Shown: positions 1 to 64,000, numbered from the stretch's first letter. The stretch: 64,000 nucleotides of DNA from Candidatus Oxydemutatoraceae bacterium (GCA_965218975.1 OZ244717.1:1792001-1856000); one strand, 5' to 3'. Program-made: numbers and translations. The notes: a model not told the origin generated them from the letters alone.

Positions 1-726
1 AAGAATCAAAGTCGTCCAAAAAAGAATTAAGATAAAGTTTGAAACAGCGCTCTTAATCGGCATGGATAAAAAGAAAATGTTCAACTGCGGCGCAAACCTG
101 CCGATTAAACCTAAACCAAACTCGGTAAGAAACATAGTAAGAATAATCGGGCCGCCGATAATAACTGCCAATTTAGCCACTAAAATAAATTGTTTGAGAA
201 AAAAATCAATCAACTCCGCATTGATCGGCGGAAAAAAGGAAGTAACCGGCCAAATTTTATAGCTCGCATAAATACCGTCCAAAAAAACGAGAAAAATCCC
301 CGTCACGAAAAACAATGCCACTAGCGACTGAGTCATAAACAAACCCAACGGCGAAGACTGCTCGCCGATCAAAGGATCGAAAGAACTTGCCATCGTCGCG
401 CCTCGCTGGTTATCGATAAAGTATCCGACCGCTTGAATCGCCCAAAAAACAACGGTGACGAAATAGCCGATGATCATCCCGATAAACAATTCCTTGACGG
501 AGATTCCGATAATCATCACAGTGCCCAACTCCGCCGATTGAACGTTCTGTTCCAACAACGGATAAACAACCAACACAAGCGCGACCGCGATCCCGTTGCG
601 AGCGAGCACGCCACCCATCACTTGCGCCCCCATGAAAGACAACACAGACATTGCACCGATAATCCGCGGCAAACCTAATGCAAGGGTCAGCAAAATTTCT
701 TTGAAAAAGTCCAACAGATAATCCAT
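1..726 (-). CDS. sctT: Type III secretion export apparatus SctT (EscT/YscT), truncated by window edge
   Basis: Manual translation from ATG at 726: MDYLLDFFKEILLTLALGLPRIIGAMSVLSFMGAQVMGGVLARNGIAVAL..., with the IDNQRGATMASSFDPL motif; follows sctS. Confidence 0.9.
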   Translation of the reverse strand, partial: MDYLLDFFKEILLTLALGLPRIIGAMSVLSFMGAQVMGGVLARNGIAVALVLVVYPLLEQNVQSAELGTVMIIGISVKELFIGMIIGYFVTVVFWAIQAVGYFIDNQRGATMASSFDPLIGEQSSPLGLFMTQSLVALFFVTGIFLVFLDGIYASYKIWPVTSFFPPINAELIDFFLKQFILVAKLAVIIGGPIILTMFLTEFGLGLIGRFAPQLNIFFLSMPIKSAVSNFILILFWTTLIL

Positions 727-746
727 TTTAGCGTCACCCAAGCAAA

Positions 747-1031
747 TTAACGGAACCGAATATTCTCAATCTTGTCAAAAGAGATTGCCGCATAACTGAA
801 TAACTCCGCACCGAGCCAACCGGTCGTAACCAGCAAAATAACAATAATCGCGATCAACTTAAATACAAACGAAATCGTTTGTTCTTGTATCTGTGTCAGC
901 GCTTGAATCAAACTGATTAAAACCCCGACCACTGCCGCGACCAAAATCGGCGGCAAAGACAGAAATAAGACCAACATCAATGCTTCGGATGCATGATTAA
1001 TGATTTCCGCTTCCGACATCGCCGCAGTCAA
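747..1031 (-). CDS. sctS: T3SS export apparatus SctS (EscS/YscS)
   Basis: LSLPPILVAAVVGVLISLIQALTQIQEQTISFVFKL is the SctS/FliQ signature. Confidence 0.93.
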   Translation of the reverse strand: MTAAMSEAEIINHASEALMLVLFLSLPPILVAAVVGVLISLIQALTQIQEQTISFVFKLIAIIVILLVTTGWLGAELFSYAAISFDKIENIRFR

Positions 1032-1034
1032 TCG

Positions 1035-1685
1035 TTATTGATAAGACAAAATAAGACCATGAACCAATCGTGTCCAGCCGTCAAGAAATACAAACAGCAA
1101 TAGCTTGAACGGCAAAGATATCGTCATCGGCGATAACATCATCATCCCCATTGCCAACAAAATGTTCGACACGATCAAATCAATCACGATGAACGGCAAA
1201 TAAATCAGAAACCCGATTTCAAAAGCAACCGTCAGTTCTCCGACAATAAAAGACGGCAACAAAATCAGAATATTATTTTCTCGAATCTCCTGATGATATT
1301 CTTCGGCCCATAAATCTTTTGCGGTATCCATAAAAAACGCTCGTTCCGAGTCACTCGAATGCTTGTTCAAAAACTCGCGATAAGGCACCAGCCCGCGGGT
1401 GAATGCATTTTTCAAAGAGGCGCGGTCCTCGAGGGTGAAATCCTGACTCGTGATATTCTCATAGCTTTGCAATCCGACCGGCGCCATAATATAAAAGGTC
1501 AGAATCAGCGCCAGTCCGTGCAGCGCCATATTCGGCGGAATTTGTTGAATGCCCAATGCGTTTCTGACGAGGGAAAAAACAATAATCAATTTAACGAAAG
1601 AAGTCCCCATCACCACTAAAAACGGAAGCAAGCCCAAGGCGCCGAGGAAGAGAATCAGAGTAACCGGATCGGAAAGGCCTTCCAT
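1035..1685 (-). CDS. sctR: T3SS export apparatus SctR (EscR/YscR)
   Basis: RNALGIQQIPPNM and MGMMMLSPMTISLPFKLLLFV motifs. Confidence 0.95.
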   Translation of the reverse strand: MEGLSDPVTLILFLGALGLLPFLVVMGTSFVKLIIVFSLVRNALGIQQIPPNMALHGLALILTFYIMAPVGLQSYENITSQDFTLEDRASLKNAFTRGLVPYREFLNKHSSDSERAFFMDTAKDLWAEEYHQEIRENNILILLPSFIVGELTVAFEIGFLIYLPFIVIDLIVSNILLAMGMMMLSPMTISLPFKLLLFVFLDGWTRLVHGLILSYQ

Positions 1686-1775
1686 AATGAACCAGCTTAT
1701 TGAACTATTATCATGCGGCTAACCGCGAACGACCGGCACCTCGAGTGGAAGCGGACATTGCAGATGACTACTTGC

Positions 1776-2870
1776 CTACTTGCATTCAAGAACCCGCACT
1801 CCCGCACGATCATCCACTTCAACGAGCTCCCCGCTGGCAATTTCGGCCCCGTTCACACGAATTTCAATTTCCTTGCTTGCATCTTTCTTTAAATCAAATA
1901 CGTAACCCGGCCGGATTCGTTGCAACTCTTTCAATGTGATATTGAGGCGTCCGGCGACAAAGAGCACATCCATCGGCAAATCTGAAATATCCGGCGATGT
2001 TTGCATGCCGGTCCTAGGCGCAGTTGCTTCGGAGGTCTCTTCTGCGGTAACGGTGTTGCCGACGGCGCCGGAACTTTCCGCATCCGATACCTCACCGGCA
2101 TTCTCGGGAGTTTTAGATTCTTCTTCCATTATTTTTTCCAATTGGGTTTGAACAATTAAATCGTTGCCGCTAATTCGGGCTAGGCATGAAAAATGATTAC
2201 TTATACTAACACGCAATCGCCCGTCGGATAAGTAACTTGTGCTCAACAACACAATATCGCCAGACTGTAGAGACTGAATATCGGATACTGTCAATGAGGC
2301 GTGGCCAAGTTCCAGATTGACCGGCAAAGTCAGCCAAGCGTAATCCTTTGCGATCGGAGCTTGCCCGGCGTCGCCCAGCCAATCGGCAACCGGTGCGGGT
2401 AAAGGCCGATCAATGGTAACTAATATCGTCTGCGCGGAAGTGATTTGCGCCGATGTAATTTGAACGAATAAGCCATTTGCCGTTGCACCGTCCGACCACT
2501 CGAATCCTTCTAACGTCAATATCGCGCCCAATTGTTTTTTCAGCGTATTCGTCAAGGGAAATATCGTTGCCGACAACAAAGCAAATTGTAAATCTTCGGG
2601 CAAGGCCTTCAATGAGGACGACGGAACGATGTGCACCAACAAAGCGTCCAACGCAGAGTCACTCAAATAAACCGATAGCATACAGTCGCCGATACGGCAG
2701 CGTAAAATCATAGCAGCACGGTAGCCGCGATTATAAGCGGCGAGGCGAACGTGATATACCTGCCCATCTATCGCAAGCTGAACATTGCCGCCAGCCTTGC
2801 ACAAAAGCTGATTCGCCAAATTCGCTTCCGCATAAGAACAGCGATGATAAGTCAGCGGCTGCCAGTCCAT
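1776..2870 (-). CDS. sctQ: T3SS cytoplasmic ring protein SctQ
   Basis: Two SPOA domains, C-terminal IEIRVNGAEIASGELVEVDDRAGVRV; lies between sctP and sctR. Confidence 0.88.
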   Translation of the reverse strand: MDWQPLTYHRCSYAEANLANQLLCKAGGNVQLAIDGQVYHVRLAAYNRGYRAAMILRCRIGDCMLSVYLSDSALDALLVHIVPSSSLKALPEDLQFALLSATIFPLTNTLKKQLGAILTLEGFEWSDGATANGLFVQITSAQITSAQTILVTIDRPLPAPVADWLGDAGQAPIAKDYAWLTLPVNLELGHASLTVSDIQSLQSGDIVLLSTSYLSDGRLRVSISNHFSCLARISGNDLIVQTQLEKIMEEESKTPENAGEVSDAESSGAVGNTVTAEETSEATAPRTGMQTSPDISDLPMDVLFVAGRLNITLKELQRIRPGYVFDLKKDASKEIEIRVNGAEIASGELVEVDDRAGVRVLECK

Positions 2871-2914
2871 TTATTTGCGGATGTAACTTTATTCGAGTCA
2901 GCCGGGGCGAGTTT

Positions 2915-3715
2915 TCACCGCTGCTCGGAATCGTCATCTATCTCGACGTACCGCTGACGCGACCGGCCTTCATTATGCTCACCTTCGGCGCCGCGCCCCC
3001 CCTGCATCTCAACGCTAATCAGGACCCGCTCATCTTTCAGACGGTCACTCAAAGCTTGTTCAATCTGTCCCTTATGTTGCGCAATAAAAGCTTCCGCATC
3101 TTTGGTATTGGCCATGAACATCACTTTCAATTCTCCGCCCTCGCGAAAAACCCGCACGCTGCTTCCATCCAAAAAGGACGATTTCAGCCGGATACGTACC
3201 TCCGGATTCGTTTTGGAATCGGGTGAAGTCACTAGTACCCGTTCAGCAATCTGCTGTACGATTTTACCGACGTCGTGTGTCATCGGATGCGTATCCTGCA
3301 CCGCTTGCGATGCTGCACTCGTCTCAGTCATCAAGGGCGAGGCTGCCGGCGCGATATAAGCCGATTCGGATGCGGTCGCCGCGGCTGAATCGCGCCGACG
3401 AGATTCTTTATGCTCGCCGATATGCTCGCCGATGTCGCTACCCGCGGCGGATTCTGCCGCGGCATGGCGGTCGGTATTGCGTACCGGCGCAGTCTGAAAG
3501 TCTCGGTCCAGACGCTTCTGCACGCTATTTAAGCAGTGGTTAATATGCCGCTGGGTTTTCTTAGTCAGTGCTCGCTCTTTTTGCGCAGGCTTTTTCAACA
3601 AAGAAGAAAACTGTCGTTTAGCCGTTTGCAGAGAAGCATTCGCATCAACTTTCGACGCGGCGGAATCTTTCTGTTCTTGGCGAACATGACTTGAATGTTG
3701 AGTGATTTTTTCCAT
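2915..3715 (-). CDS. sctP: T3SS needle-length ruler SctP
   Basis: Low-complexity N-terminus, FliK-like C-domain (EVRIRLKSSFLDGSSVRVFREGGELKV) and GRSRQRY tail; position after sctO. Confidence 0.8.
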   Translation of the reverse strand: MEKITQHSSHVRQEQKDSAASKVDANASLQTAKRQFSSLLKKPAQKERALTKKTQRHINHCLNSVQKRLDRDFQTAPVRNTDRHAAAESAAGSDIGEHIGEHKESRRRDSAAATASESAYIAPAASPLMTETSAASQAVQDTHPMTHDVGKIVQQIAERVLVTSPDSKTNPEVRIRLKSSFLDGSSVRVFREGGELKVMFMANTKDAEAFIAQHKGQIEQALSDRLKDERVLISVEMQGGRGAEGEHNEGRSRQRYVEIDDDSEQR

Positions 3716-3750
3716 TATGCCCTCTCCGACAGATTCACCGATTAAAATAG

Positions 3751-4209
3751 TTATAATTTCCTTGACGCAAAATCCTCAAGTTCAATCTCCTCTTTACGCT
3801 CCGTCTCGCGTTTCTCTTCATCAACGATGATTTGATTATACTCCTCATATTTCGTCATTTCCTTATAGGTTTCCAACCGCCGCCGTTGCGCTTCCTCCAA
3901 TGCCGATTGAGCCGCCGCCACATCTTTCTCCGCCTGCAAATAGGCCTCATGCAATTGAAGCTCTTTTTGCCGAAGCAAACCAATCTGTTCGCGCAATTCC
4001 TCGAGCGTTTTCAGTGCAACGTTTTTACCGTATATTTCATCGTATAACCGATCTTCTTCACTCAGCCTCCACACTTTATATTCGTCTTCTTCGCGGCATT
4101 TTTTATCGCGCGTTACAATCTGTCGTTCAAGAAACGCTTGTGCTTTTGCCAACGCGGCAATGGCATCCTCCTCGCGCAAACGCTTTATTTTCAGCAAGTC
4201 GTTGAGCAT
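3751..4209 (-). CDS. sctO: T3SS stalk protein SctO
   Basis: Coiled coil starting LLKIKRLRE and ending EEIELEDF; directly after the ATPase. Confidence 0.85.
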   Translation of the reverse strand: MLNDLLKIKRLREEDAIAALAKAQAFLERQIVTRDKKCREEDEYKVWRLSEEDRLYDEIYGKNVALKTLEELREQIGLLRQKELQLHEAYLQAEKDVAAAQSALEEAQRRRLETYKEMTKYEEYNQIIVDEEKRETERKEEIELEDFASRKL

Positions 4210-4214
4210 ACGAT

Positions 4215-5540
4215 CTATCGGTCGACCACCGCCTGCATTTGTCGCAGCGTATCTTCAAACGCCGTCGCTTCATACAGACCTTGCTTCAGAAACTCATTGA
4301 TTTTACCGATCTTCGCAATCGCTTCGTCCGCCAATATATCCGACCCTTCCTTATACTCGCCGATTTTAATCAATAATTCGATCTCCTGATATTTTGCGAG
4401 CAACTCGCGAATTTTACCGGCGATGCGCTTGTGCTCATCGTTCACGATATTATTCATCACGCGGCTAACGCTTGCCAAGACATCCACCGCCGGATAATGA
4501 TTGGCTTGCGCCAGCCGCCGCGACAAAATAATGTGCCCGTCCAGAATAGAGCGGGTTTCATCCGCAATCGGTTCGGTCATATCATCCCCTTCGACCAGTA
4601 CTGTATAAAGTGCAGTGATGGAACCTTTGTCGGACTGTCCGGCACGCTCCATCAACCGCGGCAGGGCGGCAAACACCGACGGAGGGAATCCGCGTCGAGT
4701 CGGCGGTTCTCCGGCGGCAAGGCCAATTTCACGCTGCGCTCTGGCGAAACGTGTAACCGAGTCCATCAATAATAGCACTTTCTTACCTTGATCCCTGAAG
4801 TACTCGGCGATAGTAGTCGCGACATAAGCGGCTTTCATACGCTCCATCGCCGGACGATCGGAGGTTGCCACAACAATAACCGACTGCTTGAGTCCTTCCG
4901 CGCCGATGTCATGTTCAATAAATTCTCGCACCTCGCGGCCGCGCTCACCGATCAACGCCAATATCGTCACATCGGCGGCGGCGTTGCGAATGAGCATGGA
5001 AAGCAAAGTACTTTTGCCGCCGCCCGCGGCAGCGAAGATTCCCATACGCTGACCTTCGCCGCAGGTAAGCAAACCGTCAAAAACGCGTAAACCCAACGGC
5101 AAAGGCTGTTCAATCACTTGACGTTGCATCGGATTCGGAGGATCGGCATACACCGGATAAGCCGCGGCGTTATCCAAAACTCCGCCGTCAAAAGGATAAC
5201 CCAACCCATCCAACACCTTCCCTAAGATATCCGGCCCGACCGGAACTTCATGCGATCGGCCGGTGGGAATCACTTCAGTGGTATCGGATACACCGATCAT
5301 ATTGCCCATCGGAGTCAGCAATGTCAGTTTTTTTTCAAACCCGATCACTTCCGCCATCATTTTCCGTTTTTCGCCGAGATTCCGTAAATAGCATAATTCA
5401 CCGACTTTGACGCCCGGCACCGCGGCGCGGATTAACGCACCGGTCACTTCATGCACCTGTCCGCGCATTTCAAACAAGTCAATATTCCTGACCGTATTTT
5501 CAAGCGTCTGCGTAATGTAATCAAAGCCGGCACGCATCAT
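4215..5540 (-). CDS. sctN: T3SS ATPase SctN
   Basis: Walker [42 protein letters not shown]. Confidence 0.97.
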
Positions 5541-5553
5541 TAAAATATCGCAG

Positions 5554-5982
5554 TCAAGGTTTTAAGATCGTTTGGCTCGCCGACAAAGGCGATTGCGGCG
5601 TTCGCGACAAGAAATGACGGTATTCTTCAAACGCATTGACATATCGCTCAAGCGCCTCTTCAAATTCATAAATATTTAAATCATTCAACTCAAATCGAGT
5701 ATGCAACAGCACACGATGATCCGCGTCCAATGCGGGCGTCACGGCGCTGTGCTTCATGCGCATGAACGCATAGTTTAATAACCGCCGCAACCAACCGAGC
5801 GCTTGTTCTTTATCCAAAGTATCCAGCACGGAAGTGAAGTACACCGAATCAAATTTTTCAAAACACCGTACTTCGATATGATCATCGAATGTTATCGTAT
5901 AAACTCCTTCCTCGTCGGCGGTTAAATTTTCAATATGATGCCGTTTGGAAAACTCGCCAATCAACACTTTCAATTTTACCAT
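5554..5982 (-). CDS. Probable class I (CesT/SycE-like) type III secretion chaperone
   Basis: 142 aa, [12 protein letters not shown] motif, C-terminal amphipathic helix [13 protein letters not shown]; inside the T3SS operon. Confidence 0.65.
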
Positions 5983-5997
5983 GTCACGCCGTCCGCA

Positions 5998-6603
5998 TTA
6001 TCCCGTTGGTCCGGTAAAATTTTCCGCCAAAGCCTTCTTCAAGGTTTCAATCTGAGAATTGACGCTCGTATCAATCGATCCCAACGGGGTCTCCAAACGG
6101 CAGGCGCCGGCGTCAATCGCTTGATCCGCAACCACGTCCACAAATTCAATATTGGGATAAGCCGCAGTGATCGCTTCAATCTGCCGCTTCATTGTCGGCG
6201 CTTGGTCAGGAGATACCCGCAACGTAACGCGGCTTTCATTGCGCACTTGGTGCAACGCATTCTTCACCATTCGAACCGCCGCATCGGTCTCTTCCCAATC
6301 ACCGATAATTCTTTCCACCGATTCAACGACAATTTTCGTCAATCGTTGCTCGACTTGCGACAAATATTCGATGGACGCCGATGCCATATCAAGCATTTGC
6401 TTGCCGGTCAATTGCCGTGCCTGTGCTTTAGCCGCTCGATACGCCGCATCTTTTTCTTGCCTATAAAGCGCTTTCGCTTGCTGTTTAATCTCAGCGATCA
6501 TCTGCTTGCCTTCAACCATACGCTGATAATCCTCCGCTTTAATAATCTTACTCAAAGGCGAGATAGAGATTTGCTCAAGTTTTCTTATCGCCCAACGCGC
6601 CAT
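5998..6603 (-). CDS. sctL: T3SS stator SctL
   Basis: KIIKAEDY N-terminal motif, VTLRVSPDQ and ACRLETPLGSIDTS C-terminal motif. Confidence 0.9.
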   Translation of the reverse strand: MARWAIRKLEQISISPLSKIIKAEDYQRMVEGKQMIAEIKQQAKALYRQEKDAAYRAAKAQARQLTGKQMLDMASASIEYLSQVEQRLTKIVVESVERIIGDWEETDAAVRMVKNALHQVRNESRVTLRVSPDQAPTMKRQIEAITAAYPNIEFVDVVADQAIDAGACRLETPLGSIDTSVNSQIETLKKALAENFTGPTG

Positions 6604-6605
6604 AG

Positions 6606-7268
6606 CTAATCAATCTCTTTTGTCAGCCTCAACAACAAGCGCGTATGAGCATCGCAATCGGAATCCGCCGCCTGCCAGTAATCCTCAACCATCGTCTTGG
6701 GCAATTTCGACTGTAAACGACCGACAAATGCCGGAGAAAACTTGCGCATAACCGTTGCCAGATTATTCACGCCCAACCGATAACAATCTTCATTCAAGCG
6801 ATCGAAGCGCTCACCCTTATCAAACGGTGCCGTTGATTCGAATCGCGCTTCCTTTAGCAAAAAGGCGCCTCGTTTAATCGCGAAAAAATAATCCTCTTCG
6901 CTGACGGAACTTTTAATCGCCTGTCGATCACTGCCGCGGATGACGTGCGCGATTCGCTGCGATTGCAACGTTAAACCGGCTAAATAAACCAGACGTTTTA
7001 GCCGCTTACCCGGCAACAATGCGATTTGTTTTTCATCCGCGGAAAAATCAAAATCAAACTGATCGGCCAACCCCCTCTTGCGTAAAAAGAACCGCGATAG
7101 ATGGAATTGAGCGCAGGCGGGGAATTGCTTGGGATTCAATAGCGTTCCTGCCAGCCACTCGCTCCGCCACCAACTGTCATCAATATCTTGCGTCGGAAGA
7201 AAATTAAACTGTAGCAGCTCACGGAACCTTTCCAGCGGCAAAACATTCAGTTCACAAACCGAAGTCAT
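6606..7268 (-). CDS. sctK: T3SS sorting-platform protein SctK
   Basis: QFNFLP...IDDSW N-terminus, RLQSKLPK; lies between sctJ and sctL. Confidence 0.75.
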   Translation of the reverse strand: MTSVCELNVLPLERFRELLQFNFLPTQDIDDSWWRSEWLAGTLLNPKQFPACAQFHLSRFFLRKRGLADQFDFDFSADEKQIALLPGKRLKRLVYLAGLTLQSQRIAHVIRGSDRQAIKSSVSEEDYFFAIKRGAFLLKEARFESTAPFDKGERFDRLNEDCYRLGVNNLATVMRKFSPAFVGRLQSKLPKTMVEDYWQAADSDCDAHTRLLLRLTKEID

Positions 7269-7271
7269 GTT

Positions 7272-8123
7272 TTAATTGTTTGCGGCGGAACGATTGTCCG
7301 GCGACGAAGACAAACGCCTTTTACGCATCAAAAAATAAATATTGGCCGTCAGCGAAAGCGCAATGAGAGATGCCAAGCTTGCCAAAAGTAAGTAGAAACG
7401 CTGTACTGACTGCGGCGCCACTTCAATGAACAAAATTGGTTGGGGATGATGCGACCGGTCAAGCAGTACCGTATCTTCTTGCTGTGCTGGAAACAGCGCG
7501 ACGTTTACGGCATTGTAAGATAAACCGGCAATCCCGCTGGAAACAATCGATTTGACTTGCGGAATATAGGCATCAAAATCGTAGTTCGGATTATGCTTGA
7601 TAAAAACTGCGGCGGACGCCTTAACCGTATTTCCGGAACGTTTCTCCTCCGGCAACACCACATGCACCCGCGCCGTCATCACACCGTCCACTTGTGATAA
7701 TGTCTCGGCAATCTCCTGCGACAACCCATAAATATAACGCGTGCGGTCCTCGAACGGAGTGGATATCAGCTTATCCTTATCGAAAACATCTCCGATCGTT
7801 AAAAATTTTTTTCCGGGATAGCCGTTCTTACGCAATAGATCAACTGCCGCGGATATTTGGCTTCGCTCTACATGCAAACTCACCCTATTATCTTTCTCAG
7901 TCTGCTTCTCGCTGCTGATATGATGGCCAAGCAACAAAGCAAGCATTTCGTTACCTTCTTGCTCCTCCAACTGCGAGTAAAGCTCCACTTTGCAACCGCT
8001 CAACAAACACAACAGCAAAACGGCACATGCGGCAATCTTCGGCAAACGAAGTGAATTGTCGGACGATACGAAAACGCATCCGAACACAAACAGCCGCGCT
8101 TTGACAGTAGAAAAAAACCGCAA
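7272..8123 (-). CDS. sctJ: T3SS inner-membrane ring lipoprotein SctJ (true start uncertain)
   Basis: Lipobox LLSGC-KVELYSQL, ETLSQVDGVMTARVHVVLP, C-terminal TM; start placed at in-frame TTG 8123 because the longer ORF overlaps sctI. Confidence 0.92.
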   Translation of the reverse strand: MRFFSTVKARLFVFGCVFVSSDNSLRLPKIAACAVLLLCLLSGCKVELYSQLEEQEGNEMLALLLGHHISSEKQTEKDNRVSLHVERSQISAAVDLLRKNGYPGKKFLTIGDVFDKDKLISTPFEDRTRYIYGLSQEIAETLSQVDGVMTARVHVVLPEEKRSGNTVKASAAVFIKHNPNYDFDAYIPQVKSIVSSGIAGLSYNAVNVALFPAQQEDTVLLDRSHHPQPILFIEVAPQSVQRFYLLLASLASLIALSLTANIYFLMRKRRLSSSPDNRSAANN

Positions 8124-8124
8124 A

Positions 8125-8556
8125 CTATGACTTAAGCAGCGTGTCGGCACTCTGTGAATATTTGTTGACCGCATCGGTTGCCGTGCCGGCGGTAGCGGTA
8201 ATTTTTGCCGCTTCGATCTGGCTGCGCAATACATTGCCCGCTTCACCTCCTTCCACACCGGCTTTTGCAATCACTTGATCAATCCTGTGCGCTTGCTTGC
8301 TCATGGATGCCAAATGATTCAGAATCCGATCACCCGGCGAAAGAGCCTGAGATTCGTCAAGCGGCGGAACTTTTGCGGTAGTATTTTGCTGTTGCGCGGA
8401 AATATCCGCCCCATTGTTTTCAACGGCGGACATTATTTCCTGAAATTTTGTCGCTGGTTGCGTGTTTGCTTCGTTTGACTCGGGAATTTTTTCCGCAAAC
8501 TTCGATTGCAATTTTTCAATCAGCTTCTGCTGAACTTGGCTAAAATCAATCGGCAT
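8125..8556 (-). CDS. sctI: T3SS inner rod protein SctI
   Basis: SPGDRILNHL and C-terminal VNKYSQSADTLLKS; immediately upstream of sctJ. Confidence 0.8.
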   Translation of the reverse strand: MPIDFSQVQQKLIEKLQSKFAEKIPESNEANTQPATKFQEIMSAVENNGADISAQQQNTTAKVPPLDESQALSPGDRILNHLASMSKQAHRIDQVIAKAGVEGGEAGNVLRSQIEAAKITATAGTATDAVNKYSQSADTLLKS

Positions 8557-8615
8557 ATTATCGCGCAGGATATGCTTGCATCATAAGCTCGGAATGATTT
8601 ACGAACAAATACCGG

Positions 8616-9005
8616 CTAGCGTGCGGCGATTTCATTATCTAATGCAGATTGAGCCAAGCGTGAGGCTTCAGCGTCACCGCCATCGGCAACCACCGCCCGC
8701 ATTACCTTCTCGCTTTCGCCGATACGCTTCGCCATAATCAGGAAAAGCCCCATAAAGGCACGTGCCATCAGGTCGCCGGATTCCGCGGATATCCCCTCCT
8801 TTGACATGAATTGACATGCCGCTTCAGGGTTATCGTCACAATTCGCATAAACCATCGCTGTCCCAATGATCCAAGCGGGGTTCTCGGGAGCCGTCGACTT
8901 GACGCCGTGAAAAATGCCCAAAGCAAAATCGCGCATCGCCGACCAACGACATGCGACAAACCCCAGTGCCGCCGACTGACGCAGTATTTCTTTAGAAATT
9001 TCCAT
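8616..9005 (-). CDS. Probable needle co-chaperone (EscG/YscG/SsaH-like TPR protein)
   Basis: 129-aa helical TPR-like pattern; directly downstream of the needle gene. Confidence 0.6.
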   Translation of the reverse strand: MEISKEILRQSAALGFVACRWSAMRDFALGIFHGVKSTAPENPAWIIGTAMVYANCDDNPEAACQFMSKEGISAESGDLMARAFMGLFLIMAKRIGESEKVMRAVVADGGDAEASRLAQSALDNEIAAR

Positions 9006-9035
9006 GTCGATAGAAAATTAAATGCGTGCGCGATG

Positions 9036-9260
9036 CTACATTCGTTGAAGAATTTGGCCGATCGAATCTTTAATGTCTTTGACCAAACTGCTCATAAAAC
9101 CCACTTCCATATTATAACGTGAATATTCCATCTGCATTTTAACCATGCTCACGGGGTCGCTCACATCAACATCACCCAGCATTTTAGTCAGCTTATCCTC
9201 TTCCTGACCAATCTGCGACGTTACGGAATTGCCCACGCTATCAAGATCGATACCACTCAT
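9036..9260 (-). CDS. sctF: T3SS needle subunit SctF
   Basis: 74 aa from ATG 9260 (RBS AGAGGAG); helix-turn DPVSMVKMQ and C-terminal SSLVKDIKDSIGQILQRM. Confidence 0.85.
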   Translation of the reverse strand: MSGIDLDSVGNSVTSQIGQEEDKLTKMLGDVDVSDPVSMVKMQMEYSRYNMEVGFMSSLVKDIKDSIGQILQRM

Positions 9261-9318
9261 GACTAAACTCCTCTTCGGCTTGAAGTGCAACAAAATAGTA
9301 TAAGTACTTTAAGCACAG

Positions 9319-9348
9319 GTTATACCATCAACCGCCGCGAATTGTCAA
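9319..9348 (-). promoter_or_regulatory. Putative sigma70 promoter of the sctF operon
   Basis: Minus strand TTGACA-N18-TATAAC with TG extension, about 60 nt upstream of the sctF ATG; the -10 lacks the last T. Confidence 0.5.
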
Positions 9349-9353
9349 ATTCA

Positions 9354-9790
9354 TGTATAGGTCCATAACATTTGGCACTCCGGGTGTGTACGATGCCACC
9401 CTAAATGGGATTCTTGAAGGGCTTCGAGGGAAGCGTTCGGCAGTAACATTCGGATCGGTGCTTTCTGTCCGTTGCCGGCATGAGGGCGGCGCAGGGTGAG
9501 ACGCGCCCGGAAAACCGATCGGTTTTCAGCGGCGAACGACCCGACAAGGACATAGGGGCTGGCGCTCATTGACAGAACCAAGTCTCGTCACGGACGACAG
9601 ACACTTTGCTGATAACACACCAACAAACACAAAACGGTTTCATAACCGGTCATTGAATGTTTCCGTATCGGCGAATAGCAGGTCTTCCGCATGATCGATA
9701 CAATCTTCTTGGACGGTGCGGTTGAAGCACTCGATGTGCGCGTTCATTTTTGGACATTTGGGATAAATCAACCCATATTCGACGACAAGC
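9354..9790 (-). mobile_element. Decayed IS481-family remnant(s): integrase-core fragment plus two stacked 3' ends
   Basis: YPKCPKMNAHIECFNRTVQED...LLFAD (9640-9790); RPHAGNGQKAP...ESHLGWHRT then HPECQMLWTYT, each ending in ACA on the minus strand (plus-strand TGT at 9387 and 9354). Confidence 0.7.
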
Positions 9791-9951
9791 TTTGCTGTTT
9801 TGCGATTACGGATGTACGGGCTTGCGGCGACCAGACAAAATGACACGCGCGCCAACCGAAAACAAACATAAAAAGGCAAAATCGATATTCCGCGTTAAAA
9901 TGCCGACTCAATCGAATGCTCCTAACAACGAATTGACCGAAACCGATCATA

Positions 9952-11220
9952 GTGGCAAAAAAGCGGAACCTTTTTTACGCACAATCAGGCGGCGTCACCG
10001 CCGTTATCAATGCCACTGCCGCAGGGGTCATTGAGACAGCACGACAACACCGCGATAAAATCGGTAAAGTGATCGCCGGACTCAATGGGATTACCGGCGC
10101 GCTCAATGAGGACTTAGTCGATACCAACAAAGAAAGTTTGAGCGATATTGCCCGTCTGATTCATACTCCGGCCGGGGCGTACGGATCTTGCCGTTATCGC
10201 CTGCAGGATTTTGAAAAAAATCGCGCAGAGTATATCCGCCTGATAGAAGTTTTCAAAGCGCACGACATCGGCTACTTTTTATACAACGGCGGCGGCGACT
10301 CGCAAGATACCACATATAAAGTTTCCGCCATCGGTGAACAACTAGGCTTCCCGATTACTTGCATCGGTATTCCCAAAACCGTTGACAATGATCTCCCGAT
10401 GACCGATAACTGTCCGGGTTTCGGCTCGGTCGCGAAATATGTCGCCGTATCCACCCTAGAAGCCGGTTTTGACGTGTCGTCTATGTGCCACAGCTCGACT
10501 AAAGTTTTCATACTGGAAGTAATGGGCAGGCATGCCGGCTGGATCGTCGGCGCGAGCGGACTTGCCGCTGCAAAAAAAGAGCATCCGCCGCATATTATCC
10601 TGTTCCCTGAAATCCCTTTTGCAAAAGAACATTTTTTAGCACGCGTCAAAGAATGCGTTAAACGTTACGGTTATTGCGTAACGGTGGCATCCGAAGGAGT
10701 GCGCGATCAGTCCGGACGCTTTCTTGCCGAATCCGGCGCCGCCGATGCTTTCGGGCACAAGCAATTAGGCGGGGTCGCGCCGACAATTGCCGGCATTGTG
10801 CGGCAATCGCTGGGCTATAAATACCATTGGGCGGTCGCTGATTACTTGCAACGTTCCGCAAGGCACATCGCCGCTCAAACAGATATTGAGCAAGCTTACG
10901 CTTTAGGTTGCGCCGCCGCTGAATTTGCCGTGCAGAACAAACGCAATGTCATGGCGACTATTGTGCGTAAATCGAATAAACCTTACCGCTGGACAATCGG
11001 AACGACACCGTTGAAATCAGTTGCCAACAAAGAAAAGAAAATGCCGCGTTATTTCATCACCCAAGACGGATTTCATATCACTGCGCGGTGCCGAACTTAT
11101 CTCGAACCGCTGATTCAAGGTGAATCTCCACCGCCATATAAGAACGGTCTGCCCGACTACGTTCGTCTGCGTAATATCAAAATTAGAAAAAAACTTCCCG
11201 CATGGAAATTAGACAAATGA
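9952..11220 (+). CDS. pfp: 6-phosphofructokinase, probably PPi-dependent (Pfp)
   Basis: AQSGGVTAVINA, YNGGGDSQDT (Asp at the PPi-specificity position), PKTVDND, EVMGRHAGW. Confidence 0.88.
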   Translation: MAKKRNLFYAQSGGVTAVINATAAGVIETARQHRDKIGKVIAGLNGITGALNEDLVDTNKESLSDIARLIHTPAGAYGSCRYRLQDFEKNRAEYIRLIEVFKAHDIGYFLYNGGGDSQDTTYKVSAIGEQLGFPITCIGIPKTVDNDLPMTDNCPGFGSVAKYVAVSTLEAGFDVSSMCHSSTKVFILEVMGRHAGWIVGASGLAAAKKEHPPHIILFPEIPFAKEHFLARVKECVKRYGYCVTVASEGVRDQSGRFLAESGAADAFGHKQLGGVAPTIAGIVRQSLGYKYHWAVADYLQRSARHIAAQTDIEQAYALGCAAAEFAVQNKRNVMATIVRKSNKPYRWTIGTTPLKSVANKEKKMPRYFITQDGFHITARCRTYLEPLIQGESPPPYKNGLPDYVRLRNIKIRKKLPAWKLDK

Positions 11221-12029
11221 ATTTAAACAAACCCAAAATAGAGGAACACATTTTTGAACAGGAACCTTATTATCGCCCGATCGGCGAAGAAATCAGCGTT
11301 TTTGAAACCGCTTACGAAAATTGCCTGCCGGTTCTGCTGAAAGGACCGACCGGCTGCGGTAAAACGCGTTTTATGGAGCACATTGTATGGCGTTTGAAAA
11401 AACCGCTGATTGCCATCGCTTGCCATGACGATTTGACCGCCGCCGACTTGGTCGGACGCTACTTGTTAAAAGACGAAGAAACAGTATGGATGGACGGTCC
11501 TCTGACCCGCGCCGTACGCAACGGTTGCCTGTGTTACCTCGACGAAATCGTTGAAGCACGCAAAGACACGACTGTCGTTCTCCACCCGATTTGCGACGAA
11601 CGACGTACTTTGCCGATCGAAAAGTTGGGTGAAATAATCCTCGCCGCCGACGGATTCGGTATCGCCGTTTCATACAATCCGGGATACCAAAGCGTGCTAA
11701 AGGACTTAAAACAAAGCACTCGGCAAAGATTTGTATCTTTAGAGTTCAATTATCCGCCCGCTGAAATTGAATGTGAAATTGTCGGACGCGAAAGCGGCAT
11801 TGACAAAAAAACCGCAAAGCAACTGATTAAATTCGCCGCATTGACCCGCAATTTGAAAGGGAACGGATTGGACGAAGGCGCGAGCACCAGACTGCTGGTG
11901 CATACCGGAAAATTGATTTATTCGGGTATCGCGCCGACGACAGCGGTCAATCACTGCATCGCGGAAACGTTAACCGACGATCGCGAAATTTTGCGGACGA
12001 TACAAGAGCTCGGCACTTCGGTTTTTTAA
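11217..12029 (+). CDS. cbbQ: CbbQ/NirQ/NorQ family AAA+ ATPase
   Basis: EPYYRP, LKGPTGCGKTRF, YLDEIVEARKDTTV, SYNPGYQSVLKDLKQSTRQRF, LDEGASTRLL; ATGA overlap with the pfp stop. Confidence 0.88.
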   Translation: MNLNKPKIEEHIFEQEPYYRPIGEEISVFETAYENCLPVLLKGPTGCGKTRFMEHIVWRLKKPLIAIACHDDLTAADLVGRYLLKDEETVWMDGPLTRAVRNGCLCYLDEIVEARKDTTVVLHPICDERRTLPIEKLGEIILAADGFGIAVSYNPGYQSVLKDLKQSTRQRFVSLEFNYPPAEIECEIVGRESGIDKKTAKQLIKFAALTRNLKGNGLDEGASTRLLVHTGKLIYSGIAPTTAVNHCIAETLTDDREILRTIQELGTSVF

Positions 12030-12153
12030 CAACCGCCGCATCAAAGCGCAGAGGAACCGCTGCGACTCTAACGCTAGCGCTTCACCGAAATTCGCAAAAC
12101 TTCCCTCCCCATTCATGCGCTGCCCGCAAAGTCATGGCAAATCAAGCGGGCGT

Positions 12154-13500
12154 TCATGCCGACTCGTCGGACGAGACGCGGGCCGCCTTTGTTGCCTCTA
12201 GGGCATTAATGACGGCATCCATACCGTGCGTGCCTACGAGCGGGACATGCCTTTTATTCGGATCCGGCATCAATGTAATCGTTTCTCCCAAAGACCTCCC
12301 TTTAATCTTTTCAGCTAATTTTATATCCCCTGAAGCTGAAACAGGATCGTCTTTCACGCGTACTGCGATGAATTTTCCCTTTGACATCCTTATGTTATCC
12401 GCGCCTAGCGCTTCAAGAGAGGGAAGCTTTAATCCCGCGGGGTTATAGCCATATCCCTGCAAACGCTCTTGATTACCATCAATATTTGCAGCGATCGCAA
12501 ACTGTACCATTGCTCCTCCGAGCGAGTGTCCGGTTACTTCCAGACGACGCTCCGGATATTCCGGATGATCCAGTAACCGTTTTGCGAGACCGACAGCGCT
12601 ACCATACTCCGATGAATATGTACCGGAGAATTGCAGGGCATCTGCTTTCATACTACCTGTCCTGCCGGACTTTCCCTTAGGCTTGAAATCAGTGCCCGCA
12701 AAAGCTACCGTCAATGTACTACCGTCATCTTTCTTGACAAGCAACGCTCTGGTACCGTTGGGAAGATTAAGCAGACCGCTTTGATCATTATAAAAAAAAC
12801 GCAGTTCAGTGGGCATATCTCTATCGTCCGCCAAAACGTACCCGGCAGGCAACTCCCGCGTTTTCCCCGGCTTTACCGGGGCCGTAAGCCCGTTATAAGA
12901 CAACCTGCTTAATTTCGCATTGGTTAAAAAGGTATCCAATGATTCAAGCGTCAGTTGCTTACTTGATATATCCGGCCGTTTTATTTCCTTCATGGCGCCC
13001 AGCGCTTCTCTTGCAGAGGCATCGTGTCTTCGGAACGGCATTGCTCGCGCTTTAAGGCTTCTGTATTCCGGTAGCTGTCGGTTTCCCGCTTCCTTAATCT
13101 GTTTGAAATATTTTTTGCCCAACCTCGCAAGCTTATCATCACCCGGCGCGGCACAAGTAGCAGAGTCGGACAAACCGCTAACCTCGCTATAAATCTGTAT
13201 TTGCTTTTGTCTCATGTATTCCTTTGAAGATCTCAAGTAATCTCTTTTAGACTGAGGCGCTGTTGCCAAAGCGACTTCACGTTGATCAAGGCGTGTGCTC
13301 TTGCCAGAGAAATCCGCTGACCTGACCGGGCTAGATAATGACGCGATCGCTACACCGCCGATATCACTGCTCGAACTTGACACCATACTTACACCACGCC
13401 CGTTCAAAGTACCTTTACCCTTGACTATCGCTTCCTTTTCAGGCGTGCTCGGCGCAAGCTCGGGAGACATTCTTCGGCCCGGCCCGTCAATAGTGCCCAT
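12154..13500 (-). CDS. Lipase class 3 / phospholipase A1-like protein, candidate T3SS effector
   Basis: VAFAGTD, GHSLGG nucleophile elbow, YNPAG, DDPVS and THGMD triad candidates; Ser/Pro-rich N-terminus; RBS GGAGG before ATG 13500. Confidence 0.75.
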   Translation of the reverse strand: MGTIDGPGRRMSPELAPSTPEKEAIVKGKGTLNGRGVSMVSSSSSDIGGVAIASLSSPVRSADFSGKSTRLDQREVALATAPQSKRDYLRSSKEYMRQKQIQIYSEVSGLSDSATCAAPGDDKLARLGKKYFKQIKEAGNRQLPEYRSLKARAMPFRRHDASAREALGAMKEIKRPDISSKQLTLESLDTFLTNAKLSRLSYNGLTAPVKPGKTRELPAGYVLADDRDMPTELRFFYNDQSGLLNLPNGTRALLVKKDDGSTLTVAFAGTDFKPKGKSGRTGSMKADALQFSGTYSSEYGSAVGLAKRLLDHPEYPERRLEVTGHSLGGAMVQFAIAANIDGNQERLQGYGYNPAGLKLPSLEALGADNIRMSKGKFIAVRVKDDPVSASGDIKLAEKIKGRSLGETITLMPDPNKRHVPLVGTHGMDAVINALEATKAARVSSDESA

Positions 13501-13822
13501 TATAACCTCCCTACCCGAACGCCATGATCCAAGCAATAATATGCTATGGCACGACGCGATACATTCAACGATTCAGACCCTTACAAAAGATTTTTTGCGA
13601 TAAACAATTTCAAATGGGTTGTTTCCATAATCTCTCCTTTGATAAAACCTCCTAAAGTTTGACGCTCGCGATAAAAGTTTTATGCAAGCGGTAGAAATAT
13701 AAGATTGCACAATCCCGTTTGCTGTATATAAACAATATAGCATATTCCTTCATCAATAACGAATTTTCGCTTCCGAAGCAACGATTCGCGAGCCCTTAAA
13801 TCAAAATGCAGGATTGGGTCTT

Positions 13823-14118
13823 TTAACGCAATCTTTGAGATGACAACCGCCGCGCCGGTTTTGCATTCCGGCGTTTCAAGATCATCACCGCCAAAAAGAT
13901 ACCAGCAAACAGCAGCAACCACCACAAGCCGACCGCACCGCCGCCACCGTCAGTTTGAGACGCTCATCCGCAGGCGAAAGACGGATACCAACCGTAAAAG
14001 ACTCGCGCGCTTCTATCAGAAAATCATCAATAATTCCAACACTCGCCGCGACAACCGCTTCATACCTGCCGTCGGAACCCAGCGCGTAATCTGTCGGCAA
14101 GACCGAAATTTCCTCAAT
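13823..14118 (-). pseudogene. Collapsed remnant of a paralogous giant adhesin
   Basis: 13943-14118 matches adhesin 39176-39351 (DGRYEA..AASV.IIDDFLIEARESFTV); 13823-13948 encodes GGGGAVGLWWLLLFAGIFLAVMILKRRNAKPARRLSSQRLR*, matching the adhesin C-terminus. Confidence 0.85.
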
Positions 14119-14259
14119 TTGGCAAAACTCGAATCTAAAATAATGAACAAAATGGCAGAATTAAGAGACCAATTAACTGCCCGGATACTGATTGCTATCG
14201 GTATCAACATTGGTGCGGTCGGTTTGATGTTTACTGCCACCGGTTTTTTCTCCGGATAA
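14119..14259 (+). pseudogene. 5'-truncated coiled-coil/TM gene copy
   Basis: LAKLESKIMNKMAELRDQLTARILIAIGINIGAVGLMFTATGFFSG*, fused directly to the adhesin remnant. Confidence 0.8.
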
Positions 14260-14313
14260 TCATGCCCTACGGACATCGAGTATGCGGTCGGAGGAATCGG
14301 CTATGATGAAAAC

Positions 14314-14538
14314 ATGAGCACAATTGATCTATACGAAGTCCTAAAGAGGATTCCAAATGTTAGTAGCGACGAGGCTAAATCCGTTGCCGACACGCTTGCG
14401 CATACGGATGATGTCGCAACCAAAACCGATTTGACCGAATTAGAAATGCACTTGACTTGGCGGATGATTATTATTGCAGGCGTCATTATCGCCGCAGTGG
14501 GACTCATGTTTACCGCCGCCGGTTTTTTCCCCGGATAA
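14314..14538 (+). CDS. DUF1640/CCDC90-like small coiled-coil TM protein (head type A)
   Basis: MSTIDLYEVLKRIP head, VATKTDL neck motif, C-terminal TM. Confidence 0.8.
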   Translation: MSTIDLYEVLKRIPNVSSDEAKSVADTLAHTDDVATKTDLTELEMHLTWRMIIIAGVIIAAVGLMFTAAGFFPG

Positions 14539-14592
14539 TCATGCCCTACGGACATCGAGTATGCGGTCGGAGGAATCGGCTATAATGAAAAC

Positions 14593-14875
14593 ATGAGCAC
14601 AATTGATCTATACGAAGTCCTAAAGAGGATTCCAAATGTTAGCAGCGACGAGGCTAAATCCGTTGCCGACATGCTTGCGCATACGGAATGATGTCGCAAC
14701 TAAAAGCGGTCTGAGCGAGTTTGCAACCAAAGCCGATTTGGCAAAACTTGAATCTAAAATAGCAAAACTTGAATCTAAAATAGTTGAATTGGAAATGCGC
14801 TTGACTTGGCGGATGATTATTACCGTCGGCATCTTTAATTCCATGTTGTTTTTAGCCCTGAAATTTACTGGCTAA
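14593..14875 (+). pseudogene. DUF1640-like copy with +1 frameshift
   Basis: ACGGAATGATG versus ACGGATGATG in sister copies gives a premature TGA. Confidence 0.75.
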
Positions 14876-15067
14876 CGTTTAGCGCGAGGTAAGTCGTCCG
14901 GTTCCTAAAAATCCGCCGGATACTCAAAGGCAACGGCTTTTCAAAAATATTACCCATTGTTTGCGTATGCCGCTTGAACGCGAGAGTCCCCGAGTCATCT
15001 TCGCTTATTTTAGAAGTGTTGTTCCTTTAGGATGCCCGGCGCCTGCGGAACCGGCTATAATAAAAAC

Positions 15068-15322
15068 ATGAGTACCACCGCACTTTACAAAGCATTGATT
15101 CAGGCTGGCGTCTCTGAAGATACCGCCGAAAGAGCCGTCGAGGACTTGGCGCATACGGATGATGTCGCGACCAAAGCGGATTTGGCAAAACTTGAATCTA
15201 AAATAATGGATAAAATGGCAGAATTAAGAGACCAATTAACTACCCGGATATTGATTGCTATCGGTATCAACATTGGTGCGGTCGGTTTGATGTTTGCTGC
15301 TGCCGGTTTTTTCTCCGGATAA
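15068..15322 (+). CDS. DUF1640/CCDC90-like small coiled-coil TM protein (head type B)
   Basis: MSTTALYKALIQAG head, VATKADL, TM anchor. Confidence 0.8.
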   Translation: MSTTALYKALIQAGVSEDTAERAVEDLAHTDDVATKADLAKLESKIMDKMAELRDQLTTRILIAIGINIGAVGLMFAAAGFFSG

Positions 15323-15366
15323 TCATGCTGCGAGTGCGCAATCGGAGAAATCGGCTATAAGAAGAC

Positions 15367-15600
15367 ATGAGCACAATTGATCTATACGAAGTCCTAAAGA
15401 GGATTCCAAGTGTTAGCAGCGACGAGGCTAAATCCGTTGCCGACACGCTTGTGCATACGGATGATGTCGCGACCAAAGCCGGTTTGACAAAAATTGAATC
15501 TAAAATGGTTGAATTGGAAATGCGCTTGACTTGGCGGATGATTATTACCGTCGGCATCTTTAATTCCATGTTGTTTTTAGCCTTGAAATTTACCGGCTAA
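15367..15600 (+). CDS. DUF1640/CCDC90-like small coiled-coil TM protein (head type A)
   Basis: Paralog of 14314 with the LTWRMIITVGIFNSMLFLALKFTG anchor. Confidence 0.8.
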   Translation: MSTIDLYEVLKRIPSVSSDEAKSVADTLVHTDDVATKAGLTKIESKMVELEMRLTWRMIITVGIFNSMLFLALKFTG

Positions 15601-15793
15601 CGTTTAGCGGCGAGGCACGTTGTCCGGTTCCTAAAAATCCGCCGGATACTCAGAGGCAACGGCTTTTCAAAAATATTACCCATTGTTTGCGTATGCCGCT
15701 TGAACGCAAGAGTCCCCGAGTCATCTTCGCTTATTTTAGAAGTATTGTTCCTTTAGGATGCCCGGCGCCTGCGGAATCGGCTATAATGAAAAC

Positions 15794-16015
15794 ATGAGTA
15801 CCACCGCACTTTACAAAGCATTGATTCAGGCTGGCGCCTCTGAAGATACCGCCGAAAGAGCCGTCGAGGACTTGGCGCATACGGATGATGTCGCGACCAA
15901 AGCGGATTTGGCAAAACTTGAGATACGACTCATTAAATGGATTGTCGCAGCGACCGCACTGATTATTTCTGCAATGGGACTTATGTTTACCGCTGCCGGT
16001 TTTTTCTCCGGGTGA
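15794..16015 (+). CDS. DUF1640/CCDC90-like small coiled-coil TM protein (head type B)
   Basis: ATKADLAKLEIRLIKWIVAAT... Confidence 0.8.
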   Translation: MSTTALYKALIQAGASEDTAERAVEDLAHTDDVATKADLAKLEIRLIKWIVAATALIISAMGLMFTAAGFFSG

Positions 16016-16182
16016 TCGTGCCTTGCGACCACGAGTGCAAATGCTCGGTGTCCGCACAATAACCAACAATCGCTTCTTATATCGCTTGAATGTAAGAGTC
16101 CTTGAGCCATCTTCGCTTATTTTAGAAGTATTGTTCCTTTAGGATGCCCGGTACCTGCGGCGGAATCGGCTATAATGAAAAC

Positions 16183-16425
16183 ATGAGTACCACCGCACTT
16201 TACAAAGCATTAATTCAGGCTGGCGCCTCTGAAGATACCGCCGAAAGAGCCGCCGAGGACTTGGCGCATACGGATGATGTCGCGACCAAAGCGGATTTGA
16301 CAAAACTTGAGTCTAAAATGGCCGAATTAGAGATACGACTCATTAAATGGATTGTCGCAGCGACCGCACTGATTATTTCTGCAATGGGACTTATGTTTAC
16401 CGCTGCCGGTTTTTTCTCCGGGTGA
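16183..16425 (+). CDS. DUF1640/CCDC90-like small coiled-coil TM protein (head type B)
   Basis: Near-identical to the 15794 copy with one extra heptad. Confidence 0.8.
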   Translation: MSTTALYKALIQAGASEDTAERAAEDLAHTDDVATKADLTKLESKMAELEIRLIKWIVAATALIISAMGLMFTAAGFFSG

Positions 16426-16592
16426 TCGTGCCTTGCGACCACGAGTGCAAATGCGCGGTGTCCGCACAATAACCAACAATCGCTTCTTATATCACTTGAA
16501 TGTAAGAGTCCTTGAGCCATCTTCGCTTATTTTAGAAGTATTGTTCCTTTAGGATGCCCGGTACCTGCGGCGGAATCGGCTATAATGAAAAC

Positions 16593-16857
16593 ATGAGTAC
16601 CACCGCACTTTACAAAGCATTAATTCAGGCTGGCGCCACGGAAGCGCTCGCCGAAAGAGCCGTCAAGGGACTTGGTTGACACGGACAAGTTCGTTACCAA
16701 AGACGATCTGAAAGAATTTGCAACCAAAGCGGATTTAAAAGCCGGATTAGCCGAATTAAAAGCCGAGATGCTTCAATGGAACATGATTATTGCCAGTGTT
16801 ATTATCGCCGCAATGGGGCTCATGTTTACCGCTTCCGGTTTTTTCTTCAGGCTATAA
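16593..16857 (+). pseudogene. DUF1640-like copy with +1 frameshift
   Basis: GTCAAGGGACTTG has one more base than GTCGAGGACTTG in sister copies; downstream frame FVTKDDLKEFATKADL... Confidence 0.75.
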
Positions 16858-16954
16858 ACGCATCGCTTCAATTTTCAACTGAAAGAAGTAAACCGGGTAA
16901 AGCTTGCTGCAGAAGTATTTTATGGGAATTATATAGCAAAATCCGTGGAGCCGA

Positions 16955-17137
16955 TTATTTTCTGACCAGTTTCCACTTCTGGTTCAGTTCTTCTCTTGTG
17001 GATTCGCGGTTCTCACTTTTGGCCTCGGATACTGGGGCTGTAAAAATCTGGCGCATGGCAGTATCCAGTTCATCCTCGGACACAGGCCCGCGTTCGGTCT
17101 TGTCAAACTATTTCTTATTGAAGCCTTGTTTTTTCAT
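16955..17137 (-). pseudogene. Small IS passenger ORF with an internal stop
   Basis: MKKQGFNKK*FDKTERGPVSEDELDTAMRQIF...KWKLVRK*; ATGA overlap with the REase stop. Confidence 0.5.
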
Positions 17138-17746
17138 GGCATTACTCCTATGAGTACAAGAGGCACAGCAGGTACTCCACGGCCTTGCCTGATGACATTC
17201 AGTAAGTCGCGTTCATAATAAGGTACACCGCTGGACATTTCCTTTTCCATTTCTTTCATAGGCAAAACTTCTATACCTACGTCAATAATGTCTGAAACAT
17301 AGAAACTCAGGAGTTTGACAAATAGATCGTGGGCGACAAAAGCATATTTTCCAAACTGGATTTCTACGGCAATCCTGTCTTTTACAAAATCAGTCTGATT
17401 ATATGATCTAAGAGGTTCTTTGCCAGAGTCAGTGATTTTCTCTTTTTGCTGTTCAGTGGGCAACCCATAAATACCACGAAGCAATTTCTCGTCATCCATA
17501 ACCCAAAAATGTATTGTTCCTTTGCTTCCAGCCTCTTGCCTCAAAACCACGCTTGAAGGCTTTGTTCATATCAGTTGGTGAGTATAAAAGTTCTCCTTTT
17601 CTACGTTTCTCCTTAGATACTTTGGTCTTGCAAATTTCTGCATCAACCGCACAAATAACATTTTTCACTTCCTGCCACCTTTCAGGATGATGAACAAGCA
17701 AATATTCCTTTCCGTTCAGATGAGAGTAAGTAGAAACTACCCGCAC
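17134..17746 (-). pseudogene. BglII/BstYI-family type II restriction endonuclease, frameshifted
   Basis: YSHLNGKEYL N-terminus and QTDFVKDRIAVEIQFGKY catalytic motif split over two frames; removing one base from the A5 run at 17505-17509 joins them. Confidence 0.85.
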
Positions 17747-18573
17747 TAATGACCACCTTTTGGCAACGCTGGGTTATAGACAGGCTTCCCCATAGGGCGT
17801 ACTTGAAGTTCACCCTTGCTTAATGCCTGAACTCTCTGGCGGGCAATTTCTAAATATTCTTCTACAACATCACAACCATACCCGACCCTACCATGCATCT
17901 GTGCTGCAACCACAGAAGAACCAACCCCCACGTACGGATCAAGAACTGAATCCCCATAGTTCGTCATAGACAAAACCAGCCTTTCCACCAGTTCAACCGG
18001 AAACTGACACGGATGAATGGTCTTTTCAGGGTGGTTGTTTTTTACATTCGGGAATATCCATACATCACTGGGTTTTTTGCCTTTTGGATTGCATGATAAT
18101 TGTCCTTTTTTTGGGCCTTTGAAATATCGTTTTTTAGGATACTTTGGAGGCACCCTAATTTCATCCAGATGCCATGTGTAATCATCACCTTTAGTCCACC
18201 AGTTAATAGTTTCATACCGACCAGAAAGTCTTTTGGAGCAATGAAGCCCATGCCAGAAATGCCAGATAATCCTGTTGCGAAGTTTTAGATTGTTCGCCCT
18301 GAAAATTGGATACAGCAACGTATCAAGCGGAATAATTCCCCCATTCTCTACATAGTTGCCTACCTGCCGGCAAATAGAGCCTTGCTGATCAAGTAGACGC
18401 ACACACTCGCCAATTACCCGCTCCTGCAGGGCTAAATAGGTGTCAAGCGGTTCCTTGCCTTCGTATTCTTTTCCAAGATTGTAGGGTGGTGACGTAACAA
18501 TAAGTTTGAAACTCTCATCAGGCAAATCCTGCATAAAAGCAATATTGTCCTTGCATGCAAGAACGGGGTTCAA
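17746..18573 (-). CDS. Beta-class N4-cytosine/N6-adenine DNA methyltransferase
   Basis: IVTSPPYN catalytic motif before HPCQFP and VLDPYVGVGS SAM-binding motif. Confidence 0.9.
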   Translation of the reverse strand: MNPVLACKDNIAFMQDLPDESFKLIVTSPPYNLGKEYEGKEPLDTYLALQERVIGECVRLLDQQGSICRQVGNYVENGGIIPLDTLLYPIFRANNLKLRNRIIWHFWHGLHCSKRLSGRYETINWWTKGDDYTWHLDEIRVPPKYPKKRYFKGPKKGQLSCNPKGKKPSDVWIFPNVKNNHPEKTIHPCQFPVELVERLVLSMTNYGDSVLDPYVGVGSSVVAAQMHGRVGYGCDVVEEYLEIARQRVQALSKGELQVRPMGKPVYNPALPKGGH

Positions 18574-19501
18574 GATACCAACTCCCTGTACGGAATCCGC
18601 TTACCGCCAATCCCCTTGGCAAATGCATCCATGCGATCCATAGTGTCAATATCACAGTTTCCCTGATTCAACCTGAATGTGAACCCATCTACGTATCGCT
18701 GTAGATGCTTCATGCTGAAATGATGATAGGTGCCGGTGTACCCACGCTTGATTAATGCCCAAACGGATTCAATCCCGTTCGTATGGATCATTCCATTGAC
18801 ATACTCTTTGGCAGAATGCTTGACGGTATCATGGTTGTAGAAAACCCCGTCAAGGCCAAGATAGCCTCGGTGATCGTCAGTAAAGACAGTAGACTCTGGC
18901 TTGATGTATCCATGCACAAAGCCTTTCAGGGTTTCAGCATCAGTATTACTAATTGCCTGTGCTTTCACGCTGCCGCCTCTCTCACGTGCGCCAATCACTG
19001 CCTGCTTGCCAACAGGCCCTCCGCCCTGATTTCAATTTTTTGTTCTTGTGTTTGTTTCTTTCCTTCCCGCCGATGTAGGTTTCATCAACTTCGACGATGC
19101 GATCCAGCTTGAAATCGCCGTTGGAGCATGCTTCCCTGATGCGGTGAAGCATAGACCACGCCGTGCGATATTGCACCCCCGAGTTCCTTGCTCAACTGCA
19201 TGGCACTCACCCCTTTGCGGGCCGTCATGACGGAATAGATAGCCACCACCCAGTTCTGCAATGGGGTTTTTGTAGCATGCATGATGCTCTTGGTGGTGAC
19301 GGTAAACTGCTTCTTGCAGTCCTTGTGCCAGTAGGTATTAGGCTTGCTCAGTGGCTTGCTGATATTCTCAACACCGCCACAGTGCGGACAAACCGGCTCG
19401 CCATTCCAGCAAACCTGCTCCAACCAGTCAATGCAAGCCTGATCGTTCGGGAATTTTCGTAGCAATTCAACTATACTGATGGTGTTTGCTTTCATGTTCA
19501 T
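18570..19501 (-). pseudogene. IS1595 transposase with two +1 frameshifts
   Basis: Zn ribbon CPHCG...HKDC, VEVDETYIGG, VFTDD, HTNGIESVWALIKRG, KHLQRYVD; split over three frames. Confidence 0.9.
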
Positions 19502-19644
19502 ATCCGTCTCCTAACTGTTACGGATTGTTATATCTCGTTAGAAAACAAATATCTACAAGTTTTCACGGATTTTGCTACATAATTCCCTATTTTATCCGGC
19601 CTGAACCGTGCACCGGATACATACCGGACAGATCAATCTTAACC

Positions 19645-22600
19645 TCAACGTAATCTTTGAGGTAACAATCGCCGAATCGGTCTTACATTCCGGCGCTTCA
19701 AGACCATCGCCGCCAAAATGATACCGACGAACAGAAGCAGCCACCACAAGCCGACTGCACCGCCGCCACCGCCGACTCTTGCGACAAACTGCACCAACGC
19801 GCCCGGATCAAAGATAATCCCGTTGACTCTCCCGTCGGAGTCATTGACCGAACCGTCCTCAATTTCCAGCAGCAAACACTCATCGTCTGCACGAACACCG
19901 CCGGAGACCAATCGCCACGCATAGTCGGCACTCAGACCGCCGCCCGCATCTGGCTCGCGGCTGGCTTGCGCACTCGGACACGGCGCCGGCGCGCTGTAAA
20001 TCCTATCGTTGCTACTCGTATTGAATTCTGTCCAGCCGTCATCCGGTTGATACTTGTAGTAACGCGACCCTTCCTGCGCCGCCGCGGACAATTCAACCAC
20101 GACCGTCGCAACACCGCCGGTCAAATCGGCAGCGATGAAATCAAACACGCCGCTCTCTACCTCCGCAACTTCGCGACCGTCCGGTAACGGCGGAAGATTC
20201 AGAATCGCGTTGCTTGTGATACGCGCTACGCCGACGCTCGCTTCATCCGCTTGCTTGTAAGCGTAAAAACCGGTCAGCAATGTCCCCGTCGTTGCCAGCG
20301 TCAAGTCGGCATCAATCATGCCTAATTCATCCGCAACATCGCCGAGCGCATGAATACTTGCCGTCACTTCCTGATTCGTCGACATCATCACTTGAAAAAT
20401 GTACGGGCTGAAATCCGCATCTTCAAGCGAAATGACCCGCTCTTCACCTTCACGGTCAACAGCCTTAAGCTCATTGTCGCTCAAGTCAATGACCAATTCT
20501 CTTACCGCATCTTCGGACATGCCCGCCAACTCAAACATCGCCGTCGCTGTGCTATATACGAACACATCAACCATATAATCGTTCGTCAGCGTAATCGTCG
20601 TCACTTGATCAAACACAATCAACTCCGCCGACAGTCCCGGGTCCACAGACTCAATCGGATTGATACCCGCCTCTTTTGCCTCAATCAATCTCAGCGCATT
20701 GTTGCCCAACGCAAATAGCTCGTGCATGGTGAGCATCGCTTCGGTGACCGCGTTCAAATCAGAATCGGCGCCGCTAAAAGCAACTCCGTTGATTGCCGTA
20801 AGCCGAAGAATGTCTCCCGCCGACAATGTACCAATGTTTACCGTGCTCGTGCCGCGCCCGTCTTCAAAAGGAACGCTCGGACTAACCCCCGCTTCAAAAT
20901 CAAGATTGATTGAGCTCGGCACATCGGCATCGTCCGACGTTAATAACAGCACGTCAGCCGACGCGGTATCAGACGCAATCGCTTGCAAGCCGGAAGCGAA
21001 TCCGAGCGGCGGCGCGACATAAATCTTTTGGCTTGTTGCCCGAACAATCAGGCCATTGTCGTCTCTGACATCGGCCCAATACAACACGCTGCCGAATACC
21101 GGCGCCTGAACCGTCGAGTCTTCCGCCAACGGCCCGGACAAAACATCGCAGTCGAATTGATACGACGGTTCGCTCGCCACAGAATCATTGACAATACAAG
21201 CACGCAACGAAGGATTAAATCTGACCAACAAAGCAGTCGCATCAATGCTCGCGCCGTCGTTACGCTGGCCCGGAATGACGATATAGCGCTCGATTTCGGA
21301 CGGAATCACTGCGCCCGGAGTGAAATTTCCGAGGACTGCCGGCGTCAAATCAGCAATGCGTTCAACCGGACTGACGTCGCTGATGATCGTGAGCGTTTTT
21401 TTACCGATTGTATCGGCGCCATGCAATGCGGTTATCTCGATCGCTTCATCCGCCTCAATTTCCGTGTCGTCTGTTACCGTTATCGTCGCGGTTACCGAAG
21501 AGGCCCCCGCCAGCAAAGTCAACTCATACGGCGACGACAACGGCGAACCGTCAACCGATACCGTATAGTCGTCTTCAGGCGTTGCCGTGCCGGTAAACTC
21601 TAACGTGATCGTTTGATCCTCAGCAAATACCGATTCGTTCGTGATCTCTAGCGTAATATCAATTGATTCGCCTTCGTCAATCGTTACCGCGCTCACCGAT
21701 AAATCCAACTCCGGCACCGCATCGTTGTCGATGATCGTGACTGTTTGAACTTCGCCGATTGTGTCGGCACCATGTCGCGCGGTTAGTGTGATCGTCTCAT
21801 CCGCTTCGTCCGCTCGGTCGTCTGTCGCCATGATCGTTGCGGTTACCGAAGACAACCCCGCCGGCAAAGTCAACTCATACGGCGACGACAACAGCGAATC
21901 TCCGACCATTACCGTATAGTCGTCCTCAGGCGTCGCCTCGCCGGTAAACTCTAACGCGATCGTTTGATCTTCGGCAAATACCGATTCGTTCGTGATCTCT
22001 AGCGTAATATCAACCGATGCGCCTTCATTGATTTCGGTTGCGCCGACCGACAGGGACAATACCGGCGCATCATCGTTGTCGATGATCGTGACTGTTTGAA
22101 CTTCGCCGATTGTGTCGGCACCATGTCGCGCGGTTAGTGTGATCGTCTCATCCGCTTCGTCCGCTCGGTCGTCTGTCGCCATGATCGTTGCGCTTACCGA
22201 AGACAACCCCGCCGGCAAAGTCAACTCATACGGCGACGACAACAGCGAATCTCCGACCATTACCGTATAGTCGTCCTCAGGCGTCGCCTCGCCGGCAAAC
22301 TCTAATGTGATCGTTTGATCTTCGGCAAATACCGATTCGTTCGTGATCTCTACTACAACATCGGTTGATGCGCCTTCATTGATTTCGGTTGCGCCGACCG
22401 ACAGGGACAATACCGGCGCATCATCGTTGTCGATGATCGTGACTGTTTGAACTTCGCCGATTGTGTCGGTACCATGTCGCGCGGTTAGTGTGATCGTCTC
22501 ATCCGCTTCGTCCGCTCGGTCGTCTGTCGCCATGATCGTTGCGGTTACCGAAGACAACCCCGCCGGCAAAGTCAACTCATACGGCGACGACAACGGCGAA

Positions 22601-25600
22601 TCTCCGACCATTACCGTATAGTCGTCCTCAAGCATCGCATCGCCGGCAAACTCTAACGTGATCGTTTGATCTTCGGCATATACCGACTCGTTCGTGATTC
22701 CCACTTCAATATCAGTCAATGCGCCTTCATTGATTGCGGTTGCACCGACCGTCAGAGACAATACCGGCGTCGTATCGTCGTCAATGAGCGTGATCGTCTG
22801 AGTCGTATCGCTGCCTATCGTAACGTCCGGGTCCGTCGTAGTTAATCGCAGCTCAATCGTCTCGGCTCCCTCAAACACCGCGTCGTCCATTATCACTAAG
22901 CCGAATACGACCGTTCTATCTGACGGCGCAGGGAATGTAAGCGGTAGCGCGAACGGACCGTCCTGCATATCCGTGATGACGTAGTCTTCGCCGAACGTCG
23001 CCGTCCCCCCCAACTCAAGCGTCAGCGGATATTCCCTGTCAATATCATGCATCCGCCTCATCACAATCGGCACCACTGTGTCCCTACTTTCACTGACACT
23101 ACTCGGCAACATGTCCAAACTCCAGATAGGAGGCAAATCGTCATCAATGATGGTAACCGTCGCTACGCGCCCCTGACCGGTCACCACCTCATCGTCGCTA
23201 TGAAACGTCGTTACACCGGAAATCCTCAACGAAAAGAATTCTTCGGTTTCGAAGACATCGTCATCGATAATGAAATACTGCACAGTTCTCATCAGAACTG
23301 ATATAGGAGTATAGATAGTAACACTAACTCTCGGGGAATAATCCTCATGAAGGACCGCGCTGCCGTCGCTTGCCGTTAAGTCAACGTTTATATTGCCGCG
23401 CAGCGGTCTTTCGTCGCTCAGTCTGAGTTCGAACCTTACCTCTCTATCGCTTTCATTGACCATATACTCGGTCGTGACGAACGAGATCGTTAACGGCCCG
23501 TCGTTGTCGTTCACCCGCACCTCGGCACTATTCTCAATACCGACCGCATAATCCACACCGTCGTTCACGGTAACCGTCACCGTGCTGTCGTCTTCTTCAA
23601 GCGTATCATCAATGGTGGCAAGGTTGAGCACCGTTGTCGCAGAATCGGCGTCAAAAGTAATCGTATCAGGCGCCGCATCCGCAAGCACTCCGCCGGAATC
23701 GTCTACCGTAATGTTCACCGTCAATGCCAGCGCATCCGTCGCGTCGGTCCGGGTGAACGTGAACATCGCCGGCTCGCCTTCCGTGACCGTCGGGTCTTCC
23801 GCCGTAATCGTGATCGTCGTCGGCACATCAAGCACCGTCACCGTAATCGCTTGCGTCGTCGTCAACGCCCGAGCGTCCGTGCCGCCGATTGCCGTCACGG
23901 TGAGCATATAAACGTTATCCGTATCATCCGCATCCACCGGATTCTCATAGTCCGGTACGGTGACAAAACTCAACTTGCCCGAAGACGAATCAATAGTAAA
24001 CTGATCTTGATCCGCGCCGTTGGTAATCGAATACGTCACTTCGTCCTCTATGTTCGCATCCGCAGCCGTCACCGTGCCGACTACCGTCTCTCCTTCGTTG
24101 ACCTCAAAACTTTCCGCACTGCTGAATACCGGTGCCACGTTGACGTCAATCACCCGCACCTCGGCGCTATTCTCAATACCGACCTCATAACCCACACCGT
24201 CGTTCACGGTAACCATCACCGTTCTGACACCAAACGCCTCATCAATGACGGTGGCAAGGCTAAGCACCGTTCTCGCAGAACCGGCGTCAAAAGTCGCCAT
24301 ACCAGGCAGCGCAGTCGCAAGCGCTCTGGCAGGATCATCTACCGTAATGTTCACCGTCAATGCCGGCGCATCCGTCGCGTCGGTCCGACTGAATGTAAAC
24401 ACCGCCGACTCGCCTTCCGTGACCTCTGCTTTGTCCGCCGTAATCGTGACCGTCGTCGGCACATCAAGCACCGTCACCGTAATCTCTTGCGTCGTCGTCA
24501 ACGCTCGAGCGTCCGTGCCGCCGATTGCCGTCACGATGAGCATATAAACGTTATCCGTATCCGCATCCGCCGCATTCTCAAAGTCCGGCGCGGTGACGAA
24601 ACTCAATTCACCTGAAGACGAGTCAATTGCAAACAGAGCATCATCCGCCCCGCCGGTAACCGAATACATCACCTCGTCTTCTATGTTCGCATCCGCAGCC
24701 GTCACCGTGCCGACTACCGTCTCCCCTTCGTTGACCGCAAAACTTGCTGCACTGGTGAATGCCGGCGCCACGTTGACGTCGTTGTCGACAACCCGCACCT
24801 CGGCACTATTCTCAATACCGACCGCATAATCCATATCGCCTATGACGGTAACCGTCACCGTGCTGTCGTCTTCTTCAAGCGTATCGTCGTCGGTGGCAAG
24901 ACTGAGCTCCGCTGTCGCAGAATCGGCGTCAAAAGTCACCATTTCAGGTGCCGCTGCCGCAAGCACCCCGTCGGAATCATCTACCGTAATGTTCACTGTC
25001 AATGCCGGCGCATCCGTCGCGTCGGTCCGGCTGAACGTGAACACCGCCGGCTCGCCTTCCGTGACCTCTGCATCGTCCGCCGTAATCGTGATCGTCGTAG
25101 CCACATCAAGCACCGTCACCGTAATCGCTTGCGTCGTCGTCAACGCTCGAACGTCCGTGCCGCCGGCCGCCGTCACGATGAGCATATAAACGTTATCCGT
25201 ATCCGCATCCGCCGGATTCTCATAGTCCGGTGCGGTGGCGAAACTCAACTCGCCCGAAGACGAGTCAATTGCAAACAGAGCATCATCCGCACCGTCGCCG
25301 GTAACCGAATACATCACCTCGTCTTCTATGTTCGCATCCGCAGCCGTCACCGTGCCGACTACCGTCTCCCCTTCGTTGACCGCAAAACTTGCTGCACTGG
25401 TGAATGCCGGCGCCACGTTGACGTCGTTGTCGACAACCCGCACCGAAGCACTGTTCTCAATACCGACTTCATAAAAACCCGTATCGTCGACACCAACGGT
25501 AACCGTCACCGTGCTGTCGTCTTCTTCAAGCGTATCATCAATGGTGGCAAGACTGAGCTCCGCTGTCGCAGAACCGGCGTCAAAAGTCACCATTTCAGGT

Positions 25601-28600
25601 GCCGCTGCCGCAAGCACCCCGTCGGGATCATCTACCGTAATGTTCACCGTCAATGCAGGCGCATCCGTCGCGTCGGTCCGGCTGAACGTGAACATCGCCG
25701 GCTCGCCTTCCGTGACCGTCGGCTCTGCCGCCGTAATCGTAATCGTCGTAGGCACATCAAGCACCGTCACCGTAATCGCTTGCGTCGTCGTCAACGCCCG
25801 AGCACCCGTGCCGCCGGCCGCCGTCACGATGAGCATATAAACGTTATCCGTATCCGCATCCGCCGGATTCTCATAGTCCGGTGCAGTTGTGAAGCTCAGT
25901 TCGCCCGAAGACGAGTCGATATCAAACAGGGCATCATCCGCACCGCCGGTAACCGAATACGTTACCTCGTCTTGCGGGTTCGCATCCGCAGCCGTCACCG
26001 TGCCGACTACCGTCTCCCCTTCGTTGACATCAAAACTTGCTGCACTGATGAATGCCGGCGCCACGTTAACGTCGTTGTCGACAACCCGCACCGAAGCACT
26101 GTTCTCAATACCGATCCTATAGCCCGCACCGTCTATGATGGTAACCGTCACTACGCTGTCATCTTCTTCAAGCGTATCATCAATGGTGGCAAGGCTAAGC
26201 ACCGTTCTCGCAGAACCGGCGTCAAAAGTCACCATACCAGGCGCCGCATCCGCAAGCACCCCGTCGGGATCATCTACCGTAATGTTCACCGTCAATGCAA
26301 GCGCATCCGTCGCGTCGGTCCGGCTGAACGTGAACATCGCCGGCTCGCCTTCCGTTACCATCGGCTCGTCTGCCGTAATCGTGATCGTCGTCGGCACATC
26401 AAGCACCGTCACCGTAATCTCTTGCGTTGTTGTCAACGCCCGAACGTCCGTGCCGCCGGCCGCCGTCACAATGAGCATATAAACGTTATCCGTATCCGCA
26501 TCCGCTGCATTCTCATAGTCCGGTGCGGTGGCGAAACTCAATTCGCCCGAAGACGAGTCAATTGCAAACAGAGCATCATCCGCCCCGCCGGTAACCGAAT
26601 ACATCACCTCGTCTTCTATGTTCGCATCCGCAGCCGTCACCGTGCCGATTGCCGTCTGTCCTTCGTTGACCTCAAAACTTTCCGCACTGCTGAATACCGG
26701 TGCCACGTTGACGTCAATCACCCGCACCTCGGCGCTATTCTCAATACCGACCTCATAATCCACACCGTCGTTCACGGTAACCATCACCGTTCTGACACCA
26801 AACGCCTCATCAATGACGGTGGCAAGGCTAAGCACCGTTCTCGCAGAATCGGCAGCAAAAGTCACCGTATTAGGCGCCGCTGCCGCAAGCACTCCGTCGG
26901 GATCATCTACCGTAATGTTCACCGTCAATGCCAGCGCATCCGTCGAGTCGGTCCGCTCAAACACGAACACCGCAGGCTCGCCTTCTGTTACCGCCGGCTC
27001 CTCTGCCGTAACCGTGATCGTAGTAGCCACATCAAGCACCATCACCGTAATCGCTTGCGTCGTCGTCAACGCCCGAACACCCGTGCCGCCGATTGCCGTC
27101 ACGATGAGCATATAAACGTTATCCGTATCCGCATCCGCCGGATTCTCATAGTTCGGTGCGGTGGCAAAACTCAACTCACCCGAAGACGGGTCAATGGTGA
27201 ACAGGGTGCCATCCGCACCGCCGGTAACCGAATACATCACCTCGTCTTCTATGTTCGCATCCGCAGCTGTCACCGTGCCCACTACCGTCTCCCCTTCGTT
27301 GACATCAAAACTTGCTGCACTGATGAATGCCGGCGCCACGTTGGCGCTGATATCAACGATGGTCACCGTTCGAACGACCGCATCGCCCGCATAGCTCGCA
27401 GTCACCTCAATCGTCTCATCCGCCTCCGCTTCCGCATCGTTCAAGGTCGCAATCATCGCCGTTACCACGGATGCCTCCGCCGCCAAAGTCAACTCAAACG
27501 GCGGCAACAACGGCGCGCCTTTGACCGATAACGTATAGTCCGCCTCGTCTCCGCGCGTTGCCGTGCCGGCAAACTCCAACGTAACCGTCCGCTCTGTCGT
27601 CGATAGAAATTCCTCGCGGATGCTCACCGTGATCTCAGCCGATGCGCCTTCCGCTATGCTTGCCGGGCGAATCGACAAATCCAATGCCGACAGAGGATCA
27701 TCGTCGATGATGGTTACCATTGCCGTGCTGCGATCAATCACGACCGTATCGCCGCTGCCTGTCGCCGTCGCCCTGGACACCGCTGCCATAAACGTTTCCT
27801 TGCCTTCGCCGAGACGATCATTCACGATCGGTATATAAACCGCGCGCAACACTTCGCTGCCGTCCGCGGAAACCGGTGAGAAAAAGCCCGGCGGCCCGAC
27901 GACTTCCTCAAAAAGAGGCGGCAAATAATCTTCTACGGCTACCGCGCCGATGTCTTGCGTTGAGACAAAGAAGGTAATGTCGTCTCGCGGCGCACGCCCG
28001 CCGGTTATCTTGAGCATCAGGGTTACCAATCCGTCATCCTCGCGCGCCGAATATGCGCTGCGCTCAAACGACAGACGGAACTCTTCTTCCGGCGTCATCG
28101 CCGTGACTCGCGCCGGTGCGCTGCCGCCTGCTGCGCTGACTGCGCGCACTTCAAAAACATACTCGGTGCCGCCGGTTAAGTCTGTCACCGCTTGAACCGT
28201 CATCCGAGTCGCCGCATCCGCAGCATGCGTCCAATCCGGATCCCAGACTTTTCCGCCGTCGCTGCTCGCACGATACTCGTAACGATTGATCGGCGAAGTG
28301 CCGGAGTCGGCAGGTGCTTCCCAGCTCAACTCTACCCGTTGATGACTCTCCACCGCTGCCGCCAAGTTCGTCGGTGTGCCGGGTGCTGCGTCGTTGTCAA
28401 TAATCGTTACTTTCAACGTGCTGGCGGCTCCGACAGTAATAGCTTTACCTCTGTTTGGCAATAATTCCAGGATGAAAAACTCATTGCCTTCCGCCGACAA
28501 ATCGTCTTCGGTCGTGAGCACGCGCTGTACTCCCGGCAGAGTCTCAAGAAGAGAAGGGTTGCACCCTTGCTGAGGAAAGAAACCAAAACCGTCCGTTTGC

Positions 28601-31600
28601 CCGTCGGCACCTGTTGCCGACAAAACACAGCTGCCCTCGCCGGCATATATGTTCTCAAACGTAAACGTGCCTCGGAATCGGTATCCGCTGCCGTCGTCGG
28701 ATAAAATGTATCCCGATGCGAAGAGCGTAAAGAAGATCCCACCACTTCTGGTGATGTTTAAGCCGAAATAGTCGCTCGGACTTACGGCGCTACCGTCCAT
28801 CGTGCGAATATGAATGCCTGGATATCCGAAAATCAGTATGTCACCAAGGGTCTCAGCAAAGATTGTAATCGGGTAAGCCTCGCCTTCATTGATTGTTATC
28901 TCCGTTTGCGCAAAACTTAAAGTTTGAGGGATGATATCGTCATCAGACACGCTCAAAACCGCGCTGCTTGCCGGTGGCGAAACGATATAGCCGGCGCCGG
29001 GCAACAGCATTATGGTTATAAACTGCGCCGGTTCGGGGTCATCGTTATCTCTAATACGGACCGGCAGTTCCGCCGTCGGTTCGCCGGCGGCGAAAACCAC
29101 CGTGCGCGTCGTTACTTCAAAGGTATAGGGACGTAAACCGGTGAGAAAGATATCACCGTCGGCGAAGGTCACCGTGCGCGTCGTCCCTTCCGGCAGCGGC
29201 AGCCGCACATCCGGTCGCGACACTGTCACGTCCACCGACAACACTTCGTCTCCGCCGCCGGTGCGCCGCAAAGTAAAAACGCCGCGACCGGCATTTTCAA
29301 GTTCAGTAAGACGAGAAGGTGAAATCGATATCTCGGGCAAGACGCCGACCGTCAGTGTCGCGGGGTCAATCGTCGCGTTGGCAGCGGTGATTGTCGCGGT
29401 CAACGTGCCGGGCCTCGCCTCAAGCGTCGCGTCCAAACGCACTTCGGCCGTCATGTTCTGCGCGGTGAACATTACCGGCGACAGCGTCATTATTCCCGCT
29501 TCCGTATAGGAAAACTCCACGCTCAGACGCTCGTCTTCGCCCAGCGCCGAGAGACCCAGCGGTGTCTCATTCGCAGTCAGAGACAATACCACCGTTGTCG
29601 AACCGCCCACGTCCAGTGTTTGATTGTCCGGGGCGAATGCCAGCGTGAATTTGCGCGCGACCGTTTCCACCGACAGCGGAGCGGACAACGTAGCGACTTC
29701 GTCGGCCAATTCGGAGGTAATGACCACTTCGCCGATTGCAGGAGCAGTGTAAGGCGCGGTAATGGTAAACAAGGCGCTCGACATCGTCGGCGTCAGCGTG
29801 AATTCGGTCGCGCTGAGCTCGAACTGCGTCGACTCCAACGTTACGGTAATGCTTTGCTCCGCCGGCATGCCGTCCGGGGTTTGCATCACCAAATACACTT
29901 CTGTCGAAGCACCGGCAAGTACCTGCGCCGTGTCGCCTGCTCCGATCGGTTGATCCGGCGATAGCGCAAACGCGACCGCATCGTTGTCAATAATGATGAC
30001 TGTTAACGTGTCGTTTTCGATACGTAGGGGTCGGCTAGGGGAATCAGATATTAAGTTTTCTAGAATAAAATCCTCGTTTTTCTCTGCCGACAGATCGTCT
30101 TCTGTGGATAAGAATCCTCCCTTGGTGGGCAAACCATCTTCATCAACGGCATTGATTATATTGCCGGAAATCCTGTCAGAAAAGCCGGTATTATCCTCCT
30201 CCAACGTAACTAAAATGATACCCTCGCCTACGTTCTCAAATATGAATGTGCCTTTGTATATGTATCCGCCGTTCCCGTCAGGGGATCGTGAGAAACCCCG
30301 TCCAACTACTCTGATCTCAAAGGACGTTGTAATCTGAGGGTTATAATCGTAGTCGTCCGGCGCCGTCGCGGTGCCGTCTCTTATGTCCCCAATTATCACA
30401 AATTCATTCTCTGATAATGCTGCTAGCTGTTCGTCGCGAACTGTCGCACAGGAGACTCTAAGCCTATAATTCTCACCTTCGATGACTTCAATGCGCGTCG
30501 TCGCAAAGCCGCAAACCGTCTCGGGCAAGTCGTCATCACGCACGGTAACTTCAGCGCTTTGCGCCATCGGTGCAATCGTATAATCCGCGCTAGGCAACAG
30601 CGTCGCAGTCTGCGTCGTATCCGGATTCCATCCGTCTATTTCAACGGTATCAACCTGAAACTCTTTTACCGCCGCACCGTCGGCGAAAGTGACCGTGCGC
30701 GTTGCGGACTCTCCCAATCGCTCACCGGCCAGCGCCACCATGACTTCCAATCGTCCGATGCTGTCCGTACGTCGTAATTCAAAGAAAGGACCAAACGCTT
30801 CCCTAACAAGTTCGCCGCCGACAGATCCAGAAAATAAGGGATCCATCCGCTGCGGCGCCACAAAAATCCCCACTGTCGGCACGATGTCAATCGGCAACTC
30901 CAACTCAACCACCGCGTTCGGCGTGTCTATGACCGTCGCGGTCAAGGTGCCGGTGGTCGCGTCAACCGCCGCTTCCATAAAAATCAGCTCGAATAAGTCA
31001 TCTTGAGCGAACGTCGCTGTTGACGGTTCGATCATTACGCCCTCGCCCGTATAGGAGAACGCCACCGTCAAAACCTCGTCTTCGCCCAGCATCGGAATAC
31101 CCAACGGCGTCTCGATTGCGCTCAGAGACAAATCGAACGACTCCGAAACGCCGCCGGCGATCAGCGACAAGCCGTCCACTGAAAATTCCAGCGCAAACGG
31201 ACGTGCGACCACTTCCACCGGCAACGGTTCAAGCGACAGCGTCCCTTCTCTCCCGTCTCCGATCGCAGTGCTAACCTCGATGGTCACTTCGCCGGTCGTG
31301 GCGGCATCGTAAGGCACGTTAACGGTAAACGGCATGCTCGGTGCCGCCGACGTCAGCGTGAACTCGGTCGCATCGAGCTCAAACTGCGCCGACCTCAACG
31401 TCACTCGATCGTCCGGTATCGATAGGAGCGCCATAAGCTCCTCCGAAACATTTAAGGGCCGCATCACCACATACAACTGTGTCGATGTGCCGGCAAGCAC
31501 CCGCAGCGTGTCACCTTCGCCTAAGGGTTGATCGGGCGATACGGCAAACGCGACCCGATCCTTGTCGAGGACAAAAATTTCAAAAGTGGACAGAGAAAAC

Positions 31601-34600
31601 AACTCTCCGACACCCAAGAAAGATAATGCGTATACGCCGCTTTCCGTCAACTCGACTTCGTCATCTTCCTGTATAACTATCGCGGCAGTTGCAGTTAATG
31701 AGGACTGCCCCGACGCCAGAACCACATTCTCCGCTAATCCCGTTATGTCAAACTCATTCCCCAGCGTCAAACCCGTACGTAGCCCTCGACTCCCACTTGC
31801 GCGGAAAGTAAACTCAAGCGCTTGATTCTTCTCAAGTACGACCCCGTTCGTGATTTCCACTATAATGTCCGCCGATGCGCCTTCTGCGATGATCTGCGGG
31901 TCAATTGACAACTCCCAGACCGGCTCCGGTTCGTTATCGGTGATAGTGACCGTCGCTTCGAGTTCGGGTATTGTGACTCTTCTGTCTTGGTCTCGCAGCG
32001 TCTTCAATACAACGGAGAAAGATTGATTCCTTTCATAGACTGCGTCGTCAAGCAGCGGAATCGTAATGGTTTGCTCGGTCTCGCCTGCAGCGAACGTCAG
32101 CGCTCCGCTCATGGCAACATAGTCCGACCCCGCAAGCGCGCTGCCGTCTTGAGTCCGGTAGTTCATTGTCCAAGAAAATGGTAATTCTATGCTCAGAGTT
32201 AGCGTAAGTTCGGCGGCTGAGGCGCCCTCATCCACAGTCGTCTCGCCGGCGACAAAGCGCACTTCCGCTGCATCCCGATCAATGATGCGTACGATGTGCG
32301 AGGCGGAATCAATCGTCGCGTTGTTCGCATTGCTCAGACGAACGGTGAACGTTTCCAAAGACTCAAGGAACGGATCGGCTATCAGCGGAATCACAATTGT
32401 TTTCTCTGTCTCGCCCGGCGCGAATATCAGCGTTCCGCTCGCAGCCTCATAGTCCACCCCCGCAAGCGCCGTACCGTCCGCAGTCACATAATCCACTGTG
32501 ATTGTCTCCTCGCTCACGATCGTCTTTCCACCTGCTTGATCCTTCAACATCAGTTCAACTTCCACCCTACCTCTTTCTTCGACTATGAAAGTAGTCTCTT
32601 CGGCAAAACTGATAACCGGCAGATCGTCGTCGGCGACCTCGACCGAGGCGAACACCGGATCAATCAGCAGATAGCCGTTCCCTGCTTCTATTTGCGCGGT
32701 GACGGTGCCGGTCGATTCAAACGTTTCATCTGCAGCCGTCTCGACCATCAGTATCGCCTCGGCCTCGTTCGCGGCGAATATGACACTCGTCGGAGGCCTA
32801 TACGAATCCTCGCTCCGGATCACTTCACCTTCTTGGCTCACATTGACATTGACGGTCAACGGCACATGCATCAGCGCTATCCGACTTAATCTGAACATCG
32901 CAGGCATGCCTTCCGCCACTTGCGCTTTAACCGCCGTCATCTCGATGAGCGGCAGGCTCTCATCCAAATCCGTTACGACAAAGGTAAGCTCCCGCACCGC
33001 CGTCACCGCCCGATCTGCAGCGGTGTGTCCGATCGCCGTTACCGTGACGACATACTCGTTGTTCATCGCGGCATTGATCGGATCCGTGCCGGCGACGTCC
33101 GTCGGATTCTCAAAATCCGGCGCCGTGAAACTCAACTCACCTGTCGCCGGATCAATTTCAAACAACGCTTGATCCGCACCGCCGGTGATTGCATAGCGCA
33201 GGTCTTCCGAGCCCTCTGTAACGAGGCTCACCGTCGTCGTCTGCCTTTCGCCGATAGTGAATCTCTCAAGGGTATCGTTGTCGGCGAGCGTGATTGTTTG
33301 GATCGTATTGTTGCCTAACAGGACGTTCGGGTCGGTCGTGCTCAAATGTATCTCAATCGTCTCGTCTCCCTCCACCGCCGCATCGTCCGTTATTATCAGG
33401 CGGGCTTCAAGTATTCTTTCTTCAAAGCGATGCGGCGCATTGAATGTAAGCGGCAACGCCAACGGATTGCCCGCTATATCCGTGATGACGTAGTCGGCGC
33501 CGAATGTCGCCGTTCCTCCCAACTCAAGCGTCAGCGGATGCCCGCGGTCAATATGACCTATCGTGCGCTGCATCACAATCGACACGGTACTCGCGCTTTC
33601 ACCGACAGAACTCGGCAATCTTCCCAATCTCCAAACCGGCATCCGGCCACCATCAACGATGGTAACCGTCGCTTCGCCTCGATCAATCACGACCGTATCG
33701 GCAGAATCTGCCGCCGTTACAGCGTCAATAACTACCGAAAAGATCTCATCGTCGGGTTCAAAAATGATGTCAGTGGTAATCTGAACCGTCACCGTTTGCG
33801 ACGATTCGGTCACGCCTGCTTCGGGTGAAAAGACAACTCCTGCCATATTGCCAATGCTAAGGCGGGTGTAATCCGAAAGAGTCGCGCTGCCGTCTCGTGT
33901 CAAGACAGTCACAGTCACATCGTCCTGCAGCAGCACACGCCCGGCGCTGATCAGTTTAAGCGTTAGGGTGACTTGCCTGTCTCTTTCAGTGATCGTATAT
34001 TCGCTCGGGTCAAACGTCAGGATGAATACCGCTTCCGCATCGGCATTCGGCGCCGCTGTGACTTCTGCGGTTGTGCCGTTGCCCACCGCGCTGACTGCGC
34101 GCACTTGGAATATGTATGTCATATCATTGGTTAAATCGGATACGATTTGAGCCCTGACCTGACCCGTCGCATCGCCGGCGATGCTCCATTTCTGATCCTC
34201 AATCGTTGCGGTGTCGGTGCTTGCGCGATATTCGTAACGTTCGATCGGTGAAGTGCCGGGGTCGGCAGGCGTATCCCAACTTAGGACCGCGTACGTATCG
34301 CCTGCCTCGGCGGCTAAGTTCGCCGGCGCACCGGCGACGCTGTCGTTGTCGATAATGATGACTGTTAACGTGTCGTTTTCGATACGTGTGGGTCCACCAA
34401 CTCTCTCGTTATCTATGAGGATGAGTTTTAAGCTGAAATCCTCGTTGTCTTCCACTAATAAATCGTCTTTCGTTGAGAACAGCCCTTCTCCGAGATTATC
34501 TCCCTCAATAAAGGAGAGATGAGTAGAACCAGTAGAAAAAAGCGACTCCCCAGTATTCTCCGATATGGATACAATCATGTTTCCCGTATTCTTGAACGTG

Positions 34601-37600
34601 AATCGACCTGCGTATCTATATCTGTTCTCATCAAGAAATCTGAAAAGCCCCCTATTTAAGGCACTCAAATCGAACAGATTAAAGGGGGTGTGCCCGGAAT
34701 TATAATCGTAGTCTGCCGGGTCCCGCGCGGTACCGGCGATTATTTCGATTATTACGCCAAATACACCGCCAATGGGTGGCCGTTCGTCACGGTCGGTCGT
34801 GCAGGAAATAATAGGCATGTAATTCTCGCCCTCGATGACTTCGATACGCGTCGTCACAAAGCCACAAACCGCCTCGGGAAAGTCAACATTCAACACGGTA
34901 GTTTCCGCTCTTGCCGCTGTCGGTGCAATCATATAATCCGCGCTAGGCAACAGCGTCGCAGTCAGCGTCGTATCCGGATTCCATCCGATGATCGGCTCAT
35001 ACTCTACAAAAACGTCCTTCTCCGACTCGCCGTCGGCAAAAATCACGGTCCGAGGCGTGGAGCCTACCAGCTGCCTGCCGGCCAACTCCACTTTGACTTC
35101 CAATCGTCCGGCGCTGTTTGTGCGGTGTACTCTGAAACTCTCGTGGCTTCCAAGATCCCCACTTGGTTCTTTAATGGATTTCATTCGTGTGAAAATCCCC
35201 ACCGTCGGCACGATGTCAATCGGCAACTCCAACTCAACCACCGCGTTCGGCGTGTCTATGACCGTCGCGGTCAAGGTGCCGGTGGTCGCGTCAATCGCCG
35301 CTTCCACAAAAATCAGCTCTAATGAGTCACCTTGAGTGAACGTCGTCGTTGACGGTTTGATCGTTACGCCCTCGCCCGTATAGGAGAACGCCACCGTCAA
35401 AACCTCGTCTTCGCCCAGCGTCGGAATACCCAACGGCGTCTCGATTGGGCTCAGAGACAAATCGAACGACTCCGAAACGCCGCCGGCGATCAGCGACAAG
35501 CGCTCTTCCGCGGATTCCAGCGCAAATTCGCGCGCAACCGCTTCCACCGGTAAAAACGCATGGCTTGACGTATAGACTTCGCCGTTGTTTTCATTCCCGT
35601 CGCGAAACTCGGGAGCGACCGGTGCGACCAAATAAACAGCGCGCGTCAAAACGCCGTCGCTAAGCAAATCTGCATCCACAAAGGAAACAGCCGCCGGAGC
35701 AACGGCATAAGGCGCACCGATTTCAAGCGTTGCGCTTGGCGTCGCGCCTAACACCGCCGGCGCGAACGTAACTTCTTCTGTGACCGGCACGGGTGACTCA
35801 GACGACGGAACAAGAAAGCGTGCGACTATCAACTCGCCTGCGCGCAGACGCGCCGGGTCTTTCAACATCACCGTCAATTCGGTCGTCGCAGCGCTGGCTA
35901 GCACTTGCGCGCGCTCAAGTATCTCACCGCGCGAATTCGCGAATACCACACCGTAGTCGTCGTCAATGATCACAACCTCCAAATGACCCGGACTCCCGAT
36001 AGCCACGCCGGCGGGTGTATCACGGGGTTGAACCAGATTCAAAAAGAACGTCTCGTCGCCTTCCGCCAAGAAATCATCTAAAATACGGAAATCTCCGCCT
36101 GCTGCGCTTAAATCAATTAAACTGCGGTATCGCTCCTCTCCTGCGGTATCAACCACGCGGAAACTTGCCGGCGCAACCGTGAACGTCAAATCAATATCAA
36201 CCAGGTCAATGCCGACCACCGTTCTTTCTTCACCCGTCGTCACAAGCAACATTCCGAAACTCCCATTCGGCCGTTCATTGCGCGCCGTCTCGGAAAGAAC
36301 TTTGCCGGTAACGTAAGAATCGCCTTCAACGACCCGGATCAGGACACCTTCGTCCGGCGAAAGATTCTCAGGCGGAATCAAGCTGCCGGTTTGCGATGCA
36401 AACCTGACCGTCAAATCGGGAACGTCATTGTCCGTCACGAGCGCCGTCGCTGTCAACGCCGTCGGCACAAGGGTAATGAAACCCACGACGGCCTCCGGCA
36501 TCGCAGCAGTAATGATCGTATCCGCTTCCCAGGCCTCATCGTCCGCCGTGGGAACACGAAACTCGGTCATCATCTCGCCGTCCGCTAAAATTACGCTGAA
36601 TGATAATTCGGCGTTCGGATTAAATACGGAGTTGCTATCCGCCGGCTCCGATACCTCTACAAACAGAATTAAACTTCCGCCGCGGTCCGCGCGCTGCAGC
36701 GTAAAGACGACGTCGTCTCCCTCTTGCACTTCAGGCGTTGCCGTAGAAATCCATAGATAGGATGAGATCCTAACATCCAAACGCGGCTCGATTGTCTCGA
36801 TTGTTATGTTGGACGCAGTGCCGACCAATGTCACCGTAATCTCCCCGGACCTCGCCGCCGTCGTCGCGCTCAAGCGCGACTCGTCGGTCATACGACTCGC
36901 GTCAAACGTTACCGGCGACACCGTAACCCCATCCTCCGTATAGCCCAGATCAACCGCCAAACGCTCGGCCGCATCCAGTATCGGAACGCCCAACGGCGTT
37001 TCCTTCGGCGTCAAAGACAAACCGAACCGTTGCGAGCCGCCCGCAGGCACGATCAAACGCGGCGCGTCACTGAATATTTCTATCCCCGCCGAGCCCTCGG
37101 CAAACGTCAGCGTAAACTCGCGCGCCACGACTTCCACCGCCAACGAGGAGGAAGTAAACGTGATGTCTTCGCGCGTGCCGTCCACTTTCACCAATTCGGC
37201 ATTCAGCGCGACTTCGCCGGACGCAGGTGCATCGTACGGCGCACTAATCGTTAACATCGCGCTCGGCTCCGACTGCGTTAACACAAACTCGCTTTGCAAC
37301 AGCGCAACTTCGGTCGCGGTCAATCCGACCTCGACGCGATCATCGGCCTCGAGTAAATGCGGATTCCACAACCTCACTTGCACATCGGTTGCGCCGTTGG
37401 CAAGCACTTGTGCCGTACGCGGCTGCGCCGTGTCGAGCGGGTTGCTCGACGGCGTGACAAACGTGACTCCGACTTCCAGCGATTCATCGTCGCGCACGGT
37501 AATCGGCAGACTCAGCGGCGGATCAAACCGTACCTGTTCGGTCGCCTCAAAAATGGCGTTTACGGTAACGCTGCGGTCGCCGCTGATGATCGTGTCGTCG

Positions 37601-40600
37601 TGAGTCGGCAGATCAATCGAAAACGATCTATCGCAGGGGGCAAGCCGCGCTTCGGCCGGGGGATTACCGGTCAGCACACCGCCTGAATCATCATATTCGA
37701 ACGCAACGATAACCAAGTACGGAATCGTGCAATTCCCGATCGGCAGAACGTTCACGCGAAACATAGCCGTGTCTCCCTCCGTCACATCAATCGAGGTCCT
37801 ATCGAATACCAACATCGCCATGTCGTCGTTTTCTATATCCAAGCTGCCGCGCGCGACTTCCGCACCGTTCAGCAGCGCTTTGATCTCAATGCGCTCGGTG
37901 CCCTCGATCTGAGTGTCGTTGATAACCGTAATCGTGATGTAATCTACCGATTCGCGCTCGCCGCCACGCAACGTCAGAGTATCTTTATTCACACGGAAGT
38001 CGTCCCGGCGGACGGCGCTACCGCCGCGGAAATCAAACATAATCGTTTGATCCGCGGCAAAAGTTACATTATTGTCGATTCCGACCCTTAAAGTTACAAC
38101 TCTCCCGTCCCCTTCCACGACAGAGTTCGGTTCGATCAGCAACGATAGTTCGGCTTCATTTGTCTCCGAAACGGTAACTTCAGTCGCGCCGCGCGTCGAG
38201 GAGACAGCATAGGAGACGCCCCCAGGCAACAACGCCGCGCGAACGAGACTGTCAAAGTCAATCGTCAGGTCGCTCAGCGTTGCCACTGCCACCATTCGTT
38301 CCTTTTCATCTGCTGCAAAAGGGATTGTTCGCCGCCTTTTGTCAACTGCGGCAATGCGATCGCCGCCTGTTTCGGTAATCTCCATATCCACCGTCAATTC
38401 CGCATCGGGCAAAACGGTACGCGTCAGCATCAACACAATCTCTTCGCCTTCGTTGACTACGGCGGATGCGGCGGAAATCGATATCAGCGGAAGCGTCACA
38501 ATATCAACGGGGACGCGCGTTGACGTTACCGTCGCGTTCGTCGCCTCGGCTGCTGCGGCAATCAACGTGCCGTCGGTCGCGTCAAGCGCTGCGTTCAAGT
38601 GTGCTTCAACCGACATGCTCGCAGCAGTGAATACGACCGGCTCTGCCGCAACGCCCCGCCCCGTATAGAAAAACTCAACCGTCAGCTGCTCGCCCTCGCC
38701 CAGCATCGAATCGCCGAACATTGTCGGCTCGCCGAACAAAATCAACGACACCGGCGTCGAACCGCCGGCGGCGACCGCCTGTTCGAGCATGGCAAATCTC
38801 AGCGTGAATTCACGCTCGATCACTTCCACCGGCAACGGAGTGAGAAATATCACTGCTTCTTCGCCGGACAACTCCGCCGTCGCCGTAATCTCGCCGGTTG
38901 CGGCGGCGTAAGGCACATGAATGGTAAATACCGCGCTCGGCTGCGCCGCTGTCAATACAAGCTCCGTCTTGTCAAGTCCGAACTCTGCCGAATCCAGTGT
39001 GACCAACACTTCTTGTTGCGCCGCAATGCTCTTCGGATCGCGCAACATCACATACACTTGCGTTGAAGCGACAGCAAGCGCTCGTGCCGCATCGCCTGTA
39101 GCGATCGGTTGATCCTGCGATAAGCCGAATACGACTTGATCGTTGTCGATAATCGTGATCGTTACAACGCTGTCTGCCGCCGTCAGCTTGAGCCGCGCAT
39201 CCGCAGGCGAGAGACGGATATCAACTGTAAAAGACTCGCGCGCTTCAATCAGAAAATCATCGATAATTTCAACGCTCGCCGCGACAATCGCTTCATACCT
39301 GCCGTCGGCACTCAGCGTGTAATCTGCCGGCCATACGACAATTTCCTCAATAAAGCCGGAAAAATCCGCTCCGAGAGTCGCTTCCCCGCTTGCCGGCTCG
39401 ACCGATAGTGTCAATGCTCGATGATTGACTTCGCCGGGATTATCCATCGCAATGATGATCGGAATCGCCACGGTGCCGTCAATCTCGCGCGCCGCCTGAG
39501 CGTCATGCTGCGGGCGAACGGTTGTTGCCGCAAAGTCGTTGTCCGATACTTCCACTGTCGTTGAAGACGCCGCCGGCGCAATCAAGTAGTCGCTCTCCAG
39601 CAACAACGTCGCAGTGACCGGCGCGTGCGCTTCCCATACCTCATCGTCTACCGTGGCAATGCGCAACTGCGCCGTCATCGCGCCTTGAGCAAAGCTCACC
39701 GTATGTGCACTCTCACCCGTCGGCGAGTCCGTCGGATCGGACACCAACACACGATTGTCGTCCGCCGGCTCGGTCACTCGCACCATCACTGCCAATTCAT
39801 CGCCGCTATCCGTGCGCTGCAAATCAAACACCAAGTCGTCGCCTTCGTCAATGCGCGGACGCGCGGCAAAAATTCCCACCGCCGGATTGATCGCAACTTC
39901 CAGTTTGCCGCTGCCGGGCGTTGCCGTGATACTACTCGCATCGGCGAACGCTGCCGTTATCACACCGCCCGTTGCGGTCAGTGCTGCGTTCAAGCGCACC
40001 TCTACTGTTGTGCGCTCGGCCGTAAACGTTACCGGCTGCGCCGCAACACCTTCGCCCGTATAGAAAAATTCAGCCGTCAGACGCTCGTCTTCACCGAGCA
40101 TTGAAGTACCCAACGATGTCTCGTTGCCGCTTAAAGACAGCGACACCGTCGCCGCACCGCCTGCGTCCACCGCTTGAAGCTCCGGCTCGAACGTCAATAT
40201 AAATTCGCGATCAAATATCACATCCAATATCAAAAACGCCGGAGTCGAAGCGCGCACTTCGCCGTTTGCGCTATTATTGTCCCTAAACTCAGGTGCGACC
40301 GGCGCGACCAAAGCGACATTATCCGTAAAGTCGCCGTCGGTAAACAAGCGTGCATCCGAAAAGGACACTTTCAGGGTCGACGGAGCGTTGTAAGGCGCAC
40401 CGACTTCAAGCATCGCGCTCGGTGCCTCCTGCGTGAACGTGACTTCTTGCACAACCGGCGCGGACGACTCAGGCGACGGTACCAGAAAACGCGCTACAAT
40501 CGACTCGCCTGAACGTAATTCATTCGGTCCTACCAACATCACACCCAATTCCCTCGTGGCACCGGCGAGCACCTCTCCATGCTCAAACCTTTCGCCCGAA

Positions 40601-43600
40601 GGCGACCTGAATATCGCATCCGGCGGCACGGCAAATACCTCTCGCGTGCGCGGGTCCGTAAACACCGCCGCGTAATCGTTGTCGATAATCGTTACCCTGA
40701 CCTTATCCCGCCCAAACATCACGTTTCCACCCTGCCCCGGGGAAAGCTCCAAGATAAATTCGTAGTCCTCGTCGCCCTCCGCCAAGCCGTCGCGTTTGGT
40801 TACGTGGGGCTTTCGGTCGGGAGCAATCGCATTGACCCTACTGCGATACTTTTGTCCGGCGCCGTCGTCAAACGGCATGTAACTTTCGATCGGAAAGGGA
40901 ACAAGATCAGAGAAAATCCCATAGTCCGAAGGAGAACCGGCGCTGCCGGGGAACGCCGAAACCGCCAGAAAAGTCAAGGAATTCGGTTGTTGCCCGGCGT
41001 TTAACGTTTCTATCAGCACATAGACCGCCGGGGCACTGCCCTCGCGGACGACAATCGCGTCTTCTTCGAGGGCAACTATCGATGCGATATCATCTATATT
41101 CCTTACCAAAGTGCGCGCACTCGCCCGTGTCGGCGAAACGTCATAGTCCGCGCCGGGCAATAGCTCTGCGATGATCGGCGTATGCGGATTCCACTGACCC
41201 TGCATCCGGCCGGTAGTGACGACACGCAGCTCTGTCGTCGCCGCATCGCCGACAAATCGCAGCGTGTACGTGACGAATCCGTCCGCGTCGCCATCCGCCA
41301 GCACGCGATGCTCATCCGCCGGTTCCGACACCCGTACTGTTACGCCGCGCAGATCCGTCGCCGTATCCGCACTGCTGCGGCGCAACGTGAAAACAATAGG
41401 GCGGAGACCGGTGTCTAATTCATTTATCTCAGATCTGGCCGCGGAAATCGATACGACCGGAAAGGCCTCGATCGGCAAGCGCGCCAACGCGGGAGCGTTC
41501 GGCGCAACTAGATTGACTGCGCGCGGCGCGGCGCGGGGGGCAAACAACTGCGCATCGATAAAAGTGATTTCGCCGCTGAATACGTCCGCGGCAAGACCGA
41601 CGGTCAAAGTTCCGCTCGTCGTTGCCGTTAGTGTGACGGTCTGCGTCGTCGGGCGCTGTGATTCCGTCGACGGCATCAGAAAACGCGCTTCAATCGACTC
41701 GCCTTCCTGCAATCGGTTCTCTCCTGCCGGTGCTACCGTGACCTCGGTCGAAGCGCTGCTATGCAACAACACGCGCTCCGGCGTCTCGCCGTTCGGGAGT
41801 TTGAACACCACGCCGAAGTCGTTGTCGATAATGATGACCGTTATCGTTCCGTTCTCGACGCGTACTATGTCATCATGCCGGGCGACATAACTTAGGATGA
41901 AATCTTCGGGCCCCTCTGCTAATAAATCATCTTCCGTTGAAAGAAACCCTTTTTTATTAGGGTTGCCTTCGAAGTCAAGAAAAGAGACTATAGCATTATT
42001 CCGCCTAACCACACTGGGATCTTCCACCGATCTGACCACAACATCGTCCCCTGTGTTCTCAACCGTGAATTCATCTCGATAGCGGAATCCGTCTTCGGTG
42101 TTACCCCGACGACGGGTACCCCGAGTGGGTATGTCTATTGGGGTACCGCCAAAAGAAATTGCCGCGCCGTAATCATAATCGCTCGGTGCCATTGCGCTAC
42201 CGTCGTCGAAATTAATATCTCCAAATATAGCGGTTAACGGTCGTTGATCAAGATCGGTCTCGAGAAAGCCTCGGAGCATATAATTCTCGCCTTCAATGAC
42301 TTCGATGCGCGTCGTCGTAAAACGAATCACCATCGCGGGGGGGTCATCGGAACTATTGAGCACGTGAAACTGCACGCTTGCCGCGGTCGGCGCAATCGTA
42401 TAATCCTCGCTAGGCAACAGCGTCGCAGTCAGCGTCGTGCCAAGATTCCATCCGGAAATTGGCTCAACATCAATACGAATTGCTGTCTCCTGCGTAACAC
42501 CGTCGTCGAAGACTACGGTGCGCGACGTAGCGCCCGTCAGCTGCTCGCCGGCCAATTCCACTATGACTTCCAATTGCCCGGCACTGTCCGTGCGCCGCAG
42601 ATCGAAAAAGGAATCAAGGTCCTCTACACGAAAAAGACCTTCGCCAAAGGGAAAAATCCCGACTGTCGGCACGATGTCAATCGGCAGCGCAAGCGTGACT
42701 GTCGTCTCCGACGAATCAATGGCCCTCGCAGTCAAGGTGCCGGTGTTCGCGTTAATTGCCACGGTCAAAGTCAGCTGCGCCGATCGCTGATCGCGAGTGA
42801 ACGTCGCTGTCGGCGGTTCAATCGTCACGCCCCTGCCGGTGTAGGAAAATTCCACCGTCAGACGCTCGTCTTCGCTCAGCATCGGCATACCCAACGGTGT
42901 CTTGATACCGACCAAAGATACATCAATCGTCGCCGAATCGCCGCTTGCGATCAGCGACAAGCGGTCGAACGTGGATTCCAGCGCAAACTCGCGACCGACA
43001 ATTTCCACCGGCAATGCCGCCGACTCGACTGTTGCGATCGTCTCATCCGGCGGCGCACCTCTAAGCGCCGCAGTCAGCGTGCCGGTGGTGCCGCCGACAT
43101 CAAACGCTGCATCCAAACGCAGCTGCGCCGTCGGTGCGCCGGCGGTAAACGTTAGCTCAGACGGCGTAATCGTGACGCCCTCGCCCGTGTAAGAAAACGC
43201 TACCGTCAAACGCTCGTCTGCGCCTAGCGTCGGCGTGCTCGACGGCGCGACTGCGATCCCGGTCAAAGACACATCAATCGTCGTCGTGCCGCCCGCCATC
43301 ACCGTTTGATCCTCGCCGTCAAAGCTCAAACGGAAGCGGCGCGCGACGGTCTCCACCATCAGCGGAGCTGTGGATCGGGATACGGTGAATCCGTCCGGCG
43401 ACATTACCTCGGCGATCTTGACCTCGCCGGTGCGCAAACCGATATCATGCGGCGCACTGATTGTAAACGTTGCGCGCGGCATCGTGCGGCTGAGCGTCAA
43501 CTCGGACGGGTCCAATTCAAACTCCGACGATTCCAATTGCACCGTAACGACGCCGGCTGTCGTCGGTAACGAAGCCTCGTTTTGCAATATCAGCCGCGCC

Positions 43601-46600
43601 TCCACCGAGGCGCCGACGGTGACTTCAGCGGTCGATGCCGCAAATGCGACGCCGATATCGTTATCAATTATAGAACTACTGTCCCCAAACGACTCAAGAA
43701 TCGTGAAATCCGGGCCCGACTTGGTCGTCGGTTTATACGTAAGTATTTCTCCCACTTCGACGATGTCATCATCTATAAACGTTATACGAATCGGCTCGGC
43801 AAATCTTTCGCCGGCCGGTAAACGGAGTACCGGCGGCGGCGTCAAGAGGGCGTCCGTCGTCGCATCTGTCAGTATGTAATCTTCGCCGAACGTCGCCGTC
43901 CCGGATAACTCCAACGTAACCTCTATATCCCGCGGAAGCAAATCGCCTTCTAACTGTATGGCAAACATCCCCGCAACCCCTTCTCTGAAGCTGTTGTCAC
44001 CGCTAGGGAAAGAGGGGGTAACAAGCACAGAAGGCTTCTCCTCGTCATCAATGATCGTCACTGTCGCTTCGAGGTTAGGGCTAAAGCTAAAAACCATATT
44101 ATCGACTATAACCTCATCATTGGAATGCGGCGCCGATACGTCGGAAATAAACAGCGAAAAACTCTCGTCCCTTTCAAAGAACGCATCTTCGACGGCGGTC
44201 AGCGAGATCAGCATGAAATCATTAACCTCGCTTCCCGCAGGAAAAGTTACCGTTTGCTCGAAAGTATAATCTTCGGCAGTTGCGCTGCCGGCGCGCGCCG
44301 ATACCGCCACGATGATTTCGCCGTTGGTAACAGCAGGACTCTCAGAGTTCAGAATAATCCGAACCTCCGTGTCTTCACCTTCATTCACCGTATAAGCGGG
44401 CGCATCAAACGCCATACGGTAGAGCATCCGGGAGCTGCGCTGTGTCACCGTCGTTCGCGCTGCTGCGCCGGCGCCCGCCGCGCTGACCGCACGCACTTCT
44501 ATGAGGATCTCCTGATCGAAGATGGGAAAATTTAGGCGCCCAAAAAAGCCGGGCACCGTAAACCCAGACCAGCTTAAAAAAGTAATTCCGTCGTCGTCGC
44601 TGATGCGAAATTCGTAATGATCAATCGGCGCAGTGCCCGGATCAGTGGCCGCGTCCCACTCCAGAAATACTCCGGCCGAGTGCCCTACCGCCGTCAGGTT
44701 CTCGGGCGCGCCCGGCACTATGTCGTTGTCCACCACTGTCGACGTCGCTTCGCCGAGGACACCGATCTCGGCATGCGATACGGTCAATGTCGTCTGTTTG
44801 CTTTCCTCAAATACCGGATCGTCCGTGAACGTCAGGAAAAACGTTACCGCGCGGTTCAGCATAGTTCGAACCGAATCGCCCGCCGTAGGCATCGTCGTCC
44901 CACTCGCCGGAAGCGTCAGCCAAAACGGCGGTTGCAGAAGATTGCCGCCTTCATCCGCCACTGTATAGTCGCCCGGAAACTCCGCGTCCTGAGCATCAAT
45001 CGTAAGAGTAAATACTTGATCCTCTTTAAAGCCGTTTTCGCTGCGCACCGTGACCGCTATCACTTCCCCTTCGTCAATCTCCTCCTCGCTGAACTCGAGC
45101 GAAAAAGAAGTTGAGGAAACAGCGGCATCCGCTTCAATGGTTATTTCGGCGCGATCATCAGAGTCCCCGTCAAGTACATCCTGCGGGTCCGAAAACACTA
45201 CCTCGCTGACAACCAACGAAAAAGTCTCCGCATCTTCGATAATGAGGTCATCTCTGATGCGAATTTCAAGATTTTGCGCTTGCGGTGTTTTATCCTGATG
45301 GCCTACCGCTTCGGGCAAAAAAACAAGCGGCACGGCATCCAAGGCAATATAGTCCGCCGGTGCAGTCGCGCTGCCGTCATTCGTCGAGAAAAAGAGCGTA
45401 ATAGCACCGCGCGGCGGGGAGACACCAGGGAGAAAACTCCCTTCCGATAAGGAAACACTAAAAGATATCACTTCGGCGCTTTCATCAACGGTGGTGGGAA
45501 CGTCAAGCGCCACGATAAAAGGCCTCACATTCCTCCAAGACTGAGTGAGTCGCGCGACTGCGCCGGCGCCCTCTGCGCTGACCGCGCGCACTTCGAAAGT
45601 GTTCTCACCTTCGCTCAGATTTATTTCCACCGCCAGCGTGGCACCGACGTCGGTCCAATCCGGACCCCAAGTCGTCCCGCCGTCGCGGCTGACGCGATAC
45701 TCGTAACGGTTGATCGGCGCGGTGCCGGCATCGAAAGGCGCGGTCCAAATCAGTTCCGCTATATCAAAAAGGATTCCCCTCAACCGCAAGCCCGTCGGCG
45801 CGGTCGGCACGGTCGGCGTCTCAACAATCCGCGCACTCGCGCCGTTGCCCGCTGCATTGACTGCACGTACCTCAAAGGTGTACCTCGTGCCGATGTCCAG
45901 ACCCGATAAAAGTTGTAGCGGGGCAGGCCCGAAGAGATCCATGTCAAATGGTAGCTCATCGCTAATGTAGTCCCAATCCGGGTCCCAAGTACTTCCGTCG
46001 TCGTTGCTGTAGCGAAACTGATAAGTTTCCAACGGCGTGCTGCCGAAATAAAGAGGCGCGTCCCATGCCAATAGCCACAGATCAACGCCTTCTTGTTGAG
46101 ACACCTGCGGATCAATGCGAGAGAATCTCAAATTCCGCGGCGCGTCGGGAGGGAAGTCGTTGTCGGCAACCTGCACCGTGGCGCTGCCTTGACCCGGATC
46201 AACGATGTATCTATCTCTGGGGGTAAGGGAAATCGTTATCGAGAACGGCTTGGCGTTAGCGATCGAGTCGTCGAGAATGGGAATGCTGAGCATCATGCTT
46301 GCTTCGGAGGCGAGAAAAGTAAACTCCGGCGCTTCCACAATGTTCGGCAAGCTGCCAGCAACTAATAATCTGCTAAAATCATTATCGGGTACGGACAGGC
46401 TGAGCTCTACGGTCAACTCCGCGCTGACATCCCCCATCCTCGTCACCGTGAACACGGCAGATTCGCCCTCGGTTACAAGCGCTCGGGGCGACACGATTGA
46501 CACAAAGGGACCGCCGTCCACAAAGACATCGGGAAAATCCCGCGCCGAATTGGAAAGGTCAATCGGGGTGTCGTCGGCAGAAACAATGGCAACCCCGGCT

Positions 46601-47106
46601 CCGCCGCGGTGCCCCATGTCTATATCGCCGTCTTGCGCCAACGTGTTTTGCGTGACACCGATGCCGTCATCGTCAAAGACGTCCGCTTCAACCGTATAGG
46701 CGAATATCAGCGTATCGCTGCCGCTGCCGCGAACGTAACGCGCCGTTCTCGGGCCGCCGATATTCAGCTCGGTCAGCGGCACGCCGGTTACAGTCACTGT
46801 CTCGTCGAACATCAGCGCCACTTCAATCATCTCGTCGAAAAAGTAGGTGTCCCTCGATGCCGGTTGCGATACGATATTGATGTCAATGATTGCAGGCGCA
46901 GTCTGAGCGTGGGCAGGTTCAGCATAGACCGAAGCAATCAATACGGCCAACAGACACAAACCGAAGGAAAAACTTTGCGCGCGCGACAACGCTCGGGAGC
47001 AACAAAACTTCAACATCTTGTCAATAAACCGCAATGCCCACCAAGCCGAAAATACGCTCAAGGGCCCGCTTGACGTTTGCGCAGTAAAACATTCGCAGTC
47101 GCTCAT
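19645..47106 (-). CDS. Giant (9153 aa) surface adhesin: Calx-beta, FN3 and cadherin repeats, choice-of-anchor-U-like domain, GlyGly-CTERM
   Basis: Uninterrupted 27.5-kb ORF; signal peptide ending PAHA-Q; many DGSA..DY/TIIDND units; YEYR..FEVRAVSA FN3; PDYENPAD cadherin; IEDGSVNDSDGRVNGIIFDPG then GGGGGAVGLWWLLL-TM-KRR. Confidence 0.93.
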   Translation of the reverse strand: MSDCECFTAQTSSGPLSVFSAWWALRFIDKMLKFCCSRALSRAQSFSFGLCLLAVLIASVYAEPAHAQTAPAIIDINIVSQPASRDTYFFDEMIEVALMFDETVTVTGVPLTELNIGGPRTARYVRGSGSDTLIFAYTVEADVFDDDGIGVTQNTLAQDGDIDMGHRGGAGVAIVSADDTPIDLSNSARDFPDVFVDGGPFVSIVSPRALVTEGESAVFTVTRMGDVSAELTVELSLSVPDNDFSRLLVAGSLPNIVEAPEFTFLASEASMMLSIPILDDSIANAKPFSITISLTPRDRYIVDPGQGSATVQVADNDFPPDAPRNLRFSRIDPQVSQQEGVDLWLLAWDAPLYFGSTPLETYQFRYSNDDGSTWDPDWDYISDELPFDMDLFGPAPLQLLSGLDIGTRYTFEVRAVNAAGNGASARIVETPTVPTAPTGLRLRGILFDIAELIWTAPFDAGTAPINRYEYRVSRDGGTTWGPDWTDVGATLAVEINLSEGENTFEVRAVSAEGAGAVARLTQSWRNVRPFIVALDVPTTVDESAEVISFSVSLSEGSFLPGVSPPRGAITLFFSTNDGSATAPADYIALDAVPLVFLPEAVGHQDKTPQAQNLEIRIRDDLIIEDAETFSLVVSEVVFSDPQDVLDGDSDDRAEITIEADAAVSSTSFSLEFSEEEIDEGEVIAVTVRSENGFKEDQVFTLTIDAQDAEFPGDYTVADEGGNLLQPPFWLTLPASGTTMPTAGDSVRTMLNRAVTFFLTFTDDPVFEESKQTTLTVSHAEIGVLGEATSTVVDNDIVPGAPENLTAVGHSAGVFLEWDAATDPGTAPIDHYEFRISDDDGITFLSWSGFTVPGFFGRLNFPIFDQEILIEVRAVSAAGAGAAARTTVTQRSSRMLYRMAFDAPAYTVNEGEDTEVRIILNSESPAVTNGEIIVAVSARAGSATAEDYTFEQTVTFPAGSEVNDFMLISLTAVEDAFFERDESFSLFISDVSAPHSNDEVIVDNMVFSFSPNLEATVTIIDDEEKPSVLVTPSFPSGDNSFREGVAGMFAIQLEGDLLPRDIEVTLELSGTATFGEDYILTDATTDALLTPPPVLRLPAGERFAEPIRITFIDDDIVEVGEILTYKPTTKSGPDFTILESFGDSSSIIDNDIGVAFAASTAEVTVGASVEARLILQNEASLPTTAGVVTVQLESSEFELDPSELTLSRTMPRATFTISAPHDIGLRTGEVKIAEVMSPDGFTVSRSTAPLMVETVARRFRLSFDGEDQTVMAGGTTTIDVSLTGIAVAPSSTPTLGADERLTVAFSYTGEGVTITPSELTFTAGAPTAQLRLDAAFDVGGTTGTLTAALRGAPPDETIATVESAALPVEIVGREFALESTFDRLSLIASGDSATIDVSLVGIKTPLGMPMLSEDERLTVEFSYTGRGVTIEPPTATFTRDQRSAQLTLTVAINANTGTLTARAIDSSETTVTLALPIDIVPTVGIFPFGEGLFRVEDLDSFFDLRRTDSAGQLEVIVELAGEQLTGATSRTVVFDDGVTQETAIRIDVEPISGWNLGTTLTATLLPSEDYTIAPTAASVQFHVLNSSDDPPAMVIRFTTTRIEVIEGENYMLRGFLETDLDQRPLTAIFGDINFDDGSAMAPSDYDYGAAISFGGTPIDIPTRGTRRRGNTEDGFRYRDEFTVENTGDDVVVRSVEDPSVVRRNNAIVSFLDFEGNPNKKGFLSTEDDLLAEGPEDFILSYVARHDDIVRVENGTITVIIIDNDFGVVFKLPNGETPERVLLHSSASTEVTVAPAGENRLQEGESIEARFLMPSTESQRPTTQTVTLTATTSGTLTVGLAADVFSGEITFIDAQLFAPRAAPRAVNLVAPNAPALARLPIEAFPVVSISAARSEINELDTGLRPIVFTLRRSSADTATDLRGVTVRVSEPADEHRVLADGDADGFVTYTLRFVGDAATTELRVVTTGRMQGQWNPHTPIIAELLPGADYDVSPTRASARTLVRNIDDIASIVALEEDAIVVREGSAPAVYVLIETLNAGQQPNSLTFLAVSAFPGSAGSPSDYGIFSDLVPFPIESYMPFDDGAGQKYRSRVNAIAPDRKPHVTKRDGLAEGDEDYEFILELSPGQGGNVMFGRDKVRVTIIDNDYAAVFTDPRTREVFAVPPDAIFRSPSGERFEHGEVLAGATRELGVMLVGPNELRSGESIVARFLVPSPESSAPVVQEVTFTQEAPSAMLEVGAPYNAPSTLKVSFSDARLFTDGDFTDNVALVAPVAPEFRDNNSANGEVRASTPAFLILDVIFDREFILTFEPELQAVDAGGAATVSLSLSGNETSLGTSMLGEDERLTAEFFYTGEGVAAQPVTFTAERTTVEVRLNAALTATGGVITAAFADASSITATPGSGKLEVAINPAVGIFAARPRIDEGDDLVFDLQRTDSGDELAVMVRVTEPADDNRVLVSDPTDSPTGESAHTVSFAQGAMTAQLRIATVDDEVWEAHAPVTATLLLESDYLIAPAASSTTVEVSDNDFAATTVRPQHDAQAAREIDGTVAIPIIIAMDNPGEVNHRALTLSVEPASGEATLGADFSGFIEEIVVWPADYTLSADGRYEAIVAASVEIIDDFLIEARESFTVDIRLSPADARLKLTAADSVVTITIIDNDQVVFGLSQDQPIATGDAARALAVASTQVYVMLRDPKSIAAQQEVLVTLDSAEFGLDKTELVLTAAQPSAVFTIHVPYAAATGEITATAELSGEEAVIFLTPLPVEVIEREFTLRFAMLEQAVAAGGSTPVSLILFGEPTMFGDSMLGEGEQLTVEFFYTGRGVAAEPVVFTAASMSVEAHLNAALDATDGTLIAAAAEATNATVTSTRVPVDIVTLPLISISAASAVVNEGEEIVLMLTRTVLPDAELTVDMEITETGGDRIAAVDKRRRTIPFAADEKERMVAVATLSDLTIDFDSLVRAALLPGGVSYAVSSTRGATEVTVSETNEAELSLLIEPNSVVEGDGRVVTLRVGIDNNVTFAADQTIMFDFRGGSAVRRDDFRVNKDTLTLRGGERESVDYITITVINDTQIEGTERIEIKALLNGAEVARGSLDIENDDMAMLVFDRTSIDVTEGDTAMFRVNVLPIGNCTIPYLVIVAFEYDDSGGVLTGNPPAEARLAPCDRSFSIDLPTHDDTIISGDRSVTVNAIFEATEQVRFDPPLSLPITVRDDESLEVGVTFVTPSSNPLDTAQPRTAQVLANGATDVQVRLWNPHLLEADDRVEVGLTATEVALLQSEFVLTQSEPSAMLTISAPYDAPASGEVALNAELVKVDGTREDITFTSSSLAVEVVAREFTLTFAEGSAGIEIFSDAPRLIVPAGGSQRFGLSLTPKETPLGVPILDAAERLAVDLGYTEDGVTVSPVTFDASRMTDESRLSATTAARSGEITVTLVGTASNITIETIEPRLDVRISSYLWISTATPEVQEGDDVVFTLQRADRGGSLILFVEVSEPADSNSVFNPNAELSFSVILADGEMMTEFRVPTADDEAWEADTIITAAMPEAVVGFITLVPTALTATALVTDNDVPDLTVRFASQTGSLIPPENLSPDEGVLIRVVEGDSYVTGKVLSETARNERPNGSFGMLLVTTGEERTVVGIDLVDIDLTFTVAPASFRVVDTAGEERYRSLIDLSAAGGDFRILDDFLAEGDETFFLNLVQPRDTPAGVAIGSPGHLEVVIIDDDYGVVFANSRGEILERAQVLASAATTELTVMLKDPARLRAGELIVARFLVPSSESPVPVTEEVTFAPAVLGATPSATLEIGAPYAVAPAAVSFVDADLLSDGVLTRAVYLVAPVAPEFRDGNENNGEVYTSSHAFLPVEAVAREFALESAEERLSLIAGGVSESFDLSLSPIETPLGIPTLGEDEVLTVAFSYTGEGVTIKPSTTTFTQGDSLELIFVEAAIDATTGTLTATVIDTPNAVVELELPIDIVPTVGIFTRMKSIKEPSGDLGSHESFRVHRTNSAGRLEVKVELAGRQLVGSTPRTVIFADGESEKDVFVEYEPIIGWNPDTTLTATLLPSADYMIAPTAARAETTVLNVDFPEAVCGFVTTRIEVIEGENYMPIISCTTDRDERPPIGGVFGVIIEIIAGTARDPADYDYNSGHTPFNLFDLSALNRGLFRFLDENRYRYAGRFTFKNTGNMIVSISENTGESLFSTGSTHLSFIEGDNLGEGLFSTKDDLLVEDNEDFSLKLILIDNERVGGPTRIENDTLTVIIIDNDSVAGAPANLAAEAGDTYAVLSWDTPADPGTSPIERYEYRASTDTATIEDQKWSIAGDATGQVRAQIVSDLTNDMTYIFQVRAVSAVGNGTTAEVTAAPNADAEAVFILTFDPSEYTITERDRQVTLTLKLISAGRVLLQDDVTVTVLTRDGSATLSDYTRLSIGNMAGVVFSPEAGVTESSQTVTVQITTDIIFEPDDEIFSVVIDAVTAADSADTVVIDRGEATVTIVDGGRMPVWRLGRLPSSVGESASTVSIVMQRTIGHIDRGHPLTLELGGTATFGADYVITDIAGNPLALPLTFNAPHRFEERILEARLIITDDAAVEGDETIEIHLSTTDPNVLLGNNTIQTITLADNDTLERFTIGERQTTTVSLVTEGSEDLRYAITGGADQALFEIDPATGELSFTAPDFENPTDVAGTDPINAAMNNEYVVTVTAIGHTAADRAVTAVRELTFVVTDLDESLPLIEMTAVKAQVAEGMPAMFRLSRIALMHVPLTVNVNVSQEGEVIRSEDSYRPPTSVIFAANEAEAILMVETAADETFESTGTVTAQIEAGNGYLLIDPVFASVEVADDDLPVISFAEETTFIVEERGRVEVELMLKDQAGGKTIVSEETITVDYVTADGTALAGVDYEAASGTLIFAPGETEKTIVIPLIADPFLESLETFTVRLSNANNATIDSASHIVRIIDRDAAEVRFVAGETTVDEGASAAELTLTLSIELPFSWTMNYRTQDGSALAGSDYVAMSGALTFAAGETEQTITIPLLDDAVYERNQSFSVVLKTLRDQDRRVTIPELEATVTITDNEPEPVWELSIDPQIIAEGASADIIVEITNGVVLEKNQALEFTFRASGSRGLRTGLTLGNEFDITGLAENVVLASGQSSLTATAAIVIQEDDEVELTESGVYALSFLGVGELFSLSTFEIFVLDKDRVAFAVSPDQPLGEGDTLRVLAGTSTQLYVVMRPLNVSEELMALLSIPDDRVTLRSAQFELDATEFTLTSAAPSMPFTVNVPYDAATTGEVTIEVSTAIGDGREGTLSLEPLPVEVVARPFALEFSVDGLSLIAGGVSESFDLSLSAIETPLGIPMLGEDEVLTVAFSYTGEGVMIEPSTATFAQDDLFELIFMEAAVDATTGTLTATVIDTPNAVVELELPIDIVPTVGIFVAPQRMDPLFSGSVGGELVREAFGPFFELRRTDSIGRLEVMVALAGERLGESATRTVTFADGAAVKEFQVDTVEIDGWNPDTTQTATLLPSADYTIAPMAQSAEVTVRDDDLPETVCGFATTRIEVIEGENYRLRVSCATVRDEQLAALSENEFVIIGDIRDGTATAPDDYDYNPQITTSFEIRVVGRGFSRSPDGNGGYIYKGTFIFENVGEGIILVTLEEDNTGFSDRISGNIINAVDEDGLPTKGGFLSTEDDLSAEKNEDFILENLISDSPSRPLRIENDTLTVIIIDNDAVAFALSPDQPIGAGDTAQVLAGASTEVYLVMQTPDGMPAEQSITVTLESTQFELSATEFTLTPTMSSALFTITAPYTAPAIGEVVITSELADEVATLSAPLSVETVARKFTLAFAPDNQTLDVGGSTTVVLSLTANETPLGLSALGEDERLSVEFSYTEAGIMTLSPVMFTAQNMTAEVRLDATLEARPGTLTATITAANATIDPATLTVGVLPEISISPSRLTELENAGRGVFTLRRTGGGDEVLSVDVTVSRPDVRLPLPEGTTRTVTFADGDIFLTGLRPYTFEVTTRTVVFAAGEPTAELPVRIRDNDDPEPAQFITIMLLPGAGYIVSPPASSAVLSVSDDDIIPQTLSFAQTEITINEGEAYPITIFAETLGDILIFGYPGIHIRTMDGSAVSPSDYFGLNITRSGGIFFTLFASGYILSDDGSGYRFRGTFTFENIYAGEGSCVLSATGADGQTDGFGFFPQQGCNPSLLETLPGVQRVLTTEDDLSAEGNEFFILELLPNRGKAITVGAASTLKVTIIDNDAAPGTPTNLAAAVESHQRVELSWEAPADSGTSPINRYEYRASSDGGKVWDPDWTHAADAATRMTVQAVTDLTGGTEYVFEVRAVSAAGGSAPARVTAMTPEEEFRLSFERSAYSAREDDGLVTLMLKITGGRAPRDDITFFVSTQDIGAVAVEDYLPPLFEEVVGPPGFFSPVSADGSEVLRAVYIPIVNDRLGEGKETFMAAVSRATATGSGDTVVIDRSTAMVTIIDDDPLSALDLSIRPASIAEGASAEITVSIREEFLSTTERTVTLEFAGTATRGDEADYTLSVKGAPLLPPFELTLAAEASVVTAMIATLNDAEAEADETIEVTASYAGDAVVRTVTIVDISANVAPAFISAASFDVNEGETVVGTVTAADANIEDEVMYSVTGGADGTLFTIDPSSGELSFATAPNYENPADADTDNVYMLIVTAIGGTGVRALTTTQAITVMVLDVATTITVTAEEPAVTEGEPAVFVFERTDSTDALALTVNITVDDPDGVLAAAAPNTVTFAADSARTVLSLATVIDEAFGVRTVMVTVNDGVDYEVGIENSAEVRVIDVNVAPVFSSAESFEVNEGQTAIGTVTAADANIEDEVMYSVTGGADDALFAIDSSSGELSFATAPDYENAADADTDNVYMLIVTAAGGTDVRALTTTQEITVTVLDVPTTITITADEPMVTEGEPAMFTFSRTDATDALALTVNITVDDPDGVLADAAPGMVTFDAGSARTVLSLATIDDTLEEDDSVVTVTIIDGAGYRIGIENSASVRVVDNDVNVAPAFISAASFDVNEGETVVGTVTAADANPQDEVTYSVTGGADDALFDIDSSSGELSFTTAPDYENPADADTDNVYMLIVTAAGGTGARALTTTQAITVTVLDVPTTITITAAEPTVTEGEPAMFTFSRTDATDAPALTVNITVDDPDGVLAAAAPEMVTFDAGSATAELSLATIDDTLEEDDSTVTVTVGVDDTGFYEVGIENSASVRVVDNDVNVAPAFTSAASFAVNEGETVVGTVTAADANIEDEVMYSVTGDGADDALFAIDSSSGELSFATAPDYENPADADTDNVYMLIVTAAGGTDVRALTTTQAITVTVLDVATTITITADDAEVTEGEPAVFTFSRTDATDAPALTVNITVDDSDGVLAAAAPEMVTFDADSATAELSLATDDDTLEEDDSTVTVTVIGDMDYAVGIENSAEVRVVDNDVNVAPAFTSAASFAVNEGETVVGTVTAADANIEDEVMYSVTGGADDALFAIDSSSGELSFVTAPDFENAADADTDNVYMLIVTAIGGTDARALTTTQEITVTVLDVPTTVTITADKAEVTEGESAVFTFSRTDATDAPALTVNITVDDPARALATALPGMATFDAGSARTVLSLATVIDEAFGVRTVMVTVNDGVGYEVGIENSAEVRVIDVNVAPVFSSAESFEVNEGETVVGTVTAADANIEDEVTYSITNGADQDQFTIDSSSGKLSFVTVPDYENPVDADDTDNVYMLTVTAIGGTDARALTTTQAITVTVLDVPTTITITAEDPTVTEGEPAMFTFTRTDATDALALTVNITVDDSGGVLADAAPDTITFDADSATTVLNLATIDDTLEEDDSTVTVTVNDGVDYAVGIENSAEVRVNDNDGPLTISFVTTEYMVNESDREVRFELRLSDERPLRGNINVDLTASDGSAVLHEDYSPRVSVTIYTPISVLMRTVQYFIIDDDVFETEEFFSLRISGVTTFHSDDEVVTGQGRVATVTIIDDDLPPIWSLDMLPSSVSESRDTVVPIVMRRMHDIDREYPLTLELGGTATFGEDYVITDMQDGPFALPLTFPAPSDRTVVFGLVIMDDAVFEGAETIELRLTTTDPDVTIGSDTTQTITLIDDDTTPVLSLTVGATAINEGALTDIEVGITNESVYAEDQTITLEFAGDAMLEDDYTVMVGDSPLSSPYELTLPAGLSSVTATIMATDDRADEADETITLTARHGTDTIGEVQTVTIIDNDDAPVLSLSVGATEINEGASTDVVVEITNESVFAEDQTITLEFAGEATPEDDYTVMVGDSLLSSPYELTLPAGLSSVSATIMATDDRADEADETITLTARHGADTIGEVQTVTIIDNDDAPVLSLSVGATEINEGASVDITLEITNESVFAEDQTIALEFTGEATPEDDYTVMVGDSLLSSPYELTLPAGLSSVTATIMATDDRADEADETITLTARHGADTIGEVQTVTIIDNDAVPELDLSVSAVTIDEGESIDITLEITNESVFAEDQTITLEFTGTATPEDDYTVSVDGSPLSSPYELTLLAGASSVTATITVTDDTEIEADEAIEITALHGADTIGKKTLTIISDVSPVERIADLTPAVLGNFTPGAVIPSEIERYIVIPGQRNDGASIDATALLVRFNPSLRACIVNDSVASEPSYQFDCDVLSGPLAEDSTVQAPVFGSVLYWADVRDDNGLIVRATSQKIYVAPPLGFASGLQAIASDTASADVLLLTSDDADVPSSINLDFEAGVSPSVPFEDGRGTSTVNIGTLSAGDILRLTAINGVAFSGADSDLNAVTEAMLTMHELFALGNNALRLIEAKEAGINPIESVDPGLSAELIVFDQVTTITLTNDYMVDVFVYSTATAMFELAGMSEDAVRELVIDLSDNELKAVDREGEERVISLEDADFSPYIFQVMMSTNQEVTASIHALGDVADELGMIDADLTLATTGTLLTGFYAYKQADEASVGVARITSNAILNLPPLPDGREVAEVESGVFDFIAADLTGGVATVVVELSAAAQEGSRYYKYQPDDGWTEFNTSSNDRIYSAPAPCPSAQASREPDAGGGLSADYAWRLVSGGVRADDECLLLEIEDGSVNDSDGRVNGIIFDPGALVQFVARVGGGGGAVGLWWLLLFVGIILAAMVLKRRNVRPIRRLLPQRLR
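21380..22775 (-). repeat. Four tandem 351-bp (117-aa) Calx-beta-like repeats inside the adhesin
   Basis: ATCGTTGTCGATGATCGTG recurs at 21721, 22072 and 22423; central copies near-identical. Confidence 0.9.
23495..27345 (-). repeat. Six tandem 633-651-bp cadherin + Calx-like double-domain repeats inside the adhesin
   Basis: GAGCATATAAACGTTATCCG at 23902, 24538, 25180, 25831, 26473 and 27106. Confidence 0.9.
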
Positions 47107-47327
47107 TCTGCAAACGACTCTCGGCGCCGCCGACTGCCATTATATACGGCATTATGTTCACGCTTACATTCATGTTGAAAAATCAGCACCGGTATTGAAC
47201 CCAATACTTCGTTCGCAATTTAATTTTGTGTGCGATCGGCCTTGCTTTCGCATGAGTATGAGTAATGTTTATGAATCCGAATTATTTTACAGACTTTAGC
47301 ACATGTGTTTAATGTCAGTCAACAAGA

Positions 47328-47430
47328 TGTACGATACCACCCTAAATGGGATTCTTGAAGAGCTTCCGGGGAAGCATTCGGCAGTAACATTCGGATCGGT
47401 GCTTTCTGTCCGTTGCCGACATGAGGACGG
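47328..47430 (-). mobile_element. IS481-type 3' end fragment, second copy of 9387-9490
   Basis: TGTACGAT(A/G)CCACCCTAAATGGGATTCTTGAAG...CAGTAACATTCGGATCGGTGCTTTCTGTCCGTTGCC shared; encodes RPHVGNGQKAP...ESHLGWYRT. Confidence 0.75.
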
Positions 47431-47614
47431 TGCATAGCGTGCGGCTTCATAACTTACGAGTACCAACTGTAAACCCCCTAAATGCTCATCGAGTCAATTC
47501 AAATCCGTAAACAATCGTCCCGCATTATCATGCGCAAAACCTTGCCGCGGCGGCGCAGCTGAGACGCTCAGGCCGAACCGGCGGCGGCAAATATAAATTC
47601 CGACAAATAAAAGC

Positions 47615-47860
47615 TTAACTAGTAAATCTTAAGGCTAGAAATAATACAGAATTAAAAATGCCGACAGTAATAATTATCCGCCAAGTCAAACGCATTTCTA
47701 ATTCGGCTATTTTAGCCGCTATTTTAGATTCAAGTTTCGCCAAATCCCCTTTGGTTACGACGTCGTCCGTATGCGCGATGGTGTCGGCGGCGGCGCGCGC
47801 TTCCGCCTCGGTCGCATCCGGAATGCGGCGGAACAAGTTGTATAGGTCTATCGCGCTCAT
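47615..47860 (-). CDS. DUF1640/CCDC90-like small coiled-coil TM protein
   Basis: MSAIDLYNLFRRIP head, VVTKGDLAKLESKI, TM anchor. Confidence 0.8.
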   Translation of the reverse strand: MSAIDLYNLFRRIPDATEAEARAAADTIAHTDDVVTKGDLAKLESKIAAKIAELEMRLTWRIIITVGIFNSVLFLALRFTS

Positions 47861-48222
47861 GTCTTCAGTATAACCGATTGCGAAGACATAAACTACCCCA
47901 TGTATAAGTCCATAACATTCGGCACGGAGTTGCCGACTCAAACCGGCACGCGGTCGGTGCATAGCGTGCGGCTTCATAATTTACGAGTACCAACTGTAAA
48001 CCCCCTAAACGCTCATCGAGTCAATTCAAATCCGTAAACAATCGTCCCGCATTATCATGCGCAAAATCTTGCCGCGGCGGCGCAGCTGAGACGCTCAAGC
48101 CGAACGTTCGGCGGCGGACATTTCGGATCGGTCAAGCAAGGCACCAACATGCGCACGGGGGATCAAGACGTCATTGTGCAGGGAAAAAACCGGCGGCAAA
48201 AATAAGTCAGACAAATAAAAGC

Positions 48223-48447
48223 TTAACTAGTAAATCTTAAGGCTAGAAATAATACAGAATTAAAAATGCCGACAGTAATAATTATCCGCCAAGTCAAACG
48301 CATTTCTAATTCGGTTAATTCCATTTTTAAATCCGCTTTGGTTACGACGTCGTCCGCATGCGCGATGGTGTCGGCGGCGACGCGCGCTTCCGCCTCAGTC
48401 GCATTCGGAATGCGGCGGAACAAGTTATATAGGTCTATCGCGCTCAT
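48223..48447 (-). CDS. DUF1640/CCDC90-like small coiled-coil TM protein
   Basis: Paralog with VVTKADLKMELTELEMRLTW. Confidence 0.8.
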   Translation of the reverse strand: MSAIDLYNLFRRIPNATEAEARVAADTIAHADDVVTKADLKMELTELEMRLTWRIIITVGIFNSVLFLALRFTS

Positions 48448-48728
48448 GTTTTCAGTATAACCGATTGCGAAGACATAAACTACCCCATGTATAAGTCCAT
48501 AACATTCGGCACGGCGTCATCAACCCAAACCGGTATACGGTCGGTGCATAGCGTGCGGCTCCATATTTATGAACGTCAACTGTAAACCCCCTAAAACGCT
48601 CATCGAGTTAATTCAAATCCGTAAACAATCGTCCCGCATTATCATGCGCAAAATCTTGCCGCGGCGGCGCAGCTGAGACGCTCAGGCCGAACCGGCGGCG
48701 GCAAATATAAATTCCGACAAATAAAAGC

Positions 48729-48941
48729 TTAACTAGTAAATCTTAAGGCTAGAAATAATACAGAATTAAAAATGCCGACAGTAATAATTATCCGCCAAGT
48801 CAAACGCATTTCTAATTCGGCCAAATCCGTTTTCGTCGCGACGTCGTCCGCATGCGCGATGGTGTCGGCGGCGGCGTGCGCTTCCGCCTCGGTCGCATCC
48901 GGAATGCGGCAGAACAAGTTGTATAGGTCTATCGCGCTCAT
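48729..48941 (-). CDS. DUF1640/CCDC90-like small coiled-coil TM protein
   Basis: Shortest paralog (70 aa), VATKTDLAELEMRLTW. Confidence 0.8.
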   Translation of the reverse strand: MSAIDLYNLFCRIPDATEAEAHAAADTIAHADDVATKTDLAELEMRLTWRIIITVGIFNSVLFLALRFTS

Positions 48942-49260
48942 GTCTTCAGAATAACCGATTCCGAAGACATAAACTACCCCATGTATAAGTCCATAACATT
49001 CGGCACGGCGTTGTCAACCCAAACCGGTATACGGTCGGTGCATAGCGTGCGGCTCCATAATTTACGAGTACCAACTGTAAACCCCCTAAACGCTCATCGA
49101 GTCGATTCAAATCCGCAAACAATCGTCCCGCATTATCATGATCATCATGCGCAAAACCTTGCCGCAGCGGCACAGCCGAGACACTCAAGTCGAATGTTCG
49201 GCAGCGAATATTTCGGATCGGGCAAGCAAGGCGCCGACATGCGCACGAGGGATCAAGACG

Positions 49261-49512
49261 TCATCGCGCGGAGAAAAAACCGGCGTAGGCAAACATTAAA
49301 CCGACCGCACCGATGACCGTGCCGATAATAACACTGGCAACAATAATCATTCGCCAAGTCAAACGCATTTCTAATTCGGCTAATTCCATTTTTAAATCCG
49401 CTTTGGTTGCGACATTGCCCACATGCGCGATGGTGTCGGCGGCGACGCGCGCTTCCGCCTCGGTCGCATCCGGAATGCGACGGAACAAGTTGTATAGGTC
49501 TATCGCGCTCAT
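49261..49512 (-). CDS. DUF1640/CCDC90-like small coiled-coil TM protein
   Basis: Head A with the IIVASVIIGTVIGAVGLMF anchor. Confidence 0.8.
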   Translation of the reverse strand: MSAIDLYNLFRRIPDATEAEARVAADTIAHVGNVATKADLKMELAELEMRLTWRMIIVASVIIGTVIGAVGLMFAYAGFFSAR

Positions 49513-49829
49513 GTCTTCAGAATAACCGATTTCGAAGACCGAAGACATTGTGTACGGGTCCGATATATTGCGGATTCTTTAAGGCGGCTTGGAATCAACA
49601 TCCGGTATGCGATCGGTGCATAGCGTGCGGCTCCATAATTTACGAGTACTAACTGTAAACCCCCTAAACGCTCATCAAGTCAATTCAAATCCGCAAGCAA
49701 TCGTCCCGCATTATCATGCGCAAAATCTTGCCGCGGCGGCGCGAGCGAGACGCTCAAGCCGAACGTTCGGCGGCAGGCATTTCGGATCAGTCTGCCGAAG
49801 CGTTGATATGTGCGCGGGGGATCAAGACA

Positions 49830-50102
49830 TCATTGTCCGGAGAAAAAACCGGCAGAGGCAAACATGAGCCCCATTGCGCCGATGATGATTCCAGCTAGCG
49901 CCACCATCCATTTAATCAATTCGACTTTAAGTTCTGCCATTTTAGATTCAAGTTTCGCCAAATCCACTTTGGTTGCAAATTCGCTCAGGTCGTCTTTAGT
50001 AACGAACTTATCCGTATCAACCAAGTCTTCGACAGCTTTTTCTGCGAGCGCTTCCGCAGCGCCAGCTTGAATCAATGCTTTGTAAAGTGCGGTGGTGCTC
50101 AT
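49830..50102 (-). CDS. DUF1640/CCDC90-like small coiled-coil TM protein (head type B)
   Basis: MSTTALYKALIQAG head, double neck FVTKDDLSEFATKVDL. Confidence 0.8.
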   Translation of the reverse strand: MSTTALYKALIQAGAAEALAEKAVEDLVDTDKFVTKDDLSEFATKVDLAKLESKMAELKVELIKWMVALAGIIIGAMGLMFASAGFFSGQ

Positions 50103-50416
50103 GTTTTCAGTATAACCGATTTCGAAGACATTGTGTATGGGTCCGATATATTGCGGATTCTTTAAGGCGGCTTGGAATCAACATCCGGTATGCGATCGGT
50201 GCATAGCATGCGGCTCCATAATTTACGAGTACTAACTGTAAACCCCCTACCTAAACGCTCATCGAGTCAATTCAAATCCGCAAGCAATCGTCCCGCATTA
50301 TCATACGCAAAACCTTGCCGCGGCGGCGCAGCTGAGACGCTCAAGCCGAACGTTCGGCGGCAGGCATTTCGGATCAGTCTGCCGAAGCGTTGATATGTGC
50401 GCGGGGGATCAAGACA

Positions 50417-50656
50417 TCATTGTCCGGAGAAAAAACCGGCAGAGGCAAACATTAAACCGACCGCACCGATGACCGTGCCGATAATAACACTGGCAACAAT
50501 AATCATTCGCCAAGTCAAACGCATTTCTAATTCGGCCAAATCCGTTTTCGTCGCAACATCGTCCGTATGCGCAACGGTATCCGCGGCAGCGCGCGCTTCC
50601 GCCTCAGTCGCATTCGGAATGCGGCGGAACAAGTTATATAGGTCTATCGCGCTCAT
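50417..50656 (-). CDS. DUF1640/CCDC90-like small coiled-coil TM protein
   Basis: Head A, VATKTDL, GFFSGQ tail. Confidence 0.8.
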   Translation of the reverse strand: MSAIDLYNLFRRIPNATEAEARAAADTVAHTDDVATKTDLAELEMRLTWRMIIVASVIIGTVIGAVGLMFASAGFFSGQ

Positions 50657-50988
50657 GTTTTCAGCATAACCGATTCCGAAGACATAAACTACCCCATGTA
50701 TAAGTCCATAACATTCGGCACGGCGTTGTCAACCCAAACCGGTATGCGGTCGGTGCATAGCGTGCGGCTCCATATTTATGAACGTCAACTGTAAACCCCC
50801 TAAACGCTCATCAAGTCAATTCAAATCCGTAAACAATCGTCCCGCATTATCATGCGCAAAATCTTGCCGCGGCGGCGCAGCTGAGACGCTCAAGCCGAAC
50901 GTTCGGCGGCGAATATTTCGGATCAGTTTGCCAAAGCGTTGATATGTGCGCGGGGGATCAAGACGTCATTGTCCGGCGGCGACGGAAC

Positions 50989-51558
50989 CTACTGGTAAAT
51001 AATTTCAACCCGGCGGTTTTTACTAAATGCTGCTTCGTTATTGCCGAATATCGCAGGTTTTTCCTCGCCAAAGCTGATGGTGGACAGCTGATTGGCGGGA
51101 ACTCCGTAAAACAATAAAATCCCTTTCACCGCTTGCGCGCGTCGTTCTCCGAGCGCAAGGTTGTAACCTTCCGACCCACGTTTATCCGCATGTCCTTCCA
51201 GCATCGCGAACACATCCGAATTTTTTTTCAGATATTCGCCGTGCTGACGAATCAACTCATCGCCTTGGGCACTGATATCCGAACGATTGAAATCGAAATA
51301 AATGATGTTGTAACGCAAAGACGGATTTTGCTCGATCGCATCTTGGTACACCTTATTCTCGCCGAGGGCAGCGTCGTTGCCGTACAAATCTTCAACGGTG
51401 CCGGCAACGCCTTCGGGATAAATCGTTGCGTCCGCGGCAGCGGGTGAACCTCCGTTCAAGGTTGCCGGTGTCTCCTCCGTCATCTGTGTAGATGCACATG
51501 CAACGAGCAACATAGCGGCAAAAACGTTAAAGATTGTTTGGGTAAGTCTTGAATTCAT
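50989..51558 (-). CDS. pal: Peptidoglycan-associated lipoprotein (OmpA family)
   Basis: Lipobox LVAC; IYFDFNRS, EGHADKRGSEGYNLALGERRA, SFGEEKP, KNRRVEI. Confidence 0.88.
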   Translation of the reverse strand: MNSRLTQTIFNVFAAMLLVACASTQMTEETPATLNGGSPAAADATIYPEGVAGTVEDLYGNDAALGENKVYQDAIEQNPSLRYNIIYFDFNRSDISAQGDELIRQHGEYLKKNSDVFAMLEGHADKRGSEGYNLALGERRAQAVKGILLFYGVPANQLSTISFGEEKPAIFGNNEAAFSKNRRVEIIYQ

Positions 51559-51657
51559 AGCGACCTCGTCTGGTTTGTAAACGATAGAACAACACATTCG
51601 TATAAAACAGTATAGAATAGATTTCAAACAGATTATAGCTGCAGGAGGTCCATACTC

Positions 51658-52110
51658 ATGTCAATCAATATTTTGTGTGCCGCATACAATAAACTGCCCG
51701 CAGTCGGCATGTGGGTATCGTTGCTTGGTCTTCGCTTACTCATCGCTTGGGAGTTCTGGGGAGCGGGTATGAAGAAGTTTCACGGAGACAATTGGTTCGA
51801 GTCAATCGTCAACGACTTTCCTTTCCCTTTTAGCATCATCCCCACCGGCATAAGTTGGTTTATCGCGACTTGGACCGAGATCATCGGCTCGATCGCTTTG
51901 CTCATAGGATTCACCACACGGTTTTGGGTTCTGGCTTTGATTATCCTTGACCTTGTCGCTTGGTCGGCGGTACATGCCAATAATGGGTATAACGTTTGCG
52001 ACAACGGGTTTAAGCTACCGCTCATCTATCTTATCATGATGATTCCCCTGCTATTCAGCGGCCCCGGTAAACTGAGTCTGGATCACTTGATTCAATCGGT
52101 ACGTAAATAA
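51658..52110 (+). CDS. DoxX-family membrane protein (HvfX-like)
   Basis: LRLLIAWEFW, GYNVCDNGFKLPLIY, GPGKLSLD; upstream of DUF692. Confidence 0.85.
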   Translation: MSINILCAAYNKLPAVGMWVSLLGLRLLIAWEFWGAGMKKFHGDNWFESIVNDFPFPFSIIPTGISWFIATWTEIIGSIALLIGFTTRFWVLALIILDLVAWSAVHANNGYNVCDNGFKLPLIYLIMMIPLLFSGPGKLSLDHLIQSVRK

Positions 52111-52112
52111 TA

Positions 52113-53015
52113 ATGTGCCCGCATTCGGAAACGCCATTATCGACACCCACCGCCGACCAAGCGCCGAATCAATCCGCGCGGCGCTATCCGGTCAGCGGCG
52201 GCGGACTCGGTCTGCGGCGCGATTTGCTGAATGAATTGGAAACCCGTCCGGCAGAAGTATCTTTTGTGGAAGCCGCACCTGAAAACTGGATCAATATCGG
52301 CGGCAAGGTCCGCGAACGCTTTGACCGGCTCGTTGCGCATTATCCGCTCATCTGCCACGGCTTGTCTTTGTCTTTGGGAGGGCCGACTGCACTGGACACA
52401 TCGCTGCTGAAACAGATTAAAATTTTTCTGGATACGCATCAAGCACGTTATTACAGCGAGCATCTCAGTGCTTGCACCGGAACAGGCCATCTTTACGACT
52501 TGATGCCGGTCCCGTTTACCGACGATGCAGTCGATTATGTCGCCGCGCGCATCAGGCAGACGCAGGATATTCTCGAACGTAAAATCGCGATCGAAAATAC
52601 ATCGGCTTATCTTGCGCCCGGCAATGAAATGCCCGAAATTGATTTCCTCAATAAAACGCTTGAATCCGCCGATTGCAAACTGCTTTTAGACGTCAACAAC
52701 GTCTATGTCAATTCGGTGAACTTCAACTTTGATCCGATCGCATATCTGCATTCCTTATCTGCCGACCGTATCGCATACTGCCATATCGCCGGGCATAGCG
52801 ACGAAGCCGAAGATTTAATTGTCGATACGCACGGTAGCGACATCATCCCGCCGGTTTGGGATCTGTTGGATGAAACATATAAACGGTTCGGGGTCATCCC
52901 GACACTGCTGGAACGGGATTTCAATTTCCCGCCTTTTGCCGACTTGCTCAAAGAATTGCGCATGATCAATCGATATCAGCAAAGATATTCAACGGCGCCG
53001 CGGCATGCTTCTTGA
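52113..53015 (+). CDS. DUF692 multinuclear non-heme iron oxidative enzyme (MNIO)
   Basis: GLGLRR, APENW, HGLSLSLGG, SEHL, YDLMP, IEN, LLLDVNNVYVN, HIAGH, DTHG, LLERD. Confidence 0.93.
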   Translation: MCPHSETPLSTPTADQAPNQSARRYPVSGGGLGLRRDLLNELETRPAEVSFVEAAPENWINIGGKVRERFDRLVAHYPLICHGLSLSLGGPTALDTSLLKQIKIFLDTHQARYYSEHLSACTGTGHLYDLMPVPFTDDAVDYVAARIRQTQDILERKIAIENTSAYLAPGNEMPEIDFLNKTLESADCKLLLDVNNVYVNSVNFNFDPIAYLHSLSADRIAYCHIAGHSDEAEDLIVDTHGSDIIPPVWDLLDETYKRFGVIPTLLERDFNFPPFADLLKELRMINRYQQRYSTAPRHAS

Positions 53016-53785
53016 TGCCGCGCGATTTTCAAACAATACAACTGCAACTTGCCGAACACCTGCGCGATCCGGAAAACAATCCTCCACCCAAGGGACTGGA
53101 ACCGAGACGGCTGGCAATCTATCGCCGCTTATTTTTTAACAATATCGTAAACTTTATTACAAAAACTTTTCCGGTATTAAACAAACTTTATACTGAAAAA
53201 GAATGGCGGCGTCTCGCGCGGTCGTTCTACGCCGGTTATACCAGTCACTCGCCGTACTTCGCGGATATTCCAAAATCTTTTGTCGAGTATCTGAGCGGGC
53301 ATCATAAAATGGAAGAACATGACCCGCCTTTTCTGGTGGAATTGGCCCACTACGAGTGGGCGGAGTTCGCATTGTCGGTCGCCGATCAAACAGTTGATTG
53401 GCAACGGGTTGACCCGAACGGAGACTTGTTTGATCGCTCGCCGCTCTTATCTCCGCTCGCTTGGCGTTTCACTTACCGTTGGCGCGTACATCAAATCAGC
53501 CCGCAATCTCGTCCGCAAACGCCGAATATAAGGCCTACTCATTTAATTCTATGCCGCAGGCGCGACGGTAAAGTGCATTTTATTTTAATCAACGATACGA
53601 CCGCCGCTTTGTGCGAGGAATTGGGGAAAAAACCGGCGCAAACCGGTCGGCAGTCGATAGAAAATATCAGTAAAAAACTTGGCTTGCCGCGAACGCGAAT
53701 GACACTCGAAAACGGCTTGGACTTGTTGGAAAACATGCGCCGCAAGGAAGTGATACTTGGCACCGCTAAGATTGAAACCGGTTGA
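53012..53785 (+). CDS. DUF2063 MNIO partner protein (HvfC/BufC-like)
   Basis: Q..LAEHLRDP, RRLAIYRRLFFNN, FPVL, ELAHYEWAE; overlaps the DUF692 stop. Confidence 0.88.
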   Translation: MMPRDFQTIQLQLAEHLRDPENNPPPKGLEPRRLAIYRRLFFNNIVNFITKTFPVLNKLYTEKEWRRLARSFYAGYTSHSPYFADIPKSFVEYLSGHHKMEEHDPPFLVELAHYEWAEFALSVADQTVDWQRVDPNGDLFDRSPLLSPLAWRFTYRWRVHQISPQSRPQTPNIRPTHLILCRRRDGKVHFILINDTTAALCEELGKKPAQTGRQSIENISKKLGLPRTRMTLENGLDLLENMRRKEVILGTAKIETG

Positions 53786-54096
53786 GCGTTCGGCATCTAA
53801 AAAAGCGCGAACGATATGTCGGAAAGTCGCATGCGCCGATTTCGCAACCGGATTTTCTCCAACGACACAAGCCTCTCTAAGACGACACCGTCAATCCGAA
53901 AATCAGGCGCTTTTGTCGGATTTGACAAGTTATCCTGAACGGATGCCATTCTTATTGCGTTATAATCGAATCATGCGAGCGCTTGAGGCGATTGATGCTC
54001 ATAGCGGTTTACGGGTCGGCGCCTCATGATGTTTGACCCGCAGGGCGGAATTGCCGTCGGCGGCGTTGCTTGCGCTTTAGTTTGCCGAGGATAAAC

Positions 54097-54342
54097 ATGG
54101 AAATTACTTTAGAGACAATCTACCAACAACAACAAGAACTCAAAGCTGAATTTAAATCTGGGATTGGTCGGCTTGAAGACAAAGTTGACTCGGTAGAACA
54201 GCGACTCAACGACAAAATTGATTCGGAAGTGCAGAATATCTACAACCGGATTGATTCGGGAAAGACTTGGTTCGTTACTTTAACGATCTCAACCGTTTTG
54301 GTTGTGACCGCAATCATGACCACGTTTCTGAATATGCGGTAG
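54097..54342 (+). CDS. Small coiled-coil protein with C-terminal TM anchor
   Basis: RLEDKVDSVEQRLNDKIDSEV repeats, then KTWFVTLTISTVLVVTAIMTTFL; RBS GAGG. Confidence 0.7.
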   Translation: MEITLETIYQQQQELKAEFKSGIGRLEDKVDSVEQRLNDKIDSEVQNIYNRIDSGKTWFVTLTISTVLVVTAIMTTFLNMR

Positions 54343-54463
54343 CCGGGCTCATTCGTTCCGGCAGGGATAGTGGGGTTTACTCTATAAAAGCGCACGGCAG
54401 GCGGATGCGTTTGTTAGTTTTCAGACATTCAATCAGTCGCACGGTAAGGAGAAACGATAACTT

Positions 54464-56375
54464 CTTGACTTCGTAGGTTTTGACCTTTGGGCAAAAAATA
54501 AATCCTTTATTATCATAGGGTTACCCGAACGCTGCCGAAAAACCCCATTGTAGTGCCCTCAGGCTTGTTTTCACTTGGATTTTAGGTTATCATTCGGGTC
54601 TATGTACTTGCGTGAAAAATATGATCCCGAACGCGGCCGCACTCGCTTGCAGATTGTGCGCTCCGTGCGCACTGCCGATGGTCCCCGTCAGCGTGTGGTG
54701 CGGCATATCGGCACTGCCGACAGTCCCGAGCAGCTTGCATCTTTGCGCAAGCTCGGCGAGGTCACCTTGGAAGAGCTGCGCCAAGCCGGTACAGCACAAC
54801 AGTCGCTGTTCACACCGAAGCAGTACGCGGACCTCGCAGCTGAGGCGCGGCTGGCACCACGTCTGGCGCGCTTCGGGGTAGATCTTGCCGAATGCCGTGA
54901 GGAGATGCGGCTGATGCTTGGGGTGCGCGAGGCGTTCACGCAGATTTATTCGCACCTGGGTTGGAACCAGGTGTTGGGTGCACGGCGTACGGCAGCCAAC
55001 CGCATTCTGCGCGAGCTGGTACTGGCGCGTATCGCGCAGCCGCAGAGCAAGCGCGCTACGGTGTGCGAGCTCGAACGAAGCGGCGTTTCGCTCAATCTCG
55101 ACCGGGTTTACCAGACTATGGACCACCTTGAAGAGGCGGTGATTGCGCGCATCCGGGAACAGTCTCATCAGGCGGCACAGAAGTTGTATGATCAGCCCCT
55201 CAAGGTGTTCTTCTTTGATTGCACGACCCTGTACTTCGAGAGCGAGCAAGAGGACCCGTTGCGCGCGAAAGGTTATAGTAAGGACGGCAAGCCGCACCGC
55301 TGCCAGGTGTTACTGGCACTGATGACGACCTGCGACGGTCTGCCGGTGGACTACGCACTGTTGCCGGGCAACACCTTTGAGGGCAAAACCTTGATGCAGG
55401 CAGTGACAAGTCTGCAACAGAGACATCCGGGTGCTGTATTTACAGTAGTGGCCGATGCGGCGATGCTGAGCCGTGAGAACCAGACATTCCTGCAGGAGCA
55501 GGGCTTGGCCTATGTGCTCGGCTATCGTCTCAAGTCGGCCCCGGCCAAGATCAAGCTGCAGGCGCTCAGTGCAGCAGACGATCAAGGCTGGCTCAAAACG
55601 CAGGACCTGCGTTACCGGATGATTCGCCACGAAGGCCGGCGGATCATAGTCACCTATTCACGCCGGCGCGCGCGCAAGGATCAAGAAGTTCGGGAGCGCA
55701 TATTGTCACAGTTGCGCCGGAAGTATCAACGCAGCGAGCGCCCGGCAGGTTTCGTGGCGCGCGGCTATGCCTGTTACTTAAGCTTCCCCGCAAAGGGCCG
55801 GGTTAAGATTGATGCGGCCAAGGTGACCGATGCGGCGCGTTGGGACGGCCTGCGCGCAATCATCGCACACGGCAACGAGGAGATGGCGCCAAAGGAATTG
55901 CTGTCGCAGTACCGTCGGTTGTGGGAAGTAGAACATTGCTTTCGCACCAACAAGCATGACCTTTGCATCCGCCCGATCTTTCACTGGAAGCCGCGGCGTA
56001 TCCAGGCACACATTGCGATCTGCTACATGGCCTTCTGCTGCTTGCAGCAGCTGCGCCGGCGGCTTAAGGCACTGGGCTTCCCGATGAGCGCGGAACGGAT
56101 CCGGCGCGAGCTCGACACCTTGCAGTTGAGCATCTTGGTATGTACCGACACACAGAAGCGGTATGCGATGCCGAGCCGCGCGAGTGCGGACGCCAATAGG
56201 ATCTACCGTAGTGTCGGCCTGAAATGGAACGAAGCTCCGTTCCCGCTTCCCGACAAGTCACGCCCTGGGGGAAGCTGAGCGCGGAGGGCTACAAACAACA
56301 CCGTAATGTAGTGCCCTTGAGAATCCTGAAGGCCATAATATCAATCACTTACGAGACAAAACCTACGAAGTCAAG
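54464..56375 (+). mobile_element. IS1634-family insertion sequence
   Basis: Perfect 19-bp IR CTTGACTTCGTAGGTTTTG (54464-54482 / 56357-56375); 29-bp flanking direct repeat at 54435-54463 and 56376-56404. Confidence 0.95.
54602..56278 (+). CDS. IS1634-family DDE transposase, intact
   Basis: FFDCTTLYFE, GYSKDGK, GNTFE, VVADAAM, YRRLWEVEHCFRTNKHDL, RIQAHIAICY. Confidence 0.93.
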   Translation: MYLREKYDPERGRTRLQIVRSVRTADGPRQRVVRHIGTADSPEQLASLRKLGEVTLEELRQAGTAQQSLFTPKQYADLAAEARLAPRLARFGVDLAECREEMRLMLGVREAFTQIYSHLGWNQVLGARRTAANRILRELVLARIAQPQSKRATVCELERSGVSLNLDRVYQTMDHLEEAVIARIREQSHQAAQKLYDQPLKVFFFDCTTLYFESEQEDPLRAKGYSKDGKPHRCQVLLALMTTCDGLPVDYALLPGNTFEGKTLMQAVTSLQQRHPGAVFTVVADAAMLSRENQTFLQEQGLAYVLGYRLKSAPAKIKLQALSAADDQGWLKTQDLRYRMIRHEGRRIIVTYSRRRARKDQEVRERILSQLRRKYQRSERPAGFVARGYACYLSFPAKGRVKIDAAKVTDAARWDGLRAIIAHGNEEMAPKELLSQYRRLWEVEHCFRTNKHDLCIRPIFHWKPRRIQAHIAICYMAFCCLQQLRRRLKALGFPMSAERIRRELDTLQLSILVCTDTQKRYAMPSRASADANRIYRSVGLKWNEAPFPLPDKSRPGGS

Positions 56376-56415
56376 AGTCGCACGGTAAGGAGAAACGATA
56401 ACTTCTGTCATTTGT

Positions 56416-57834
56416 TCAATCGTGCCTCACGGACGCACGGCATTCCTTATGCGGCGTAAACCAACTTAATCGTTGGCGACATTTCACTACGTCGCCGATG
56501 ATAAGTAATGTGGGCGGAACGACTCTTCGCATTCCCACTTGCGCCGCAAGTTCGGCAACCGCACTCACGACCACTTGCTGTTGTTGAGTCGTACCTTTGG
56601 CAATCAACGCCGCCGGCGTGTCAGCAGCAAGACCGTGCGCGACTAGTTGAGCGCAAATCTGATCCAAACCTTGCAATCCCATGTAAAAAACAATCGTCTG
56701 TTTATCGGCTATCAGCGCCGACCAATTCAGATCAATGCTGCCGTCGCGTAAATGGCCTGCGGCAAAAATACACGAGTGCGCATAATCACGATGTGTCAGA
56801 GGAATCCCCGCATACGCGGCGCAGCCTGAAGCAGCAGTGATGCCGGGCACAATTTGAAACGTGATGTTCTCCTGCGCCAAACGATTGATTTCTTCACCGC
56901 CGCGGCCGAAAATTAACGGGTCGCCGCCTTTCAAACGCAGCACTCGGAAGCCTTTGCGCGCATATTTCACAAGCAGGCGATTGATGTCTTCTTGCGGAAT
57001 CGTATGCTTGCCGCGTTCTTTGCCTACATAAATTTTTTCCGCATCGCTACGCAATAGTTCAAGAATGGGCGGAGAAACCAAACGGTCGTACAACACCACG
57101 TCGGCTTGTTGCATCAGGCGCAGCGCTTTGAACGTCAGCAAATCGGGGTCGCCGGGGCCGGCGCCGACTAAATACACTTCGCCGACCGCTTCGGGGCGGG
57201 CGATTTTCCGCTCCAGCATCTTTTGCAGCAATGCTTCGGCGGCAGCAACCCGATTTTCAAAAACCAAATCGGCGACCCGACTGCGCAAAACTGTTTCCCA
57301 AAATAATTTACGTTCGGCGGACGCAGCGAACGTTTGCTTCACTCGGTCGCGGTAGTCTCCGACCAAAGCGGCCAGTTTGCTGTAATTATTCGGGGTGCAG
57401 TTTGCCAAATGCTTGGCCAAGGACCGGGCGAGCAGCGGCGATGCGCCGCCGGTGGTCACGGCAATTTGCATCGGCGGGCGGTGGATGGTCGTCGGAAAAA
57501 TAAAATCGCTGTCGTCAACTCCGTCGACATTGTTAAACAGGATGCTGCGCTTGCGGCAATGTTCGCCGATTTCGAGATTCAACCGCGAGTCGTCGGTCGC
57601 CGCAATGACAAAGAAAGCATTATCAATGTCTGTTTCTTGGTAGTCGCGTTCCTGCAAAGTAATCGTCCGATGCTTGCTCAGCAGATATAACGCGTCGGAG
57701 CATCTGCGGGCAACCACTTTAATTCTCATACCGGCACGATTTAACAGACGAATTTTGCGCAAAGCGACGCTGCTGCCGCCGATAACGACCGCAAGCCGGT
57801 TATGACATTTCAGAAATATCGGCAAAAATTCCAT
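56416..57834 (-). CDS. cysG: Siroheme synthase
   Basis: MEFLPIF N-terminus, VYLVGAGPGDPDLLTFKA, RLKGGDPLIFGRGGEE. Confidence 0.95.
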   Translation of the reverse strand: MEFLPIFLKCHNRLAVVIGGSSVALRKIRLLNRAGMRIKVVARRCSDALYLLSKHRTITLQERDYQETDIDNAFFVIAATDDSRLNLEIGEHCRKRSILFNNVDGVDDSDFIFPTTIHRPPMQIAVTTGGASPLLARSLAKHLANCTPNNYSKLAALVGDYRDRVKQTFAASAERKLFWETVLRSRVADLVFENRVAAAEALLQKMLERKIARPEAVGEVYLVGAGPGDPDLLTFKALRLMQQADVVLYDRLVSPPILELLRSDAEKIYVGKERGKHTIPQEDINRLLVKYARKGFRVLRLKGGDPLIFGRGGEEINRLAQENITFQIVPGITAASGCAAYAGIPLTHRDYAHSCIFAAGHLRDGSIDLNWSALIADKQTIVFYMGLQGLDQICAQLVAHGLAADTPAALIAKGTTQQQQVVVSAVAELAAQVGMRRVVPPTLLIIGDVVKCRQRLSWFTPHKECRASVRHD

Positions 57835-57836
57835 AG

Positions 57837-58379
57837 TTATTTCAGGTAGACGCCGATGACGGCAAGCTCTATATCGGCAAACGATTCTCTTAACCAGCGA
57901 TGCAGCAAATAGCGAACAAAGCTTTCATATCCGTCCGCGACCGGCCTCTTATGTATCTGCGACAACTCCAAGTTCATCTGCAATCGACTCGGTTGATAGT
58001 GCCGCACCAATGCGGTATGCGCATCTTGCGCGGTCGGCCGTACCGCCGGAATATTATAGGCGGTATGGTGCAAAGAGATAATCCGCACTTGCGAAAATGC
58101 CGCTTTTAACTTGTGCATGATCGTATCGGTCGCGGCTTGAGCGACAAACCGGCAAATAGTCTCAAACACATCAATTGACTGTCGGGCCACCGCACCTTCG
58201 GCAAACAAATATTCAAGCGCCGGGTAGTAACCCAAAGATTGTTGCCGCTCGTAACCGATTACCGCATCCGCAATCAAAGAAATCAACCGATGCGGATGAA
58301 ACGGCAAAACTTCGCGGAAAAGATCATCATGCACCTCAAATGACATTGAGACCACAATGTTATAATGATGCAGCGGCAC
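57837..58379 (-). CDS. Hypothetical protein in the dsrS-cysG operon
   Basis: 180-aa ORF tightly packed between dsrS and cysG; GYYPALEY motif. Confidence 0.7.
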   Translation of the reverse strand: MPLHHYNIVVSMSFEVHDDLFREVLPFHPHRLISLIADAVIGYERQQSLGYYPALEYLFAEGAVARQSIDVFETICRFVAQAATDTIMHKLKAAFSQVRIISLHHTAYNIPAVRPTAQDAHTALVRHYQPSRLQMNLELSQIHKRPVADGYESFVRYLLHRWLRESFADIELAVIGVYLK

Positions 58380-58419
58380 TTAAATTTCAAGTTTTAATAG
58401 CGGAATTGAGCGTGGCAAG

Positions 58420-59511
58420 CTAATTGAAAATCGGCTCGGTAATCGGCACGATTTTCTTACGCATCACACTGCCGATCGCATCGGTCAAACCGAATACCGG
58501 GTCAAGTAAAGATACGTTGATCAATGCTAGCGCAATCATCGCTTCGACTTGCTCGCGATACTGCGGCAATAAATCCGCCAAGCCGTCGGGCATTAACGCA
58601 TCGGAGGATAAGGCTCGGCTATCCGCGCGCAACGCTTCAATTTCACGATAATTCGCGCTGTGAATCATCCACTCCGCAAAGTAACGGCGAATCGCCTGAA
58701 GCAAGTAAATCAGCGTGTTTTGGTCGCTTGATCTACGTAAAGCTTCGGCAACGGTATAAAGAAACTTCTGTCCCGATGCCGACAATAATTTTAATAAATA
58801 GCGCGCCGTCGGCTGCCGTTCTGCTACTGAATTCAGGATTGATTTAATCGCGAAAAAATCCGGATGCGGTTGTCCCGCCATCGGCAAACGATCCGGCATC
58901 GCAAGTAAAAAACCAACCAAATATGCGTTGTTGCGCTTGCCTTTGTTCCATAAATCATCGCACACTTCATCCGCAACCGAATGATGAGACAACGCTAAAC
59001 GCAGCGAATCGATCACATCGCAGGAATGCGTTTCGAATGGCAAAAACTCGATCAAAAATTCGGCCAGCGCCGGCCCCATATCGCTGTCGGCAATCGCTTG
59101 CGATTCCAACATCCGTCGAGCATTCTCCGCGCTCGGTTCGACCCACCACGCATAACGCGCCAACTCACTGCTTAAATTCTCGGCGTACACGACCGCTGCC
59201 AACGCCTCAGGTTCTCCCAGCAACAACAATTTTCTCAAGCGATCTTCATTGCGCGCTTGCCCGCTGCGCATCCAGCGTTTTAGATACAGCGGATAAGCGC
59301 CCGACGACCCCAATACGTGTGCGGATAACGCTGCGCGCAAATATTTAAGGTACGCTTCATCCTTGACGGTGGGATTCAGTTGAAATCGGACTTCACCCTC
59401 ATCCAGCAGAGCGAGAACAGCCATTGCGGATTCGTCAATACGGATTGCGCGCAGATTTTTCGCAAGCAACACATTCAAACGCAGAGCGTCTTCCGGACTG
59501 AGGCGGCGCAT
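58420..59511 (-). CDS. dsrS: DsrS-like sulfur oxidation protein
   Basis: LSPEDALRLNVLLA..AIRIDES..LNPT..HVLGSSGAYPLYLKRW..LLLLGEPEA resembles DsrS of sulfur-oxidising Gammaproteobacteria (recognised from memory). Confidence 0.8.
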   Translation of the reverse strand: MRRLSPEDALRLNVLLAKNLRAIRIDESAMAVLALLDEGEVRFQLNPTVKDEAYLKYLRAALSAHVLGSSGAYPLYLKRWMRSGQARNEDRLRKLLLLGEPEALAAVVYAENLSSELARYAWWVEPSAENARRMLESQAIADSDMGPALAEFLIEFLPFETHSCDVIDSLRLALSHHSVADEVCDDLWNKGKRNNAYLVGFLLAMPDRLPMAGQPHPDFFAIKSILNSVAERQPTARYLLKLLSASGQKFLYTVAEALRRSSDQNTLIYLLQAIRRYFAEWMIHSANYREIEALRADSRALSSDALMPDGLADLLPQYREQVEAMIALALINVSLLDPVFGLTDAIGSVMRKKIVPITEPIFN

Positions 59512-59515
59512 ACGG

Positions 59516-60646
59516 TCAATTCAAGCGGATACGCTGCCCCCACGGCGCTTCTGCTTTGCCTTTCACCAGCCACAATACCGGATAAGGCGGTGACCTAGGG
59601 GGAAACTTCGCTTGCGCATCAGTTAAATATATAAGTACGTCGGGCAACACATCGCGCGTTTCAACCCAGTCGAATACCGGTTTAAAACTGGTTCCGCCGC
59701 CGCCTCGCACCGCCGCAGGCAGCGTTACTTCCTCCCAAGGTGCATAAATCCACGGTGCGCCGTCGGCAAGGCGATTATCGCATGCCAGCAGAGTGATACG
59801 CGCGCGAATAAACGATTTAATCGCACTAATCTCAGATAAAAATTCTTGCATTTCGCAATCGTGAATCGAACCGCTGACATCCACGGCGGCGGCGACGTCG
59901 CTCTGGTGACTGCGCAGGCTCGGAAAAATCGCCGAACCATCGCGGCGGTTATTCGGTCGCGAGTAGTCGTAATTATCCCGCGCGGTCAAATGCAAATGAT
60001 GCGCAAGCAGCTGTCGCCACGGCAATCTTGGGCGGATGGAAGCGTTGATTAAACGCCCCATTGTCGCGCTAAATCGTCCGGCTTGCTTAGCGTACCGCGC
60101 GGCGCTGGCAAGGCGCTCTTGCCAGCGCAATTCAAGCTCGAAACGAGACTGCGGCGATAACGGCGGCGGCTTATCGGAATCGGGGTCACCGTTATCCCAG
60201 ATGTGTTCATCAAGCAAGGGTGCATCGGTCAACGTATCCAAGCACGTATAAATTTCTTCGGCGCTCATGTCGTCAAACATTTTGGCAAAAAGTATCTCTC
60301 GCGGATGCGGCAATCCTTCTTTGACCAAGATGCCGTTCACCGCATAATCGCAAGCAATATCCCATCGCCGCTCAATGCGGTGACCGTGTCTCGCAAAATG
60401 CCCCAACGCACAGTGCAGCGATTCATGCGCAAATACGAACCGCACTTCTTCATCGCTCAGTCGATCAATATATTCCGAATTGTAATAAAATTTCTCGGCA
60501 TCGGTTGCGGTCGTGCGGCACCAGTTCGCTTCTTGCCAATCGAGGCGCAATACCAACACGCCGAGAAAAGGATAATCCAAAATCAGATGAGCGCGCGCCG
60601 CACTCAAACGCTCGTATATATCTTGCTGTTTTCCGCCGAACGACAT
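59516..60646 (-). CDS. DUF2201 metallopeptidase-VWA protein
   Basis: TTATD, HESLH (HEXXH), WDIACDYAVN, DVSGSI MIDAS motif, GGGGTSF. Confidence 0.88.
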   Translation of the reverse strand: MSFGGKQQDIYERLSAARAHLILDYPFLGVLVLRLDWQEANWCRTTATDAEKFYYNSEYIDRLSDEEVRFVFAHESLHCALGHFARHGHRIERRWDIACDYAVNGILVKEGLPHPREILFAKMFDDMSAEEIYTCLDTLTDAPLLDEHIWDNGDPDSDKPPPLSPQSRFELELRWQERLASAARYAKQAGRFSATMGRLINASIRPRLPWRQLLAHHLHLTARDNYDYSRPNNRRDGSAIFPSLRSHQSDVAAAVDVSGSIHDCEMQEFLSEISAIKSFIRARITLLACDNRLADGAPWIYAPWEEVTLPAAVRGGGGTSFKPVFDWVETRDVLPDVLIYLTDAQAKFPPRSPPYPVLWLVKGKAEAPWGQRIRLN

Positions 60647-61686
60647 TAGCTTAGCATTAAGTCGGAAACCGAATCCGCCCAAGGAACGAACTGCGGCACC
60701 GCAAACAAATCTTGCCCTAAAATACGATACAAATCAACGACCATCATCACCGCCATTTCTTTATGCGAGAAGCGGTGCGCATAATCCAAAATATGCCCAC
60801 AAGCTTTGATGCCGCACAGCTGCCGCTTGACTCGCATCATCTGTCCGACCAATGCGCTGGCAATCGCATACTGTAAATCTATCTCTTCGGGAACCGCAAC
60901 TTCCGCACCGGGTAAAATTGCCGACAAATCAGGCATCTTATCGGCATTTTCAATAAAAGCAGGCAATTCGATACCGGACGCTTTGCCGACACAGGCTTGG
61001 AGCGCGGACAATAAAAATGCCGGCTGATCGCCAAACTTGCGCAACGCACGGTCGGCAAACTCCCATGAACGCGGGGGCGGAAAGGCGACCGGGTTTTGCT
61101 GCGAGTCGAAATCGAACAAGAGACCGGAACGGAACCTTAGAAAACTGATAATTCGTTCGTCAATTCCATAATCAAACGCCCATACGACCCAATCGTCAAG
61201 ATGCACGTCTATTTCAAAATGCGAAAACCGATTTGCCAAAGGCGACGGCATCGTATAAGTAATCCCGCAATCGCCTTCACGATTTCCCGCGGCAAAAATA
61301 GCCCATCCGTCGGGGACCGCATAACTACCCAAGCGACGATCAAGAATTAGTTGATAAGCGGCAGTGGAAACGTTCGCCGCCGCCGAAGTGATTTCATCCA
61401 AAAATAAAATGCCTGCCGCACCGTGTCGTTCGGCATTAGGCAGCATCGCAGGCGGCGCCCACTCAACCACGTCGCCGCAACGAAACGGGATGCCGCGTAA
61501 ATCGCTCGGTTCCATTTGCGATAAACGAACATCCGATACCGGACAATGATACCGCACCCCGACTTGCATGACAATTTGCGATTTGCCGACACCTGGGGGA
61601 CCCCAAATCATCACCGGCGTATGCTGCCGTTCGGCAGCCCCGGAAAATTCCTTGCTGAGAATTTCAAAAAGATGGCTCGGACGCAT
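60646..61686 (-). CDS. MoxR-like AAA+ ATPase
   Basis: WGPPGVGKS, LFLDEI, AAYQLILDRR, AAGNR, PLANRF. Confidence 0.9.
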   Translation of the reverse strand: MRPSHLFEILSKEFSGAAERQHTPVMIWGPPGVGKSQIVMQVGVRYHCPVSDVRLSQMEPSDLRGIPFRCGDVVEWAPPAMLPNAERHGAAGILFLDEITSAAANVSTAAYQLILDRRLGSYAVPDGWAIFAAGNREGDCGITYTMPSPLANRFSHFEIDVHLDDWVVWAFDYGIDERIISFLRFRSGLLFDFDSQQNPVAFPPPRSWEFADRALRKFGDQPAFLLSALQACVGKASGIELPAFIENADKMPDLSAILPGAEVAVPEEIDLQYAIASALVGQMMRVKRQLCGIKACGHILDYAHRFSHKEMAVMMVVDLYRILGQDLFAVPQFVPWADSVSDLMLS

Positions 61687-61712
61687 CGGAGTGAACTTCT
61701 TTGTTTCTAGTG

Positions 61713-62153
61713 CTACGAATGTCGTTTTGCCTTACGCATCCAATAGGCTGCCGCCGCCGAATCTTTCTTAACCGACTTGCCTTCCTCATACATCAATGCC
61801 AGCGTCATTTGCGAGCCGACTAAATCTTGCTCGGCGGCGAGCGTAAACCAATGCGCCGCTTGTTCGCCGTCCGGCTCAACGCAATCGCCTTCAAGATACA
61901 TGAAACCAAGCCCATGCTGCGCCCACGGATGCCCTTGTTCGGCGGACTGGCGCATATACGCAAGCGCTTTGGCGGCGTTGACTGTCGTGCCGAGACCATT
62001 CTGATACATAATCGCGCAACGATACAATGCGTCCTTGTCACCCTTTTCCGCCAATGGCGTCAATAAACGCAGCGCCTGAGAAAAATGCTTGCTTTCAAAA
62101 GCGGAAATGCCGCTGGCAAGCGTCATCGCATTGTCGATTTCTCGAAGCGTCAT
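61713..62153 (-). CDS. Sel1-repeat protein
   Basis: Three SLR units, e.g. AQHGLGFMYLEGDCV..A..WF..AAEQ. Confidence 0.88.
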   Translation of the reverse strand: MTLREIDNAMTLASGISAFESKHFSQALRLLTPLAEKGDKDALYRCAIMYQNGLGTTVNAAKALAYMRQSAEQGHPWAQHGLGFMYLEGDCVEPDGEQAAHWFTLAAEQDLVGSQMTLALMYEEGKSVKKDSAAAAYWMRKAKRHS

Positions 62154-63079
62154 ACCCGACCGAATTCCTCACCTTCTTTTTTAACGACGGCCATATCTTT
62201 GCCGCTTAATCCGAACATCAATAATGCCGCGCCGGCGATATAAATCGAAGAATAGGTGCCGATAATAACCCCCGCCATCATCGCAATCGTAAACGGCGCG
62301 ATTCCCTCGCCGCCAAAAACAAGCAATGCGACCAACACCATCAGGGTCGTCAACGAAGTAATCAACGTACGTGCCAATGTGCGATTAATCGATAAATTCA
62401 CGATCTTCTCCGGCAGCGCCTTTTTTTGTTTCAAGAAGTTCTCGCGGATTCTATCGTACACCACAATCGTGTCGTTCAACGAATAACCGATCACGGCAAG
62501 CATCGCCGCCAGCACACTTAAATCAAAATTGATCGCCGTTAATGAGAAGAATCCCAAAGTCAAGACGACATCGTGCACTAAGGCAATGACCGCGCCGAAA
62601 GCAAAGCGATATTCAAAACGAAACGCGACATACACCAGAATCCCGATCAGGGCGTATAATAAAGCTAGTCCTCCGTCTTCACGCAATTCTTCACCCACCT
62701 TCGGTCCGACAAATTCGACCCGCCGCAGCTGCACCGCCGGTTCGTCATGGCGCAATTCCCGCAACATAAAATCGCTTAGATCAGACTGTCGGCGCGTATC
62801 GTCCGGCGCCAAACGCACAACGACGTCTTTGCCGCTGCCGAAATGTTGCGCTTCAAATTCTTCAAATCCGGCAATACTCAAGCGATTGCGAATCTGCTCA
62901 AGTTCGACGGTTTCGGGATAACCGAGCTCAACAACAATACCGCCGGTAAAATCCACTCCGAAATTCAGTCCGCGCAAACTGATCAATGCAATTGAAATAA
63001 TAAACAACGTCAATGAAATTCCGGCGTAAAGCCGACGATACCGCATGAATTGAATTTTCGTGTCGCGAATAAAACGCAT
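62150..63079 (-). CDS. secF: Protein translocase subunit SecF
   Basis: GLNFGVDFTGG, EFVGPKVGEEL, IGYSLNDTIVVYDRIRE. Confidence 0.96.
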   Translation of the reverse strand: MRFIRDTKIQFMRYRRLYAGISLTLFIISIALISLRGLNFGVDFTGGIVVELGYPETVELEQIRNRLSIAGFEEFEAQHFGSGKDVVVRLAPDDTRRQSDLSDFMLRELRHDEPAVQLRRVEFVGPKVGEELREDGGLALLYALIGILVYVAFRFEYRFAFGAVIALVHDVVLTLGFFSLTAINFDLSVLAAMLAVIGYSLNDTIVVYDRIRENFLKQKKALPEKIVNLSINRTLARTLITSLTTLMVLVALLVFGGEGIAPFTIAMMAGVIIGTYSSIYIAGAALLMFGLSGKDMAVVKKEGEEFGRV

Positions 63080-63096
63080 CGTTCCTTTCCTTTTGA

Positions 63097-64000
63097 TCAA
63101 ATCGCAAGCGCCGAGTCTTTTTTACGACCGTAAATCAAATTCACGACCGCGCGGGTGCCCATAATTGCGGTAAACATCGAGCTAATAATTCCGATCGATA
63201 ACGTAACAGCGAATCCTTTTATCGGACCGGTGCCAAAAACAAATAATACCAATGCGGCGATTAAAGTGGTTACGTTGGCATCGGCGATGGTTGAAAGCGC
63301 CCGCTGATAGCCCAACGCGATACTCGCACGATGCGTATTGCCGCTATCGACCTCTTCGCGGATCCGTTCAAAAATAAGCACATTGGCATCGACCGCCATA
63401 CCCACCGTCAATACAATTCCGACAATTCCCGGCAGGGTCAAAGTCGCTCCCGGGATCAAAGACATCGCCGCAACAATTAAAAAGATATTTAATACCAATG
63501 CAAGATCGGCGATCAACCCGAATAAGCGATAATAAATTCCGATGAAAACTACCACCAATAAAAAGCCGAGAACAATCGAACGTTGCCCTTGATCGATATT
63601 CGCTTGTCCCAGACTCGGGCCGATGGTGCGTTCTTCAATAATCTCCAGCGGCGCCGCCAAAGCGCCGGCACGCAATAACAATGCCAGCTTGCGCGCTTCG
63701 GTCGAACTGTCCAAACCGGTAATTTGAAAACGCTTGCTTAACCGCTCTTGAATGCGCGCGACACTGATGACTTCCTCAATCGTACGGCGCTTTTTTTGTA
63801 AGACACCCTCTGCGTCGCGAAACGTCTCAATCTTATTTTCAATAAATACCACAGCCATTAGATTTTTGACGTTCCGAGCAGTAACTCGAGAGAAAATCTG
63901 CGCCCCTTTGCCGTCAAGGGTAATAAAAACTGCCGGACTGCCGGTGTTGCCGTCAATCCCGGAAGCGGCGTCGATAATATATTCACCGGTCAACATTACA
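63097..64000 (-). CDS. secD: Protein translocase subunit SecD (5' part outside window)
   Basis: LRAGALAAP, IGPSLG, GMAVDANVLIFERIREE, TIADANVTT. Confidence 0.96.
   Translation of the reverse strand, partial: VMLTGEYIIDAASGIDGNTGSPAVFITLDGKGAQIFSRVTARNVKNLMAVVFIENKIETFRDAEGVLQKKRRTIEEVISVARIQERLSKRFQITGLDSSTEARKLALLLRAGALAAPLEIIEERTIGPSLGQANIDQGQRSIVLGFLLVVVFIGIYYRLFGLIADLALVLNIFLIVAAMSLIPGATLTLPGIVGIVLTVGMAVDANVLIFERIREEVDSGNTHRASIALGYQRALSTIADANVTTLIAALVLFVFGTGPIKGFAVTLSIGIISSMFTAIMGTRAVVNLIYGRKKDSALAI

What the first reader, a model, noticed from the sequence alone, without database searches (positions are those of the whole stretch)
14119..50975. Two expanded arrays (8 + 6 copies) of miniature head-neck-stalk-anchor membrane proteins around a giant adhesin
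Seen: 14 paralogs of about 70-93 aa (one headless, two frameshifted), each with a short helical head, a (V/F)(A/V)TKxDL motif, a variable number of heptads and one C-terminal TM helix. They form two tandem arrays (14119-16857 on +, 47615-50656 on -). Established: this architecture fits the DUF1640/CCDC90 (mempromCC) trimeric coiled-coil family, whose bacterial function is largely unknown; Borrelia Bdr proteins are a comparable paralog expansion. Inference: a diversified, possibly hetero-oligomerising inner-membrane repertoire (phage exclusion/defence, or tuning of an envelope complex). This is the best candidate for an undescribed system in the window.
Basis: partly seen in the sequence, partly recalled or inferred. 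Interest (0 to 1): 0.8.

Follow-up and report, generated by a model that had tools for sequence, protein, structure and literature searches.

The report
Arrays of miniature membrane-anchored coiled coils
Two clusters of very small genes beside a giant adhesin gene encode shortened, shuffled versions of a known but functionally unexplained family of membrane-anchored three-stranded stalk proteins; the family has also multiplied in several unrelated bacteria, some from lineages named as sponge symbionts.

Summary
There are 14 paralogues: 11 intact, one 5'-truncated, two with +1 frameshifts. They form two oppositely oriented arrays (14119-16857 on +, 47615-50656 on -) around a 9153-aa adhesin gene. 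Nine more loci lie elsewhere in this 2.08-Mb genome.

They are miniature relatives of DUF1640/CCDC90-like (PF07798). Direct Pfam scores are sub-threshold (15 bits against a cut-off of 33.5). Long-stalk relatives with the same head reach the cut-off, and all copies with a neck carry the beta-layer motif (V/F)(A/V)TKxDL. A homotrimer model passes its controls.

The copies are mosaics. Head, neck, stalk end and anchor each group the copies differently. Stalks differ by about 4, 7, 11 or 18 residues. dN/dS is about 0.15-0.55 for diverged pairs, so they are not debris.

A -10-like box lies 6 nt before the ATG in 17 of 20 copies, which suggests leaderless transcripts.

Similar arrays, with stalks up to about 170 residues, occur in other metagenome-assembled genomes, including a Nitrospirales one. 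Several sit beside giant surface-protein genes, and array 1 abuts a remnant of a second adhesin gene.

Function remains inferred. My best reading is cytoplasm-facing, tail-anchored trimeric scaffolds. No evidence for a defence role was found.

The parts
14119..14259 (+). Array 1, copy 1: 5'-truncated (headless) copy with stalk end and type-2 anchor. It abuts the adhesin remnant.
   Evidence: (D8: 95% identical to 15180-15328)
14314..14538 (+). Array 1, copy 2: intact, 74 aa. Head A (array-1 subtype), shortest stalk, type-2 anchor.
14593..14875 (+). Array 1, copy 3: broken by a +1 insertion near 14687. Head A, two beta-layer motifs, longest stalk, type-1 anchor.
   Evidence: Contig pieces covering 14642-14812 show no differences.
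15068..15322 (+). Array 1, copy 4: intact, 84 aa. Head B, stalk +11, type-2 anchor.
   Evidence: (PF07798 E 0.02)
15367..15600 (+). Array 1, copy 5: intact, 77 aa. Head A, stalk +7, type-1 anchor.
15794..16015 (+). Array 1, copy 6: intact, 73 aa. Head B, shortest stalk, type-2 anchor.
16183..16425 (+). Array 1, copy 7: intact, 80 aa. Head B, stalk +7, type-2 anchor. This copy was used for the trimer model.
16593..16857 (+). Array 1, copy 8: broken by a +1 insertion near 16667. Head B, two beta-layer motifs, type-2 anchor.
   Evidence: Contig pieces 16608-17600 (X1-X3) and 16620-16773 (X5) show no gaps.
47615..47860 (-). Array 2, copy 1 (nearest the adhesin start): intact, 81 aa. Head A (array-2 subtype), stalk +11, type-1 anchor.
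48223..48447 (-). Array 2, copy 2: intact, 74 aa. Head A, stalk +4, type-1 anchor. A remnant of the type-2 anchor end lies just after its stop codon.
48729..48941 (-). Array 2, copy 3: intact, 70 aa. Head A, shortest stalk, type-1 anchor.
49261..49512 (-). Array 2, copy 4: intact, 83 aa. Head A, stalk +4, long type-2 anchor.
49830..50102 (-). Array 2, copy 5: intact, 90 aa. Head B, two beta-layer motifs, type-2 anchor.
   Evidence: PF07798 E 0.056; phrog_17872 E 5e-5
50417..50656 (-). Array 2, copy 6: intact, 79 aa. Head A, shortest stalk, long type-2 anchor.
47416..50989 (-). Seven copies of a roughly 250-nt intergenic element that separates and flanks the genes of array 2 (unit 494-608 bp). 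Found only here in the genome, apart from two matches of about 60 nt elsewhere.
   Evidence: D1: 61-88% to the reference copy; BLAST: 86-95%, 7 places, all in array 2
13808..14118 (-). Remnant of a second giant-adhesin gene: an internal piece joined to the shared 3' tail. It abuts the truncated first copy of array 1, 5' end to 5' end.
   Evidence: 13943-14118 is 88% identical to window 39176-39351. 13808-13952 is 81-87% identical to the 3' ends of five large genes, including window 19647-19771.
19645..47106 (-). 9153-aa adhesin gene (signal-peptide-like N-terminus, repetitive body, Gly-run plus hydrophobic plus basic C-terminal tail). It lies directly downstream of array 2 and is co-directional with it.
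   Evidence: translation

Best explanation
The 14 genes are a locally amplified, recombining set of miniature DUF1640/CCDC90-like proteins.

Each protein has four parts:
- a two-helix head of about 30 residues;
- a beta-layer neck, (V/F)(A/V)TKxDL;
- a short coiled-coil stalk;
- one hydrophobic helix at the very C-terminus.

Because there is no signal peptide and an Arg/Lys sits just before the anchor, I infer that they are tail-anchored in the inner membrane with head and stalk in the cytoplasm, and that they form parallel trimers.

The arrays arose by tandem duplication, followed by exchange of modules between copies. This gave combinations of two head types (three sequence groups), several stalk lengths and two anchor types. 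Most copies are kept under purifying selection. Each gene seems to carry its own promoter, with a -10 box placed so that the transcript would begin at or next to the ATG.

The most likely function, by analogy with the mitochondrial members, which are described as membrane scaffold factors, is a set of membrane-anchored stalks. These would hold a small cytoplasmic docking head at defined distances from the membrane.

Shown: the sequences, the family link, the mosaicism, the selection and the wider distribution.
Modelled only: the trimer.
Inferred: topology, leaderless transcription and the scaffold role.
For: Family:
- PF07798 is hit by 2 of 13 window copies at E 0.02 and 0.056, one over the head and neck, the other over the stalk end and anchor.
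- Close relatives (E 1e-12 to 1e-13 to a window copy) carry PF07798 in the precomputed table.
- 14 of 23 long-stalk relatives hit it and 2 of 23 pass the cut-off, some aligned end to end.
- A profile of 101 family members finds 6h9l_A as the best solved chain (E 3.4e-4), then the beta-layer construct 5apz (E 0.0039).
- The same profile finds genes in other genomes that have a head, an ATK neck, a stalk and a C-terminal hydrophobic stretch, some with the FDTHKF...LATKxD head that I recall as the usual bacterial DUF1640 form.
- The motif [aliphatic]-A-T-K-[polar]-[DE] is described as the beta-layer of DUF1640 and DUF3782 in PMC4786415 (passages read).

Trimer:
- Score 0.58 against a best control of 0.00.
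- The mark was reached by 20 of 30 proteins solved as pairs of one chain and by 1 of 23 solved as single chains.
- The runs agree in at least 93% of contacts, and the partner's pLDDT is at least 75.
- Contacts run through residues 32-39 (DVATKADL) and then in heptad spacing into the anchor.
- Trimeric beta-layer coiled coils have been solved, so the pass may reflect likeness only.

Selection:
- Whole-gene dN/dS is 0.14-0.59 wherever dS could be computed and exceeds about 0.25.
- 11 of 14 copies are intact.

Mosaicism:
- Heads fall into three groups (89-99% identical within a group, 43-59% between).
- Necks are 90-100% identical across head types within array 1.
- The ELEMRLTWR segment is 79-90% identical between arrays whose heads are 53-59% identical.
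- The anchors of three array-2 copies are identical in DNA, while their heads differ.

Promoter:
- A TATNNT box lies 6 nt before the ATG in 17 of 20 copies that have a head.
- The extended motif occurs 21 times in the genome, 15 of them in front of these genes.
- The same geometry is seen in another genus of the family.
Against: - No window copy reaches the Pfam cut-off directly (best 15.2 bits against 33.5; 8 of 13 copies have no Pfam match at E <= 0.01).
- Only 6 of 101 wider family members hit PF07798 at E <= 0.01.
- No experiment or RNA data bear on expression.
- The sigma-70 pattern scan did not exceed its shuffles (9 found against 6.4 +/- 2.6; 8 against 6.1 +/- 2.5).
- The most recent duplicates have dN/dS of 0.63 and 0.90, on only about 10 substitutions each.
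- Three copies are broken.
- No binding partner was found. The neighbours of 20 low-copy relatives share no recurrent family.
- Topology was read from the sequence; no predictor was run.
- The scaffold role is an analogy with distant eukaryotic members.
Confidence: 0.55

Rival explanations
1. The genes came from, or serve, mobile elements. They would be phage- or plasmid-type small membrane proteins acting in superinfection exclusion, abortive defence or lysis (an XhlA-like holin helper), spread between co-resident bacteria.
For: - Weak matches to phrog_17872 (unknown function) for 4 of 8 copies, best E 5e-5, nearly full length.
- Weak XhlA matches: E 0.0067 and 0.012 in 2 of 13 copies, and 4 of 101 relatives.
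- DUF1640 genes are reported in prophage regions (PMC5291501, passages), in small mobilisable plasmids (PMC13516913, table passage) and in a T5-like phage tail fibre (PMC3326045, passage).
- Heads up to 64% identical over the first 50 residues occur in a Nitrospirales genome, and only 7 of 80 other genomes of that class have any match.
- A restriction-modification pair and broken IS elements lie beside array 1.
Against: - 0 of 8 copies match PADLOC.
- No phage structural, integrase or lysis genes are in the window.
- The XhlA scores are far below the cut-off (17 bits against 34.7).
- In a relative with 44 matches, the copies looked at are singletons or pairs between ordinary-sized genes that were not scanned against Pfam, and several have their own ribosome-binding sites.
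- Purifying selection holds over saturated synonymous divergence.
Confidence: 0.2
2. The arrays are functionally tied to giant surface proteins, for example as cytoplasmic-face membrane organisers for the synthesis, export or anchoring of very large adhesins.
For: - Array 2 lies directly upstream of, and co-directional with, the 9153-aa adhesin gene.
- Array 1 abuts the remnant of a second adhesin gene.
- In one gammaproteobacterial genome, two arrays lie beside LRR/cadherin-like proteins of 2488+ and 2328 aa.
- In the Nitrospirales genome, copies are interleaved with autotransporter- and cadherin-domain proteins.
- Elsewhere in this genome, single copies lie upstream of, and co-directional with, a trypsin-like protein whose C-terminal tail resembles the adhesin's, a LodA-like oxidase and membrane pentapeptide-repeat proteins.
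Against: - Only 1 of 7 frames of 2500 aa or more in this genome has a copy within 1 kb.
- The 7-copy array in the Poriferihabitaceae genome lies between a PhoD-like phosphatase and a glycosyltransferase.
- In the 20 low-copy loci no adhesin neighbour was found; in the 44-match genome the neighbouring genes were not scanned.
- Accessory islands gather repeats, IS elements and large variable genes anyway, so co-location need not mean shared function.
Confidence: 0.15
3. The arrays are neutral duplication debris in a recombination-prone island, and few or none of the copies are functional.
For: - Three of 14 copies are broken.
- Four of 9 loci elsewhere are fragments or frameshifted.
- The youngest pairs have dN/dS of 0.63-0.90.
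- IS fragments and an adhesin remnant are adjacent.
Against: - dN/dS is 0.14-0.59 for diverged pairs with dS from 0.27 up to saturation.
- 11 of 14 reading frames are open.
- The start region is conserved in 17 of 20 copies, although synonymous sites between head groups are saturated.
- The same architecture is kept in other genomes, including one of another phylum.
Confidence: 0.05

Closest known systems
DUF1640 / CCDC90-like family (Pfam PF07798; mitochondrial MCUR1 and CCDC90B; described by Adlakha et al. 2019, Structure 27:464, as conserved in prokaryotes and organelles. That paper is not held here; I saw only its reference entry.)
   Same: - Head, ATK beta-layer neck, coiled-coil stalk and C-terminal membrane anchor.
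- The Pfam model aligns to the head and neck of one copy and to the stalk end and anchor of another, and end to end with long-stalk relatives.
- A trimer is supported by the model.
   Different: - The stalk is cut down to about 11-30 residues, so the proteins are 70-90 aa against a 175-position model.
- Direct scores are below the cut-off.
- There are 23 loci in a 2.08-Mb genome, 14 of them in two arrays, with shuffled modules.
- No N-terminal membrane segment or presequence.
Borrelia Bdr proteins (recalled: a multi-copy plasmid-borne family with variable repeat number and a C-terminal membrane anchor). A Borrelia miyamotoi 'DUF1640 domain-containing protein' is listed in PMC6856195 (table passage); that it is a Bdr protein is my recollection only.
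   Same: - A paralogue family with variable length in the repeat or stalk region.
- A C-terminal anchor.
- Many copies per cell.
- Unknown function.
   Different: - The copies here are chromosomal tandem arrays.
- They are much shorter.
Beta-layer (alpha/beta) coiled coils such as Tcar0761 / DUF3782 (PMC4786415; passages read)
   Same: - The same consensus, [aliphatic]-A-T-K-[polar]-[DE].
- Relatives in other genomes repeat it in 9- to 11-residue spacing, like the nonads of Tcar0761.
- 5apz is the third-best solved match of the family profile (E 0.0039).
   Different: - One or two motifs per protein here.
- Membrane-anchored.
- No nuclease domain.
XhlA (PF10779), the small coiled-coil plus C-terminal membrane-helix protein of the PBSX lysis cassette (its role is recalled)
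   Same: Size and layout. There are weak matches over the stalk and anchor (E 0.0067 and 0.012).
   Different: - Scores are about half the cut-off.
- No holin or endolysin genes are nearby.
- XhlA lacks the head and the ATK neck (recalled).

Membership tests
DUF1640 / CCDC90-like (PF07798) | Score at or above Pfam's gathering cut-off (33.5 bits) | tested here: not met
   Best window copy scores 15.2 bits (E 0.02), the second 13.7 bits. The other 11 of 13 copies have no PF07798 match at E <= 1. The whole-genome scan with the model gave 0 matches over the cut-off.
DUF1640 / CCDC90-like (PF07798) | Significant sequence homology to proteins that do pass the cut-off | tested here: met
   The window copy 16183-16422 matches P0007 at E 4.7e-13. 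That protein (L085:10717-11091) scores 40.5 bits on PF07798, and its neighbour scores 34.8 bits aligned over 3-170 of 175 positions. In all, 14 of 23 same-head relatives match at E <= 1e-3.
DUF1640 / CCDC90-like (PF07798) | Beta-layer motif [aliphatic]-A-T-K-[polar]-[DE] at the start of the stalk (definition from PMC4786415) | tested here: met
   The motif is present in all 13 copies that keep the neck. T and K are nearly invariant in A1, and Y7, T35, K36 and D38 are nearly invariant in the 101-member alignment.
DUF1640 / CCDC90-like (PF07798) | A single membrane helix at the C-terminus | tested here: met
   Read directly from the translations: 16-27 uncharged, mostly hydrophobic residues at the very end, preceded by R or K. 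No transmembrane predictor was run.
DUF1640 / CCDC90-like (PF07798) | Parallel trimer | tested here: met
   Model only. Score 0.58 against a best control of 0.00. The mark was reached by 20 of 30 solved same-chain pairs and 1 of 23 single chains. Contact agreement is at least 93% and pLDDT at least 75. The calibration used two copies, not three, and solved look-alikes exist.
Borrelia Bdr | Sequence homology to Bdr proteins; their internal repeat | not tested
XhlA (PF10779) | Score at or above the cut-off (34.7 bits) | tested here: not met
   17.0 and 16.2 bits in 2 of 13 copies; 4 of 101 relatives match at E <= 0.01.
Known anti-phage defence proteins (PADLOC-DB 2.0) | Match to any defence-system model | tested here: not met
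   0 of 8 copies match at E <= 0.01.

The most novel reading that the evidence does not exclude
These mini-stalk proteins are a horizontally shared trait of bacteria in lineages named as sponge symbionts. Unrelated lineages would have independently amplified them into arrays whose members differ mainly in stalk length. The arrays would then provide a graded set of 'rulers' on the cytoplasmic face of the membrane, working together with the neighbouring giant surface-protein genes, for example by organising where such huge proteins are made and exported. That would give bacterial DUF1640 proteins their first concrete role.
Probability: 0.12. Interest if true: 0.8.

Novelty: new variant of a known kind. 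Interest (0 to 1): 0.5.

Why it matters
Bacterial DUF1640 proteins have a solved architecture but, as far as I could find, no assigned function. A full-text search for 'DUF1640' returned 13 papers. None of the titles or abstract openings, and none of the passages I read in 6 of them, deals with a bacterial role or with paralogue expansions.

This genome and its relatives offer a natural experiment. The same head is mounted on stalks from about 11 to about 170 residues, and the same stalk is joined to different anchors, all under selection. That makes length-dependence and head-specific partners directly testable.

Two further points are worth following up: the repeated co-location with giant adhesin genes, and the expansion in unrelated genomes, three of them from bacterial families or orders that contain named sponge symbionts. 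Both hint at a role in the symbiotic envelope. If the role turns out to be ordinary, the value is mainly a well-documented case of modular gene shuffling in a very small protein.

Tried and rejected
- RNA evidence: no RNA holder was listed for the window stretch, so expression could not be examined.
- Read laying: only short contigs. No contig bridges array 1, so copy number and order rest on the single-contig assembly.
- Rfam (0 matches) and tRNA scan (0 genes) found nothing in the window.
- Promoter and terminator pattern scans were not above their shuffles.
- The array-2 intergenic element carries antisense ORFs of 45-111 aa whose lengths and starts differ between copies. I judged them non-coding and did not test this further.
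- Gene neighbourhoods of 20 low-copy relatives from other families gave no recurrent partner. Three loci are next to Mfd, UvrB or a UvrD-like helicase, which I treat as chance.
- Synteny between the type III secretion side of the window and a relative was checked: the phosphofructokinase neighbour is not shared.
- A type III secretion link: an SctJ homologue was found in 2 of 5 expanded genomes (both in the window's own family) and not found with this query in the other three. I therefore set aside the idea of secreted SNARE-like effectors (my estimate about 0.03).
A single protein was used instead.
- The Adlakha et al. paper is not held. 'mempromCC' and '6H9L' occur in 0 papers of the library, so the identity of 6h9l_A as a member of that study is my recollection only.
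- NCBIfam gave no meaningful match.

Full report
OBSERVATION

The ORF lists and the alignment of the copies (A1) confirm 14 paralogues at the stated coordinates.

Array 1 lies on the + strand and holds eight copies:
- 14119-14259: a tail only.
- 14314-14538, 15068-15322, 15367-15600, 15794-16015 and 16183-16425: five intact genes.
- 14593-14875 and 16593-16857: two copies, each broken by a single-base insertion, near 14687 and near 16667.

Array 2 lies on the - strand and holds six intact genes: 47615-47860, 48223-48447, 48729-48941, 49261-49512, 49830-50102 and 50417-50656. They are separated by seven copies of a roughly 250-nt element found only there.

A profile of the 14 copies scores them at E 1e-15 to 7e-38 on the genome.

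The window belongs to one 2,081,000-base contig rated 99.44% complete.

Short-read contigs from three runs of one study match pieces of array 1 with at most 2 differing letters per listed piece, most with none, and no insertions or deletions. They cover both frameshift sites; a run of a second study covers the site near 16667. None spans the array, and some runs may be the assembly's own source.

Outside the window, the same profile finds nine more loci:
- Five look intact: near 443k, 703k, 871k, 1701k and 1761k.
- Four are fragments or frameshifted: near 696k, 704.5k, 1283k and 1705.5k.
- I left out one further weak match (E 2e-4) in a 209-aa frame without an anchor.

WHAT THE PROTEINS ARE

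Direct family scans are weak.
- PF07798 (CCDC90-like, formerly DUF1640) matches 2 of 13 copies at E 0.02 and 0.056. One match covers the head and neck, the other the stalk end and anchor. Both are far below the 33.5-bit cut-off.
- NCBIfam gives nothing useful.

The link becomes firm through relatives.
- A word-indexed search finds proteins with the same head (MSTTALYKAL...) at E 1e-12 to 1e-14, and four of them carry PF07798 in the precomputed table.
- A full HMMER search of 1.84 billion representatives gives 345 proteins at E <= 1e-3 and 45 at E <= 1e-10.
- Of 100 of these representatives plus one window copy (alignment A2), 6 of 101 hit PF07798 and 4 of 101 hit XhlA at E <= 0.01.
- Of 23 long-stalk relatives taken from arrays in other genomes, 14 hit PF07798 at E <= 1e-3 and two pass the cut-off. 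One of these aligns over positions 3-170 of the 175-position model.
- The A2 profile's best solved match is 6h9l_A (E 3.4e-4, through ATKEDI repeats), followed by a designed repeat protein and then the Tcar0761 beta-layer construct 5apz (E 0.0039).
- The same profile also finds genes in other genomes with the same head, ATK neck, stalk and C-terminal hydrophobic stretch. Some begin with the FDTHKF...AG...QAEA...LATKxD head that I recall as the usual bacterial DUF1640 form. These genes were not themselves scanned against Pfam.
- The protein-atlas look-up agrees: the nearest clusters are unnamed, and one has PF07798 on 22% of its members.

I therefore file the genes as stalk-shortened relatives of PF07798, not as members by Pfam's own threshold.

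OLIGOMER AND TOPOLOGY

A three-copy model of the 80-aa copy, given alignment A2, scored 0.58 against a best control of 0.00.
- The mark was reached by 20 of 30 proteins solved as pairs of one chain and by 1 of 23 solved as single chains.
- The runs agree in at least 93% of contacts, and the partner's pLDDT is at least 75.
- Contacts are continuous over residues 32-39 (DVATKADL). They then follow heptad spacing (42, 46, 49, 53, 57, 60, 64, 67/68, 71) into the hydrophobic tail.
- The calibration used two copies, and trimeric beta-layer coiled coils are in the PDB, so this shows likeness more than proof.

There is no signal peptide, a basic residue precedes the anchor, and only 0-3 residues follow it. 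From this I infer a tail-anchored protein with its head in the cytoplasm. This was not tested.

MOSAIC STRUCTURE AND SELECTION

DNA identity computed by module gives a different grouping for each module.
- Heads form three groups: array-1 head A, array-2 head A, and head B. Identity is 89-99% within a group, except that the array-2 head-B copy is 80-82% to the three array-1 head-B copies. Identity between groups is 43-59%.
- Necks are 90-100% identical across both head types within array 1.
- The stalk-end segment ELEMRLTWR is 79-90% identical between copies of the two arrays whose heads are only 53-59% identical.
- Anchors are of two kinds. The short ...TVGIFNS(M/V)LFLAL(K/R)FT(G/S) anchor and the longer ...(A/G)(V/M)GLMF..AGFFSG anchor are each combined with head A. 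Only the longer kind is combined with head B.
- Three array-2 copies have anchors identical in DNA, while their heads differ by 3-6 substitutions.
- Just after the stop codon of the short-anchor genes lies a remnant of the long anchor's last codons. I read this as the short anchor arising by insertion of a cassette; this is inference.

Stalks differ by about 4, 7, 11 and 18 residues (alignment). I note from general knowledge that these are the usual coiled-coil increments.

Nei-Gojobori estimates for the 55 pairs of intact copies give the following:
- Whole-gene dN/dS is 0.14-0.59 wherever dS could be computed and exceeds about 0.25.
- It is 0.13-0.30 for heads A of the two arrays, whose dS is 1.6-2.9.
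- For the youngest pairs it is 0.31-0.90 (0.63 and 0.90 for two array-2 pairs), on about 6-12 substitutions each, which says little.

The family is old and constrained, and the arrays are young on top of that.

START REGION

In 17 of 20 copies that have a head, a TATNNT box lies exactly 6 nt before the ATG. It is TATAAT in five copies and TATACT in five. It sits within a conserved AATCGG(C/T)TAT... context and no Shine-Dalgarno sequence is at the usual distance.

The extended motif occurs 21 times in the genome, and 15 of these are in front of the mini genes.

A genus of the same family shows the same geometry. Another genus instead has a ribosome-binding site, with a TATAAT about 30 nt upstream.

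I infer individually transcribed, leaderless or nearly leaderless mRNAs. The generic promoter scan does not support or refute this, and no RNA run was available.

DISTRIBUTION

- Among 40 relatives, 20 have a match at E <= 1e-3. In one genus of the same family, all five genomes have 15-44 matches. In one of these genomes, the copies looked at are singletons or pairs between ordinary-sized genes, which I did not scan against Pfam, with short repeats in their flanks.
- In a sample of 400 genomes of the class, 40 have a match at E <= 1e-5, mostly 1-5 each. Three of the 40 are unpublished genomes (G083, G184, G350), and only this tally rests on them.
- Close relatives of head B occur in metagenome-assembled genomes titled Gammaproteobacteria bacterium, Candidatus Poriferihabitaceae, Candidatus Oxydemutatoraceae and Nitrospirales. 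They have 35, 13, 15 and 25 matches.
- Of 80 other genomes of the Nitrospirales genome's class, 7 have 1-5 matches and 73 have none.
- Oxydemutator and Spongiihabitans are named as sponge symbionts in PMC11685487 (passage read); Spongiihabitans is placed in Poriferihabitaceae by the taxonomy look-up. The same paper names a Nitrospirota sponge symbiont; whether the Nitrospirales genome here belongs to it was not examined.
- The relative genomes also have tandem arrays: seven copies of 93-158 aa that differ by the number of 11-residue repeats; six, three and two copies of 105-217 aa; and sets of two or three in the Nitrospirales genome.

Amplification into arrays with variable stalk length is therefore recurrent, not peculiar to this window.

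SURROUNDINGS

The window holds the following:
- a type III secretion cluster (1-9005, - strand);
- phosphofructokinase and CbbQ genes;
- a 460-aa GHSLGG protein (12154-13536, - strand);
- array 1;
- a BglII-like restriction-modification pair and a split IS1595 transposase (17134-19501);
- the adhesin gene (19645-47106, - strand);
- array 2;
- an OmpA-family gene, DoxX, an MbnB-like enzyme, a DUF2063 gene and an IS4 transposase.

Array 2 is directly upstream of the adhesin gene and co-directional with it.

Left of array 1, 13943-14118 is 88% identical to an internal part of the adhesin gene (39176-39351). 13808-13952 is 81-87% identical to the 3' ends of five large genes, this adhesin included. 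A second adhesin gene thus once lay head-to-head with array 1, and a deletion removed most of it together with the head of the first mini gene.

In the gammaproteobacterial relative, two arrays adjoin LRR/cadherin-like proteins of 2488+ and 2328 aa. In the Nitrospirales genome, copies are interleaved with autotransporter and cadherin proteins.

Against a functional tie:
- Only 1 of the 7 frames of 2500 aa or more in this genome has a copy within 1 kb.
- The Poriferihabitaceae array has no such neighbour.
- The 20 low-copy loci have none either.

Elsewhere in this genome, single copies sit upstream of membrane pentapeptide-repeat proteins, a trypsin-like protein with a similar C-terminal tail and a LodA-like oxidase. 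They lie near a class-3 lipase, a Tle1-like phospholipase and IS4 copies. These are accessory islands.

MECHANISM AND RIVALS

My best reading is given in the Best explanation section. For the parts:
- that the genes are shortened DUF1640-type trimeric membrane stalks kept by selection and shuffled by recombination, about 0.85-0.9;
- that they act as cytoplasm-facing scaffolds or spacers, about 0.35.

Rivals:
- A mobile-element or defence role, 0.2. Weak phrog_17872 and XhlA matches, the literature on prophage and plasmid copies, and the cross-phylum spread speak for it. No PADLOC match and no phage genes nearby speak against it.
- A functional tie to giant adhesins, 0.15.
- Neutral debris, 0.05.

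COMPARISON AND NOVELTY

The family and its architecture are known. I did not find the following described (full-text searches; the key structural paper and any supplements were not seen):
- the extreme shortening;
- the modular shuffling;
- the tandem arrays with graded stalk length in several unrelated genomes, some from lineages named as sponge symbionts;
- their repeated position beside giant surface-protein genes.

I rate it a new variant of a known kind, of moderate interest (0.5).

Noticed in passing
window 54097-54342 (+); also genome C1 near 693.1k, 703.9k and 365.5k: A second family of about 80-aa proteins (MEITLETIYQQ...) with a coiled coil and a C-terminal hydrophobic helix but no head or ATK motif. 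There are at least four copies. It weakly matches the C-terminal part of PF07798 (E 1.5e-4 to 0.46) and several PHROGs, including a holin family (E 0.0019). Two copies sit among the mini genes and pentapeptide-repeat genes near 693-704k.
   Followed up: partly
window 13808-13952 and 19647-19771; genome C1 near 738.3k, 754.0k, 858.0k and 1364.5k: About 125-145 nt at the 3' ends of at least five large genes are 81-87% identical. They encode a Gly-run, hydrophobic and basic tail. From memory this looks like a GlyGly-CTERM sorting signal. A trypsin-like protein at 1698523-1700136 has a similar tail.
   Followed up: partly
genome C1 928220-986875 (+) and other places: The 2.08-Mb genome holds seven open frames of 2500 aa or more, one of them 19,552 aa. 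A large share of a small genome is spent on giant genes.
   Followed up: no
window 1-9005 (-): A non-flagellar type III secretion cluster: SctR/FliP-like, SctQ, HpaP-like, YscO, the ATPase, a CesT-like chaperone, SctL, YscK and SctJ. Two relatives of the same family have an SctJ homologue (57% identity). In one of them (G015) a mini gene lies about 1 kb from it.
   Followed up: partly
window 12154-13536 (-): A 460-aa protein with a GHSLGG serine-hydrolase-like motif and no Pfam match at E <= 1e-5, next to the adhesin remnant. A class-3 lipase and a Tle1-like phospholipase lie near other mini genes elsewhere in the genome.
   Followed up: no
window 17134-17746 (-) and 18570-19501 (-): The BglII-like endonuclease appears split into two overlapping frames beside an intact N6/N4 methylase gene. 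The IS1595-type transposase is also in two pieces.
   Followed up: no
window 51658-53785 (+): DoxX, an MbnB/TglH/ChrH-like enzyme and a DUF2063 protein lie in a row. From memory this resembles the gene sets for copper-binding modified peptides (bufferin type). No precursor gene was looked for.
   Followed up: no
genome C1 691246-702809 (-): Three paralogous membrane proteins of 461-552 aa with AQAQDKT repeats and long AQFQGADLRG decapeptide (pentapeptide-family) repeats. Each is preceded by a small coiled-coil membrane-protein gene. Pentapeptide-repeat proteins also lie near both arrays of the gammaproteobacterial relative (L086, L087).
   Followed up: partly
loci L094, L097 and L105 (other genomes): In 3 of 20 low-copy loci, the DUF1640-type gene lies next to a DNA-repair helicase gene (Mfd, a UvrD-like/PD-(D/E)XK protein, UvrB). 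This may be chance.
   Followed up: no
window 16421 (array 1): In three runs, a contig leaves the reference just after the end of the copy at 16183-16425 and continues for 208 other letters. This is either another genomic copy with the same anchor or an alternative arrangement of the array.
   Followed up: no
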